Below, piece by piece: positions 1 to 64,000 of a DNA stretch of 64,000 nt. Under the pieces are notes generated by a model. The model did not search any database, had not been told where the DNA came from, and worked only from the letters and a program-made list of their open reading frames with translations. The DNA is from Eledone cirrhosa (lineage: Eukaryota): positions 413,726,001 to 413,790,000 of the forward strand of contig OZ024741.1 in assembly GCA_964016885.1 (NCBI GenBank), given 5' to 3'. Positions within the stretch are counted from its first letter, which is position 1; each line of letters opens with the position of its first letter. The position numbers were made by a program, and so were the translations under genes.

Positions 1-2
1 TA

Positions 3-272
3 GTGTACATAGGTGAGACAGCTCGTAGTATAGGGGAACGAATAAATGAACACTGGCGAGACCTCCAAGATAATAAAGAATCATCTGTGCTCTACCAACA
101 TGCTAAGATAGAACACAGGGGTAGATTAGAGAGCATAGAAATAAAAATAGAATCCACACACAGAAAAGACGCAATGTTTAGGCAAATTACAGAGGCAGTA
201 AGCGTAAAAGAATTAAAACCAAAATTAAATAGAAAATATGAGTGGAACAGCAACATCACAACTTACAATTAA
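3..272 (+). pseudogene. GIY-YIG endonuclease fragment of a Penelope-like element
   Basis: YIGET-x-R-x4-R-x2-EH motif, conserved His and Glu, and a C-terminal P-x-LN. Confidence 0.8.
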
Positions 273-579
273 GGACAAAATGAAAACACACACACACATA
301 GAACAAACAACTTACAATTGAAAACACACACAAAATGAAAACACACACAGGAGAAAATGAAAACACACACACACATAGAACAAACAACCAACCAACAATA
401 AATAAATAAATAAATAAACAAATAGAAAAATATAAATAGAAAAATAGAAAAATGAACACAAACACACACAGACACCCGGATGTGGCGCATGCGCAAACTG
501 AGCACACAACACACACACAGAAACAAAATGGCGTAGGATAGAAGAAAGGAAAGGCACAGAAACGAAGAAAGGAATCCCC

Positions 580-624
580 AGTCACTGAAGAGGTCATAGA
601 GTGTGTGACGAAAGGACTATGACT
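580..624 (+). ncRNA. Minimal type I hammerhead ribozyme (PLE-associated)
   Basis: AGTCA-CTGAAGA-G-GTCATA(GAGTG)TGTGAC-GAAA-GGAC-TA-TGACT: stem I AGTCA/TGACT, CUGANGA core, 6-bp stem II, GAAA and a minimal stem III. Confidence 0.7.
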
Positions 625-776
625 ATATATATAAACAACTATCTAGTTGTGGAACCAACCAACCAACCAGAAATTTATAAGTTTGTAAATTTATAAATTT
701 ATAAATATATAATAAATTGAAGTGAAAGCAACTGGTGCGTGTGTTTCTTATTGGCAACATGACCCTCCCAAAGTAT

Positions 777-823
<47 letters not shown>

Positions 824-826
<3 letters not shown>

Positions 827-1210
827 GATATTAAACAAATGGAAACTATATTTATAAAACCATATTTATTTCGTTATATATATTTCTGGGATATCATATT
901 AAAAATATGGTATGCCTTCCTCAGACAAAATACAATATATAAGCTGTTTTATAAATAATTTTGACATACCTTAGAATAATGCAACTTCCATTTAAAAAGT
1001 TGATTTGGAAGTTGCATTATTCTAAGGTATGTCAAAATTATTATGGAAGTTGCATTATTCTAAGGCATGTCAAAATTATTTATAAAACAACTTATATATT
1101 GTATTTTGTCTGAGGAAGGCATACCATAATTTTAATATGATATCCCAGAAATATATATAACGAAATAAATATGGTTTTATAAATATAGTTTCCATTTGTT
1201 TAATATCGTA
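824..1210. repeat. Long inverted repeat (~168-bp arms) with an internal 37-bp direct duplication; probably a non-autonomous PLE/retrozyme remnant
   Basis: 824-991 is the near-perfect reverse complement of 1043-1210. TGGAAGTTGCATTATTCTAAGG-ATGTCAAAATTATT occurs at 1006 and 1044. A CTGAGGA...GAAA motif lies at 1110-1151. Confidence 0.75.
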
Positions 1211-1295
1211 AACCTACTCCAAAAACTGTTGAGTGCTTTTATATCAGTTATAAAATATTTACTCGTTGTAACCCAACAATTTTAAATAAAACTTT

Positions 1296-1335
<40 letters not shown>

Positions 1336-1337
<2 letters not shown>

Positions 1338-2086
1338 GGATCAGATGTTGTTTACTCGAGAGAAGGCTACGTTGGTACGGTCACGTGATGCGCATGAAAG
1401 ACGACAGCTGTATAACAAAGTGCAGGGCAATAAAGATAGACGGTAGCCACGGAGTAGGCAGACCCAGAAAAACATGGGACGAGCTGATAAATTCCGACCT
1501 CACACGCTTACACCTCTCCAAGACAATGTCACTGGACCGAGACCTTTGGCGGTACTCAGTAATAGAGAAGACCCGCCTTACCTAAATACAAAGTAAAAAC
1601 CTACTACAGTCAGTAGGCATCTCTATCAAAACACCCCCCGTCCCACCACCTCCACCCCATCCACACCGCCCCTTTCAATGTAAAGTTATGTTGGTCCCAC
1701 AACATCCAGGCCGAAACAAATGAGATCGTGTAGGTGTCACGACAAAAAAACACACAGTCCACGCTGTAAATGTGGCCGTGTAGGCAACACGGTAAAAACC
1801 TCCCAGCCCCACACTGTAAATGTGGTTGGTGTTAGGAAGGGCATCCAGCTGTAGAAAACCCGCCAGACAGTCCACGCTGTAATGTGGCCGTGTAGGCAAC
1901 ACGGTAAAAACCTCCCAGCCCCACACTGTAAATGTGGTTGGTGTTAGGAAGGGCATCCAACTGTAGAAAACCCGCCAGACAGTCCTATGCGAGCAAGACA
2001 ACCACTCTTGCCTCAAGTGGGAAAACCCCCGTCCAAACCCATGCAAGCATGAAACACGGACGCTAAACTTGATGATGATGATGATA
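1336..2086 (+). mobile_element. 5'-truncated RTE-clade LINE (end of ORF plus 3' UTR with (GAT)n tail)
   Basis: Translates GIRCCLLERRLRWYGHVMRMKDDSCITKCRAIKIDG..GRPRKTW, nearly identical to 19407-19640. The 3' UTR has tandem CCACACTGTAAATGTGG units and ends in GATGATGAT at (TA)n. Confidence 0.88.
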
Positions 2087-2345
2087 TATATATATATATA
2101 TATAGGAACCAGTAAGACCCCGACAGCTGAGCTCAAGCCGTTTCGACGGCTAATTCTGGACTAAATGAAAATTTATCCTGGTATTTAAATAGCCGAACTT
2201 CGCACAAAACATCGTCTCCTCTAACAACAAAAAACTCAACCCCGATGGCAGAAATAACCTAAATAGCAGTGGAGAACCGACCAGGAGGTGTAACTGCCCG
2301 GATAGATCTATTTGCCCACTCGACAATAGATGCAGAGACCGTAAT

Positions 2346-2735
2346 GTGATCTACCAGTGCAACGTGAGGACGGATACCTCCAACAAAGCCTATATAGGAC
2401 TTACCGCATGTGACTTCAAGACCCGGCTATACCAACATAGACATACCTTCCGAAACCCGGCCCGGCGTCACGCCACTACACTTTCGGGCCACATATGGGA
2501 CCTCAAGGACAACAACATCACCTATGATCTCACTTGGAGATTACTGTCCAGAGCCAATTCTTACACGGGAGGACGCCGTCAGTGCAATTTATGCTCGGAG
2601 GAAACTTTACAAATGCTGTTTTCGACGGACCAACTCCTAAACAAGAAAGATGAACTGGTTACTGCATGTAAACATAGATTGCGTAGGACTTACCTCGCCC
2701 TCAAACCCCATAATGACCCGGGGGGGGTAGACTAG
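2346..2735 (+). pseudogene. GIY-YIG endonuclease domain of a Penelope-like element
   Basis: VIYQC..YIGLT..FKTRLYQH..CNLC-x-EE..LLNK motifs, preceded by the Cys-rich linker CNCPDRSICPLDNRC. Confidence 0.85.
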
Positions 2736-3841
2736 GGCTATAACACCCCACTTGCCGATTTTGCAATGGGTAACCCTGCTTGCCAAGGGAGACGTAAGAT
2801 CTTCTTTGTATCCTTTTATCGCTTCCTTTATTTCCTTCCCCCCTCTCTCCTTAGTCCTTCTACCCCAGCTCTTCTCCTTTGTCGGCGTCTTTTCTCGCCC
2901 AGCCGAGGCTGCCCTTTGGCCCATTGTAGCCTTAGTACCCCCACCCCCTCCCCTAGTCTATGATAGATTTGGCGGACTCCGCCCTTTATAGCAGTTGGTT
3001 TAGACACCGGATACTTGTCCCCTTTTTCCGACCGCTCCCACTATTCTCTGTGCCCTCTATATTTCTTAGTGGCACTTATGCCTTATTTTTTCGTTTCAGT
3101 ATTTCTTTCTTCGCTTTTCTTTTGGGCGGGGTGGATTCTGAATTTATTTTTCCGTATTCTACCTTTACTTCGTACGAACTTTCATGTAGCTTGTTTTAGA
3201 TCTTTTAGAGTTAGCATTAGTATATATTTTTCTCGGGACTCAGAATTATTATCTCGTACAAGTTCACTTTGCTGCACTGGGTGGTTGCCGGCATTGTGCC
3301 CGGGATGGAAACCTTTATTGTTTATTTCCTGGTAGTCTCTTTAGTATTTTGGCCCCTTTTGTTGACTCGTCACCGTATCATTTACGTACTTATACCTCTT
3401 AAAAGGGTCCTTGCCTTATCCGTCCCACCTAGTTCTTTTACTTATTTCGTTATTTCTTTATTTCTTTCTTTACTTCTTTCTTTCTTTATTTATTTATTCT
3501 AGCCTAACAATAGCTAGAGACCTAGGTCGTAGAATTTAATTTACTTTACTTTTTTCTTTACACTTATTTGCTTTTCTTCACTCTCAGTATTTTTTCTTTC
3601 CTATATATTTTTACCCCCCATTGTTCTACCTACCGTTCCGACTTCCTCCCCCTCCCCCCTCCCCTGTATCTTCTTTGACCTCATGCCCAGCTGTAGCTGG
3701 CACTACCAACGCTAGATTGGGTCTACTCCACCCTCTCCCCTCTTTCTCCTACTGGCAGGTTTAGCCACCATCTCCCCTACTAATTTGCAACCACAGAATT
3801 ACTACTGATTTTTGACAATCACTTTGACCATATATGGAATT

Positions 3842-3935
3842 ACCCCTTGAGAAGATCGGCTATTTAAATACCAGGATAAATTTTCATTTAGTCCAGAATT
3901 AGCCGTCGAAACGGCTTGAGCTCAGCTGTCGGGGT
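3842..3935 (+). ncRNA. Type I hammerhead ribozyme with U3-A8 variant core
   Basis: ACCCC-TTGAGAA-GA(T)CGGCTA...TAGCCGTC-GAA-ACGGC(TTGAGCTCA)GCTGT-C-GGGGT. All three stems pair, and the GUC triplet predicts cleavage after 3930. Confidence 0.75.
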
Positions 3936-4026
3936 CTTACTGGTTCCTATTACCCACTCTACTACCTCAGGTATTGAGTACTTTGGTGCGTTATGGTCCA
4001 CCTGGTTCCTTACCACATTTCCTTCG

Positions 4027-4613
<587 letters not shown>

Positions 4614-4614
4614 A

Positions 4615-4658
<44 letters not shown>

Positions 4659-4962
4659 ATACTTGGGGAGGGTCATATTTGTGTAATATTGCCAGAATTA
4701 ATATCAGAACACACTCGCTGTTGGTTTTCGCTTTTCGCTTCTGTGTCTTTTATATCGGTTAATTTAATTTATTCGGTCCTTAATGTTGCCATTGACTGAC
4801 CAACGGTCAAAAATACAGATACAATATAGACACAAACACATATAGATAGTTTATCATAAATCTTTCGTTGCACATCTGCAACATCGTCAGTGGCGCTATT
4901 GTTTCCTCCCGTTACATTGTATTTTCTACGCCATCTTTATTTAGCCTGTTTATATATTTATT

Positions 4963-5563
4963 ATACAGGAGCAAATCATGGAATAGCTTAGATAGGGCTA
5001 GACATAAGATAGGGAAAGCCACCTCATGGTACGACAACCAGAGATACCAGAGTGTCATGTTTGTGGACGCTACCCCTGAAGGGAAATTAGCTAACCAGTG
5101 TAGAAAGGCCCTGAGAAAGACCCACTTAAAGATTAAGGTGGTAGAAAAGCCAGGAACCACCATAAAATCCCTGATCAGCAAAACCTATCCGTTTAAGAAA
5201 ACCCACTGTACTAATAGGAAATGTATCATATGTAAGGTAAACCCCCGGATAAACTGTAAAATTAGAAACGTAGTCTATAGCATAAGATGTACAGAGGGTA
5301 CTTGCAGAAACATGACAACAACATACATAGGCGAGACAGCTCGTAGCATAGGTGAAATGATAGACCAACACTGGGGGGAACTAAAAGGACGAAAAAATGG
5401 TTCACTACTATACGAACATGCCAGACAACAACACGACGGTAACATAGACAACATAGAAATTAGAATAATATCTAAACATAGAAATGACCCAGCAGATAGG
5501 CAAATCAGACAGGCCAGTGAAATAGAACTTAGAAGGCCAAGGTTAAACAGAATAAATGAATGA
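4963..5563 (+). pseudogene. PLE linker plus GIY-YIG endonuclease fragment
   Basis: Homologous to ORF 3-272 (YIGETARSIGE). The N-terminal part of the called ORF 4868-5563 is read-through from the inverted repeat. Confidence 0.8.
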
Positions 5564-5846
5564 AATAACAACAACACCCAAACAAACAACACTGACCTAA
5601 GAGAAGTATAAATAAATAGATAAATAAATAAATAAATACATACACAAGCACAATAACAACAAACACATATAAACACACACTAGTAAAGATAGAATACATT
5701 AACCAATACACAGTCACCCAATCACGAACACACATCAAACAAAACACTATACACACACGCAAAGAAGACAAAATAAATAAATAAATATATAAACAGACTA
5801 AATAAAGATGGCGTAGAAAATAAAATGCAACGGGAGGAAACAATAG

Positions 5847-5890
5847 CACCACTGACGATGTTGCAGATGTGCAACGAAAGAACTTTGATA
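5847..5890 (+). ncRNA. Minimal hammerhead ribozyme motif with a degenerate stem I; inverted copy at 4852-4895 (-)
   Basis: CTGACGA-T-GTTGCA(GATG)TGCAAC-GAAA-GAAC-TT-TGATA. The minus-strand copy reads CTGACGA-T-GTTGCA(GATG)TGCAAC-GAAA-GATT-TA-TGATA. Confidence 0.6.
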
Positions 5891-6150
5891 AACTATATAT
5901 ATGTGTTTGTGTCTATATTGTATCTGTATTTTTGGCAACATTGAGGACCGAATAAATTAAATTAACCGATATAAAAGACACAGAAGCGAAAAGCGAAAAC
6001 CAACCAAACAGTGAGTGTGTTCTGTTATTAATTCTGGCAATATTACACAAATATGACCCTTCCCAAGTATAACAATATTTGTTTCGACACACGATTTCAT
6101 ATCAAAAACCTCGCAAAACTAATATATATATATATGTGTGTGTGTGTCTA

Positions 6151-6182
<32 letters not shown>

Positions 6183-6596
6183 AACTAAGATGCTTCCATA
6201 GGCGGTATGCCGTTTGAGCACGCTATGCTCTTATGGAGCAGAGTATTATAGAAAGGAAAACGAAAAATCAATGATGCATCGGAACTCAATTTATTGTGTG
6301 TTGCAATTGTTTCCCCGGCGAACAGCTCGAGGTGCGATCCGTGTGTGGATCGACCTGACTCTAGACTCGCAGGTTCCTCGGACACGTTTAGTGATTTCGG
6401 AGCATATCCTCTTTCTGGGGTTTTCTGGCCTTACAAGCCTATATCGTCCACTTTCATCCGCTTTGAGCGTCCTTGAGTTGGTCACTGGTTAGTGACGTCA
6501 TCATTATTCTGACCACTTGTATCAGCCCGCTGACCGTCAGGGCATAGGCTGTCACTCACCCACTGTCCCGTCGGCAAAATTACTGGTTTGTCAGCT

Positions 6597-6970
6597 CACA
6601 CTCCCACTCGCGCACACACACACACACACAGATACTGACAGATACAAACAGAGTAGCTTGTGTGCTTACGTTCACACACAGAAATAGTCACACAAATATA
6701 CGCATACATGCACACAGAGGCACACACGCACATGTATATACGCACACATATACACAGACACACACACATACATGCACAGACACACACGTACACATCCGTA
6801 CATATACATACACTCACAGATATATATATACACATACATACATTTACACACATATATATATATATACACACACACATACCCTAATACATTTTTTCCCTTG
6901 CACGTGTGCATACACACACAGACTCGCACATATATTCTTACACATATATTCTTACACATATGTATATGTA
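6597..6970. repeat. Degenerate (CA)/(TA) low-complexity tract
   Basis: Mixed CA/TA dinucleotide repeats. Confidence 0.9.
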
Positions 6971-7636
6971 AAAAATGAAACGAAATTTCATTTCTCACTC
7001 TTAGTACGGCTTTACAAACACACCGAGCATTATAATAAATGTTCGGTGAATCCATACGTACATATATATATGTGTGCATGTATGTATATATATATACATA
7101 CTACTGTACGTCTGTATACATATATGTATGTACGTATACATACTTATATTTAAGTAACAGCCGTACTAAGAGTGAGAAATGAAATTTTGTTTCATTTTTT
7201 CCGTTTATCGTTTTCGGTACCCCGGCCGATTAACTCACTCGATATGCAAATTAGGCTGCTCAGCCGTTAATATGCTTAAGAAAAGTATATACTTTCAGAC
7301 GTTCAACCATCTGGCAGGAAGGTATACGTTGCTGACAATAGCTAATAAGCATGAAACTAGTACAGCGTTCCTTTGTTAGTGTTGAACAAATGAGCAACGA
7401 TGGTTGCTAGACACTGTACGGCTTAATTCGAGATGTTTGTTTGTTTACAAACACACCAAGCATTATAATAAATGTTCGGTGAATTCATACGTACATATAT
7501 ATATGTGTGCATGTATGTATATATACATACTACTGTACGTCTGTATACATATATGTATGTACGTGTACATACTTATATTTAAGTAACAGCCGTACTAAGA
7601 GTGAGAAATGAAATTTCGGTTCATTTTTTCCGTTTA
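6971..7636 (+). mobile_element. Non-coding retrozyme-like / non-autonomous PLE element (~433-bp unit, ~1.4 copies, short inverted head)
   Basis: 7011-7207 is repeated at 7444-7636. 6971-7010 is the reverse complement of 7160-7200. Hammerhead-like fold at 7326-7368. No credible ORF. Confidence 0.65.
7326..7368 (+). ncRNA. Degenerate minimal type I hammerhead ribozyme
   Basis: ACGTTG-CTGACAA-TAGC(TAATAA)GCAT-GAAA-CTAG-TA-CAGCGT: 6-bp stem I and a palindromic CTAG loop III. The core has a G8>A change and stem II is imperfect. Confidence 0.6.
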
Positions 7637-8052
7637 TATATATATATTTATATATACGTACAAAATTCTTTCCTCGCTCACATTCACACGGCCAAGATGT
7701 GTCTTTCGTCTTCTCGTCAATATTCGCACGTGCTTATGTTCAAAATGAATCATTGACTTGATTTTCTCATTTTTTCCTCTCTTTACGTTGCCTCACTATT
7801 CCTATTTGTCTCTCTTTCTCCACCCAACTCTTTTTATCCCAATAACTTATTTTAGTTATTGTATTGCCCTAGCCTGAGGTATATGGTCTGTAATGTGAAG
7901 AAATACCTATGATGGCTAGTAAACCACTGATGATGGATAGTCCTGGCTTCTATTTCTAATTCTTTATTATATATATCATATTTGCAACAACACAGCTCGC
8001 CATTTTCCATTCATATATATATACACACACACACACACATATATATATGTAC

Positions 8053-8083
<31 letters not shown>

Positions 8084-8637
8084 TACACACATACATATAT
8101 ATATATGTATATGTATATATATATATATGTATATAGTGAAATAAAATAACAAGGATGATTGGTTACTCCTTCATTATGTTTATTGGTTGGTGACGCGCGT
8201 TTCTCCACTGATCAGCTGAATGTTCGATCTGTATCGATCTGACCTGACTCTGTAATCTGTGGCTCGTCAGACCCCTTGTAATGTTAATGGAAAAATGAAT
8301 ACATGCTGTATGATAAAGTCAGAAGTTCCTATGGTGGTCAGTAAAGTTTGTTTTGATTGGTGGATTAATTCATAGGGATGTTTTTGCCTATTATTATTTT
8401 ACATCTGCTTTTCCCTGCATATGTATGTTGTTGCCAACAATAGCAGCTGAAACCAACCAATGAAAAGTTGCCACAATCATTCATTGACAAGTTCTGTCTC
8501 TCTGAAGTATAACTCCTTAGGTAAATATTACCTTATGGTTCCGGCTGACAGAATTATGAATGTGTTAACCTGGAAGTTAGCAAGAGAGAGAAATACACTG
8601 AAACAGACATTCGAATTTGCACAGCTTATCGTTGGCC

Positions 8638-8820
8638 AAGTCTCCCCTATTATAGGTCCAGGAAGCCAGGACACCAGAAGTCTTCCCTGTTACCAGTTTA
8701 GGGACCCAGAACACTATAACTCTCCCCTGTTATTGATCCAGTAACACAGAACACCAGAAGTCTCCCCTGTTATAGGTCCAGTGACCCAGGAGATTAGAGG
8801 TTTCCCCTGTTATAGGTTCC
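8638..8820. repeat. 40-bp minisatellite, ~4.5 diverged copies
   Basis: TCTCCCCTGTTATAGGTCCAG-like units start at 8641, 8681, 8721, 8761 and 8801. Confidence 0.85.
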
Positions 8821-9199
8821 ATAATAAACCTATTTGAAAGCAGCTGATTCTTCAAGAACCTGTTGAACAACAAAAGCTGGATCTGCCACTGAATTCACTA
8901 GGTTGCTACTGGAGAAAGTGTCACAGCATATCATGTCCTAGATGAGGTCACTTACCACCATGGAACAGGAAGATTGTGATGCCATCTGTTTTTTTTTTTG
9001 TTGTCCTCACTATCTAATCCCACCAGTTCAAGCTGTGATGAGAAACCAGAAGTATGCAAGGCACAGCGGCCAGTACAGAGACAGCATGAGAGCAGATAAA
9101 GACTGTAAGTAGCTGCCATGAATCCACAACAGCATTTGTATTGTTTCCAGATTTGAAGACAAAACCTCAAGAATCTTTAAAATTTCTGTGAGAAATGAG

Positions 9200-10670
9200 T
9201 AACGTTACTCCAAAGACCCTTTAGAGGAACCCCATTTCGGCTGCTTGTATTTGCGATCGTATTCTTTCAGTCATTACGCAAGATTCATGATCATAGGTAA
9301 GGGTTGGCACAAATACCAAATTGAAGGTAGTGAGTTTGCCTTTTACACTTACCTCTGTTCTTCTGATTACCGAATGCTGAAGCTGGTGCATTATTGCACC
9401 AATTCTTGCAATTCTTGCACCAAATTCAGCCTCCTGCCTTGAACCTCTCCATATGTTTCAGTGGAACTCCATTCACATGTAGTGTGCACTGCACAGGCTT
9501 CCTTGAGAGGACGAGTGTCTCAGTCTTCATTCCAGCCATGCAGCACTCGGCATCAAACCTATCAAGTGCAAATCGGAGATCACTTTCTGTTGAGTTAAGT
9601 AACACCATGTTGTCTGCAAATTCCTGCCAACTGATTTTCCACCTATCAGTTGTGATACCACATCCAACCCAGCTGTGCATATCAATCCTGTTCATGAAAA
9701 TAATGAACAGGAGAGGTGACAGTACGCACCCTTGGTGGAGTCTGACTCCTACATATGATTTAGCACCATTTATCTAAACACAAATACTCAGGCATTCATA
9801 CAGAGACATCAAGGCAGCAAGAAGCTGACCATTAACCCCATACTCCTGCAAAACCTTTCATAGCAGTTCACAACCATATACCTCTTGGCAATAATTCCAT
9901 GATTTCTCGAAGACCTGCCGCAGTGTGGATATTTGGTTGGCTGTGCTGCACCCGGGGTGAACCACAGTTCACCAGCTAGCTTGGACTCAACAATCTCCAT
10001 ACATTTCTTTACCAGACAGCATAGACTTTACTGGGGAGGTTTAACTTGGAGATCCCTCTGTAATTGGAACAATCTCTCTTGTCTCCCTTTTTGAAAATTG
10101 GGATTATCACTCCCGATTGCCATTACTTAGGTACCCATCCAGAGATCCAGGCCCCCCAGCACACATGAGTCAGCCAGAGAATAACTTCTCTATTTAAGGC
10201 TTTTAACATCTCTGGCTGGATTTCATCTTCCCCATCGGCCTTGCCACATTTGAGCTCTTTAACTACTCTTGTGACCTCAGCCTCCAAGAGATTAGTCATC
10301 GCTACCAAATACACCTCGTTTACGATGAGATGCAGTTATGATTGGGTTTAGGAGATCAGCAAAGTATTCTCTGCACCTCTCTGGTGAGAAAACACCAGAC
10401 GTGTTCATGATAGCGTGCGATGGAGAGCTTCTTACTACAAAGTCGAGGGATGGTCTGCCAGAATACTTTATTTGCTGATCCAATGTCAGATTCCAGCTTA
10501 GTACCCAAGTCCTCCCATGTCTTAACTGTGGATGCCTTTACTGTCTCTGTTTCGATTCGTTGTGCTTGTTTGTACCGCAAATGCAAGGAGGACTTATTTC
10601 CAAGCCAAACATGGTGGGGTCCTTCTGTCATCTGGCGCCACACCAAGCCTCTTTCACACAGTGATTCCAA
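9200..10670 (-). mobile_element. Decayed non-LTR retrotransposon (RTE-like) RT fragment
   Basis: Minus-strand fragments [44 protein letters not shown] and FADNMVLL, with many frameshifts and stops. Confidence 0.8.
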
Positions 10671-10672
10671 AT

Positions 10673-11488
10673 ACCATATTTCTAATGAAAGGCACTGTCT
10701 ATGTTGTTTAACCCTTTCATTACCATATTTCTAATGTAAGACACTGTCTATGTTGTTTAACCCTTCCATTACCATATTTCTATTGTAAGACACTGTCTAT
10801 GTTGTTTAACCCTTTCATTACCATATTTCTAATGTAAGATACTGTCTATGTTGTTTAACCCTTCCATTACCATATTTCTATTGTAAGACACTGTCTATGT
10901 TGTTTAACCCTTTCATTACCATATTTCTAATGTAAGATACTGTCTATGTTGTTTAACCCTTCCATTACCATATTTCTAATGTAAGACACTGTCTATGTTG
11001 TTTAACCCTTTCATTACTATATTTCTAATGTAAGACACTGTCTATGTTGTTTAACCCTTTCATTACCATATTTCTAATGTAAGATACTGTCTATGTTGTT
11101 TAACCCTTTCATTACCATATTTCTAATGTAAGATACTGTCTATGTTGTTTAACCCTTCCATTACCATATTTCTATTGTAAGACACTGTCTATGTTGTTTA
11201 ACCCTTTCATTACCATATTTCTAATGTAAGACACTGTCTATGTTGTTTAACCCTTTCATTACTATATTTCTAATGTAAGACACTGTCTATGTTGTTTAAC
11301 CCTTTCATTACCATATTTCTAATGTAAGACACTGTCTATGTTGTTTAACCCTTTCATTACCATATTTCTAATGTAAGATACTGTCTATGTTGTTTAACCC
11401 TTCCATTACCATATTTCTAATGTAAGACGCTGTCTATGTTGTTTAACCCTTTCATTAACCATATTTCTAATATAAGACACTGTCTATG
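10673..11488. repeat. 49-bp minisatellite, ~17 copies
   Basis: Unit ACCATATTTCTAATGTAAGACACTGTCTATGTTGTTTAACCCTTTCATT, highly homogeneous. Confidence 0.98.
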
Positions 11489-11548
11489 ATATATACACTC
11501 TCTATGATATATACACCATATACTCAGCTGTTTAATTTCTTCTTTCAG

Positions 11549-11660
11549 GTGATTCAGACATTTATTTCTTCAAAAGATGAAATGTTTAAGGTTCTCTCTA
11601 TGATGACTATGGCATATATAGTTGAAGAGGAAGATAACCAGGCATTGATTGAGGAAACTG
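11549..11660 (+). CDS. Internal exon A of an armadillo-like repeat / TIR-domain protein gene
   Basis: Acceptor tttcttctttcag| and donor |gtgaac. Encodes VIQTFISSKDEMFKVLSMMTMAYIVEEEDNQALIEET-G. Ends in phase 1, matching the next exon. Confidence 0.8.
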
Positions 11661-11688
11661 GTGAACATATATTTTGCATTTTTTTGTA

Positions 11689-11690
<2 letters not shown>

Positions 11691-11756
<66 letters not shown>

Positions 11757-11826
11757 TCTCTCTTCTCTTCTCTCTCTCTCTCCCTCTCTCTCTTCTCTTC
11801 TCTCTCTCTCTCTCTCCCTCTTCTCT

Positions 11827-11872
<46 letters not shown>
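11691..11872. repeat. (CT)n followed by (TA)n microsatellite
   Basis: Read directly from the sequence. Confidence 0.97.
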
Positions 11873-11877
<5 letters not shown>

Positions 11878-12098
11878 GTTGGTGCTCTGAAATAGCGATG
11901 TATATATGAATGTACATATTGTATATTTACTAATATTAAAAAACTATTTTGCTGAATCTAGGTATGTGACTATAGTCGCGACCTTAAATTCATAGCAGAA
12001 GGCCTTCAAAATGTTTTTTAAATAAACATACAGTATATTATTAAATCTACAATACATACATTCATATATACATCACTATTTCAGAGCTCCAACACAAA
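11872..12098. mobile_element. Foldback/MITE-like element (internally deleted); related copies at ~13960-14165 and ~19997-20301
   Basis: TTTGTGTTGGTGCTCTGAAATAGCGATGTATATATGAATG is inverted to CATTCATATATACATCACTATTTCAGAGCTCCAACACAAA. The core GTGACTATAGTC..CCTTAAATTCATAG..GGCCTTCAAAATG is shared with the other copies. Confidence 0.6.
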
Positions 12099-12149
12099 TG
12101 TTTAATTGTTGCTGGGCTGACAACCGCTCTGTATGTTAATGAGTTTAAA

Positions 12150-13920
12150 CAGCTTGAATTTTACAACTCTGGAGATGTGAACACCATACTCCAGAATATC
12201 CTGAACTCAATATGGACAGCATGTGCAGCATCAGTACCACGTAAGCACAAAAAACATCCCAAAATTGCAATTTGGGAGACTGTAGCAGTCCAACTTGCCA
12301 GGAAAGAACATCATTGCTGAACGGGAATACAAACTGCATAAATCAGATATCAATAGAAAAAAAGTGCAATAAATCATCCAACCATCTCAAGCAAGGGACA
12401 AAAAAGTCAGTGCTTGAATTTGAATAGTGCATAGCAACCAACCCTGACAGCAAAGTGTCCTGGAAATATCTATATTCAAAGCAGAGACCTCACTCTCCAG
12501 TTGGTCTTCCTCGCAATCCCCACACAAGCCAGATTACTGACGACCTCAAAGAATGCGTAGACCTCATTGCTGAATGCTATGCAGGCATTTTTACTGTTGA
12601 AAACCAAAACATACCATCTCCAGCACCTCTGACATAAAGTTCTATAACAACTATGGAATTTACACCTGCCATGCTGTGACGTCACCTTAAGAATAAATGC
12701 AACCATGCTTCTCTCCTGGTCTTGATGGTGTTACATACCTGCTTCTCAAACATGGCGGGTACTTCCTTCTGCACCGGCTATCACTCTTCTTTCAATTCTG
12801 TCTGAACAATGGTACTACTCCGGAGCAGTGGAAAACTGCCAGTGTCATTCCTCTCTTCAAAAAGGGTGACCGCACATCTCCTGTCAACTATCGTCCAGAG
12901 ATCTGTTCTTGGTCCCTTTTTGTTTGTTGCATATATTAATAATAGATGCCAACTTAAAGAATGCCACACTACTGAAATATGCAGATGACATCAAGCTGTA
13001 CCTTGAGATAAAAAGGACAGATCCTGAACACTATAGATCTTTCCTGCAATTAGACCTGGACACAATGCAGCAACGGATCATGGACTGGCAACTCAAGCTG
13101 GCTGTGGACAAGTGTACCACCATGCATTTTGGGAGTAAAAACCCAGCGTCCACATACTCCCTCCACAACACTAATATCAAGAAGTCTTCTTGTGAACGTG
13201 ACCTGGGCATTACTATCAGCAGTGAACGAAGCACTTCTCTAAAATTGTCAAGAAGGGTGTCTTGGCATCACTCAGCAAGACCTTTGTCAGCCACTCTCCA
13301 GCTATTTATTTAAAGCTGTATATAGCTATTGTGCGGCCACATTTAGAATTTGTATCATCAGTCTGTAACCCCTATCTTGCTCAGAACATTAACCTCCTGG
13401 AAACTGTTCAGGGACATGCAACCAAACGAATACCCTCCATCAGGCATCTACCATACTCTGAACGCCTTGCTTCCCTGGGCATGGATACATTGAAGCTCTG
13501 ATGTCTGGCAACTGACTTGGTAAACACCCACAAAATTATTAACCATCTTACCAACAACAACCTTGAGCACCTTTTTGATTTCCATGTGTCTAACAGCCGT
13601 GGGCATGCCTACAAAGTCAGAAAACAGTACATCTTTCGGAAACATTTTTTCATGCTCAGAGTTGCTGAAGCATGAAACAAACTACCTGCATCAGTTGTTA
13701 GCTGTCGGCATACTGCATCCTTCAAAACTACCATGCTTCCTGAAATTTGCCAATACTATACTTGATATCCCTCTTCCATACACACGCACACATGTATATC
13801 ATGACTCATACACTGTTCACTTTCCTGACATTTTTACATTATTCTATGTACTATACATGCACCTTTGATGAGTTGTAATGCACCTTAGCACTGTACACAA
13901 TAATTTCATTATTATTATTT
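12150..13920 (+). mobile_element. Decayed CR1/L2-group LINE RT fragment with an internal deletion
   Basis: SPGLDGV..LLK, WKTASVIPLFKKGDRTSPVNYRP, KYADDIKLY, ERDLGI and LYIAIVRPHLE motifs across frames. (ATT)n tail at ~13908. Confidence 0.85.
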
Positions 13921-14161
13921 TAAACATAATTGGTATTCTATAAGAATCCAGCTTCTACAGTTCACAGCAAAAACAGGGGCGACATATAGCCTTGATAACT
14001 GCTAAACGGTGAGAAACAATCAATCATTGGTTATTTCCCTTTGCTTTTGCTGAAGTTAGGTATGTGACTGCAGTTGCTCTCTTAAATTCATTGTGAAAAA
14101 CCTTCAAAAGGTTTTTTAAATAAACATAGAGTATATTATTAAATATACAATACATATATTC

Positions 14162-14206
<45 letters not shown>

Positions 14207-14207
14207 G

Positions 14208-14390
14208 TTCCACACTGTAAATGTGGTTGGTGTTAGGAAGGGCATCCAGCCGTAGAAAACCTGCCAGATAGTCGTATATGAGCGAGACACGGTCACCCGA
14301 CCAGCCTTGTCTCAAGAGGGACAACTCCCGTCTAACCCATGCTAGCGTGGAAAATGGACGTTAAACGAAGATGATGAGATGATGATGATA
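14208..14390 (+). mobile_element. RTE/SINE 3' tail fragment
   Basis: CCACACTGTAAATGTGGTTGGTGTTAGGAAGGGCATCCAGCCGTAGAAA...GGACGTTAAACG..GATGATG. Confidence 0.8.
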
Positions 14391-14399
14391 TATATGAAT

Positions 14400-14738
14400 A
14401 TAAAGAATCACCCAGCATGTGAACGACTTTGAAGATTTGCTGACCATGGGGGAGAGGAGGAAGCTGAGGTGGTATGTTCATGTAACAAGATCAGATAGAT
14501 TTGCAAAGGTGATTCTCCAGGGAACAGTACAGGGCAAGAGAAAGCAAGGCAACAGAGGAAATGGTGGACAGATAACAGCACACCATCACAACGTAACTGA
14601 GTGGGAAGGAATGAACTTTGCTACAACCCAAGTACTCACCCATGGCTGTCGGAGATGGAAGCAGTTGGTGCAAAATTGAACAGTGCAGTGCCCCAACGAC
14701 CCCGTAAGGGGTTAGGGGACCATGATGATGATGGTGAT
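14400..14738 (+). mobile_element. 3' end of a second RTE-type LINE family
   Basis: RRKLRWYVHVTRSDRFAKVILQGTVQGKRKQG resembles the RTE ORF C-terminus (LRWFGHV.R...QG.V.GKR..GR). GAT tail. Confidence 0.7.
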
Positions 14739-15165
14739 ATACTGCACACACACACATATATATATATATCATCATCATCATTTTACGTCCGCTTTTCCCT
14801 GCTTGCAAGGGTGGGATGGGTCCTATTCAGCACAGCATCTCTCCACTTGTCACGGTCCTTCATCATTTCCTATATATCAATATATACCTGTCTATCTAAC
14901 TATCTATCACATTCTCTCCCTCTCTGTCTATTTATCTATCTTACTTTCTTTCATCTCTCTCTTTCCTTCCTTTCACTCCTCTCCCTCAAAATATCCAGGT
15001 GTGGTCAATACCATGTCACAAATTAAAGATAAGGTCAGTTGTCATTGGAGCTTTGGACTTGAGAGGGGAGGGGTCATGTAACTTGAGCAAGATCTCATAA
15101 TGCACATTGTTTTCTACCAAAACACCTTGTTTGTTGGGCACCATAATACATTCAGGAAAGTAACG

Positions 15166-15682
15166 TCTTTCTAAGGTCCTTGTTGATATTTAACAGGCGG
15201 TAGAGCATCCAATCTTTCTAAGGTCCTTGTTGATATTTAACACACGGTAGAGCATCCAATCTTTCTAAGGTCCTTGTTGATATTTAACAGGCGGTAGAGC
15301 ATCCAATCTTTCTAAGGTCCTTGTTGATATTTAACACACGGTAGAGCATCCAATCTTTCTAAGGTCCTTGTTGATATTTAACAGGCGGTAGAGCGTCCAA
15401 TCTTTCTAAGGTCCTTGTTGATATTTAACAGGCGGTAGAGCATCCAATCTTTCTAAGGTCCTTGTTGATATTTAACAGGCGGTAGAGCATCCAATCTTTC
15501 TAAGGTCCTTGTTTCTATTTAACAGGCGGTAGAGCATCCAATCTTTCTAAGGTCCTTGTTGATATTTAACACACGGTAGAGCGTCCAATCTTTCTAAGGT
15601 CCTTGTTGATATTTAACACACGGTAGAGCATCCAATCTTTCTAAGGTCCTTGTTTCTATTTAACAGGCGGTAGAGCATCCAA
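15166..15682. repeat. 47-bp minisatellite, 11 copies
   Basis: Unit TCTTTCTAAGGTCCTTGTTGATATTTAACAGGCGGTAGAGCATCCAA; 517 bp = 11 x 47. Confidence 0.98.
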
Positions 15683-15711
15683 TAATCATCATATTTATTG
15701 TACAAATAATA

Positions 15712-15872
15712 ATTGTTTCTACTTTAAACACAAGGCCAGCAATTACTCAGTGCATTACTGGTACTTTATTTTATTAACCTCGGTGGGGTTTGAACTCAGA
15801 CCGTAAGGGCTCATAACTCTATGCTGCAAAGCATGGCATTTGACTCTCTACCCACACTGCCAATCCATAGCC

Positions 15873-15917
<45 letters not shown>

Positions 15918-16010
15918 TGTTTCTACTTTAGGCACAAGGCCAGCAATTACCCAGTGCATTACTGGTACTTTATTTTATCGACCCCGTAAGGATGAAAGGC
16001 AAAATGACTA
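15712..16010 (-). mobile_element. Two fragments of a tRNA-derived SINE separated by (AAT)n
   Basis: Reverse complement has B box TCTGAGTTCAAACCCC and TTTGCCTTTCATCCTTACGGGGTCGATAAAATAAAGTACCAGT. The same family appears at 22190-22295 and 21685-21750. Confidence 0.6.
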
Positions 16011-16045
16011 AATATATAATGAAATATAGATTTCAGAGGCCCTAA

Positions 16046-16215
16046 GGGGCCACATGAGATAAGCTAAGAGGCCACATGCGATAAGCTTTAGAGCCACATG
16101 TGATAAGTGATGGGGCCACATGCGATAAGCTAAAGAGCCACATGTGATAAGCTAAATAGCCACATGTAATGGGGCTAAAGAGTCACATGTGATGGGGCTA
16201 AAGAGTCACATGTGG
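16046..16215. repeat. 22-23-bp minisatellite, 8 copies, each with CACATG
   Basis: GAGCCACATGTGATAAGCTAAA-like units with CACATG every 22-23 bp. Confidence 0.9.
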
Positions 16216-16281
16216 TTCTGAAGCTGTAGATTTTCCCAAAGCTTTGCTGTTGTATTATAATGCTTGTTTCTCTCTCCCCAG

Positions 16282-16415
16282 GCAGTATACTGTGTATGCT
16301 CCAATGGCTTGATAAAGCCCTCGACTGCAATAAAAGACGCTACAAAGGGTTCACACCATATGAAATTGTACAAGGCTTGGAGAAGCTGGCAGTTACAGAT
16401 TCTAACAAATTGAAG
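16282..16415 (+). CDS. Internal exon B of the ARM/TIR protein gene
   Basis: Acceptor tttctctctccccag| and donor AAG|gtaatg. G+GC completes Gly. Encodes GSILCMLQWLDKALDCNKRRYKGFTPYEIVQGLEKLAVTDSNKLK. Confidence 0.85.
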
Positions 16416-16959
16416 GTAATGTCTTCTTTTTTGTTTTTTTCTAAAGAAGTTAACATTCTTTATACCAACTCAGCTGAAATTGTGCCCTGGTTTTATAATA
16501 CAAAACTGTTATAAAGTGTTTATATTGAGGGATGGGCTCTGCCAGGCTTAAAATCCCCTAGAAATGCCATATGTTACTATGGCACATCTACAACTCCATC
16601 AGGTATTATAGAGTTATACAAACAGATTTTTTTCTAAAACCTCGCTGTGTGTATCTTGTTTAAAATAGGTACACTGTATCCTGGCATGTCCTAAGAGAGT
16701 TGGCACGAGGAGAGGCATCTAGCTATAAAATACTGCCTCATAAAGGACCTCATGATAAATATAAAGCCTGCTATGGGGTATACAAGGCTAGCTTTTGTTT
16801 AAATAATAAAATACTCTTAACCCTTAACCTTTAACATTACACTATATTTACTATTGTATTTTCACAATATGATAATGAAAATTATTGTGTACAGTGCTCA
16901 GGTGCACTACAACTCATCAAAGGTGCATGTATAGTACATAGAATAATAAACAGTGTAAG

Positions 16960-17174
16960 ATTGCAAAAGGTTCCTGGCTTGATCACTGCCACAGAGGCCT
17001 GGTTGAAGGTACAACCTTCCGAGTTCTTTTTATAGGGCTTAGAAAAACTGGAGGACCACTGCAATAAGTGTGTGAATCTGATGAGAGGGGAATATGTTGA
17101 ATAAAATCATAATTAACTGATCCTCCTGTATTTTCTTTTAACCAAAGCCAGAAACTTTTCAGCACACCCTCGTA
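16960..17174 (-). mobile_element. Tc1/mariner-like non-autonomous fragment
   Basis: Minus strand starts TA-CGAGGGTGTGCTGAAAAGTTTCTGGCTT, a mariner-type terminus at a TA run. A degenerate inverted counterpart AAAAGGTTCCTGGCTT lies at ~16965. Confidence 0.55.
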
Positions 17175-17702
17175 TATATATATATATATATATACGAAAA
17201 TAGAGACATATATCATAAGAATAGAGAAGAAGGAACTATGATATAATATATTAGATGACTTTAGCTAAAACGAAGCATGCTCAATGCTTAGAAATGTGAT
17301 GTTAAATATTATAGTGGAGTTAATATTTAAGGAGAGTTATATGCAGAAGATAAGTAGAGCAGGAAAAATCAGAAATATATGGATGAGAAAGCAAGACATT
17401 TAAAAACAAAATTTAATTACACAGTGTTTCATCTTCAAGTAGATTTACAATATAGTAGGTAGACATATATGTGTGTATATATTCTACAGTAGAGATACAC
17501 TTATAAGACTCATCAGAGAGAAATGTTTATCCTTAAAGATGTCACATCAGGGATAGACTGCAGTCGTATGGACTTGGACTATCCCTTCAGTGATATTAGA
17601 AATATGGCAATGGAAGGGTTAACAGCCTTTCCTATTATTGTATAGCTGAAAGATAACACATATTAAATTGATTCTTAACTCTGTGTGTTTTTCTATTTCT
17701 AG

Positions 17703-17958
17703 ATCGTTGATGGTGGAATACTGTCAATGTTGAGTCGTATGTTACAGTGTGACGATGTCCGAGAACAGTGTTCAGCTGCAAGAATTCTGTGGACGTTAGT
17801 ATTTGATGAAAATGTCCGCGAACGATTATTAAATGATGAACAGGAGTTGGTGAATTTACTAGAATCTTTGAAAGATAACAAAGATAAACTCGTCAGTGCC
17901 AATGTGAAAGGGGTCCTCTGGTTATTAAACGGTGCAACTCAGGTGACAGAGGTGGACA
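17703..17958 (+). CDS. Internal exon C of the ARM/TIR protein gene (armadillo-like repeats)
   Basis: Acceptor tttttctatttctag| and donor |gtaagt. Encodes IVDGGILSMLSRMLQCDDVREQCSAARILWTLVFDENVRERLL...VSANVKGVLWLL, with ARM-like G-x-L-x2-L and AA-x2-LW-x-L patterns. Confidence 0.9.
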
Positions 17959-18124
17959 GTAAGTTTTTCAGGGTTTTTTTCACTGTTTGTCTAATTTGAA
18001 TTTTAGTGGGGGCAAGGCCAGATTTAATGGGGGATCAGGTGGAGGTAAATACCCTGAGCCACATTCATCAAACAGATCCTCCCTCCTTTGCAGATAGGGT
18101 CCCTTCTTCTCCCTCTCTTATGTG

Positions 18125-18171
<47 letters not shown>

Positions 18172-18360
18172 GGCCTAATGCATACGGATGCTTTAAGCAT
18201 CCCACACCAATTATATATATATATATATATGGGATGAGGTGATAAAAACCGACCTTACCCAATTACACCTCTCAAAGGCGATGACACACGTCTGTGACCT
18301 CTGGTGTCACACAGTAATACAGAAGACCCAATCCCCCACAGGTACAAGCCGAAGCTGAAG

Positions 18361-19998
18361 CATATAGATTTTCCTTGTACGACAACTACAGGAGAAGTAC
18401 CTAGCTAAAAGTAAACCCCTATACTTAGCTTTTGTTGACTTGGAGAAAGCATTTGACAGAGTCCCCCACGCCATTATCTGGTGGGCCCTTAGAAAACTAG
18501 GGGCTGATGAATGGCTTGTGAGAGCTATACAAGCTATGTTTAAAGAAACAGTCAGCAAGGTTAGAATTAACAACGAATATAGTGAAGAGTTTAGCGTAAA
18601 AGTTGGTGTTCATCAAGGCTCTGTCCTTAGTCCCCTCCCATTTATTATTGCCCTTCAGGTTATAACAGAGGAGTTCAAGACCGGCTGCCCTTGGAAACTT
18701 CTCTATGCAGATGATCTAACACTCATAGCTGAATCAATGGCTGAACTAGAGAAGAAATTCCAAACATGGAAGCATGGCCTAGAATCAAAAGGCCTTAAAG
18801 TTAACTTGTCTAAGACTAAAGTTCTAGTATGTAGGAAGGAAAATAGGGCACAGGTCCCCTCTGAGAAATGGCCATGCTCAGTGTGTAGGAAAGAAGTAGG
18901 CAGAAATTCCATTTTATGTCCCACATGCAAAGTATGGGTGCATAAAAGATGTAGTGGGATCACAGGTAAGCTAACTAAGAATATAGATTTTATATGTGGC
19001 CAGTGCTCAGGTGCAATAAGTAGCAAGTGCCCACAGGATACTAGCTCCTTCTATTGCCCAGATGGCTCTATAGAAATAGTGGACACCTTCCGTTACCTGG
19101 GTAACAAAATCAGCAGTGGTGGAGGGTGCTCAGAAAGTACAGTGGCCAGAGTCAGAATGGGATGGAAAAAATTCAGAGAGCTTATACCACTATTGGCCGC
19201 TAAAGGTTTCTCTCTAAAAATGAAAGGCAGATTGTATGATGCCTGCATACGAACAGCTATGTTACATGGCAGTGAGACTTGGGCATTGTGTGCAGAGGAT
19301 CTGCATAGACTGGAAAGGAACGAAGCTTGCATGCTCCATTGGATGTGTAATAGTAATATACGCGAACGGCAAAGCATAAATGAACTAAGTGAGAAATTAG
19401 GAATAAGAGGGATCAGATGCTGTTTACTCGAGAGAAGACTACGTTGGTATGGCCACGTGATGCGCATGAAAGACGACAGCTGTATAAAAAAGTGCAGGGC
19501 GATCAAAATTGACGGAAGTAGGCAGACTCAGAAAAACCTGGGCCAATTTTATAAATTCCAACCTTACACACTTACACCTCTCTAAGACAATGTCACTGGA
19601 TCAAGATCTTTGGCGCTACGCAGTAATACAGAAGACCCGCCTTGCCTAAGTACAAAGCGAAACCTTCCGTCTGTAGGCACCTCTTAACCAAATATACACC
19701 CCAACTCCCCCACCCCACCAACATCACCCTTTCTCTGTCCGAAATAAATAAGGTCATGTAGGTGTCACGACAAAAAAACACACAGTCCACGCTGTAATGT
19801 GGCCGTGTAGGTAACACAGTAAAACCTCCCAGTCCACACTGTAAACGTGGTTGGTGTTAGGAAGGGCATCCAGCCGTAGAAAATCTTCCAGACAGTCCTA
19901 TACGAGCAAGACAACCAATCTTGCCTCTAGTGGGGCAATTCCCGTCTAAACCCATGCTAGCGTGGAAGACAGACGTTAAACGATGATGATGATGATGA
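18361..19998 (+). mobile_element. 5'-truncated RTE-clade LINE, relatively young
   Basis: RT reading frame (IFLVRQLQEK..AFVDLEKAFDRVP..GVHQGSVLSP..LLYADDL..FRYLG) followed by a 3' UTR with tandem units and a (GAT)n tail. Confidence 0.92.
18440..19585 (+). pseudogene. Reverse transcriptase (RTE clade) with an embedded PHD-like Cys/His finger; truncated and frameshifted near 19516
   Basis: YADD catalytic motif. C-x2-C...C-x2-C-x4-H-x2-C...C-x2-C cluster. Comparison with the copy at ~1440 shows a small deletion that shifts the GRPRKTW frame. Confidence 0.88.
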
Positions 19999-20301
19999 TA
20001 TATGAATGTATCTATTGTATATTTAATAATATACTTTATGTTTATTTAAAAAACATTTTGAAGGCCTTTCGCTATGAATTGAAGGTAGCGACTACAGTCA
20101 CACACCTTGATTCAGCACAAACAAAGGGAAATAACTGACGATCGATCGCTTAGCAGTTATCAAGGCGATATATCGCCTCTGTCTTTGCTGAAGCTATGTG
20201 ACTATAGTCACTACCTTAAATTCATAGTAAAAGGCCTTCAAAATGTTTTTAAATAAACCTACATTCATATATACATCGCTATTTCAGAGCTCTAACGCAA
20301 A
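19997..20301. mobile_element. Foldback/MITE-like element with long inverted arms
   Basis: ~20040-20120 is inverted to ~20183-20258. Internal palindromes AGGCGATATATCGCCT and GTGACTATAGTCAC. Confidence 0.6.
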
Positions 20302-20689
20302 TATATATATATATATTTATATATTTATATATATATATATATATACAAGTTAATATAAATTAATATATATGATAAAACACAAATACCAACATATAAGTGT
20401 TTGTATTGTAAATGACTAAGTTAGCTAGATTGAAAAATACTAATTATAATAATACAGTTTGCCTGTCTCGATTTAAAATAATAAATCAATAAAAACAAAC
20501 GATATTGGCAAATGGCCGTGGTACTTAGACAAATTTAAATTTCAAAATCAAACCTGTTCCGTAGATAAGTTTAAACTTCAAAATCCATATTACACGGCTC
20601 AGAAATACTTCTTTCTTTGAGCTATTTCATTGTAAAGGACTGCTTGAGTTTAGAACTCATTATTCTTAGTATATATATATAAACAATAT

Positions 20690-21100
20690 GCCCCCACACC
20701 CCCCACCGCAAGGTGGTCGTGGAGGTGCCACGGCAAAAAAGCACCCAGCCCACACTGTAAACGTGTAGGCGCCACGAAAAAGCACCCAGCACTCACTGTA
20801 AATGAGGTTGGTGTTAAGAAGGGCATCCAGCTGTAGAAATCAAGCCAGATCAGTTCCTGTATGAGCAAGGCATGGTCAGCCGACCAGACACTGCACACAA
20901 CAGGACAACCCGTCTAACCCATGCTAGCGTGGAAGAACGGACGTAAAACGGTGATGATGATGATGATGATGTGTGTGTGTGTGTGTAAAGTGGTTGTGTA
21001 GGTGTCACAATAAAAAGCACCCAGCCCACACTGTTAATGTGGTTGGCCATAGAAACCAAACCAAAATCAGTTCTGTCTGAGCAAGAATGGTCATCTGACC
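20690..21100 (+). mobile_element. Two SINE/RTE tail fragments
   Basis: Near-identical to 4400-4560 (GTGGTCGTGGAGGTGCCACGGCAAAAAAGCACCCAGCCCACACTGTAAA). (GAT)n at ~20952. Confidence 0.8.
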
Positions 21101-21391
21101 TAACATGCAGCTGGCTGAGTATTCCACAGACATGTACAGCATAACAGTGTATAACAAGTCCATCTTGAATTACAGTGTAAGTTGGCTGAGTATTCCACAG
21201 TCAGGTGTAGCCTTAATCTAGTTCTCAGGGAGATTCAGCAGTGTCTGACATGGCTGCCCCTTTAAATTACAGGTACAACTAATGGACTAGAAAAAAACAC
21301 AACACACTCCTGGGAATCAAACTCATCAACCATGAATTCTGAAGTAAACACCCTAACCACAAAGCCATGCACCTTCAGAGCTGAAAGACAC

Positions 21392-21662
21392 CTCATCACT
21401 TCTTGTCTCTCTTCCACTCCACCACTTCTTGTCTCTCCCCCACCCACCACTTCCTCTCCCTTCCCAACCACACTACTTCCAGTCTTTCTTCCACCCCACC
21501 ACTTCTTGTCCCTTCTCCACCCCACCACTTCCTGTCTCTCCACCCCACCACTTCCTGTCTCTCCCCCACCCACCACTTCCTGTCCCTTCCCCCACCCCAC
21601 TACTTCCTGTCTCTCCCCACCCACCACTTCCTGTCTCCCCCCACCCCACCACTTCCTTCTCT
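21392..21662. repeat. C-rich ~22-bp minisatellite
   Basis: Repeats of CCCACCACTTCCTGTCTCTCCCC. Confidence 0.9.
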
Positions 21663-22061
21663 CTGTCTTAAAATCCCACACAAGTCAACTTTGCCTTTCA
21701 TCTTTTCGAGGTCAATCAAAATAAAGTACCAGTGAAATACTGGGGTTGATTCCTCCTCTACATCCCTTTCTCTGGAAGAAATCTACTGAGAGAAGGGCTC
21801 TGCCAGGCTTAAAATAAAGCCCTAGAAACACTGTATGTCAATATGCCGCCTTTATGACTTCCTCAGGAGTTACGGAGCGACGGGGTCCATACCATATGTC
21901 AATATGGCACCCCTACAACTCCCTCAGGTGTTATGGCACCATATGTCTGTACAGCACCCCTAAAACTCCATTATGGGTAAAAAATAAGAGGGAGATATTA
22001 TCAAGTAGGCTGCTATTATTGTCAAAAAAAAAACCAAATTAAAATATTTTATTATTTCCAG

Positions 22062-22156
22062 AAGAGACAGTTCGTGCCAGGGCCAAAACCCATGTGTTCA
22101 TCAGTTACTCTGTTGTAGATAAAGAAAGTGTATGGAGAGTGAGAGACAGGTTAAAG
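22062..22156 (+). CDS. Internal exon D of the ARM/TIR protein gene (start of the TIR domain)
   Basis: Acceptor ttttattatttccag| and donor AAG|gttggt. A+AA completes Lys. Encodes KETVRARAKTHVFISYSVVDKESVWRVRDRLK; HVFISYS matches TIR box 1 (beta-A) followed by helix A. Too short to appear in the ORF track. Confidence 0.85.
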
Positions 22157-22189
22157 GTTGGTATATTATTATTGTTATTATCATTAGTA

Positions 22190-22295
22190 ATTGGTAGAGC
22201 GTCGGACACCATGCGTCAAGGCTTAGAGTTACTGTACTTTATGTTCTGAGTTCAAATCCCACCAAGGTTAGCTTTGCCTTTCATCCTTACGGGGG
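22190..22295 (+). mobile_element. tRNA-derived SINE head fragment
   Basis: GGTAGAGCGTCGG...GTTCTGAGTTCAAATCCC B box, then TTTGCCTTTCATCCTT. Confidence 0.6.
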
Positions 22296-23496
22296 TGGTG
22301 TGGTTTACTAAATTGTTGTAATCTGTTGGTAGAGGAAGGTTTACTAATCAATATATCGATGATTCATCTTTGATCACTAAACACTCACGTCTATTAGCTT
22401 CATGTTAATGTCAAATGTCAGGCTAATATTTTGGGTGGAAGAGAGAAAATAGTAAAACGAACGCTAATGAAGAATTTGGTTAAAGGGAGGTAAATCTCTG
22501 CTGCCATTTCTTTATTTCTCTGTAAAATGGCAGAAAGAAATATTTCTTGTATTTTTTAAACTAAAGAAAGACCAGAAATCTTCTGGCATAGAAAAAGAAA
22601 TATTTTAACATTATTAATATATTCTTTATTAGCAATTTCATTGCCTCATTTTTAGTGAAAAACAATGCTGGTTATTTTCAAATATTTTGAAAATTATCTG
22701 GAATTTGGAGGGATTTAGTAATACAACTAACTTTCTCATTATTAACAGCTTTGTTTACTATATTTTTAATTAAAGACACTACCTTTAATTTTCAAATTAC
22801 TTTGAAAATAATCAAGATTTTCAAGCTGGTATTTGGAACATAGTGTACCAAGAATTGTTACATAAAATTAGGATGGAACCTGGGGGTGGAATGCTGGGCT
22901 TAGGGGTTTTGTTGTTGTATACTTCTAGGAGACACATCCAGGGCCTTTTCACTCCTGTTGGAGGAATCCTTCCTTGGTTGAGCTCCATTGCTTTCTGTTT
23001 GGTTTTAGTTATGTCAGGGTGTAGCCATACTCACTACACTTCCCTGTTTGTGAGTTGGTGAGGTTCTGCAGAGTTCATCCAGGTTATCAACAAACCACTC
23101 AACCATGAAGCAAGTTGTATTGGGTTATATGGTGCAGTGTAGCAGCCAGAAAGATGATCTCATATAGGAATGTTACTGGCTAATTTTCTATGGTAGAATG
23201 AATTTCCTAACATCAACCACATTGACAGTGTGTGGGGCTGGATGCTTTTTGCTGTGTCTTTTACACGTCCACTTTACAGTGTGGAGGGCTGGATGTTTTG
23301 TGGTACCAGCATAATATACATATATATATATGTGTGTGTGTTTACATGCACATATCATGATAATGATAAGCACATATATATATGTTTGTGTGCATATAAA
23401 TATACCATATATGTAATATACATACACATATCATACATATAAGCACTTCATACATATACATACGCACTTCATATATATATATACACATATAAATAT

Positions 23497-23667
23497 ATCA
23501 TCGACCTCATTGATTAGTGTCCATCATTCATGAGAAGGACGGATTGACCCTTGTTTAGCTCAGCCGGGGCAGATTTTGGCTTGGTTTCTACAGCTGGGTA
23601 CCCTTTAGTGTGTGAGGAGTGCTTCATGTTGTATCACCTACACAACCAAATTACAGTGGGGCCTGGA
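23497..23667 (-). mobile_element. Minus-strand SINE/RTE tail that leads into the satellite
   Basis: Reverse complement of 23576-23606 (AAAGGGTACCCAGCTGTAGAAACCAAGCCAA) matches SINE tail 20818-20848 (GAAGGGCATCCAGCTGTAGAAATCAAGCCAG). Confidence 0.7.
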
Positions 23668-26600
23668 CACCTTGTCATGTCACCGACATGACCACTTTAC
23701 AGTGTGGACTGAGGGCCTTTGTCATGTCACCGACATGACCACTTTACAGTGTGGACTGAGGGCCTTTGTCATGTCACCGACATGACCACTTTACAGTGTG
23801 GACTGACAACCTTTGTCATGTCACCAGCATGACCACTTTACAGTGTGGACTGAGGACCTTTGTCATGTCACCGACATGACCACTCTACAGTGTGGACTGA
23901 GGGTCTTTGTCATGTCACCGACACGACCACTTTACAGTGTGGACTGAGGAACTTTGTCATGTCACCTACATGACCACTTTACAGTGTGGACTGAGAACCT
24001 TTGTCATGTCACCAGCATGACCACTTTACAGTGTGGACTGAGGACCTTTGTCATGTCACCGACATGACCACTCTACAGTGTGGACTGAGGGTCTTTGTCA
24101 TGTCACCGACACGACCACTTTACAGTGTGGACTGAGGAAATTTGTCATGTCACCTACATGACCACTTTACAGTGTGGACTGAGGACCTTTGTCATGTCAC
24201 CGACACGACCACTTTACAGTGTGGACTGAGGACCTTTGTCATGTCACCGACATGACCACTTTACAGTGTGGACTGAGAACCTTTGTCATGTCACCAGCAT
24301 GACCACTTTACAGTGTGGACTGAGGACCTTTGTCATGTCACCGACACGACCACTTTACAGTGTGGACTGAGGACCTTTGTCATGTCACCGACATGACCAC
24401 TTTACAGTGTGGACTGAGGACCTTTGTCATGTCACCGACATGACCACTTTACAGTGTGGACTGAGGGCCTTTGTCATGTCCCTGACATGACCACTCTACA
24501 GTGTGGACTGAGGGTCTTTGTCATGTCACCGACACGACCACTTTACAGTGTGGACTGAGGACCTTTGTCATGTCACCAGCATGACCACTTTACAGTGTGG
24601 ACTGAGGACCTTTGTCATGTTACCGACATGACCACTCTACAGTGTGGACTGAGGGTCTTTGTCATGTCACCGACACGACCACTTTACAGTGTGGACTGAG
24701 GACCTTTGTCATGTCACCGACATGACCACTTTACAGTGTGGACTGAGGACCTTTGTCATGTCACCGACATGACCACTTTACAGTGTGGACTGAGGGCCTT
24801 TGTCATGTCACCAACATGACCACTTTGCAGTGTGGACTGAGGACCTTTGTCATGTCACCGACATGACCACTTTACAGTGTGGACTGAGAACCTTTGTCAT
24901 GTCACCAGCAAGACCACTTTACAGTGTGGACTGAGGACCTTTGTCATGTCACCGACACGACCACTTTGCAGTGTGGACTGAGGACCTTTGTCATGTCACC
25001 TACATGACCACTTTGCAGTGTGGACTGAGGACCTTTGTCATGTCACCTACATGACCACTTTACAGTGTGGACTGAGAACCTTTGTCATGTCACCAGCATG
25101 ACCACTTTACAGTGTGGACTGAGGACCTTTATCATGTCACTGACACGTCCACTTTACAGTGTGGACTGAGGACCTTTGTCATGTCACCAGCATGACCACT
25201 TTACAGTGTGGACTGAGGACCTTTGGTATGTCACGGACAGGACCACTTTACAGTGTGGACTGAGGACCTTTGTCATGTCACTGACACGACCACTTTGCAG
25301 TGTCGACTGAGGACCTTTGTCATGTCACCAGCATGACCACTTTACAGTGTGGACTGAGGACCTCTGTCATGTCACCGACAGGACCACTTTACAGTGTGGA
25401 CTGAGGACCTTTGTCATGTCACCGACATGACCACTTTACAGTGTGGACTGAGGACCTTTGTCATGTCACCTACATGACCACTTTACAGTGTGGACTGAGG
25501 GCCTTTGTCATGTCAACATGACCACATTACAGTGTGGACTGAGGACCTTTGTCATGTCACCAACTTGACCACTTTACAGTGTGGACTGAGGACCTTTGTC
25601 ATGTCACAGACACAACCACTTTACAGGGTTGACTGAGGACCTTTGTCATGTCACGGACATGACCACTTTACAGTGTGGACTGAGGACCTTTGTCATGTCA
25701 CCTACATGACCACTTTACAGTGTGGACTGAGGGCCTTTGTCATGTCACCTACACGACCACTTTGCAGTGTGGACTGAGGACCTTTGTCATTGCACCGACA
25801 TGACCACTTTACAGTGTGGACTGAGGACCTTTATCATGTCACCGACACGACCACTTTGCAGTGTGGACTGAGGACCTTTGTCATGTCACCGACACGACCA
25901 CTTTGCAGTGTGGACTGAGGACCTTTGTCATGTCACCGACATGACCACTTTACAGTGTGGACTGAGGGCCTTTGTCATGTCACCGACATGACCACTTTAC
26001 AGTGTGGACTGAGGACCTTTATCATGTCACCGACACGACCACTTTGCAGTGTGGACTGAGGACCTTTGTCATGTCATTGACACGACCACTTTACAGTGTG
26101 GACTGAGGACCTTTGTCATGTCACCGACAGGACCACTTTACAGTTGGACTGAGGACCTTTGTCATGTCACCGACATGACCACTTTACAGTGTGGACTGAG
26201 GACCTTTGTCATGTCACCTACACGACCACTTTACAGTGTGTACTGAGGACCTTTGTCATGTCACCGACATGACCACTTTACAGTGTGGACTGAGGACCTT
26301 TGTCATGTCACTGACACGACCACTTTGCAGTGTGGACTGAGGACCTTTGTCATGTCACCTACATGACCACTTTACAGTGTGGACTGAGGACCTTTGTCAT
26401 GTCACCTACATGACCTCTTTACAGTGTGGACTGAGGACCTTTGTCATGTCACCGACATGACCACTTTACAGTGTGGACTGAGGACCTTTGTCATGTCACT
26501 GACACGACCACTTTGCAGTGTGGACTGAGGACCTTTGTCATGTCACCAGCATGACCACTTTACAGTGTGGACTGAGGACCTTTGTCATGTCACCGACAGG

Positions 26601-29600
26601 ACCACTTTGCAGTGTGGACTGAGGACCTTTGTCATGTCACCAGCATGACCACTTAACAGTGTGGACTGAGGACCTTTGTCATGTCACTGACAAGACCACT
26701 TTACAGTGTGGACTGAGGACCTTTGTCATGTCACCTACATGACCACTTTACAGTTGGACTGAGGACCTTTGTCATGTCACCGACACGACCACTTTACAGT
26801 GTGGACTGAGCACCTTTGTCATGTCACCGACACGACCACGTTAAAGTGTGGACTGAGGACCTTTGTCGTGTCACCGACATGACCACTTTACAGTGTGGAC
26901 TGAGGACCTTTGTCATGTCACCGACATGACCACTTTACAGTGTGGACTGAGGACCTTTGTCATGTCACCGACATGACCACTTTACAGTGTGAACTGAGGA
27001 CCTTTGTCATGTCACCGACATGACCACTTTACAGTGTGGACTGAGGGGCTTTGTCATGTCACCGACATGACCACTTTACAGTGTGGACTGAGGGCCTTTG
27101 TCATGTCACCGACATGGCCACTTTACAGTGTGGACTGAGGACCTTTGTCATGTCACCGACATGACCACTTTACAGTGTGGACTGAGGACCTTTGTCATGT
27201 CACCAGCATGACCACTTTACAGTGTGGACTGAGGACCTTTGTCATGTCACCTACATGACCACTTTACAGTGTGGACTGAGGGCCTTTGTCATGTCACTGA
27301 CATGACCACTTTACAGTGTGGACTGAGGCCCTTTGCCATGTCACCTACATGACCACTTTATAGTGTGGACTGAGAACCTTTGTCATGTCATCTACACGAC
27401 CACTTTACAGTGTGGACTGAGGGCCTTTGTCATGTCACCAACTTGACCACTTTACAGTGTGGACTGAGGACCTTTGTCATGTCACCTACATGACCACTTT
27501 ATAGTGTGGACTGAGAACCTTTGTCATGTCACTGACATGACCACTTTGCAGTGTGGACTGAGGACCTTTGTCATGTCACCTACATGACCACTTTACAGTG
27601 TGGACTGAGGACCTTTGTCATGTCACCGACATGACCACTTTACAGTGTGGACTGAGGACCTTTGAAATGTCACCGACATGACCACTTTACAGTGTGGACT
27701 GAGGACCTTTGTTATGTCACCGACATGACCACTTTACAGTGTGGTCTGAGGACCTTTGTCATGTCCCTGACATGACCACTTTACAGTGTGGACTGAGGAC
27801 CTTTGTCATGTCACCGACATGACCACTTTACAGTGTGGACTGAGGACCTTTGTCATGTCACCGACATGACCACTTTACAGTGTGGTCTGAGGACCTTTGT
27901 CATGTCCCTGACATGACCACTTTACAGTGTGGACTGAGGACCTTTGTCATGTCACTGACATGACCACTTTACAGTTGGACTGAGGGCCTTTGTCATGTCA
28001 CCGACACGACCACTTTACAGTGTGGACTGAGGACCTTTGTCATGTCACCGACACGACCACGTTAAAGTGTGGACTGAGGACCTTTGTCATGTCACCGACA
28101 TGACCACTTTACAGTGTGGACTGAGGACCTTTGTCATGTCACCTACATCACCACTTTACAGTGTGGACTGAGGACCTTTATCACGTCCCCAACATGACCA
28201 CTTTACAGTGTGGACTGAGGAACTTTGTCATGTCACCTACATGACCACTTTACAGTGTGGTCTGAGGACCTTTGTCATGTCACCTACACGACCACTTTAC
28301 AGTGTGGACTGAGGACCATTGTCATGTCACCGACACGACCACTTTACAGTGTGGACTGAGGACCTTTGTCATGTCACCGACATGACAACTTTACAGTGTG
28401 GACTGAGGACCTTTATCATGTCCCCGACATGACCACTTTACAGTGTGGACTGAGGACCTTTGTCATGTCACCAACTTGACCACTTTACAGTGTAGACTGA
28501 GGACCTTTGTCATGTCAGCGACACGACCACTTTAAAGTGTGGACTGAGGACCTTTGTCATGTCACCTACACGACCACTTTACAGTGTGGACTGAGGACCT
28601 TTGTCATGTCACCGACATGACCACTTTACAGTGTGGACTGAGGACCTTTGTCATGTCACCGACACGACCACTTTACAGTGTGGACTGAGGACCTTTGTCA
28701 TGTCACCTACACGACCACTTTACAGTGTGGACTGAGGACCTTTGTCATGTCACCGACACAACCACTTTACAGTGTCGACTGAGGACCTTTGTCATGTCAT
28801 CTACACGACCACTTTACAGTGTGGACTAAGGACCTTTGTCATGTCACTAACATGACCACTTTACAGTGTGGACTGAGGACCTTTGTCATGTCACCTACAT
28901 GACCACTTTACAGTGTGGACTGAGGACCTTTGTCATGTCACCAAATTGACCACTTTACAGTGTGGACTGAGGACTTTTGTCATGTCACCGACACGACCAC
29001 TTTACAGTGTGGACTGAGGGTCTTTGTCATGTCACCATGACCACTTTACAGTGTGGACTGAGGACCTTTGTCATGTCACCGACACGTCCACGTTACAGTG
29101 TGGACTGAGGGTCTTTGTCATGTCACCATGACCACTTTACAGTGTGGACTGAGGACTTTTGTCATGTCACCGACACGACCACTTTACAGTGTGGACTGAG
29201 GGTCTTTGTCATGTCACGATGACCACTTTACAGTGTGGACTGAGGACCTTTGTCATGTCAGCGACACGACCACTTTACAGTGTGGACTGAGGACCTTTGT
29301 CATGTCACCGACACGTCCACTTTACAGTGTGGACTGACGACCTTTGTCATGTCACCTACACGACCACTTTACAATGTGGACTGAGGACCTTTGTCATGTC
29401 ACCGACACGACCACTTTACAGTGTGGACTGAGGACCTTTGTCATGTCACCGACACGACCACTTTACAGTGTGGACTGACGACCTTTGTCATGTCACCTAC
29501 ACGACCACTTTACAATGTGGACTGAGGACCTTTGTCATGTCACCGACGTGACCACTTTACAGTGTGGACTGAGGACCTTGTCATGACACTGACACGTCCA

Positions 29601-32600
29601 CTTTCCAGTGTGGACTGATGACCTTTGTCATGTCACCATGACCACTTTACAGTGTGGACTGAGGACCTATATCACGTCCCCAACATGACCACTTTACGGT
29701 GTGGGCTGAGGACCTTTGTCATGTCACTGACACGACCACTTTACAGTGTGGACTGAGGACCTTTGTCATGTCACTGACATAACCACTTTACAGTTTGGAC
29801 TGAGGACCTTTGTCATGTCACCTACATGACCACTTTACAGTGTGGACTGAGGACCTTTGTCATGTCACCGACATGACCACTTTACAGTTTGGACTGAGGA
29901 CCTTTGTCATGTCACAGACATGACCACTTTACAGTGTGGACTGAGGACCTTTATCATGTCCCCGACATGACCACTTTACAGTGTGGGCTGAGGACCTTTG
30001 TCATGTCACCAGCATGACCACTTTACAGTGTGGACTGAGGACCTTTGTCATGTCCCCGACATGACCACTTTACAGTGTGGACTGAGGACCTTTGTCATGT
30101 CACTGACACAACCACTTTACAGTGTGGACTGAGGACCTTTGTCATGACACCGACATGACCACTTTACAGTGTGGACTGAGGACCTTTGTCGTGTCACCGA
30201 CATGACCACTTTACAGTGTGGACTGAGGACCTTTGTCATGTCACCGACACGACAACTTTACAGTGTGGACTGAGGACCTTTGTCATGTCACATACACGAC
30301 CACTTTACAGTGTGGACTGAGGACCTTTGTCGTGTCACCGACACAACCACTTTACAGTGTCGACTGAGGACCTTTGTCATGTCATCTACACGACCACTTT
30401 ACAGTGTGGACTGAGGACCTTTGTCATGTCACCTACATGACCACTTTACAGTGTGGACTGAGGACCTTTGTCATGTCACCTGCATGACCACTTTACAGTG
30501 TGGACTGAGGACCTTTATCACGTCCCCAACATGACCACTTTACAGTGTGGACTGAGGACCTTTGTCATGTCACTAACATGACCACTTTACAGTGTGGACT
30601 GAGGACCTTTGTCATGTCACCTACATGACCACTTTACAGTGTGGACTGAGGACCTTTGTCATGTCACCAAATTGACCACTTTACAGTGTGGACTGAGGAC
30701 TTTTGTCATGTCACCGACACGACCACTTTACAGTGTGGACTGAGGGTCTTTGTCATGTCACCATGACCACTTTACAGTGTGGACTGAGGACCTTTGTCAT
30801 GTCACCGACACGTCCACGTTACAGTGTGGACTGAGGGTCTTTGTCATGTCACCATGACCACTTTACAGTGTGGACTGAGGACCTTTGTCATGTCACTGAC
30901 ATAACCACTTTACAGTTTGGACTGAGGACCTTTGTCATGTCACCGACATGACCACTTTACAGTGTGGACTGAGGACCTTTGTCATGTCACCGACATGACC
31001 ACTTTACAGTTTGGACTGAGGACCTTTGTCATGTCACAGACATGACCACTTTACAGTGTGGACTGAGGACCTTTATCATGTCCCCGACATGACCACTTTA
31101 CAGTGTGGGCTGAGGACCTTTGTCATGTCACCAGCATGACCACTTTACAGTGTGGACTGAGGACCTTTGTCATGTCCCCGACATGACCACTTTACAGTGT
31201 GGACTGAGGACCTTTGTCATGTCACTGACACAACCACTTTACAGTGTGGACTGAGGACCTTTGTCATGACACCTACATGACCACTTTACAGTATGGACTG
31301 ATGACCTTTGTCATGTCACGGACATGATCACTTTACAGAGTGGACTGAGGACCTTTGTCATGTCACCTACATGACCACTTTACAGTGTGGACTGAGGACC
31401 TTTGTCATGTCACCTACATGACCACTTTACAGTGGGGCCTGAGGACCTTTGTCATGTCACCGACACGACCACTTTACAGTGTGGACTGAGGACCTTTGTC
31501 ATGTGACCTACATGACCACTTTACAGTGTGGACTGACGACCTTTGTCATGTCACCGACATGACCACTTTACAGTGTGGACTGAGGACCTTTGTCATGTCA
31601 CCGACATGACCACTTTACAGTGTGGACCGAGGACCTTTGTCATGTCACCGACATGACCACTTTACAGTGTGGACTGAGGGCCTTTGTCATGTCACCAACA
31701 TGACCACTTTGCAGTGTGGACTGAGGACCTTTGTCATGTCACCGACATGACCACTTTACAGTGTGGACTGAGAACCTTTGTCATGTCAGCAGCAAGACCA
31801 CTTTACAGTGTGGACTGAGGACCTTTGTCATGTCACCGACACGACCACTTTGCAGTGTGGACTGAGGACCTTTGTCATGTCACCGACACGACCACTTTGC
31901 AGTGTGGACTGAGGACCTTTGTCATGTCACCTACATGACCACTTTACAGTGTGGACTGAGAACCTTTGTCATGTCACCAGCATGACCACTTTACAGTGTG
32001 AACTGAGGACCTTTATCATGTCACTGACACGTCCACTTTACAGTGTGGACTGAGGACCTTTGTCATGTCACCAGCATGACCACTTTACAGTGTGGACTGA
32101 GGACCTTTGTCATGTCACCGACACGACCACTTTACAGTGTGGACTGAGGACCTTTGTCATGTCACCTACACGACCACTTTACAGTGTGGACTGAGGACCT
32201 TTGTCATGTCACCGACACAACCACTTTACAGTGTCGACTGAGGACCTTTGTCATGTCATCTACACGACCACTTTACAGTGTGGACTAAGGACCTTTGTCA
32301 TGTCACTAACATGACCACTTTACAGTGTGGACTGAGGACCTTTGTCATGTCACCTACATGACCACTTTACAGTGTGGACTGAGGACCTTTGTCATGTCAC
32401 CAAATTGACCACTTTACAGTGTGGACTGAGGACTTTTGTCATGTCACCGACACGACCACTTTACAGTGTGGACTGAGGGTCTTTGTCATGTCACCATGAC
32501 CACTTTACAGTGTGGACTGAGGACCTTTGTCATGTCACCGACACGTCCACGTTACAGTGTGGACTGAGGGTCTTTGTCATGTCACCATGACCACTTTACA

Positions 32601-35600
32601 GTGTGGACTGAGGACTTTTGTCATGTCACCGACACGACCACTTTACAGTGTGGACTGAGGGTCTTTGTCATGTCACGATGACCACTTTACAGTGTGGACT
32701 GAGGACCTTTGTCATGTCAGCGACACGACCACTTTACAGTGTGGACTGAGGACCTTTGTCATGTCACCGACACGTCCACTTTACAGTGTGGACTGACGAC
32801 CTTTGTCATGTCACCTACACGACCACTTTACAATGTGGACTGAGGACCTTTGTCATGTCACCGACACGACCACTTTACAGTGTGGACTGAGGACCTTTGT
32901 CATGTCACCTACACGACCACTTTACAGTGTGGACTGAGGACCTTTGTCATGTCACCGACACAACCACTTTACAGTGTCGACTGAGGACCTTTGTCATGTC
33001 ATCTACACGACCACTTTACAGTGTGGACTGAGGACCTTTGTCATGTCACCTACATGACCACTTTACAGTGTGGACTGAGGACCTTTGTCATGTCACCTGC
33101 ATGACCACTTTACAGTGTGGACTGAGGACCTTTATCACGTCCCCAACATGACCACTTTACAGTGTGGACTGAGGACCTTTGTCATGTCACTAACATGACC
33201 ACTTTACAGTGTGGACTGAGGACCTTTGTCATGTCACCTACATGACCACTTTACAGTGTGGACTGAGGACCTTTGTCATGTCACCAAATTGACCACTTTA
33301 CAGTGTGGACTGAGGACTTTTGTCATGTCACCGACACGACCACTTTACAGTGTGGACTGAGGGTCTTTGTCATGTCACCATGAACACTTTACAGTGTGGA
33401 CTGAGGACCTTTGTCATGTCACCGACACGTCCACGTTACAGTGTGGACTGAGGGTCTTTGTCATGTCACCATGACCACTTTACAGTGTGGACTGAGGACT
33501 TTTGTCATGTCACCGACACGACCACTTTACAGTGTGGACTGAGGGTCTTTGTCATGTCACCATGACCACTTTACAGTGTGGACTGAGGACCTTTGTCATG
33601 TCACCGACACGACCACTTTACAGTGTGGACTGAGGACCTTTGTCATGTCACCGACACGTCCACTTTACAGTGTGGACTGACGACCTTTGTCATGTCACCT
33701 ACACGACCACTTTACAATGTGGACTGAGGACCTTTGTCATGTCACCGACACGACCACTTTACAGTGTGGACTGAGGACCTTTGTCATGTCACCGACACGA
33801 CCACTTTACAGTGTGGACTGACGACCTTTGTCATGTCACCTACACGACCACTTTACAATGTGGACTGAGGACCTTTGTCATGTCACCGACGTGACCACTT
33901 TACAGTGTGGACTGAGGACCTTGTCATGACACTGACACGTCCACTTTCCAGTGTGGACTGATGACCTTTGTCATGTCACCATGACCACTTTACAGTGTGG
34001 ACTGAGGACCTATATCACGTCCCCAACATGACCACTTTACGGTGTGGGCTGAGGACCTTTGTCATGTCACTGACACGACCACTTTACAGTGTGGACTGAG
34101 GACCTTTGTCATGTCACTGACATAACCACTTTACAGTTTGGACTGAGGACCTTTGTCATGTCACCGACATGACCACTTTACAGTGTGGACTGAGGACCTT
34201 TGTCATGTCACCGACATGACCACTTTACAGTTTGGACTGAGGACCTTTGTCATGTCACAGACATGACCACTTTACAGTGTGGACTGAGGACCTTTATCAT
34301 GTCCCCGACATGACCACTTTACAGTGTGGGCTGAGGACCTTTGTCATGTCACCAGCATGACCACTTTACAGTGTGGACTGAGGACCTTTGTCATGTCCCC
34401 GACATGACCACTTTACAGTGTGGACTGAGGACCTTTGTCATGTCACTGACACAACCACTTTACAGTGTGGACTGAGGACCTTTGTCATGACACCTACATG
34501 ACGACTTTACAGTATGGACTGATGACCTTTGTCATGTCACGGACATGATCACTTTACAGAGTGGACTGAGGACCTTTGTCATGTCACCTACATGACCACT
34601 TTACAGTGTGGACTGAGGACCTTTGTCATGTCACCTACATGACCACTTTACAGTGGGGCCTGAGGACCTTTGTCATGTCACCGACACGACCACTTTACAG
34701 TGTGGACTGAGGACCTTTGTCATGTGACCTACATGACCACTTTACAGTGTGGACTGAGGACCTTTGTCATGTCACCGACATGACCACTTTACAGTGTGGA
34801 CTGAGGACCTTTGTCATGTCACCGACATGACCACTTTACAGTGTGGACTGAGGGCCTTTGTCATGTCACCAACATGACCACTTTGCAGTGTGGACTGAGG
34901 ACCTTTGTCATGTCACCGACATGACCACTTTACAGTGTGGACTGAGGACCTTTGTCGTGTCACCGACATGACTACTTTACAGTGTGGACTGAGGACCTTT
35001 GTCATGTCACTGACATGACCACTTTACAGTTGGACTGAGGGCCTTTGTCATGTCACCGACACGACCACTTTACAGTGTGGACTGAGGACCTTTGTTATGA
35101 CACCGACACGACCACGTTAAAGTGTGGACTGAGGACCTTTGTCATGTCACGGACATGACCACTTTACAGTGTGGACTGAGGACCTTTGTCATGTCACCTA
35201 CATCACCACTTTACAGTGTGGACTGAGGACCTTTATCACGTCCCCAACATGACCACTTTACAGTGTGGACTGAGGACCTTTGTCATGTCACCTACATGAC
35301 CACTTTACAGTGTGGACTGAGAACCTTTGTCATGTCACCAGCATGACCACTTTACAGTGTGAACTGAGGACCTTTATCATGTCACTGACACGTCCACTTT
35401 ACAGTGTGGACTGAGGACCTTTGTCATGTCACCAGCATGACCACTTTACAGTGTGGACTGAGGACCTTTGTCACGTCACCGACAGGACCACTTTACAGTG
35501 TGGACTGAGGACCTTTGTCATGTCACTGACACGACCACTTTGCAGTGTGGACTGAGGACCTTTGTCATGTCACCAGCATGACCACTTTACAGTGTGGACT

Positions 35601-38600
35601 GAGGACCTCTGTCATGTCACCGACAGGACCACTTTACAGTGTGGACTGAGGACCTTTGTCATGTCACCGACATGACCACTTTACAGTGTGGACTGAGGAC
35701 CTTTGTCATGTCACCTACATGACCACTTTACAGTGTGGACTGAGGGCCTTTGTCATGTCACCATGACCACATTACAGTGTGGACTGAGGACCTTTGTCAT
35801 GTCACCAACTTGACCACTTTACAGTGTGGACTGAGGACCTTTGTCATGTCACAGACATGACCACTTTACAGTGTGGACTGAGGATTTGTCATGTCACCTA
35901 CATGACCACTTTACAGTGTGGACTGAGGGCCTTTGTCATGTCACCTACACGACCACTTTACAGTGGGGCCTGAGGACCTTTGTCATGTCACCGACATGAC
36001 CACTTTACAGTGTGGACTGAGGACCTTTGTCATGTCACCTACACGACCACTTTACAGTGTGGACTGAGGACCTTTGTCATTGCACCGACATGACCACTTT
36101 ACAGTGTGGACTGAGGACCTTTATCATGTCACCGACACGACCACTTTGCAGTGTGGACTGAGGACCTTTGTCATGTCACCGACACGACCACTTTGCAGTG
36201 TGGACTGAGGACCTTTGTCATGTCACCGACATGACCACTTTACAGTGTGGACTGAGGACCTTTGTCATGTCACCGACATGACCACTTTACAGTGTGGACT
36301 GAGGACCTTTGTCATGTCACCGACATGACCACTTTACAGTGTTGACTGAGGATCTTTGTCATGTCACTGACACGACCACTTTGCAGTGTGGACTGAGGAC
36401 CTTTGTCATGTCACCTACATGACCACTTTACAGTGTGGATTGAGGACCTTTGTCATGTCACCTACATGACCTCTTTACAGTATGGACTGAGGACCTTTGT
36501 CATGTCACTGACATGACCACTTTACAGTGTGGACTGAGGACCTTTGTCATGTCACTGACACGACCACTTTGCAGTGTGGACTGAGGACCTTTGTCATGTC
36601 ACCAGCATGACCACTTTACAGTGTGGACTGAGGACCTTTGTCATGTCTCCGACAGGACCACTTTGCAGTGTGGACTGAGGACCTTTGTCATGTCACCAGC
36701 ATGACCACTTAACAGTGTGGACTGAGGACCTTTGTCATGTCGCTGACAAGACCACTTTACAGTGTGGACTGAGGACCTTTGTCATGTCACCTACATGACC
36801 ACTTTAGAGTTGGACTGAGGACCTTTGTCATGTCACCGACACGACCACTTTACAGTGTGGACTGAGGACCTTTGTCATGTCACCGACACGACCACGTTAA
36901 AGTGTGGACTGAGGAGCTTTGTCATGTCACCAACATGACCACTTTACAGTGTGGACTGAGGACCTTTGTCATGTCACCAGCATAACCACTTTACAGTGTG
37001 GACTGAGGACCTTTGTCATGTCACCTACACGACCACTTTACAGTGTGGACTGAGGACCTTTGTCATGTCACCTACACGACCACTTTACAGTGTGGACTGA
37101 GGGCCTTTGTCATGTCACCAACTTGACCACTTTACAGTGTGGACTGAGGACCTTTGTCATGTCACCTACATGACCACTTTATAGTGTGGACTGAGAACCT
37201 TTGTCATGTCACTGACAAGACCACTTTGCAGTGTGGACTGAGGACCTTTGTCATGTCACCTACATGACCACTTTACAGTGTGGACTGAGGACCTTTGTCA
37301 TGTCACCGACATGACCACTTTACAGTGTGGACTGAGGACCTTTGTCATGTCACCGACATGACCACTTTATAGTTGGACTGAGGACCTTTGAAATGTCACC
37401 GACATGACCACTTTACAGTGTGGACTGAGGACCTTTGTCATGTCACCGACATGACCACTTTACAGTGTGGACTGAGGACCTTTGTCATGTCCCTGACATG
37501 ACCACTTTACAGTGTGGACTGAGGACCTTTGTCATGTCACCGACATGACTACTTTACAGTGTGGACTGAGGACCTTTGTCATGTCACTGACATGACCACT
37601 TTACAGTTGGACTGAGGGCCTTTGTCATGTCACCGACACGACCACTTTACAGTGTGGACTGAGGACCTTTGTTATGACACCGACACGACCACGTTAAAGT
37701 GTGGACTGAGGACCTTTGTCATGTCACGGACATGACCACTTTACAGTGTGGACTGAAGACCTTTGTCATGTCACCTACATCACCACTTTACAGTGTGGAC
37801 TGAGGACCTTTATCACGTCCCCAACATGACCACTTTACAGTGTGGACTGAGGACCTTTGTCATGTCACCTACATGACCACTTTACAGTGTGGACTGAGGA
37901 CCTTTGTCATGTCACCTACACGACCACTTTACAGTGTGGACTGAGGACCATTGTCATGTCACCGACACGACCACTTTACAGTGTGGACTGAGGACCTTTG
38001 TCATGTCACTGACATGACAACTTTACAGTGTGGACTGAGGATCTTTATCATGTCCCCGACATGACCACTTTACAGTGTGGACTGAGGACCTTTGTCATGT
38101 CACCAACTTGACCACTTTACAGTGTAGACTGAGGACCTTTGTCATGTCAGCGACACGACCACTTTAAAGTGTGGACTGAGGACCTTTGTCATGTCACCAA
38201 CATGACCACTTTACAGTGTGGACTGAGGACCTTTGTCGTGTCACCGACATGACCACTTTACAGTGTGAACTGAGGACCTTTGTCATGTCACCGACATGAC
38301 CACTTTACAGTGTGGACTGAGGACCTTTGTCATGTCACCGACACGACCACTTTACAGTGTGGACTGAGGACCTTTGTCATGTCACCTACACGACCACTTT
38401 ACAGTGTGGACTGAGGACCTTTGTCATGTCACCGACACGACCACTTTACAGTGTGGACTGAGGACCTTTGTCATGTCATCTACATGACCACTTTACAGTG
38501 TGGACTGAGGACCTTTGTCATGTCACCTACATGACCACTTTACAGTGTGGACTGAGGACCTTTGTCATGTCACAGACACGACCACTTTACAGTGTGGACT

Positions 38601-41600
38601 GAGGACCTTTGTCATGTCACCGACACGACCACTTTACAGTGTGGACTGAGGACGTTTGTCATGTCGCCTACATGACCACTTTACATTGTGGACTGAGGAC
38701 CTTTGTCATGTCACCTACATGACCACTTTACAGTGTGGACTGAGGAGCTTTGTCATGTCACCGACACGACCACTTTACAGTGTGGACTGAGGACCTTTGT
38801 CATGTCACCTACATGACCACTTTACAGTGTGGACTGAGGACCTTTGTCATGTCACCTGCATGACCACTTTACAGTGTGGACTGAGGACCTTTATCACGTC
38901 CCCAACATGACCACTTTACAGTGTGGACTGAGGACCTTTGTCATGTCACTAACATGACCACTTTACAGTGTGGACTGAGGACCTTTGTCATGTCACCTAC
39001 ATGACCACTTTACAGTGTGGACTGAGGACCTTTGTCATGTCACCGACATGACCACTTTACAGTGTGGACTGAGGACTTTTGTCATGTCACCGACACGACC
39101 ACTTTACAGTGTGGACTGAGGGTCTTTGTCATGTCACCGACACGTCCACGTTACAGTGTGGACTGACGACCTTTGTCATGTCACCTACACGACCACTTTA
39201 CAATGTGGACTGAGGACCTTTGTCATGTCACCGACGTGACCACTTTACAGTGTGGACTGAGGACCTTGTCATGACACTGACACGTCCACTTTCCAGTGTG
39301 GACTGAGGACCTTTGTCATGTCACCAACTTGACCACTTTACAGTGTGGACTGAGGACCTATATAACGTCCCCAACATGACCACTTCACGGTGTGGGCTGA
39401 GGACCTTTGTCATGTCACTGACACGACCACTTTACAGTGTGGACTGAGGACCTTTGTCATGTCACTGACATAACCACTTTACAGTTTGGACTGAGGACCT
39501 TTGTCATGTCACCGACATGACCACTTTACAGTGTGGACTGAGGACCTTTATCATGTCCCCGACATGACCACTTTACAGTGTGGGCTGAGGACCTTTGTCA
39601 TGTCACCAGCATGACCACTTTACAGTGTGGACTGAGGACCTTTGTCATGTCCCCGACATGACCACTTTACAGTGTGGACTGAGGACCTTTGTCATGTCAC
39701 TGACACAACCACTTTACAGTGTGGACTGAGGACCTTTGTCATGACACCTACATGACCACTTTACAGTATGGACTGATGACCTTTGTCATGTCACGGACAT
39801 GACCACTTTACAGAGTGGACTGAGGACCTTTGTCATGTGACCTACATGACCACTTTACAGTGTGGACTGAGGACCTTTGTCATGTCACCTACATGACCAC
39901 TTTACAGTGGGGCCTGAGGACCTTTGTCATGTCACCGACACGACCACTTTACAGTGTGGACTGAGGACCTTTGTCATGTGACCTACATGACCACTTTACA
40001 GTGTGGACTGACGACCTTTGTCATGTCACCTACATGACCACTTTACAGTTGGACTGAGGACCTTTGTCATGTCACCGACATGACCACTTTACAGTGTGGA
40101 CTGAGGACCTTTGTCATGTCACCTACATGACCACTTTACAGTGTGGACTGAGGACTTTTGTCATGTCACAGACATGACCACTTTACAGTGTGGACTGAGG
40201 ACCTTTGTCATGTCACCTACATGACCACTTTACAGTGTGGACTGCAATCCTTTGTCATGACCCCGACACGACCAATTTACAGTGTGGACTGAGGACCTTT
40301 GTCATGTCACCGACACGACCACTTTACAGTGTCGACTGATGACCTTTGTCATGTCATCTACATGACCACTTTACAGTGTGGACTGAGGACCTTTGTCATG
40401 TCACCTACATGACCACTTTACAGTGTGGACTGAAGACCTTTGTCATGTCACAGACACGACCACTTTACAGTGTGGACTGAGGACCTTTGTCATGTCACCG
40501 ACACGACCACTTTACAGTGTGGACTGAGGACCTTTGTCATGTCACCTACATGACCACTTTACAGTGTGGACTGAGGACCTTTGTCATGTCACCTACATGA
40601 CCACTTTACAGTGTGGACTGAGAACCTTTGTCATGTCACCTGCATGACCACTTTACAGTGTGGACTGAGGACCTTTGTCATGTCACCTACATGACCACTT
40701 TCCATAGTGGACTGAGGACCTTTGTCATGTCACTAACCGGACCAATTTACAGTGTGGACTGAGGACCTTTGTCATGTCACCTACATGACAACTTTACAGT
40801 GTGGACTGAGGACCTTTAACATGTCCCCGACATGACCACATTACAGTGTGGACTGAGGACCTTTGTCATGTCACCAGCATGACCACTTTACAGTGTGGAC
40901 TGAGGACATTTGTCATGTCACCGACACGACCACTTTACAGTGTGGACTGAGGACCTTTGTCATGTCACCAGCATGACCACTTTACAGTGTGGACTGAGGA
41001 CCTTTGTCATGTCACTGACACGACCACTTTACAGTGTGGACTGAGGACATTTGTCATGTCACCGACACGACCACTTTACAGTGTGGACTGAGGACCTTTA
41101 TCATGTCCCCGACATGACCACTTTACAGTGTGGACTGAGGACATTTGTCATGTCACCGATACGTCCACTTTACAGTGTGGACTGAGGACCTTTGTCATGT
41201 GATCTACATGACCACTTTACAGTGTGGACTGAGGACCTTTGTCATGTCACCTACATGACCACTTTACAGTGGGGCCTGAGGACCTTTGTCATGTCACAAA
41301 CACGACCACTTTACAGTGTGGACTGAGGACCTTTGTCATGTCTCCTACATGACCACTTTACAGTGGGGCCTGAGGACCTTTGTCATGTCACGGACATGAC
41401 CACTTTACAGTGTGGTCTGAGAACTTTTGTCATGTCACTGACATGACCACTTTACAGTGTGGAATTAGGACCTTTGTCATGTCACCGACATGACCACTTT
41501 ACAGTGTGGACTGAGGACTTTTGTCATGTCACCGACATGACCAATTTACAGTGTGGACTGAGGACCTTTGTCATGTCACCTACATGACCACTTTACAGTG

Positions 41601-44600
41601 TGGACTGAAGACCTTTGTCATGACCCCGACATGACCACTTTACAGTGTGGACTGAGGACCTTTGTCATGTCACTGACACGACCACTTTACAGTGTGGACT
41701 GAGGACCTTTATCACGTCCCCAACATGACCACTTTACAGTGTGGGCTGAGCACCTTTGTCATGTCACCAGTATTACCACTTTACAGTGTGGACTGAGGAC
41801 CTTTGTCATGTCACTGACACGACCACTTTACAGTGTGGACTGAGGACCTTTATCACGTCCCCAACATGACCACTTTACAGTGTGGGCTGAGCACCTTTGT
41901 CATGTCACCAGTATTACCACTTTACAGTGTGTACTGAGGACCTTTGTCATGTCACCTACATCACCACTTTACAGTGTGGACTGAGGACCTTTATCACGTC
42001 CCCAACATGACCACTTTACAGTGTGGGCTGAGGACCTTTGTCATGTCACCAGCATGACCACTTTACAGTGTGGACTGAGGACCTTTGTCATGTCACTGAC
42101 ACGACCACTTTACAGTGTGGACTGAGGACCTTTGTCATGTCACCTACATGACCACTTTACAGTGTGGACTGAGGACCTTTGTCATGTCACTGACACGACC
42201 ACTTTACAGTGTGGACTGAGGACCTTTGTCATGTCACCAGCATGACCACTTTACAGTGTGGACTGAGGACCTTTGTCATGTCACTGACACGACCACTTTA
42301 CAGTGTGGACTGAGGACCTTTGTCATGTCACCTACATGACCACTTTACAGTGTGGACTGAGGACCTTTGTCATGTCACTGACACGACCACTTTACAGTGT
42401 GGACTGAGGACCTTTGTCATGTCACCAGCATGACCACTTTACAGTGTGGACTGAGGACCTTTGTCATGTCACCGACACGACTACTTTACAGTGTGGACTG
42501 AGGACCTTTGTCATATCACCTACATGACCACTTTACAGTGTGGACTGAGGACCTTTGTCATGTCACCTGCATGATCACTTTACAGTGTGGACTGAGGACC
42601 TTTGAAATGTCACCGACATGACCACTTTACAGTGTGGACTGAGGACCTTTGTCATGTCACCGACATGACCACTTTACAGTGTGGACTGAGGACCTTTGTC
42701 ATGTCCCTGATATGACCTCTTTACAGTGTGGACTGAGGACCTTTGTCATGTCACCGACATGACGACTTTACAGTGTGGACTGAGGACCTTTGTCATGTCA
42801 CCGACATGACCACTTTACAGTTGGACTGAGGGCCTTTGTCATGTCACCGACACGACCACTTTACAGTGTGGACTGAGGACCTTTGTCATGTCACCGACAC
42901 GACCACGTTAAAGTGTGGACTGAGGACCTTTGTCATGTCACCTACACGACCACTTTACAATGTGGACTGAGGACCTTTGTCATGTCACCGACGTGACCAC
43001 TTTACAGTGTGGACTGAGGACCTTGTCATGACACTGACACGTCCACTTTCCAGTGTGGACTGAGGACCTTTGTCATGTCACCAACTTGACCACTTTACAG
43101 TGTGGACTGAGGACCTATATAACGTCCCCAACATGACCACTTCACGGTGTGGGCTGAGGACCTTTGTCATGTCACTGACACGACCACTTTACAGTGTGGA
43201 CTGAGGACCTTTGTCATGTCACTGACATAACCACTTTACAGTTTGGACTGAGGACCTTTGTCATGTCACCGACATGACCACTTTACAGTGTGGACTGAGG
43301 ACCTTTATCATGTCCCCGACATGACCACTTTACAGTGTGGGCTGAGGACCTTTGTCATGTCACCAGCATGACCACTTTACAGTGTGGACTGAGGACCTTT
43401 GTCATGTCCCCGACATGACCACTTTACAGTGTGGACTGAGGACCTTTGTCATGTCACTGACACAACCACTTTACAGTGTGGACTGAGGACCTTTGTCATG
43501 ACACCTACATGACCACTTTACAGTATGGACTGATGACCTTTGTCATGTCACGGACATGACCACTTTACAGAGTGGACTGAGGACCTTTGTCATGTGACCT
43601 ACATGACCACTTTACAGTGTGGACTGAGGACCTTTGTCATGTCACCTACATGACCACTTTACAGTGGGGCCTGAGGACCTTTGTCATGTCACCGACACGA
43701 CCACTTTACAGTGTGGACTGAGGACCTTTGTCATGTGACCTACATGACCACTTTACAGTGTGGACTGACGACCTTTGTCATGTCACCTACATGACCACTT
43801 TACAGTTGGACTGAGGACCTTTGTCATGTCACCGACATGACCACTTTACAGTGTGGACTGAGGACCTTTGTCATGTCACCTACATGACCACTTTACAGTG
43901 TGGACTGAGGACTTTTGTCATGTCACAGACATGACCACTTTACAGTGTGGACTGAGGACCTTTGTCATGTCACCTACATGACCACTTTACAGTGTGGACT
44001 GCAATCCTTTGTCATGACCCCGACACGACCAATTTACAGTGTGGACTGAGGACCTTTGTCATGTCACCGACACGACCACTTTACAGTGTCGACTGATGAC
44101 CTTTGTCATGTCATCTACATGACCACTTTACAGTGTGGACTGAGGACCTTTGTCATGTCACCTACATGACCACTTTACAGTGTGGACTGAAGACCTTTGT
44201 CATGTCACAGACACGACCACTTTACAGTGTGGACTGAGGACCTTTGTCATGTCACCGACACGACCACTTTACAGTGTGGACTGAGGACCTTTGTCATGTC
44301 ACCTACATGACCACTTTACAGTGTGGACTGAGGACCTTTGTCATGTCACCTACATGACCACTTTACAGTGTGGACTGAGAACCTTTGTCATGTCACCTGC
44401 ATGACCACTTTACAGTGTGGACTGAGGACCTTTGTCATGTCACCTACATGACCACTTTCCATAGTGGACTGAGGACCTTTGTCATGTCACTAACCGGACC
44501 AATTTACAGTGTGGACTGAGGACCTTTGTCATGTCACCTACATGACAACTTTACAGTGTGGACTGAGGACCTTTAACATGTCCCCGACATGACCACATTA

Positions 44601-47600
44601 CAGTGTGGACTGAGGACCTTTGTCATGTCACCAGCATGACCACTTTACAGTGTGGACTGAGGACATTTGTCATGTCACCGACACGACCACTTTACAGTGT
44701 GGACTGAGGACCTTTGTCATGTCACCAGCATGACCACTTTACAGTGTGGACTGAGGACCTTTGTCATGTCACTGACACGACCACTTTACAGTGTGGACTG
44801 AGGACATTTGTCATGTCACCGACACGACCACTTTACAGTGTGGACTGAGGACCTTTATCATGTCCCCGACATGACCACTTTACAGTGTGGACTGAGGACA
44901 TTTGTCATGTCACCGATACGTCCACTTTACAGTGTGGACTGAGGACCTTTGTCATGTGATCTACATGACCACTTTACAGTGTGGACTGAGGACCTTTGTC
45001 ATGTCACCTACATGACCACTTTACAGTGGGGCCTGAGGACCTTTGTCATGTCACAAACACGACCACTTTACAGTGTGGACTGAGGACCTTTGTCATGTCT
45101 CCTACATGACCACTTTACAGTGGGGCCTGAGGACCTTTGTCATGTCACGGACATGACCACTTTACAGTGTGGTCTGAGAACTTTTGTCATGTCACTGACA
45201 TGACCACTTTACAGTGTGGAATTAGGACCTTTGTCATGTCACCGACATGACCACTTTACAGTGTGGACTGAGGACTTTTGTCATGTCACCGACATGACCA
45301 ATTTACAGTGTGGACTGAGGACCTTTGTCATGTCACCTACATGACCACTTTACAGTGTGGACTGAAGACCTTTGTCATGACCCCGACATGACCACTTTAC
45401 AGTGTGGACTGAGGACCTTTGTCATGTCACTGACACGACCACTTTACAGTGTGGACTGAGGACCTTTATCACGTCCCCAACATGACCACTTTACAGTGTG
45501 GGCTGAGCACCTTTGTCATGTCACCAGTATTACCACTTTACAGTGTGGACTGAGGACCTTTGTCATGTCACTGACACGACCACTTTACAGTGTGGACTGA
45601 GGACCTTTATCACGTCCCCAACATGACCACTTTACAGTGTGGGCTGAGCACCTTTGTCATGTCACCAGTATTACCACTTTACAGTGTGTACTGAGGACCT
45701 TTGTCATGTCACCTACATCACCACTTTACAGTGTGGACTGAGGACCTTTATCACGTCCCCAACATGACCACTTTACAGTGTGGGCTGAGGACCTTTGTCA
45801 TGTCACCAGCATGACCACTTTACAGTGTGGACTGAGGACCTTTGTCATGTCACTGACACGACCACTTTACAGTGTGGACTGAGGACCTTTGTCATGTCAC
45901 CTACATGACCACTTTACAGTGTGGACTGAGGACCTTTGTCATGTCACTGACACGACCACTTTACAGTGTGGACTGAGGACCTTTGTCATGTCACCAGCAT
46001 GACCACTTTACAGTGTGGACTGAGGACCTTTGTCATGTGACCTACATGACCACTTTACAGTGTGGACTGAGGACCTTTGTCATGTCACCTACATGACCAC
46101 TTTACAGTGGGGCCTGAGGACCTTTGTCATGTCACCGACACGACCACTTTACAGTGTGGACTGAGGACCTTTGTCATGTGACCTACATGACCACTTTACA
46201 GTGTGGACTGACGACCTTTGTCATGTCACCTACATGACCACTTTACAGTTGGACTGAGGACCTTTGTCATGTCACCGACATGACCACTTTACAGTGTGGA
46301 CTGAGGACCTTTGTCATGTCACCTACATGACCACTTTACAGTGTGGACTGAGGACTTTTGTCATGTCACAGACATGACCACTTTACAGTGTGGACTGAGG
46401 ACCTTTGTCATGTCACCTACATGACCACTTTACAGTGTGGACTGCAATCCTTTGTCATGACCCCGACACGACCAATTTACAGTGTGGACTGAGGACCTTT
46501 GTCATGTCACCGACACGACCACTTTACAGTGTCGACTGATGACCTTTGTCATGTCATCTACATGACCACTTTACAGTGTGGACTGAGGACCTTTGTCATG
46601 TCACCTACATGACCACTTTACAGTGTGGACTGAAGACCTTTGTCATGTCACAGACACGACCACTTTACAGTGTGGACTGAGGACCTTTGTCATGTCACCG
46701 ACACGACCACTTTACAGTGTGGACTGAGGACCTTTGTCATGTCACCTACATGACCACTTTACAGTGTGGACTGAGGACCTTTGTCATGTCACCTACATGA
46801 CCACTTTACAGTGTGGACTGAGAACCTTTGTCATGTCACCTGCATGACCACTTTACAGTGTGGACTGAGGACCTTTGTCATGTCACCTACATGACCACTT
46901 TCCATAGTGGACTGAGGACCTTTGTCATGTCACTAACCGGACCAATTTACAGTGTGGACTGAGGACCTTTGTCATGTCACCTACATGACAACTTTACAGT
47001 GTGGACTGAGGACCTTTAACATGTCCCCGACATGACCACATTACAGTGTGGACTGAGGACCTTTGTCATGTCACCAGCATGACCACTTTACAGTGTGGAC
47101 TGAGGACATTTGTCATGTCACCGACACGACCACTTTACAGTGTGGACTGAGGACCTTTGTCATGTCACCAGCATGACCACTTTACAGTGTGGACTGAGGA
47201 CCTTTGTCATGTCACTGACACGACCACTTTACAGTGTGGACTGAGGACATTTGTCATGTCACCGACACGACCACTTTACAGTGTGGACTGAGGACCTTTA
47301 TCATGTCCCCGACATGACCACTTTACAGTGTGGACTGAGGACATTTGTCATGTCACCGATACGTCCACTTTACAGTGTGGACTGAGGACCTTTGTCATGT
47401 GATCTACATGACCACTTTACAGTGTGGACTGAGGACCTTTGTCATGTCACCTACATGACCACTTTACAGTGGGGCCTGAGGACCTTTGTCATGTCACAAA
47501 CACGACCACTTTACAGTGTGGACTGAGGACCTTTGTCATGTCTCCTACATGACCACTTTACAGTGGGGCCTGAGGACCTTTGTCATGTCACGGACATGAC

Positions 47601-50600
47601 CACTTTACAGTGTGGTCTGAGAACTTTTGTCATGTCACTGACATGACCACTTTACAGTGTGGAATTAGGACCTTTGTCATGTCACCGACATGACCACTTT
47701 ACAGTGTGGACTGAGGACTTTTGTCATGTCACCGACATGACCAATTTACAGTGTGGACTGAGGACCTTTGTCATGTCACCTACATGACCACTTTACAGTG
47801 TGGACTGAAGACCTTTGTCATGACCCCGACATGACCACTTTACAGTGTGGACTGAGGACCTTTGTCATGTCACTGACACGACCACTTTACAGTGTGGACT
47901 GAGGACCTTTATCACGTCCCCAACATGACCACTTTACAGTGTGGGCTGAGCACCTTTGTCATGTCACCAGTATTACCACTTTACAGTGTGGACTGAGGAC
48001 CTTTGTCATGTCACTGACACGACCACTTTACAGTGTGGACTGAGGACCTTTATCACGTCCCCAACATGACCACTTTACAGTGTGGGCTGAGCACCTTTGT
48101 CATGTCACCAGTATTACCACTTTACAGTGTGTACTGAGGACCTTTGTCATGTCACCTACATCACCACTTTACAGTGTGGACTGAGGACCTTTATCACGTC
48201 CCCAACATGACCACTTTACAGTGTGGGCTGAGGACCTTTGTCATGTCACCAGCATGACCACTTTACAGTGTGGACTGAGGACCTTTGTCATGTCACTGAC
48301 ACGACCACTTTACAGTGTGGACTGAGGACCTTTGTCATGTCACCTACATGACCACTTTACAGTGTGGACTGAGGACCTTTGTCATGTCACTGACACGACC
48401 ACTTTACAGTGTGGACTGAGGACCTTTGTCATGTCACCAGCATGACCACTTTACAGTGTGGACTGAGGACCTTTGTCATGTCACTGACACGACCACTTTA
48501 CAGTGTGGACTGAGGACCTTTGTCATGTCACCTACATGACCACTTTACAGTGTGGACTGAGGACCTTTGTCATGTCACTGACACGACCACTTTACAGTGT
48601 GGACTGAGGACCTTTGTCATGTCACCAGCATGACCACTTTACAGTGTGGACTGAGGACCTTTGTCATGTCACCGACACGACTACTTTACAGTGTGGACTG
48701 AGGACCTTTGTCATATCACCTACATGACCACTTTACAGTGTGGACTGAGGACCTTTGTCATGTCACCTGCATGATCACTTTACAGTGTGGACTGAGGACC
48801 TTTGAAATGTCACCGACATGACCACTTTACAGTGTGGACTGAGGACCTTTGTCATGTCACCGACATGACCACTTTACAGTGTGGACTGAGGACCTTTGTC
48901 ATGTCCCTGATATGACCTCTTTACAGTGTGGACTGAGGACCTTTGTCATGTCACCGACATGACGACTTTACAGTGTGGACTGAGGACCTTTGTCATGTCA
49001 CCGACATGACCACTTTACAGTTGGACTGAGGGCCTTTGTCATGTCACCGACACGACCACTTTACAGTGTGGACTGAGGACCTTTGTCATGTCACCGACAC
49101 GACCACGTTAAAGTGTGGACTGAGGACCTTTGTCATGTCACCGACATGACCACTTTACAGTGTGGACTGAGGACCTTTGTCATGTCACCTACATCACCAC
49201 TTTACAGTGTGGACTGAGGACCTTTATCACGTCCCCAACATGACCACTTTACAGTGTGGACTGAGGACCTTTGTCATGTCACCTACATGACCACTTTACA
49301 GTGTGGACTGAGGACCTTTGTCATGTCACCTACACGACCACTTTACAGTGTGGACTGAGGACCATTGTCATGTCACCGACACGACCACTTTACAGTGTGG
49401 ACTGAGGACCTTTGTCATGTCACTGACATGACAACTTTACAGTGTGGACTGAGGACCTTTATCATGTCCCCGACATGACCACTTTACAGTGTGGACTGAG
49501 GACCTTTGTCATGTCACCAACTTGACCACTTTACAGTGTAGACTGAGGACCTTTGTCATGTCACCGACACGACCACGTTAAAGTGTGGACTGAGGACCTT
49601 TGTCATGTCACCGACATGACCACTTTACAGTGTGGACTGAGGACCTTTGTCATGTCACCTACATGACCACTTTACAGTGTGGACTGAGGACCTTTATCAC
49701 GTCCCCAACATGACCACTTTACAGTGTGGACTGAGGACCTTTGTCATGTCACCTACATGACCACTTTACAGTGTGGACTGAGGACCTTTGTCATGTCACC
49801 TACACGACCACTTTACAGTGTGGACTGAGGACCATTGTCATGTCACCGACACGACCACTTTACAGTGTGGACTGAGGACCTTTGTCATGTCACTGACATG
49901 ACAACTTTACAGTGTGGACTGAGGACCTTTATCATGTCCCCGACATGACCACTTTACAGTGTGGACTGAGGACCTTTGTCATGTCACCAACTTGACCACT
50001 TTACAGTGTAGACTGAGGACCTTTGTCATGTCAGCGACACGACCACTTTAAAGTGTGGACTGAGGACCTTTGTCATGTCACTGACATGACCACTTTACAG
50101 TGTGGACTGAGGACCTTTGTCGTGTCACCGACATGACCACTTTACAGTGTGAACTGAGGACCTTTGTCGTGTCACCGACATGACCACTTTACAGTGTGGA
50201 CTGATGACCTTTGTCATGTCACCGACACGACCACTTTACAGTGTGGACTGAGGACCTTTGTCATGTCACCTACACGACCAATTTACAGTGTGGACTGAGG
50301 ACCTTTGTCATGTCACCGACACGACCACTTTACAGTGTCGACTGAGGACCTTTGTCATGTCATCTACATGACCACTTTACAGTGTGGACTGAGGACCTTT
50401 GTCATGTCACCTATATGACCACTTTACAGTGTGGACTGAGGACCTTTGTCATGTCACAGACACGACCACTTTACAGTGTGGACTGAGGACCTTTGTCATG
50501 TCACCGACACGACCACTTTACAGTGTGGACTGAGGACGTTTGTCATGTCGCCTACATGACCACTTTACATTGTGGACTGAGGACCTTTGTCATGTCACCT

Positions 50601-53600
50601 ACATGACCACTTTACAGTGTGGACTGAGGACCTTTATCACGTCCCCAACATGACCACTTTACCGTGTGGACTGAGGACCTTTGTCATGTCACTAACATGA
50701 CCACTTTACAGTGTGGACTGAGGACCTTTGTCATGTCACCTACATGACCACTTTACAGTGTGGACTGAGGACCTTTGTCATGTCACCGACATGACCACTT
50801 TACAGTGTGGACTGAGGACTTTTGTCATGTCACCGACACGACCACTTTACAGTGTGGACTGAGGGTCTTTGTCATGTCACCGACACGTCCACGTTACAGT
50901 GTGGACTGACGACCTTTGTCATGTCACCTACACGACCACTTTACAATGTGGACTGAGGACCTTTGTCATATCACCGACGTGACCACTTTACAGTGTGGAC
51001 TGAGGACCTTGTCATGACACTGACACGTCCACTTTCCAGTGTGGACTGATGACCTTTGTCATGTCACCAACTTGACCACTTTACAGTGTGGACTGAGGAC
51101 CTATATAACGTCCCCAACATGACCACTTCACGGTGTGGGCTGAGGACCTTTGTCATGTCACTGACACGACCACTTTACAGTGTGGACTGAGGACCTTTGT
51201 CATGTCACTGACATAACCACTTTACAGTTTGGACTGTGGACCTTTGTCATGTCACCGACATGACCACTTTACAGTGTGGACTGAGGACCTTTATCATGTC
51301 CCCGACATGACCACTTTACAGTGTGGGCTGAGGACCTTTGTCATGTCACCAGCATGACCACTTTACAGTGTGGACTGAGGACCTTTGTCATGTCCCCGAC
51401 ATGACCACTTTACAGTGTGGACTGAGGACCTTTGTCATGTCACTGACACAACCACTTTACAGTGTGGACTGAGGACCTTTGTCATGACACCTACATGACC
51501 ACTTTACAGTATGGACTGATGACCTTTGTCATGTCACGGACATGACCACTTTACAGAGTGGACTGAGGACCTTTGTCATGTCACCTACATGACCACTTTA
51601 CAGTGTGGACTGAGGACCTTTGTCATGTCACCTACATGACCACTTTACAGTGGGGCCTGAGGACCTTTGTCATGTCACCGACACGACCACTTTACAGTGT
51701 GGACTGAGGACCTTTGTCATGTGACCTACATGACCACTTTACAGTGTGGACTGACGACCTTTGTCATGTCACCTACATGACCACTTTACAGTTGGACTGA
51801 GGACCTTTGTCATGTCACCGACATGACCACTTTACAGTGTGGACTGAGGACCTTTGTCATGTCACCTACATGACCACTTTACAGTGTGAACTGAGGACCT
51901 TTATCATGTCACCTACATGACCACTTTACAGTGTGGACTGAGGACTTTTGTCATGTCACGGACATGACCACTTTACGGTGTGGACTGAGGACCTTTGTCA
52001 TGTCACCTACATGACCACTTTACAGTGTGGACTGAAATCCTTTGTCATGACCCCGACACGACCAATTTACAGTGTGGACTGAGGACCTTTGTCATGTCAC
52101 CGACACGACCACTTTACAGTGTCGACTGAGGACCTTTGTCATGTCATCTACATGACCACTTTACAGTGTGGACTGAGGACCTTTGTCATGTCACCTACAT
52201 GACCACTTTACAGTGTGGACTGAGGACCTTTGTCATGTCACAGACACGACCACTTTACAGTGTGGACTGAGGACCTTTGTCATGTCACCGACACGACCAC
52301 TTTACAGTGTGGACTGAGGACCTTTGTCATGTCACCTACATGACCACTTTACATTGTGGACTGAGGACCTTTGTCATGTCACCTACATGACCACTTTACA
52401 GTGTGGACTGAGAACCTTTGTCATGTCACCTGCATGACCACTTTACAGTGTGGACTGAGGACCTTTGTCATGTCACCTACATGACCACTTTCCATAGTGG
52501 ACTGAGGACCTTTGTCATGTCACTAACAGGACCAATTTACAGTGTGGACTGAGGACCTTTGTCATGTCACCTACATGACAACTTTACAGTGTGGACTGAG
52601 GACCTTTATCATGTCCCCGACATGACCACATTACAGTGTGGACTGAGGACCTTTGTCATGTCACCAGCATGACCACTTTACAGTGTGGACTGAGGACATT
52701 TGTCATGTCACCGACACGACCACTTTACAGTGTGGACTGAGGACCTTTGTCATGTCACCAGCATGACCACTTTACAGTGTGGACTGAGGACCTTTGTCAT
52801 GTCACTGACACGACCACTTTACAGTGTGGACTGAGGACATTTGTCATGTCACCGACACGACCACTTTACAGTGTGGACTGAGGACCTTTATCATGTCACC
52901 GACACGTCCACTTTACAGTGTGGACTGAGGACCTTTGTCATGTGATCTACATGACCACTTTACAGTGTGGACTGAGGACCTTTGTCATGTCACCTACATG
53001 ACCACTTTACAGTGGGGCCTGAGGACCTTTGTCATGTCACAAACACGACCACTTTACAGTGTGGACTGAGGACCTTTGTCATGTCTCCTACATGACCACT
53101 TTACAGTGGGGCCTGAGGACCTTTGTCATGTCACGGACATGACCACTTTACAGTGTGGTCTGAGAACTTTTGTCATGTCACTGACATGACCACTTTACAG
53201 TGTGGACTGAGGACCTTTGTCATGACCCCGACATGACCACTTTACAGTGTGGACTGAGGACCTTTGTCATGTCACTGACACGACCACTTTACAGTGTGGA
53301 CTGAGGACCTTTATCACGTCCCCAACATGACCACTTTACAGTGTGGGCTGAGCACCTTTGTCATGTCACCAGTATTACCACTTTACAGTGTGGACTGATG
53401 ACCTTTGTCATGTCACCGACACAACCACTTTACAGTGTGTACTGAGGACCTTTGTCATGTCACCTACATCACCACTTTACAGTGTGGACTGAGGACCTTT
53501 ATCACGTCCCCAACATGACCACTTTACAGTGTGGGCTGAGGACCTTTGTCATGTCACCAGCATGACCACTTTACAGTGTGGACTGAGGACCTTTGTCATG

Positions 53601-56600
53601 TCACTGACACGACCACTTTACAGTGTGGACTGAGGACCTTTGTCATGTCACCGACACGACTACTTTACAGTGTGGACTGAGGACCTTTGTCATGTCACCT
53701 ACATGACCACTTTACAGTGTGGACTGAGGACCTTTGTCATGTCACCTGCATGATCACTTTACAGTGTGGACTGAGGACCTTTGAAATGTCACCGACATGA
53801 CCACTTTACAGTGTGGACTGAGGACCTTTGTCATGTCACCGACATGACCACTTTACAGTGTGGACTGAGGACCTTTGTCATGTCCCTGATATGACCACTT
53901 TACAGTGTGGACTGAGGACCTTTGTCATGTCACCGACATGACTACTTTACAGTGTGGACTGAGGACCTTTGTCATGTCACTGACATGACCACTTTACAGT
54001 TGGACTGAGGGCCTTTGTCATGTCACCGACACGACCACTTTACAGTGTGGACTGAGGACCTTTGTCATGTCACCGACACGACCACGTTAAAGTGTGGACT
54101 GAGGACCTTTGTCATGTCACCGACATGACCACTTTACAGTGTGGACTGAGGACCTTTGTCATGTCACCTACATCACCACTTTACAGTGTGGACTGAGGAC
54201 CTTTATCACGTCCCCAACATGACCACGTTACAGTGTGGACTGACGACCTTTGTCATGTCACCGACACGACCACTTTACAGTGTGGACTGAGGGTCTTTGT
54301 CATGTCACCGACACGACCACTTTACAATGTGGACTGAGGACCTTTGTCATGTCACCATGACCACTTTACAGTGTGGACTGAGGACCTTTGTCATGTCACC
54401 GACGTGACCACTTTACAGTGTGGACTGAGGACCTTGTCATGACACTGACACGTCCACTTTCCAGTGTGGACTGATGACCTTTGTCATGTCACTATGACCA
54501 CTTTACAGTGTGGACTGAGGACCTATATCACGTCCCCAACATGACCACTTCACGGTGTGGGCTGAGGACCTTTGTCATGTCACTGACACGACCACTTTAC
54601 AGTGTGGACTGAGGACCTTTGTCATGTCACTGACATAACCACTTTACAGTTTGGACTGAGGACCTTTGTCATGTCACCGACATGACCACTTTACAGTGTG
54701 GACTGAGGACCTTTGTCATGTCACCGACATGACCACTTTACAGTTTGGACTGAGGACCTTTGTCATGTCACGGACATGACCACTTTACAGTGTGGACTGA
54801 GGACCTTTATCATGTCCCCGACATGACCACTTTACAGTGTGGGCTGAGGACCTTTGTCATGTCACCAGCATGACCACTTTACAGTGTGGACTGAGGACCT
54901 TTGTCATGTCCCCGACATGACCACTTTACAGTGTGGACTGAGGACCTTTGTCATGTCACTGACACAACCACTTTACAGTGTGGACTAAGGACCTTTGTCA
55001 TGACACCTACATGACCACTTTACAGTATGGACTGATGACCTTTGTCATGTCGCGGACATGACCACTTTACAGAGTGGACTGAGGACCTTTGTCATGTCAC
55101 CTACATGACAACTTTACAGTGTGGACTGAGGACCTTTATCATGTCCCCGACATGACCACATTACAGTGTGGACTGAGGACCTTTGTCATGTCACCAGCAT
55201 GACCACTTTACAGTGTGGACTGAGGACATTTGTCATGTCACCGACACGACCACTTTGCAGTGTGGACTGAGGACCTTTGTCATGTCACCAGCATGACCAC
55301 TTTACAGTGTGGACTGAGGACATTTGTCATGTCACCGACACGACCACGTTAAAGTGTGGACTGAGGACCTTTGTCATGTCACCTACATGACAACTTTACA
55401 GTGTGGACTGAGGACCTTTATCATGTCCCCGACATGACCACATTACAGTGTGGACTGAGGACCTTTGTCATGTCACCAGCATGACCACTTTACAGTGTGG
55501 ACTGAGGACATTTGTCATGTCACCGACACGACCACTTTACAGTGTGGACTGAGGACCTTTGTCATGTCACCAGCATGACCACTTTACAGTGTGGACTGAG
55601 GACATTTGTCATGTCACCGACACGACCACTTTACAGTTTGGACTGAGGACCTTTATCATGTCCCCGACATGACCACTTTACAGTGTGGACTGAGGACATT
55701 TGTCATGTCACCGACACGTCCACTTTACAGTGTGGACTGAGGACCTTTGTCATGTGATCTACATGACCACTTTACAGTGTGGACTGAGGACCTTTGTCAT
55801 GTCACCTACATGACCACTTTACAGTGGGGCCTGAGGACCTTTGTCATGTCACAAACACGACCACTTTACAGTGTGGACTGAGGACCTTTGTCATGTCTCC
55901 TACATGACCACTTTACAGTGGGGCCTGAGGACCTTTGTCATGTCACGGACATGACCACTTTACAGTGTGGTCTGAGAACTTTTGTCATGTCACTGACATG
56001 ACCACTTTACAGTGTGGACTGAGGACCTTTGTCATGTCACCGACATGACCACTTTACAGTGTGGACTGAGGACCTTTATCACGTCCCCAACATGACCACT
56101 TTACAGTGTGGGCTGAGCACCTTTGTCATGTCACCAGTATTACCACTTTACAGTGTGGACTGATGACCTTTGTCATGTCACCGACACAACCACTTTACAG
56201 TGTGTACTGAGGACCTTTGTCATGTCACCTACATCACCACTTTACAGTGTGGACTGAGGACCTTTATCACGTCCCCAACATGACCACTTTACAGTGTGGG
56301 CTGAGGACCTTTGTCATGTCACCAGCATGACCACTTTACAGTGTGGACTGAGGACCTTTGTCATGTCACTGACACGACCACTTTACAGTGTGGACTGAGG
56401 ACCTTTGTCATGTCACCGACACGACTACTTTACAGTGTGGACTGAGGACCTTTGTCATGTCACCTACATGACCACTTTACAGTGTGGACTGAGGACCTTT
56501 GTCATGTCACCTGCATGATCACTTTACAGTGTGGACTGAGGACCTTTGAAATGTCACCGACATGACCACTTTACAGTGTAGACTGAGGACCTTTGTCATG

Positions 56601-59600
56601 TCACCGACATGACCACTTTACAGTGTGGACTGAGGACCTTTGTCATGTCCCTGATATGACCACTTTACAGTGTGGACTGAGGACCTTTGTCATGTCACCG
56701 ACATGACTACTTTACAGTGTGGACTGAGGACCTTTGTCATGTCACTGACATGACCACTTTACAGTTGGACTGAGGGCCTTTGTCATGTCACCGACACGAC
56801 CACTTTACAGTGTGGACTGAGGACCTTTGTCATGTCACCGACACGACCACGTTAAAGTGTGGACTGAGGACCTTTGTCATGTCACCGACATGACCACTTT
56901 ACAGTGTGGACTGAGGACCTTTGTCATGTCACCTACATCACCACTTTACAGTGTGGACTGAGGATCTTTATCACGTCCCCAACATGACCACTTTACAGTG
57001 TGGACTGAGGACCTTTGTCATGTCACCTACATGACCACTTTACAGTGTGGACTGAGGACCTTTGTCATGTCACCTACACGACCACTTTACAGTGTGGACT
57101 GAGGACCATTGTCATGTCACCGACACGACCACTTTACAGTGTGGACTGAGGACCTTTGTCATGTCACCGACATGACAACTTTACAGTGTGGACTGAGGAC
57201 CTTTATCATGTCCCCGACATGACCACTTTACAGTGTGGACTGAGGACCTTTGTCATGTCACCAACTTGACCACTTTACAGTGTAGACTGAGGACCTTTGT
57301 CGTGTCACCGACATGACCACTTTACAGTGTGAACTGAGGACCTTTGTCATGTCACCGACATGACCACTTTACAGTGTGGACTGAGGACCTTTGTCATGTC
57401 ACCGACACGACCACTTTACAGTGTGGACTGAGGACCTTTGTCATGTCACCTACACGACCACTTTACAGTGTGGACTGAGGACCTTTGTCATGTCACCGAC
57501 ACGACCACTTTACAGTGTCGACTGAGGACCTTTGTCATGTCCCCGACATGACCACTTTACAGTGTGGACTGAGGACCTTTGTCATGTCACCTACATGACC
57601 ACTTTACAGTGTGGACTGAGGACCTTTGTCATGTCACAGACACGACCACTTTGCAGTGTAGACTGAGGACCTTTGTCATGTCACCGACACGACCACTTTA
57701 CAGTGTGGACTGAGGACGTTTGTCATGTCGCCTACATGACCACTTTACATTGTGGACTGAGGACCTTTGTCATGTCACCTACATGACCACTTTACAGTGT
57801 GGACTGAGGACCTTTGTCATGTCACCGACACGACCACTTTACAGTGTGGACTGAGGACCTTTGTCATGTAACCTACATGACCACTTTACAGTGTGGACTG
57901 AGGACCTTTATCACGTCCCCAACATGACCACTTTACAGTGTGGACTGAGGACCTTTGTCATGTCACTGACATGACCACTTTACAGTGTGGACTGAGGACC
58001 TTTGTCATGTCACCTACATGACCACTTTACAGTGTGGACTGAGGACCTTTGTCATGTCACCGACATGACCACTTTACAGTGTGGACTGAGGACTTTTGTC
58101 ATGTCACCGACACGACCACTTTACAGTGTGGACTGAGGACCTTTGTCATGTCACCTACATGACCACTTTACAGTGTGGACTGAGGACCTTTGTCATGTCA
58201 CCTACATGACCACTTTACAGTGTGGACTGAGGACCTTTGTCATGTCACCTGCATGACCACTTTACAGTGTGGACTGAGGGTCTTTGTCATGTCACCGACA
58301 CGTCCACGTTACAGTGTGGACTGAGGACCTTTGTCATGTCACCGGCATGACCACTTTACAGTGTGGACTGAGGGTCTTTGTCATGTCACCGACACGTCCA
58401 CGTTACAGTGTGGACTGACGACCTTTGTCATGTCACCGACACGACCACTTTACAGTGTGGACTGAGGGTCTTTGTCATGTCACCGACACGACCACTTTAC
58501 AATGTGGACTGAGGACCTTTGTCATGTCACCATGACCACTTTACAGTGTGGACTGAGGACCTTTGTCATGTCACCGACGTGACCACTTTACAGTGTGGAC
58601 TGAGGACCTTGTCATGACACTGACACGTCCACTTTCCAGTGTGGACTGATGACCTTTGTCATGTCACCATGACCACTTTACAGTGTGGACTGAGGACCTA
58701 TATCACGTCCCCAACATGACCACTTCACGGTGTGGGCTGAGGACCTTTGTCATGTCACTGACACGACCACTTTACAGTGTGGACTGAGGACCTTTGTCAT
58801 GTCACTGACATAACCACTTTACAGTTTGGACTGAGGACCTTTGTCATGTCACCGACATGACCACTTTACAGTGTGGACTGAGGACCTTTGTCATGTCACC
58901 GACATGACCACTTTACAGTTTGGACTGAGGACCTTTGTCATGTCACAGACATGACCACTTTACAGTGTGGACTGAGGACCTTTATCATGTCCCCGACATG
59001 ACCACTTTACAGTGTGGGCTGAGGACCTTTGTCATGTCACCAGCATGACCACTTTACAGTGTGGACTGAGGACCTTTGTCATGTCCCCGACATGACCACT
59101 TTACAGTGTGGACTGAGGACCTTTGTCATGTCACTGACACAACCACTTTACAGTGTGGACTAAGGACCTTTGTCATGACACCTACATGACCACTTTACAG
59201 TATGGACTGATGACCTTTGTCATGTCGCGGACATGACCACTTTACAGAGTGGACTGAGGACCTTTGTCATGTGACCTACATGACCACTTTACAGTGTGGA
59301 CTGAGGACCTTTGTCATGTCACCTACATGACCACTTTACAGTGGGGCCTGAGGACCTTTGTCATGTCACCGACACGACCACTTTACAGTGTGGACTGAGG
59401 ACCTTTGTCATGTGACCTACATGACCACTTTACAGTGTGGACTGACGACCTTTGTCATGTCACCTACATGACCACTTTACAGTTGGACTGAGGACCTTTG
59501 TCATGTCACCTACATGACCACTTTACAGTGTGGACTGAGGACCTTTGTCATGTCACCTACATGACCACTTTACAGTGTGAACTGAGGACCTTTATCATGT

Positions 59601-62600
59601 CACCTACATGACCACTTTACAGTGTGGACTGAGGACTTTTGTCATGTCACCGACATGACCACTTTACAGTGTGGACTGAGGACCTTTGTCATGTCACCTA
59701 CATGACCACTTTACAGTGTGGACTGAAGTCCTTTGTCATGACCCCGACACGACCACTTTCAAGTGTCGACTGAGGACCTTTGTCATGTCATCTACATGAC
59801 CACTTTACAGTGTGGACTGAGGACCTTTGTCATGTCACCTACATGACCACTTTACAGTGTGGACTGAGGACCTTTGTCATGTCACAGACACGACCACTTT
59901 ACAGTGTGGACTGAGGACCTTTGTCATGTCACCGACACAACCACTTTACAGTGTGGACTGAGGACGTTTGTCATGTCACCTACATGACCACTTTACATTG
60001 TGGACTGAGGACCTTTGTCATGTCACCTACATGACCACTTTACAGTGTGGACTGAGAACCTTTGTCATGTCACCTGCATGACCACTTTACAGTGTGGACT
60101 GAGGACCTTTGTCATGTCACCTACATGACCACTTTCCATAGTGGACTGAGGACCTTTGTCATGTCACTAACAGGACCAATTTACAGTGTGGACTGAGGAC
60201 CTTTGTCATGTCACCTACATGACAACTTTACAGTGTGGACTGAGGACCTTTATCATGTCCCCGACATGACCACTTTACAGTGTGGACTGAGGACCTTTGT
60301 CATGTCACCAGCATGACCACTTTACAGTGTGGACTGAGGACATTTGTCATGTCACCGACACGACCACTTTACAGTGTGGACTGAGGACCTTTGTCATACC
60401 ACCAGCATGACCACTTTACAGTGTGGACTGAGGACCTTTATCACGTCCCCAACATGACCACTTTACAGTGTGGGCTGAGCACCTTTGTCATGTCACCAGT
60501 ATTACCACTTTACAGTGTGGACTGATGACCTTTGTCATGTCACCGACACAACCACTTTACAGTGTGTACTGAGGACCTTTGTCATGTCACCTACATCACC
60601 ACTTTACAGTGTGGACTGAGGACCTTTATCACGTCCCCAACATGACCACTTTACAGTGTGGGCTGAGGACCTTTGTCATGTCACCAGCATGACCACTTTA
60701 CAGTGTGGACTGAGGACCTTTGTCATGTCACTGACACGACCACTTTACAGTGTGGACTGAGGACCTTTGTCATGTCACCGACACGACTACTTCACAGTGT
60801 GGACTGAGGACCTTTGTCATGTCACCTACATGACCACTTTACAGTGTGGACTGAGGACCTTTGTCATGTCACCTGCATGATCACTTTACAGTGTGGACTG
60901 AGGACCTTTGAAATGTCACCGACATGACCACTTTACAGTGTGGACTGAGGACCTTTGTCATGTCACCGACATGACCACTTTACAGTGTGGACTGAGGACC
61001 TTTGTCATGTCCCTGATATGACCACTTTACAGTGTGGACTGAGGACCTTTGTCATGTCACCGACACGACTACTTTACAGTGTGGACTGAGGACCTTTGTC
61101 ATGTCACTGACATGACCACTTTAAAGTGTGGACTGAGGACCTTTGTCATGTCACCGACACGACCACTTTACAGTGTCGACTGAGGACCTTTGTCATGTCA
61201 TCTACATGACCACTTTACAGTGTGGACTGAGGACCTTTGTCATGTCACCTACATGACCACTTTACAGTGTGGACTGAGGACCTTTGTCATGTCACAGACA
61301 CGACCACTTTGCAGTGTAGACTGAGGACCTTTGTCATGTCACCGACACGACCACTTCACAGTGTGGACTGAGGACGTTTGTCATGTCGCCTACATGACCA
61401 CTTTACATTGTGGACTGAGGACCTTTGTCATGTCACCTACATGACAACTTTACAGTGTGGACTGAGGACCTTTGTCATGTCACCGACACGACCACTTTAC
61501 AGTGTGGACTGAGGACCTTTGTCATGTAACCTACATGACCACTTTACAGTGTGGACTGAGGACCTTTAACACGTCCCCAACATGAGCACTTTACAGTGTG
61601 GACTGAGGACCTTTGTCATGTCACTGACATGACCACTTTACAGTGTGGACTGAGGACCTTTGTCATGTCACCTACATGACCACTTTACAGTGTGGACTGA
61701 GGACCTTTGTCATGTCACCGACATGACCACTTTACAGTGTGGACTGAGGACTTTTGTCATGTCACCGACACGACCACTTTACAGTGTGGACTGAGGACCT
61801 TTGTCATGTCACCTACATGACCACTTTACAGTGTGGACTGAGGACCTTTGTCATGTCACCGACACGACCACTTTACAGTGTGGACTGAGGACCTTTGTCA
61901 TGTCACCTACATGACCACTTTACAGTGTGGACTGAGGACCTTTGTCATGTCACCTGCATGACCACTTTACAGTGTGGACTGAGGGTCTTTGTCATGTCAC
62001 CGACACGTCCACGTTACAGTGTGGACTGAGGACCTTTGTCATGTCACCTGCATGATCACTTTACAGTGTGGACTGAGGACCTTTGTCATGTCACCGGCAT
62101 GACCACTTTACAGTGTGGACTGAGGGTCTTTGTCATGTCACCGACACGTCCACGTTACAGTGTGGACTGACGACCTTTGTCATGTCACCGACACGACCAC
62201 TTTACAGTGTGGACTGAGGGTCTTTGTCATGTCACCGACACGACCACTTTACAATGTGGACTGAGGACCTTTGTCATGTCACCATGACCACTTTACAGTG
62301 TGGACTGAGGACCTTTGTCATGTCACCGACGTGACCACTTTACAGTGTGGACTGAGGACCTTGTCATGACACTGACACGTCCACTTTCCAGTGTGGACTG
62401 ATGACCTTTGTCATGTCACCATGACCACTTTACAGTGTGGACTGAGGACCTATATCACGTCCCCAACATGACCACTTCACGGTGTGGGCTGAGGACCTTT
62501 GTCATGTCACTGACACGACCACTTTACAGTGTGAACTGAGGACCTTTGTCATGTCACTGACATAACCACTTTACAGTTTGGACTGAGGACCTTTGTCATG

Positions 62601-64000
62601 TCACCGACATGACCACTTTACAGTGTGGACTGAGGACCTTTGTCATGTCACCGACATGACCACTTTACAGTTTGGACTGAGGATCTTTGTCATGTCACTG
62701 ACATGACCACTTTACAGTGTGGACTGAGGACCTTTATCATGTCCCCGACATGACCACTTTACAGTGTGGGCTGAGGACCTTTGTCATGTCACCAGCATGA
62801 CCACTTTACAGTGTGGACTGAGGACCTTTGTCATGTCCCCGACATGACCACTTTACAGTGTGGACTGAGGACCTTTGTCATGTCACTGACACAACCACTT
62901 TACAGTGTGGACTAAGGACCTTTGTCATGACACCTACATGACCACTTTACAGTATGGACTGATGACCTTTGTCATGTCGCGGACATGACCACTTTACAGA
63001 GTGGACTGAGGACCTTTGTCATGTGACCTACATGACCACTTTACAGTGTGGACTGAGGACCTTTGTCATGTCACCTACATGACCACTTTACAGTGGGGCC
63101 TGAGGACCTTTGTCATGTCACCGACACGACCACTTTACAGTGTGGACTGAGGACCTTTGTCATGTGACCTACATGACCACTTTACAGTGTGGACTGACGA
63201 CCTTTGTCATGTCACCTACATGACCACTTTACAGTTGGACTGAGGACCTTTGTCATGTCACCGACATGACCACTTTACAGTGTGGACTGAGGACCTTTGT
63301 CATGTCACCTACATGACCACTTTACAGTGTGAACTGAGGACCTTTATCATGTCACCTACATGACCACTTTACAGTGGGGCCTGAGGACCTTTGTCATGTC
63401 ACCGACACGACCACTTTACAGTGTGGACTGAGGACCTTTGTCATGTCACCTACATGACAACTTTACAGTGTGGACTGAGGACCTTTATCATGTCCCCGAC
63501 ATGACCACATTACAGTGTGGACTGAGGACCTTTGTCATGTCACCAGCATGACCACTTTACAGTGTGGACTGAGGACATTTGTCATGTCACCGACACGACC
63601 ACTTTACAGTGTGGACTGAGGACCTTTCTCATGTCACCAGCATGACCACTTTACAGTGTGGACTGAGGACCTTTGTCATGTCACTGACACGACCACTTTA
63701 CAGTGTGGACTGAGGACATTTGTCATGTCACCGACACGACCACTTTACAGTGTGGACTGAGGACCTTTATCATGTCCCCGACATGACCACTTTACAGTGT
63801 GGACTGAGGACATTTGTCATGTCACCGACACGTCCACTTTACAGTGTGGACTGAGGACCTTTGTCATGTGATCTACATGACCACTTTACAGTGTGGACTG
63901 AGGACCTTTGTCATGTCACCTACATGACCACTTTACAGTGGGGCCTGAGGACCTTTGTCATGTCACAAACACGACCACTTTACAGTGTGGACTGAGGACC
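23668..64000. repeat. Large 47-bp satellite array (~850 units), continuing past the window end
   Basis: Consensus GACCTTTGTCATGTCACCGACATGACCACTTTACAGTGTGGACTGAG. Period 47 (AGTGTGGACT at 23701 and 23748). Occasional 44-46-bp variants. Single orientation with no visible interruption. Confidence 0.99.

What the first reader, a model, noticed from the sequence alone, without database searches (positions are those of the whole stretch)
11549..22156. Hidden spliced ARM-TIR gene (candidate innate-immune adaptor or NADase)
Seen: four exons with canonical splice sites and matching phases (0-1-0-1-0) join into 199 stop-free codons. The product is a helical ARM-like region leading directly into HVFISYS. 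Known: F-I-S-Y is the TIR beta-A signature, and SARM1 couples ARM repeats to a TIR NADase through SAM domains. Here no SAM domains separate ARM from TIR, so it resembles the poorly characterised invertebrate ARM-TIR proteins rather than SARM1. Inference: an autoinhibited TIR signalling or enzymatic protein. The catalytic Glu region is not in this window.
Basis: partly seen in the sequence, partly recalled or inferred. Interest (0 to 1): 0.75.

Follow-up and report, generated by a model that had tools for sequence, protein, structure and literature searches.

The report
Octopus armadillo-TIR-SAM gene, catalogued but untested
These four exons are the real, spliced middle of an octopus gene already annotated in related species; its protein has the same three kinds of domain as the nerve-death enzyme SARM1 in a different order, belongs to an old family for which I found no functional study, and likely cuts NAD+ when switched on, though octopus-specific changes may weaken it.

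Summary
Four exons (11549-11660, 16282-16415, 17703-17958, 22062-22156; AG/GT; phases 0-1-0-1-0) give 199 stop-free codons, 192/199 identical to Octopus bimaculoides LOC106868605. A public contig joins exons 2-3-4 without a mismatch.

They are exons 5-8 of at least 13 coding exons spread over 405 kb. The TIR continues after a 141.6-kb intron filled by a 47-bp satellite, and the helix-C Glu is there (213 of 216 homologues keep it).

It is not SARM1. A 2026 TIR atlas lists the orthologue in its uncharacterised clade 10 (SARM1 is clade 8), and an Aplysia survey lists the sea-hare orthologue as ARM-TIR. The family runs from amoebae and choanoflagellates to lamprey, eel and lungfish.

Likely mechanism (inferred): an ARM-gated, SAM-clustered NAD+-processing TIR, about 0.5. 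Against this, octopods replaced family-conserved TIR residues (Trp418, Gly447 to Pro, Thr449) that a second octopus paralogue keeps, and only 12 of 61 Glu-bearing animal TIRs were active in a recent screen. Verdict: a real gene, a new member of a known but unstudied kind.

The parts
11549..11660 (+). Coding exon 5 of 13 found (112 nt, phase 0-1); ARM repeats, P0001 aa 234-271
16282..16415 (+). Coding exon 6 (134 nt, phase 1-0); ARM repeats
   Evidence: joined to exon 7 in the X1 contig
17703..17958 (+). Coding exon 7 (256 nt, phase 0-1); last two ARM repeats, aa 316-400
   Evidence: X1 contig
22062..22156 (+). Coding exon 8 (95 nt, phase 1-0); linker helix, TIR beta-A and alpha-A. HVFISYS at 22091-22111; codon 22112-22114 is Val where 192 of 209 non-octopod homologues have Trp
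22157..64000 (+). Start of the 141,603-nt intron that splits the TIR domain. The next exon is at G000:C2:413,889,760; five further exons finish the TIR, the linker and the SAM-like domain, with the stop at C2:413,905,683
23651..64000 (.). 47-bp tandem array inside that intron; it continues beyond the window to window-equivalent 163,070 (about 139.4 kb, 2,970 copies)
1..11548 (+). End of the 43,746-nt intron before exon 5; four upstream coding exons lie at C2:413,501,109-413,693,802

Best explanation
The four exons are the spliced middle of an intact octopus gene for an ARM-TIR-SAM protein of TIR-atlas clade 10, which likely works as a switchable NAD+-processing signalling enzyme. Shown: exon structure, open frame, splicing of exons 6-7-8, orthology and helix-C Glu. 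Predicted by folding: domain order and folds. Inferred by analogy to SARM1 and other enzymatic TIRs: (1) at rest the armadillo solenoid (aa 73-390) holds the adjacent TIR (aa 411-535) so that TIRs cannot self-associate; (2) a ligand, more likely a peptide or protein in the armadillo groove than NMN, releases it; (3) the C-terminal SAM-like domain (aa 596-663), on a 40-aa disordered tether, clusters the molecules; (4) assembled TIRs cleave NAD+ through Glu480 to give ADPR or a cADPR isomer as a stress or immune signal. In octopods the TIR pocket and BB loop carry lineage-specific changes, so activity may be reduced or retuned.
For: Gene: 13 exons, all AG/GT, one open frame of 642 codons plus stop over 404,575 nt, 604/639 identical to P0001 (computed with one boundary 3 nt off, corrected). 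Folds: AlphaFold2 model of P0001, pLDDT 83, pTM 0.72. The ARM part matches canonical armadillos (Z 20-23). In the model of homologue P0162 the TIR matches Hydra TRR-2 (Z 17.0) and SARM1 TIR (Z 15.9, rmsd 2.0, 125 aligned), and the C-terminal domain matches a SARM1 SAM (Z 10.0, rmsd 2.3, 69 aligned). Glu480 lies on helix C, aligns with the Glu of the C-x-x-E motif of Cat1 (E 0.0069), and is kept in 213 of 216 homologues covering the TIR. The TIR is the most conserved domain (mean 55% versus 34% ARM and 35% SAM; 125/129 between Octopus and Argonauta). The same helix-C motif is visible in amoebozoan and diatom clade-10 rows. Hurieva et al. (10.64898/2026.04.20.719644, parts 1-4 of 6 read) report Glu-dependent cADPR production by non-TLR animal TIRs from mollusc, rotifer, echinoderm, lancelet and fish, and their Fig. 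3 legend lists an ARM architecture. A pTM of 0.72 with 109 disordered residues is compatible with a fixed ARM-TIR orientation; this is my inference, as no PAE was seen.
Against: No activity was measured. In the same screen only 12 of 61 Glu-bearing animal TIRs were active, and TLR2, IL-1R9 and IL-1R10 have the Glu yet showed no activity. The Trp four residues before the Glu, seen in Cat1, is Asn or Ser in this family (151 and 40 of 216). The octopus protein departs from the family at Trp418 (Val; Trp in 192 of 209 non-octopod homologues, Val in 0), Gly447 (Pro; Gly in 187, Pro in 0) and Thr449 (Asn; Thr in 153, Asn in 1). A Gly-to-Pro change in the SARM1 BB loop (G601P) disrupts its active interface (PMC8635717 passage); that Gly447 is the counterpart is my inference, within one residue. 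The TIR fold scores about as well against TIRs filed as scaffolds (TRR-2 17.0, IL-1RAcPb 15.7, MyD88 15.5) as against SARM1. An immune role rests only on family analogy.
Confidence: 0.5

Rival explanations
1. The protein is a non-enzymatic scaffold or adaptor: the ARM binds a partner, and TIR and SAM polymerise to recruit signalling proteins; the Glu is structural.
For: The TIR fold is as close to TRR-2, IL-1RAcPb and MyD88 as to SARM1. Most Glu-bearing animal TIRs were inactive in the E. coli screen (49 of 61). The minus-4 Trp is missing family-wide. Surveys file ARM-TIRs as putative TLR adaptors.
Against: Near-invariant helix-C residues (Cys477 207, Arg478 210, Glu480 213, Tyr483 209 of 216) are kept from amoebae to octopus. 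There is no death-domain hit. The orthologue is not in the TLR/MyD88 clade 1. The screen's authors note that it misses unmeasured products and oligomer-dependent activity.
Confidence: 0.28
2. The family is enzymatic, but this octopod copy has become a weakened or pseudo-enzyme or makes a different product, while the paralogue on contig C12 keeps the ancestral activity.
For: Changes at 418, 447 and 449 are confined to octopods, with a partial set in the unnamed close relative P0008. The C12 paralogue keeps Trp, Gly-Gly-Ser-Thr and Asn at these places, plus the Glu.
Against: The Glu and the rest of helix C are intact. The TIR is 97% identical between Octopus and Argonauta and 93% to P0008, higher than ARM or SAM. 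That shows constraint but does not tell which function is constrained.
Confidence: 0.18
3. It is the octopus SARM1 orthologue with rearranged or mis-predicted domains.
For: It has the same three module types. SARM1 clusters appear among ESM-Atlas look-alikes (0.94) and among Foldseek hits.
Against: The order is ARM-TIR-SAM with one SAM. The orthologue is in clade 10 and SARM1 in clade 8. Whole-chain TM to SARM1 chains is only 0.18-0.21. Aplysia has separately listed SARMs.
Confidence: 0.02
4. Chance exon chain, pseudogene, or a gene broken by the 139-kb satellite.
For: The introns are very long. The junction across the satellite intron was not observed directly.
Against: 192/199 identity, no stops in 13 exons, and a spliced contig. 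That contig has 1,165 nt beyond exon 8, where 699 coding nt remain, and its match ends one base into the donor, as expected since the next exon begins with G.
Confidence: 0.02

Closest known systems
O. bimaculoides LOC106868605 / O. sinensis LOC115218870 (uncharacterised RefSeq genes)
   Same: Orthologue: 94.5% identical over 639 aa, collinear over all 13 exons.
   Different: Species-level substitutions only; the short first coding exon(s) of isoforms X1 and X2 were not found in the 60 kb searched.
Clade 10 of the eukaryotic TIR atlas (PMC13142454 / 10.64898/2026.04.30.722052)
   Same: The orthologue EP00106_P001990 is listed there as Clade_10 with ARM-like, TIR and SAM_3 labels. The clade has 408 rows; 16 of the 53 rows I saw carry a SAM label, always behind the TIR, in amoebozoans, choanoflagellates and sea urchin. 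The authors call the clade uncharacterised.
   Different: Octopods carry Val418, Pro447 and Asn449 against the Trp, Gly, Thr consensus.
Invertebrate 'ARM-TIR' class (Zhang 2015, PMC4346834; Kron 2022, PMC9334734)
   Same: The Aplysia orthologue LOC101845869 (P0036) is listed as ARM-TIR and falls with the octopus protein in a 26-row mollusc clade with SH-aLRT 100 (quick tree).
   Different: That class is a domain label that also holds MyD88-like and SARM genes. It does not record the C-terminal SAM, and no function is given.
SARM1 / C. elegans TIR-1
   Same: ARM, SAM and TIR modules; helix-C Glu; TIR Z 15.9, SAM Z 10.0.
   Different: SARM1 is ARM-SAM-SAM-TIR. Here it is ARM-TIR-SAM with one SAM, a TIR from another clade, and an ARM closer to canonical peptide-binding armadillos.
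Cat1 (CRISPR-associated TIR), the best TIR sequence match among solved structures
   Same: Aligns over beta-A to helix C, with the Cys and Glu matched (E 0.0069).
   Different: Bacterial, with different accessory domains; it has the minus-4 Trp that this family lacks.

Membership tests
SARM1 | Order ARM-SAM-SAM-TIR, with tandem SAMs before a C-terminal TIR | tested here: not met
   ARM 73-390, TIR 411-535, single SAM-like 596-663
SARM1 | TIR in the SARM1 clade (atlas clade 8) | tested here: not met
   The orthologue is listed in clade 10; taken from the paper's table, no TIR tree with SARM1 was built here
SARM1 | ARM with an NMN/NAD+ allosteric pocket | tested here: inconclusive
   The top 50 VIA rows are canonical armadillos; SARM1 chains match with low TM; pocket residues were not compared
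Enzymatic TIR (NADase / cADPR synthase) | Glu on helix C | tested here: met
   Glu480 is in this genome, on helix 475-486, and in 213 of 216 homologues
Enzymatic TIR (NADase / cADPR synthase) | Trp four residues before the Glu (seen in Cat1; recalled for SARM1 and plant TIRs; common, not strictly defining) | tested here: not met
   Ser in octopus; Asn 151 and Ser 40 of 216
Enzymatic TIR (NADase / cADPR synthase) | BB loop able to form the head-to-tail BE interface | tested here: inconclusive
   Asp441 is kept (211 of 216); family Gly447 is Pro in octopods; the effect is unknown
Enzymatic TIR (NADase / cADPR synthase) | Measured NAD+ cleavage | not testable with these tools
   Needs an assay
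TIR-atlas clade 10 | TIR groups with clade 10 | tested here: met
   The 94% identical orthologue is listed as Clade_10
Invertebrate ARM-TIR class | Armadillo fold plus TIR domain | tested here: met
   the Aplysia orthologue is listed as ARM-TIR. The Pfam ARM_PUB score (27.5 bits) is below its cut-off of 33; the ARM call rests on profile and fold matches
MyD88-type adaptor | Death domain plus a clade-1 TIR | tested here: not met
   No death-domain hit at E up to 1; clade 10
ecTIR-DC families (Gerdol 2017) | Assignment to a numbered ecTIR-DC family | not tested
   The paper is not held; seen only as cited in PMC6321704

The most novel reading that the evidence does not exclude
Clade-10 ARM-TIR-SAM proteins are an ancient eukaryotic NAD+-signalling enzyme family that assembled SARM1's three modules independently and in another order, uses its armadillo groove as a protein sensor, and survives from amoebae to lamprey, eel and lungfish but not in the usual model animals. 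Octopods have split it into a consensus enzyme (C12 paralogue) and this retuned copy (Trp418, Gly447, Thr449 changed), a natural enzyme/pseudo-enzyme or product-switch pair.
Probability: 0.25. Interest if true: 0.75.

Novelty: new member of a known kind. Interest (0 to 1): 0.36.

Why it matters
The gene itself is no discovery: its orthologue is annotated and catalogued. What matters is the family. It is large, reaches from amoebae to vertebrates, is described as uncharacterised, keeps the catalytic Glu, and carries SARM1's modules in a different order. It therefore offers a direct test of whether animals have a second class of regulated NAD+-processing TIR enzymes. The octopus pair (one consensus paralogue, one altered orthologue) gives a ready comparison. 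The 139-kb satellite inside an apparently working gene is a side curiosity of octopus genome structure.

Tried and rejected
- Run search: no RNA holder listed; four runs of unrecorded kind from one study. X1 behaves as RNA because of the intron-free join. It may come from the same study as the genome, so it is not independent of it.
- Sequence searches of solved structures with the full-length profiles A1 and A2 were swamped by armadillo hits. A residue-level alignment to the SARM1 TIR was never obtained, so the SARM1 numbering equivalences are inferred.
- In one search several armadillo-peptide fusions align out to model residue 474, which might hint that the TIR sits near the groove. This is too indirect, and I did not use it.
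- A separate octopus SARM1 gene was not established. The TIR_2 search gave 13 matches, none recognised as SARM1 by eye. I saw 12 of 16 O. bimaculoides atlas rows, none clade 8.
- The first short coding exon was not found in 60 kb of loci upstream of and around the first exon found.
- A processed retrocopy as the source of the spliced contig is unlikely: exon 3 has one genomic match (that search gives lower bounds).
- The careful tree did not finish; the quick tree of 51 chosen rows (of 220 held) is used only for the mollusc clade.
- Literature: 'ARM-TIR-SAM' gave 0 papers; one search gave 0; searches listed no functional study of this family. Supplementary Table S4 of Hurieva et al. could not be seen and may include tested members, which would change the 'untested' claim.
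- Earlier-findings look-ups by sequence and by place were empty.
Full report
1. Observation. The four exons are as described: 11549-11660, 16282-16415, 17703-17958 and 22062-22156. Each has an AG acceptor and a GT donor; together they make 597 nt, phases 0-1-0-1-0, 199 codons and no stop. The window is G000:C2:413,726,001-413,790,000 of a 3.0-Gb genome, an octopus by protein identity. A search with exon 3 returned 2 proteins among 67 candidates: O. bimaculoides LOC106868605 (P0001, 664 aa, 94%) and its Argonauta orthologue. The 199 aa equal P0001 residues 234-432 at 192 positions without gaps.

2. Splicing. No holder is on record as RNA. Still, run X1 has a 2,650-nt contig whose positions 1000-1486 lie consecutively on window 16281-16413, 17701-17958 and 22062-22157 with no mismatch, while the listed contigs of X2-X4 run through the exon edges as DNA. 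This shows two of the three junctions. The contig leaves the genome one base outside the outer splice sites, as expected from the neighbouring exons. It has 1,000 nt before and 1,165 nt after, where 747 and 699 coding nt are predicted. All four runs come from one study.

3. The whole gene. The genome search and tblastn found 13 coding exons from C2:413,501,109 to the stop at 413,905,683 (404,575 nt). All are AG/GT and form one open frame of 642 codons, 604/639 identical to P0001. The window holds exons 5-8. The TIR is split after helix A by a 141,603-nt intron, nearly all of it a 47-bp array (2,970 copies; units about 91% alike at every lag tested from 1 to 1,000, so no higher-order period was seen). 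The helix-C Glu (Glu480 in P0001 numbering) is present, its codon split by a phase-1 intron. A paralogue of the same layout lies on C12:32.26-32.30 Mb, with an intron at the same place before the Glu.

4. Anatomy. Pfam on P0001 gives TIR_2 412-530 (E 3.9e-22), ARM_PUB 234-384 (E 2.7e-6, below its cut-off) and weak SAM hits at 595-630 (E 0.014-0.057). The AlphaFold2 model (67 sequences; pLDDT 83, pTM 0.72) shows disorder at 1-66, a helical solenoid at 73-390, a TIR at 411-535, disorder at 547-588 and a helical domain at 596-663. The solenoid matches designed armadillos, Vac8, APC and beta-catenin (Z 20-23); SARM1 chains match with TM 0.18-0.21. A model of the shorter homologue P0162 matches TIRs (TRR-2 Z 17.0, SARM1 15.9, IL-1RAcPb 15.7, MyD88 15.5), and its last 80 residues match a SARM1 SAM (Z 10.0, rmsd 2.3, 69 aligned, 26% identity). 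A Z of 10 on a small helical domain is moderate evidence, but it agrees with the Pfam hits and the atlas label. Conserved Asn and Trp residues on successive ARM helices (Asn163 168/197, Asn215 191/197, Trp345 184/197, Trp388 160/197) recall the peptide-binding groove of armadillo proteins; that comparison is from memory.

5. Family. One search gave 77 homologues and one search gave 89: molluscs, annelids, nemertean, brachiopod, rotifer, echinoderms, hemichordates, lancelets, tunicate, coral, lamprey, eel and relatives, and lungfish. The profile search found 2,026 representatives at E up to 1e-30 (those beyond the 150 listed were not inspected and may include plain ARM proteins). In a quick tree of 51 rows the octopus protein sits in a 26-row mollusc clade (SH-aLRT 100) with Aplysia LOC101845869, which Kron 2022 lists as ARM-TIR (PMC9334734 supplement rows). 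The TIR atlas (PMC13142454, supplement rows; bioRxiv section 5 read) lists the O. bimaculoides isoform P001990 in Clade_10. It puts SARM1 in clade 8 and TLRs and MyD88 in clade 1, and says clades 10-13 are uncharacterised and absent from routine model organisms. I saw 53 of 408 clade-10 rows: amoebozoans, choanoflagellates, diatoms, chrysophytes and sea urchin; 16 have a SAM label, all behind the TIR.

6. Catalytic features. Of 220 stored proteins, 216 cover the TIR (related sequences, seven of them octopod). Glu480 is kept in 213, Cys477 in 207, Arg478 in 210, Tyr471 in 212, Tyr483 in 209, Trp505 in 215 and Asp441 in 211; two of the three Glu exceptions have a gap in the motif. The Glu aligns with that of Cat1's C-x-x-E motif. 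Results against the enzyme reading: the minus-4 Trp is absent family-wide. Octopods differ from the family at Trp418 (Val or Ile), Gly447 (Pro) and Thr449 (Asn); the O. bimaculoides residue occurs in 0, 0 and 1 of 209 non-octopod homologues, and this genome has the same residues. The C12 paralogue keeps the consensus. An earlier AI note prompted the explicit count. PMC8635717 (passages) names SARM1 G601P as disrupting the active BE interface; the equivalence to Gly447 is inferred. Even so, the TIR is the most constrained domain in octopods (97% to Argonauta, against 91% ARM and 83% SAM).

7. Mechanism. The best reading, about 0.5, is an ARM-gated, SAM-clustered NAD+-processing TIR, by analogy with SARM1 (PMC8494770 and PMC8635717 passages). 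Hurieva et al. (10.64898/2026.04.20.719644; parts 1-4 of 6 read, supplements not seen) found 12 of 61 Glu-bearing animal TIRs active in E. coli, mostly making cADPR and mostly outside the TLR clades, with stated blind spots. That supports plausibility and also sets a modest base rate. Rivals: scaffold 0.28, weakened or retuned octopod copy 0.18, SARM1 orthologue 0.02, broken gene 0.02. Every step from gating to product is inferred.

8. Novelty. The gene is a new genome's copy of an annotated, catalogued gene. No functional study was found in eight searches. Gerdol 2017 was not held, and an unseen supplement may hold assays. Other papers seen as passages only: PMC4346834, PMC6321704, PMC7075850. 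Verdict: real; first reading partly right; new member of a known but unstudied kind; interest 0.36.

Noticed in passing
window 23651-64000, continuing to G000:C2:413,889,070: A 47-bp satellite of about 139.4 kb (2,970 copies; 683 distinct units among 2,782 full-length ones; no higher-order period seen) fills 98% of the intron that splits the TIR domain.
   Followed up: partly
G000:C12:32,263,000-32,300,300, minus strand (L025-L028): Second ARM-TIR-SAM paralogue; most of its ARM lies in one long open frame, its TIR keeps the family consensus and the Glu, and it shares the intron at the Glu codon.
   Followed up: partly
window 18368-19585 +: High-copy retroelement fragment in the intron between exons 7 and 8: RVT_1 (E 5e-23) followed by a PHD-like finger.
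   Followed up: partly
window 9429-9773 (-) and 12870-13310 (+): Further reverse-transcriptase fragments in introns.
   Followed up: no
window 10672-11488 and 15166-15683: Smaller intronic minisatellites (49 bp x 16.7 and 47 bp x 11), the first ending 60 nt before exon 5.
   Followed up: no
G000:C2:413,501,433-413,668,795: A second very long intron (167,363 nt) in the same gene; its content was not examined.
   Followed up: no
L042 (G000:C2:173,612,584-173,612,748, minus): Another non-TLR TIR exon with a similar beta-A and BB-loop motif, possibly a related atlas clade.
   Followed up: no
P0085, P0236, P0242, P0244, P0045: The family persists in lungfish, eel, Aldrovandia, tarpon and lamprey; one source labels the tarpon protein 'SARM1', which looks like a mislabel.
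   Followed up: no

What the first reader, a model, noticed from the sequence alone, without database searches (positions are those of the whole stretch)
22157..64000. TIR domain interrupted by a >41 kb intron filled with satellite DNA
Exon D ends in a phase-0 donor just after TIR helix A. I found no continuation exon (expected to resemble xxGxxVWxD) between 22157 and 23667, and the rest of the window is pure satellite. Either the gene transcribes through more than 40 kb of tandem repeat (intron gigantism, as in Drosophila Y fertility genes) or the array has disrupted the gene. Array length could act as a polymorphic dial on expression of an immune gene (inference).
Basis: partly seen in the sequence, partly recalled or inferred. 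Interest (0 to 1): 0.7.

Follow-up and report, generated by a model that had tools for sequence, protein, structure and literature searches.

The report
Satellite-swollen introns in octopod TIR gene
An intact, spliced octopus-group signalling gene (ARM-TIR-SAM) has a 141,600-base intron that is 98% one 47-base repeat, and two more giant introns holding other repeats; this is likely a tolerated side effect of lying near a repeat-clogged chromosome end rather than a special control device.

Summary
Observation confirmed; the gene is not disrupted. The array (47-bp unit, about 2,970 copies, 139.4 kb, no N) ends 99 kb beyond the window. The predicted next TIR exon lies 690 bp later. Intron 9 is 141,603 bp, GT-AG, phase 0. 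The gene has 14 coding exons over 550 kb and an open 666-aa frame, 94% identical to Octopus orthologues. A 2,650-nt contig of run X4 joins the two flanking exons exactly, with no mismatch.

The intron is not special. Introns 1 and 2 are longer (146 and 167 kb) and hold unrelated arrays. In blind 5-kb samples, 8 of 17 from this chromosome end and 16 of 40 from other ends were pure satellite, against 2 of 39 interior samples. The unit derives from the internal repeat of a SINE-like element still fused to the array.

The scan noted the same pattern before in at least seven other genes of this genome (unchecked notes). The 'expression dial' and the immune role are untested. Transcription through the array is inferred, not shown.

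The parts
11549..11660 (+). Coding exon 6 of 14 (ARM region). Exons 1-5 lie upstream of the window at C2:413,355,249-413,693,802
   Evidence: tblastn; AG/GT boundaries
16282..16415 (+). Coding exon 7 (ARM region)
17703..17958 (+). Coding exon 8 (ARM repeat region)
22062..22156 (+).
   Evidence: X4 2,650-nt contig positions 1391-1486 lie on 22062-22157 with 0 differences
22157..64000 (+). Intron 9, in-window part. The whole intron is C2:413,748,157-413,889,759, 141,603 bp, GT-AG, 98.5% tandem array. It is followed outside the window by exon 10 (L018:9760-9901, the TIR continuation, phase-0 acceptor) and exons 11-14 (L019-L020; rest of TIR, linker, SAM-like domain, stop at C2:413,905,683)
   Evidence: X4 contig positions 1484-1627 lie on L018:9758-9901 with 0 differences
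23505..23650 (-). 3' part of a SINE-like dispersed element fused to the array's left end; rare variant shared with a sister array at C2:409.70 Mb
23651..64000 (.). 47-bp satellite array, in-window part (860 copies). The whole array ends at L018:9070 (139,420 bp, about 2,970 copies, mean 5.2% divergence from consensus, 688 distinct monomers among 2,794 full-length ones), where it joins a 60-bp x about 3.5 repeat of a different dispersed element over a shared 5-nt stretch

Best explanation
The window holds exons 6-9 of an intact, spliced 14-exon ARM-TIR-SAM gene whose ninth intron is 141.6 kb and 98.5% one 47-bp satellite, which likely grew in place from the internal repeat of a SINE-like element and is likely tolerated because it is transcribed and spliced out. 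Shown: gene structure, open frame, spliced exon 9|10 junction, homology of the unit to the SINE internal repeat with the element's 3' part still attached, and strong enrichment of such arrays near several chromosome ends. Inferred steps: (1) a SINE copy, carrying a few internal units or already a short array, came to lie in intron 9 in antisense orientation; (2) slippage and kilobase-scale unequal exchange or duplication enlarged it to about 2,970 units; (3) selection did not remove it because the sense strand has no AATAAA and no strong splice site; (4) RNA polymerase II reads through and the intron is removed in one piece. It is a positional by-product, not a gene-specific device.
For: 13 of 13 introns GT-AG, no internal stop, 624 of 664 residues identical to O. 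bimaculoides and to O. sinensis orthologues, TIR 121 of 123. The X4 contig covers only exon sequence at both exons; exon 9 ends at record position 1485 and exon 10 starts at 1486. Unit vs SINE alignment score 53; 300 shuffles gave max 25, mean 16.9. Of 139 SINE-core copies scored in 1.56 Mb, 108 have 1-2 internal units and a tail runs up to 13; an independent array of the same origin fills a 5-kb sample at C3:374 Mb (L149). Exact duplicated blocks up to 3.1 kb inside the array. Sense strand of the array: 0 AATAAA, 0 YAGGTRAG, 0 strong pyrimidine-tract acceptors. Introns 1 and 2 are 145.8 and 167.4 kb with 39-kb (63-bp unit) and 126-kb (65-bp unit) arrays. Pure-array 5-kb samples: 8 of 17 at C2:400-416 Mb and 16 of 40 at other ends vs 2 of 39 interior (Fisher p=5e-4 and 3e-4), with many different units.
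Against: X4's library type is not on record and its sample (S2) differs from that of the best DNA holders (S1), so the transcript may come from an individual or allele with a shorter array. No read or contig is shown bridging either array junction. End enrichment is uneven: C4 both ends 0 of 10, C5 end 0 of 5. Orthologous intron sizes could not be obtained, so 'grew recently in place' rests on the low monomer divergence alone. Lack of AATAAA follows from the unit sequence on both strands, so it does not prove selection, and the intron 1 array has 560 sense AATAAA.
Confidence: 0.82

Rival explanations
1. Array length is a functional, polymorphic dial: longer alleles delay or lower expression of this TIR gene and selection uses that.
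For: Kilobase-scale exact duplications suggest recent length change; the gene carries about 304 kb of large arrays in three introns. Intron lengths vary among chickens in stuttering genes (PMC12954441 abstract).
Against: No polymorphism or expression data. Equivalent arrays occupy about half of the samples from this chromosome end, and earlier unchecked notes describe them in housekeeping genes, so nothing singles this gene out.
Confidence: 0.07
2. The array length is partly an assembly artefact (over-expanded or mis-joined repeat); the true intron is large but shorter.
For: Exact 2.5-3.1-kb duplicates at short offsets; no bridging read at the junctions; the right junction joins two unrelated repeats over 5 shared bases.
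Against: No N gap; exons on both sides are colinear, same strand and in phase; 57.5% of the array's 200-mers are unique and variant frequencies drift along it, which copying of a short block cannot give.
Confidence: 0.08
3. The long-array allele is a dead or hypomorphic allele; the spliced transcript comes from another allele or individual without the expansion.
For: X4 is from a different sample than the best DNA holders.
Against: All 14 exons and splice sites in the assembled haplotype are intact, and exons 9 and 10 match the transcript contig with 0 differences; three separate arrays have built up in the gene without coding decay.
Confidence: 0.03

Closest known systems
Intron gigantism of Drosophila Y-loop genes kl-3 and kl-5 (PMC6508621, PMC11207136; abstracts and outlines read)
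   Same: Intact gene whose span is almost all intron (2,001 coding nt in 550 kb) with satellite-filled introns.
   Different: 0.14-0.17 Mb rather than megabase introns; 47-65-bp complex units rather than simple satellites; no Y linkage, germ-line restriction or dedicated RNA-binding factors shown here.
Avian intron 'sequence stuttering' on dot chromosomes (PMC12954441; abstract and first parts of sections 7 and 9 read)
   Same: Each intron holds its own locally expanded tens-of-bases motif, exons are untouched, and the effect depends on chromosomal position.
   Different: Units here come from dispersed elements (the 47-bp unit has a sister array 4 Mb away; the 65-bp unit occurs in two introns and on C25); the region is AT-rich and full of interspersed repeats; no exon copying was seen at this intron; variation among individuals is untested.
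SINE-derived satellites (sSat) of squamates (PMC10702118; abstract and Discussion read)
   Same: Tandem array of a SINE segment with a longer terminal unit matching the SINE up to its end; preference for subtelomeric regions, stronger for long loci.
   Different: About 2,970 units here against up to 1,000 there; the unit is a pre-existing internal repeat of the element; it lies inside an intron of an expressed mollusc gene.
Molluscan ARM-TIR proteins (PMC9334734, PMC4346834; passages); orthologue LOC106868605 of O. bimaculoides and LOC115218870 of O. sinensis
   Same: ARM-type region plus TIR_2 domain; 94% identity to the orthologues; 442 representatives at E up to 1e-30.
   Different: Domain order is ARM-TIR-SAM-like, not the ARM-SAM-SAM-TIR of SARM1 (recalled); no Death domain as in ecTIR-DC family 6; function not established.

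Membership tests
Satellite-filled giant intron (intron gigantism) | Intron of hundreds of kb or more between colinear, in-phase exons of an intact gene | tested here: met
   141,603 bp, GT-AG, phase 0, open 666-aa frame; at the low end of the 'hundreds of kb to Mb' range in the PMC11207136 abstract
Satellite-filled giant intron (intron gigantism) | Intron mostly tandem repeat | tested here: met
   98.5%
Satellite-filled giant intron (intron gigantism) | Flanking exons are spliced together in RNA | tested here: met
   X4 contig positions 1485|1486; run type not on record, exon-only cover implies RNA
Satellite-filled giant intron (intron gigantism) | Nascent transcription through the satellite | not testable with these tools
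   Only contigs were available; satellite-matching contigs cannot be assigned to this locus
Drosophila Y-loop programme | Megabase introns of simple satellites | tested here: not met
   0.14 Mb, 47-bp unit
Drosophila Y-loop programme | Cell-type-specific expression needing dedicated RNA-binding proteins | not testable with these tools
   No tissue or perturbation data
SINE-derived satellite | Unit homologous to a segment of a dispersed SINE | tested here: met
   Score 53 vs shuffled max 25; element core has 168 hits in 1.56 Mb
SINE-derived satellite | Terminal unit continues into the SINE up to its end | tested here: met
   Left flank 23505-23650 is the element's 3' part in reverse; no 5' head at the right end
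SINE-derived satellite | Parent element is a true SINE (tRNA-derived head) | tested here: inconclusive
   A full-length copy gives a tRNA match of 18.6 bits, E=0.3, below the gathering score of 29; named family not assigned
Avian-type sequence stuttering | Locally expanded motif confined to one intron | tested here: inconclusive
   35 of 37 exact 77-nt matches lie in this intron, 2 in a sister array (listed matches are a lower bound)
Avian-type sequence stuttering | Intron length varies among individuals | not testable with these tools
   One assembly only
ARM-TIR protein | TIR domain | tested here: met
   PF13676 79.4 bits vs cutoff 28 for the orthologue P0001; 34.7 bits for exon 10 alone
ARM-TIR protein | Armadillo-type region | tested here: met
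   PF25598 E=2.7e-6, below its cutoff; Vac8 structures E=9e-8
SARM1 | SAM domains placed before a C-terminal TIR (order recalled) | tested here: not met
   TIR at 412-530, weak SAM at 595-630 (E 0.01-0.06); no SARM1 chain among PDB hits

The most novel reading that the evidence does not exclude
Distal chromosome arms of this octopod form a compartment where ordinary conserved genes are transcribed through hundreds of kb of transposon-seeded satellite. This gene reads through about 300 kb of three unrelated arrays, one with 560 sense-strand AATAAA signals. That would need a general somatic read-through mechanism and would make rapidly changing array length a heritable timer on TIR-gene output.
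Probability: 0.12. Interest if true: 0.7.

Novelty: new member of a known kind. Interest (0 to 1): 0.3.

Why it matters
As a single locus it is ordinary for this genome: one of many satellite-swollen introns near chromosome ends. It is a clean worked case, with an intact frame, a spliced junction, and a traceable parent element and sister array. It shows that a conserved gene can carry about 300 kb of satellite without coding decay. If array length varies between animals, the locus allows a direct test of whether giant satellite introns affect expression outside fly spermatocytes. Four paper searches on satellites, tandem repeats or long introns listed no cephalopod paper on this pattern by title or abstract start; that library lacks most subscription journals.

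Tried and rejected
Gene disruption: rejected. Continuation exon before or inside the array: none. N-gap join: none. Exons on the two sides belonging to different paralogues: rejected; single orthologue proteins map colinearly, and the only other locus found (C12) is 23-56% identical in parts (that search used a stricter first look, so weak paralogues may be missing). Retrocopy as the source of the spliced contig: no intronless copy among the 16 matches. Recursive-splice motif in the array: 0 YAGGTRAG; 15 GTRAG in 139 kb. Orthologous intron size: not obtainable; no related genome is held, and run X5 gave one 388-nt contig around exon 10 only. No RNA holder was listed as such. RAD-seq run X6 did not cover exon 10. 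No read-level bridge of the junctions was listed. The Octopus X2 alternative first exon was not found by exact 5-residue match in the three forward frames of 644 kb. ecTIR-DC family number: not assignable; the defining paper (Gerdol 2017) was seen only as a reference. The exon 8 hit to an RXLR WY-domain model (E=0.08) is treated as noise. No structure prediction or complex job was run. No supplements were read.
Full report
1. Observation. The window is G000:C2:413,726,001-413,790,000, about 2.5 Mb from the end of a 416.3-Mb contig in a 3.0-Gb genome. Exon D is 22062-22156 with a phase-0 GT donor at 22157. TRF finds one 47-bp array from 23651 to the window end (860.4 copies). Positions below are window-equivalent (C2 position minus 413,726,000). 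In 200 kb fetched downstream the array continues to 163,070: 139,420 bp, about 2,970 copies. There is no N in the 644 kb examined and no long foreign insertion.

2. The gene. Exon 8 finds two proteins among 67 candidates: O. bimaculoides LOC106868605 and its Argonauta hians counterpart; the cluster includes O. sinensis and O. vulgaris. The animal is therefore an octopod. tblastn maps the orthologues colinearly on the + strand. The model has 14 coding exons over 550,435 bp, 2,001 nt, 666 aa, no internal stop, 13 of 13 introns GT-AG. Identity is 624 of 664 to O. bimaculoides and to O. sinensis, 550 of 649 to Argonauta; TIR 121 of 123. The first attempt had three exon ends off by 1-2 bases and gave a broken frame; one search corrected them to the adjacent AG/GT sites. 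The missing TIR exon is at 163,760-163,901, 690 bp after the array. Intron 9 is 141,603 bp. Domains of the orthologue: ARM-like (234-384), TIR_2 (412-530, 79 bits) and a weak C-terminal SAM. The family is widespread (442 representatives at E up to 1e-30). A glutamate (model residue 482) aligns with a helix glutamate of the Cat1 TIR (E=0.005); that this is the catalytic position of NAD-cleaving TIRs is recalled, and activity is untested. PMC9334734 (passages) lists Armadillo-fold TIR proteins as of unknown function.

3. Splicing. Eight runs were listed, none on record as RNA; four were laid. In X4 (88 million letters, sample S2) one 2,650-nt contig of depth 10.3 lies on 22062-22157 as record 1391-1486 and on L018:9758-9901 as record 1484-1627, with 0 differences. 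The 1-2-base overhangs are letters shared by exon and intron ends. Exon 9 thus ends at 1485 and exon 10 begins at 1486. The contig is long enough for the whole coding sequence plus about 180 and 470 nt of UTR, but only these two exons were laid. Limits: S2 is not the sample of the best DNA holders, and no listed contig bridges either array junction.

4. The array. 2,794 full-length monomers, 688 distinct, mean 5.2% from consensus, with variant frequencies drifting along the array. Exact duplicated blocks reach 3.1 kb; 57.5% of 200-mers are unique. The reverse complement of the unit aligns with the internal repeat of a dispersed SINE-like element (score 53; 300 shuffles max 25), and the element's 3' part is fused to the array's left end. 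The element's head is tRNA-like but below Rfam's threshold (E=0.3). Among 139 scored copies, 8 have no internal unit, 108 have 1-2, 19 have 3-5, and 4 have 8-13. A sister array of 8,456 bp at C2:409,704,770-409,713,225 has the same unit and the same rare element variant: the best of 65 flank hits after the self-match (84 bits, next 57), and a diagnostic 10-mer seen twice against 51 of the common form. The two share exact stretches of 141 nt but none of 188 nt, so they likely have a common source and then grew separately; the direction of copying is not determined. The right end joins a 60-bp repeat of another dispersed element over five shared bases. The sense strand has 0 AATAAA and 0 YAGGTRAG.

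5. Background. Introns 1 and 2 of the same gene are longer (145,790 and 167,363 bp) and hold a 39-kb 63-bp array and a 126-kb 65-bp array. I sampled round-number positions chosen without looking at the sequence. In 10-kb samples, 7 of 17 at C2:400-416 Mb were over 90% array, against 1 of 20 along C2 and 0 of 20 on other contigs. In 5-kb samples: 8 of 17 at this end, 16 of 40 within 10 Mb of eight other ends, 2 of 39 interior (p=5e-4 and 3e-4). One C2 sample at 10 Mb was left out of the interior set, and the 20 'other contig' samples (0 of 20) were not classed. Three of the eight other ends gave 0 of 5. Unchecked earlier notes describe satellite-filled introns in AK7, a REXO5-like gene, VPS15, SRA1, LHPP, unc79 and APLF in this genome; I did not re-check those loci.

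6. Mechanism. Best reading (0.82): passive, position-driven satellite growth from a SINE internal repeat inside an intron that is still spliced. Shown: structure, splicing, homology, background. Inferred: order of events, growth mechanism, read-through, neutrality. At recalled polymerase II rates of 2-4 kb per minute, intron 9 would add about 35-70 minutes and the gene would take hours; rates in cephalopods are not known to me. Rivals: regulatory dial (0.07), inflated assembly (0.08), dead long allele (0.03).

7. Known systems. It works like intron gigantism (PMC6508621, PMC11207136; abstracts and outlines) but fails the megabase and simple-satellite features of the Y-loop genes. It resembles avian intron stuttering in its positional dependence (PMC12954441; abstract and first parts of two sections). 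It matches the anatomy of SINE-derived satellites (PMC10702118; abstract and Discussion). PMC9476566 (passages) reports relatively higher methylation of satellites in O. bimaculoides; this array has 18 CpG per kb. PMC4758252 and PMC6836662 were read as passages and did not name this element or this protein family. No supplements were read.

8. Verdict. Real, intact and expressed gene with a giant satellite intron; a new member of a known kind, and common in this genome. Interest 0.3.

Noticed in passing
C2:413,376,318-413,415,397 (intron 1, upstream of the window): 39-kb array of a 63-bp unit with 560 AATAAA on the gene's sense strand; exon 1 transcripts would have to pass all of them, or the gene may use a later first exon as Octopus isoforms X2 and X3 do.
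   Followed up: partly
C2:413,542,362-413,668,147 (intron 2) and L019:4947-6782 (intron 11): The same 65-bp repeat forms a 126-kb array in intron 2 and a 1.8-kb array in intron 11 (91% identical), and a 1.3-kb array on C25 (L128).
   Followed up: partly
L078:4770 to L079:3225 (C2:409.70-409.71 Mb): Sister 8.5-kb array with two monomer types; the type seen once in intron 9, as its first monomer, occurs 92 times here.
   Followed up: partly
window 10672-11488; also three places upstream in the gene and L092 (C2:412.0 Mb): A 49-bp repeat recurs as 0.8-5.2-kb arrays in introns 1, 4 and 5 and fills a whole 10-kb sample 1.7 Mb away.
   Followed up: no
L068:4365-5024 and L067:4753-4935 (C12, minus strand): Distant ARM-TIR paralogue whose ARM region is one long open stretch of about 220 codons, unlike the split exons here.
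   Followed up: partly
window 18368-19585 (+) and 2193-2735 (+): A 405-aa open stretch that looks like a LINE reverse transcriptase in intron 8, and a 180-aa stretch resembling a Penelope GIY-YIG endonuclease in intron 5; names recalled by eye, not searched.
   Followed up: no
C3 both ends, C5 start, C1 start, C2 start vs C4 both ends and C5 end: Some chromosome ends are 40-100% giant satellite while others show none (0 of 15 samples); this may reflect chromosome fusions or incomplete ends.
   Followed up: no
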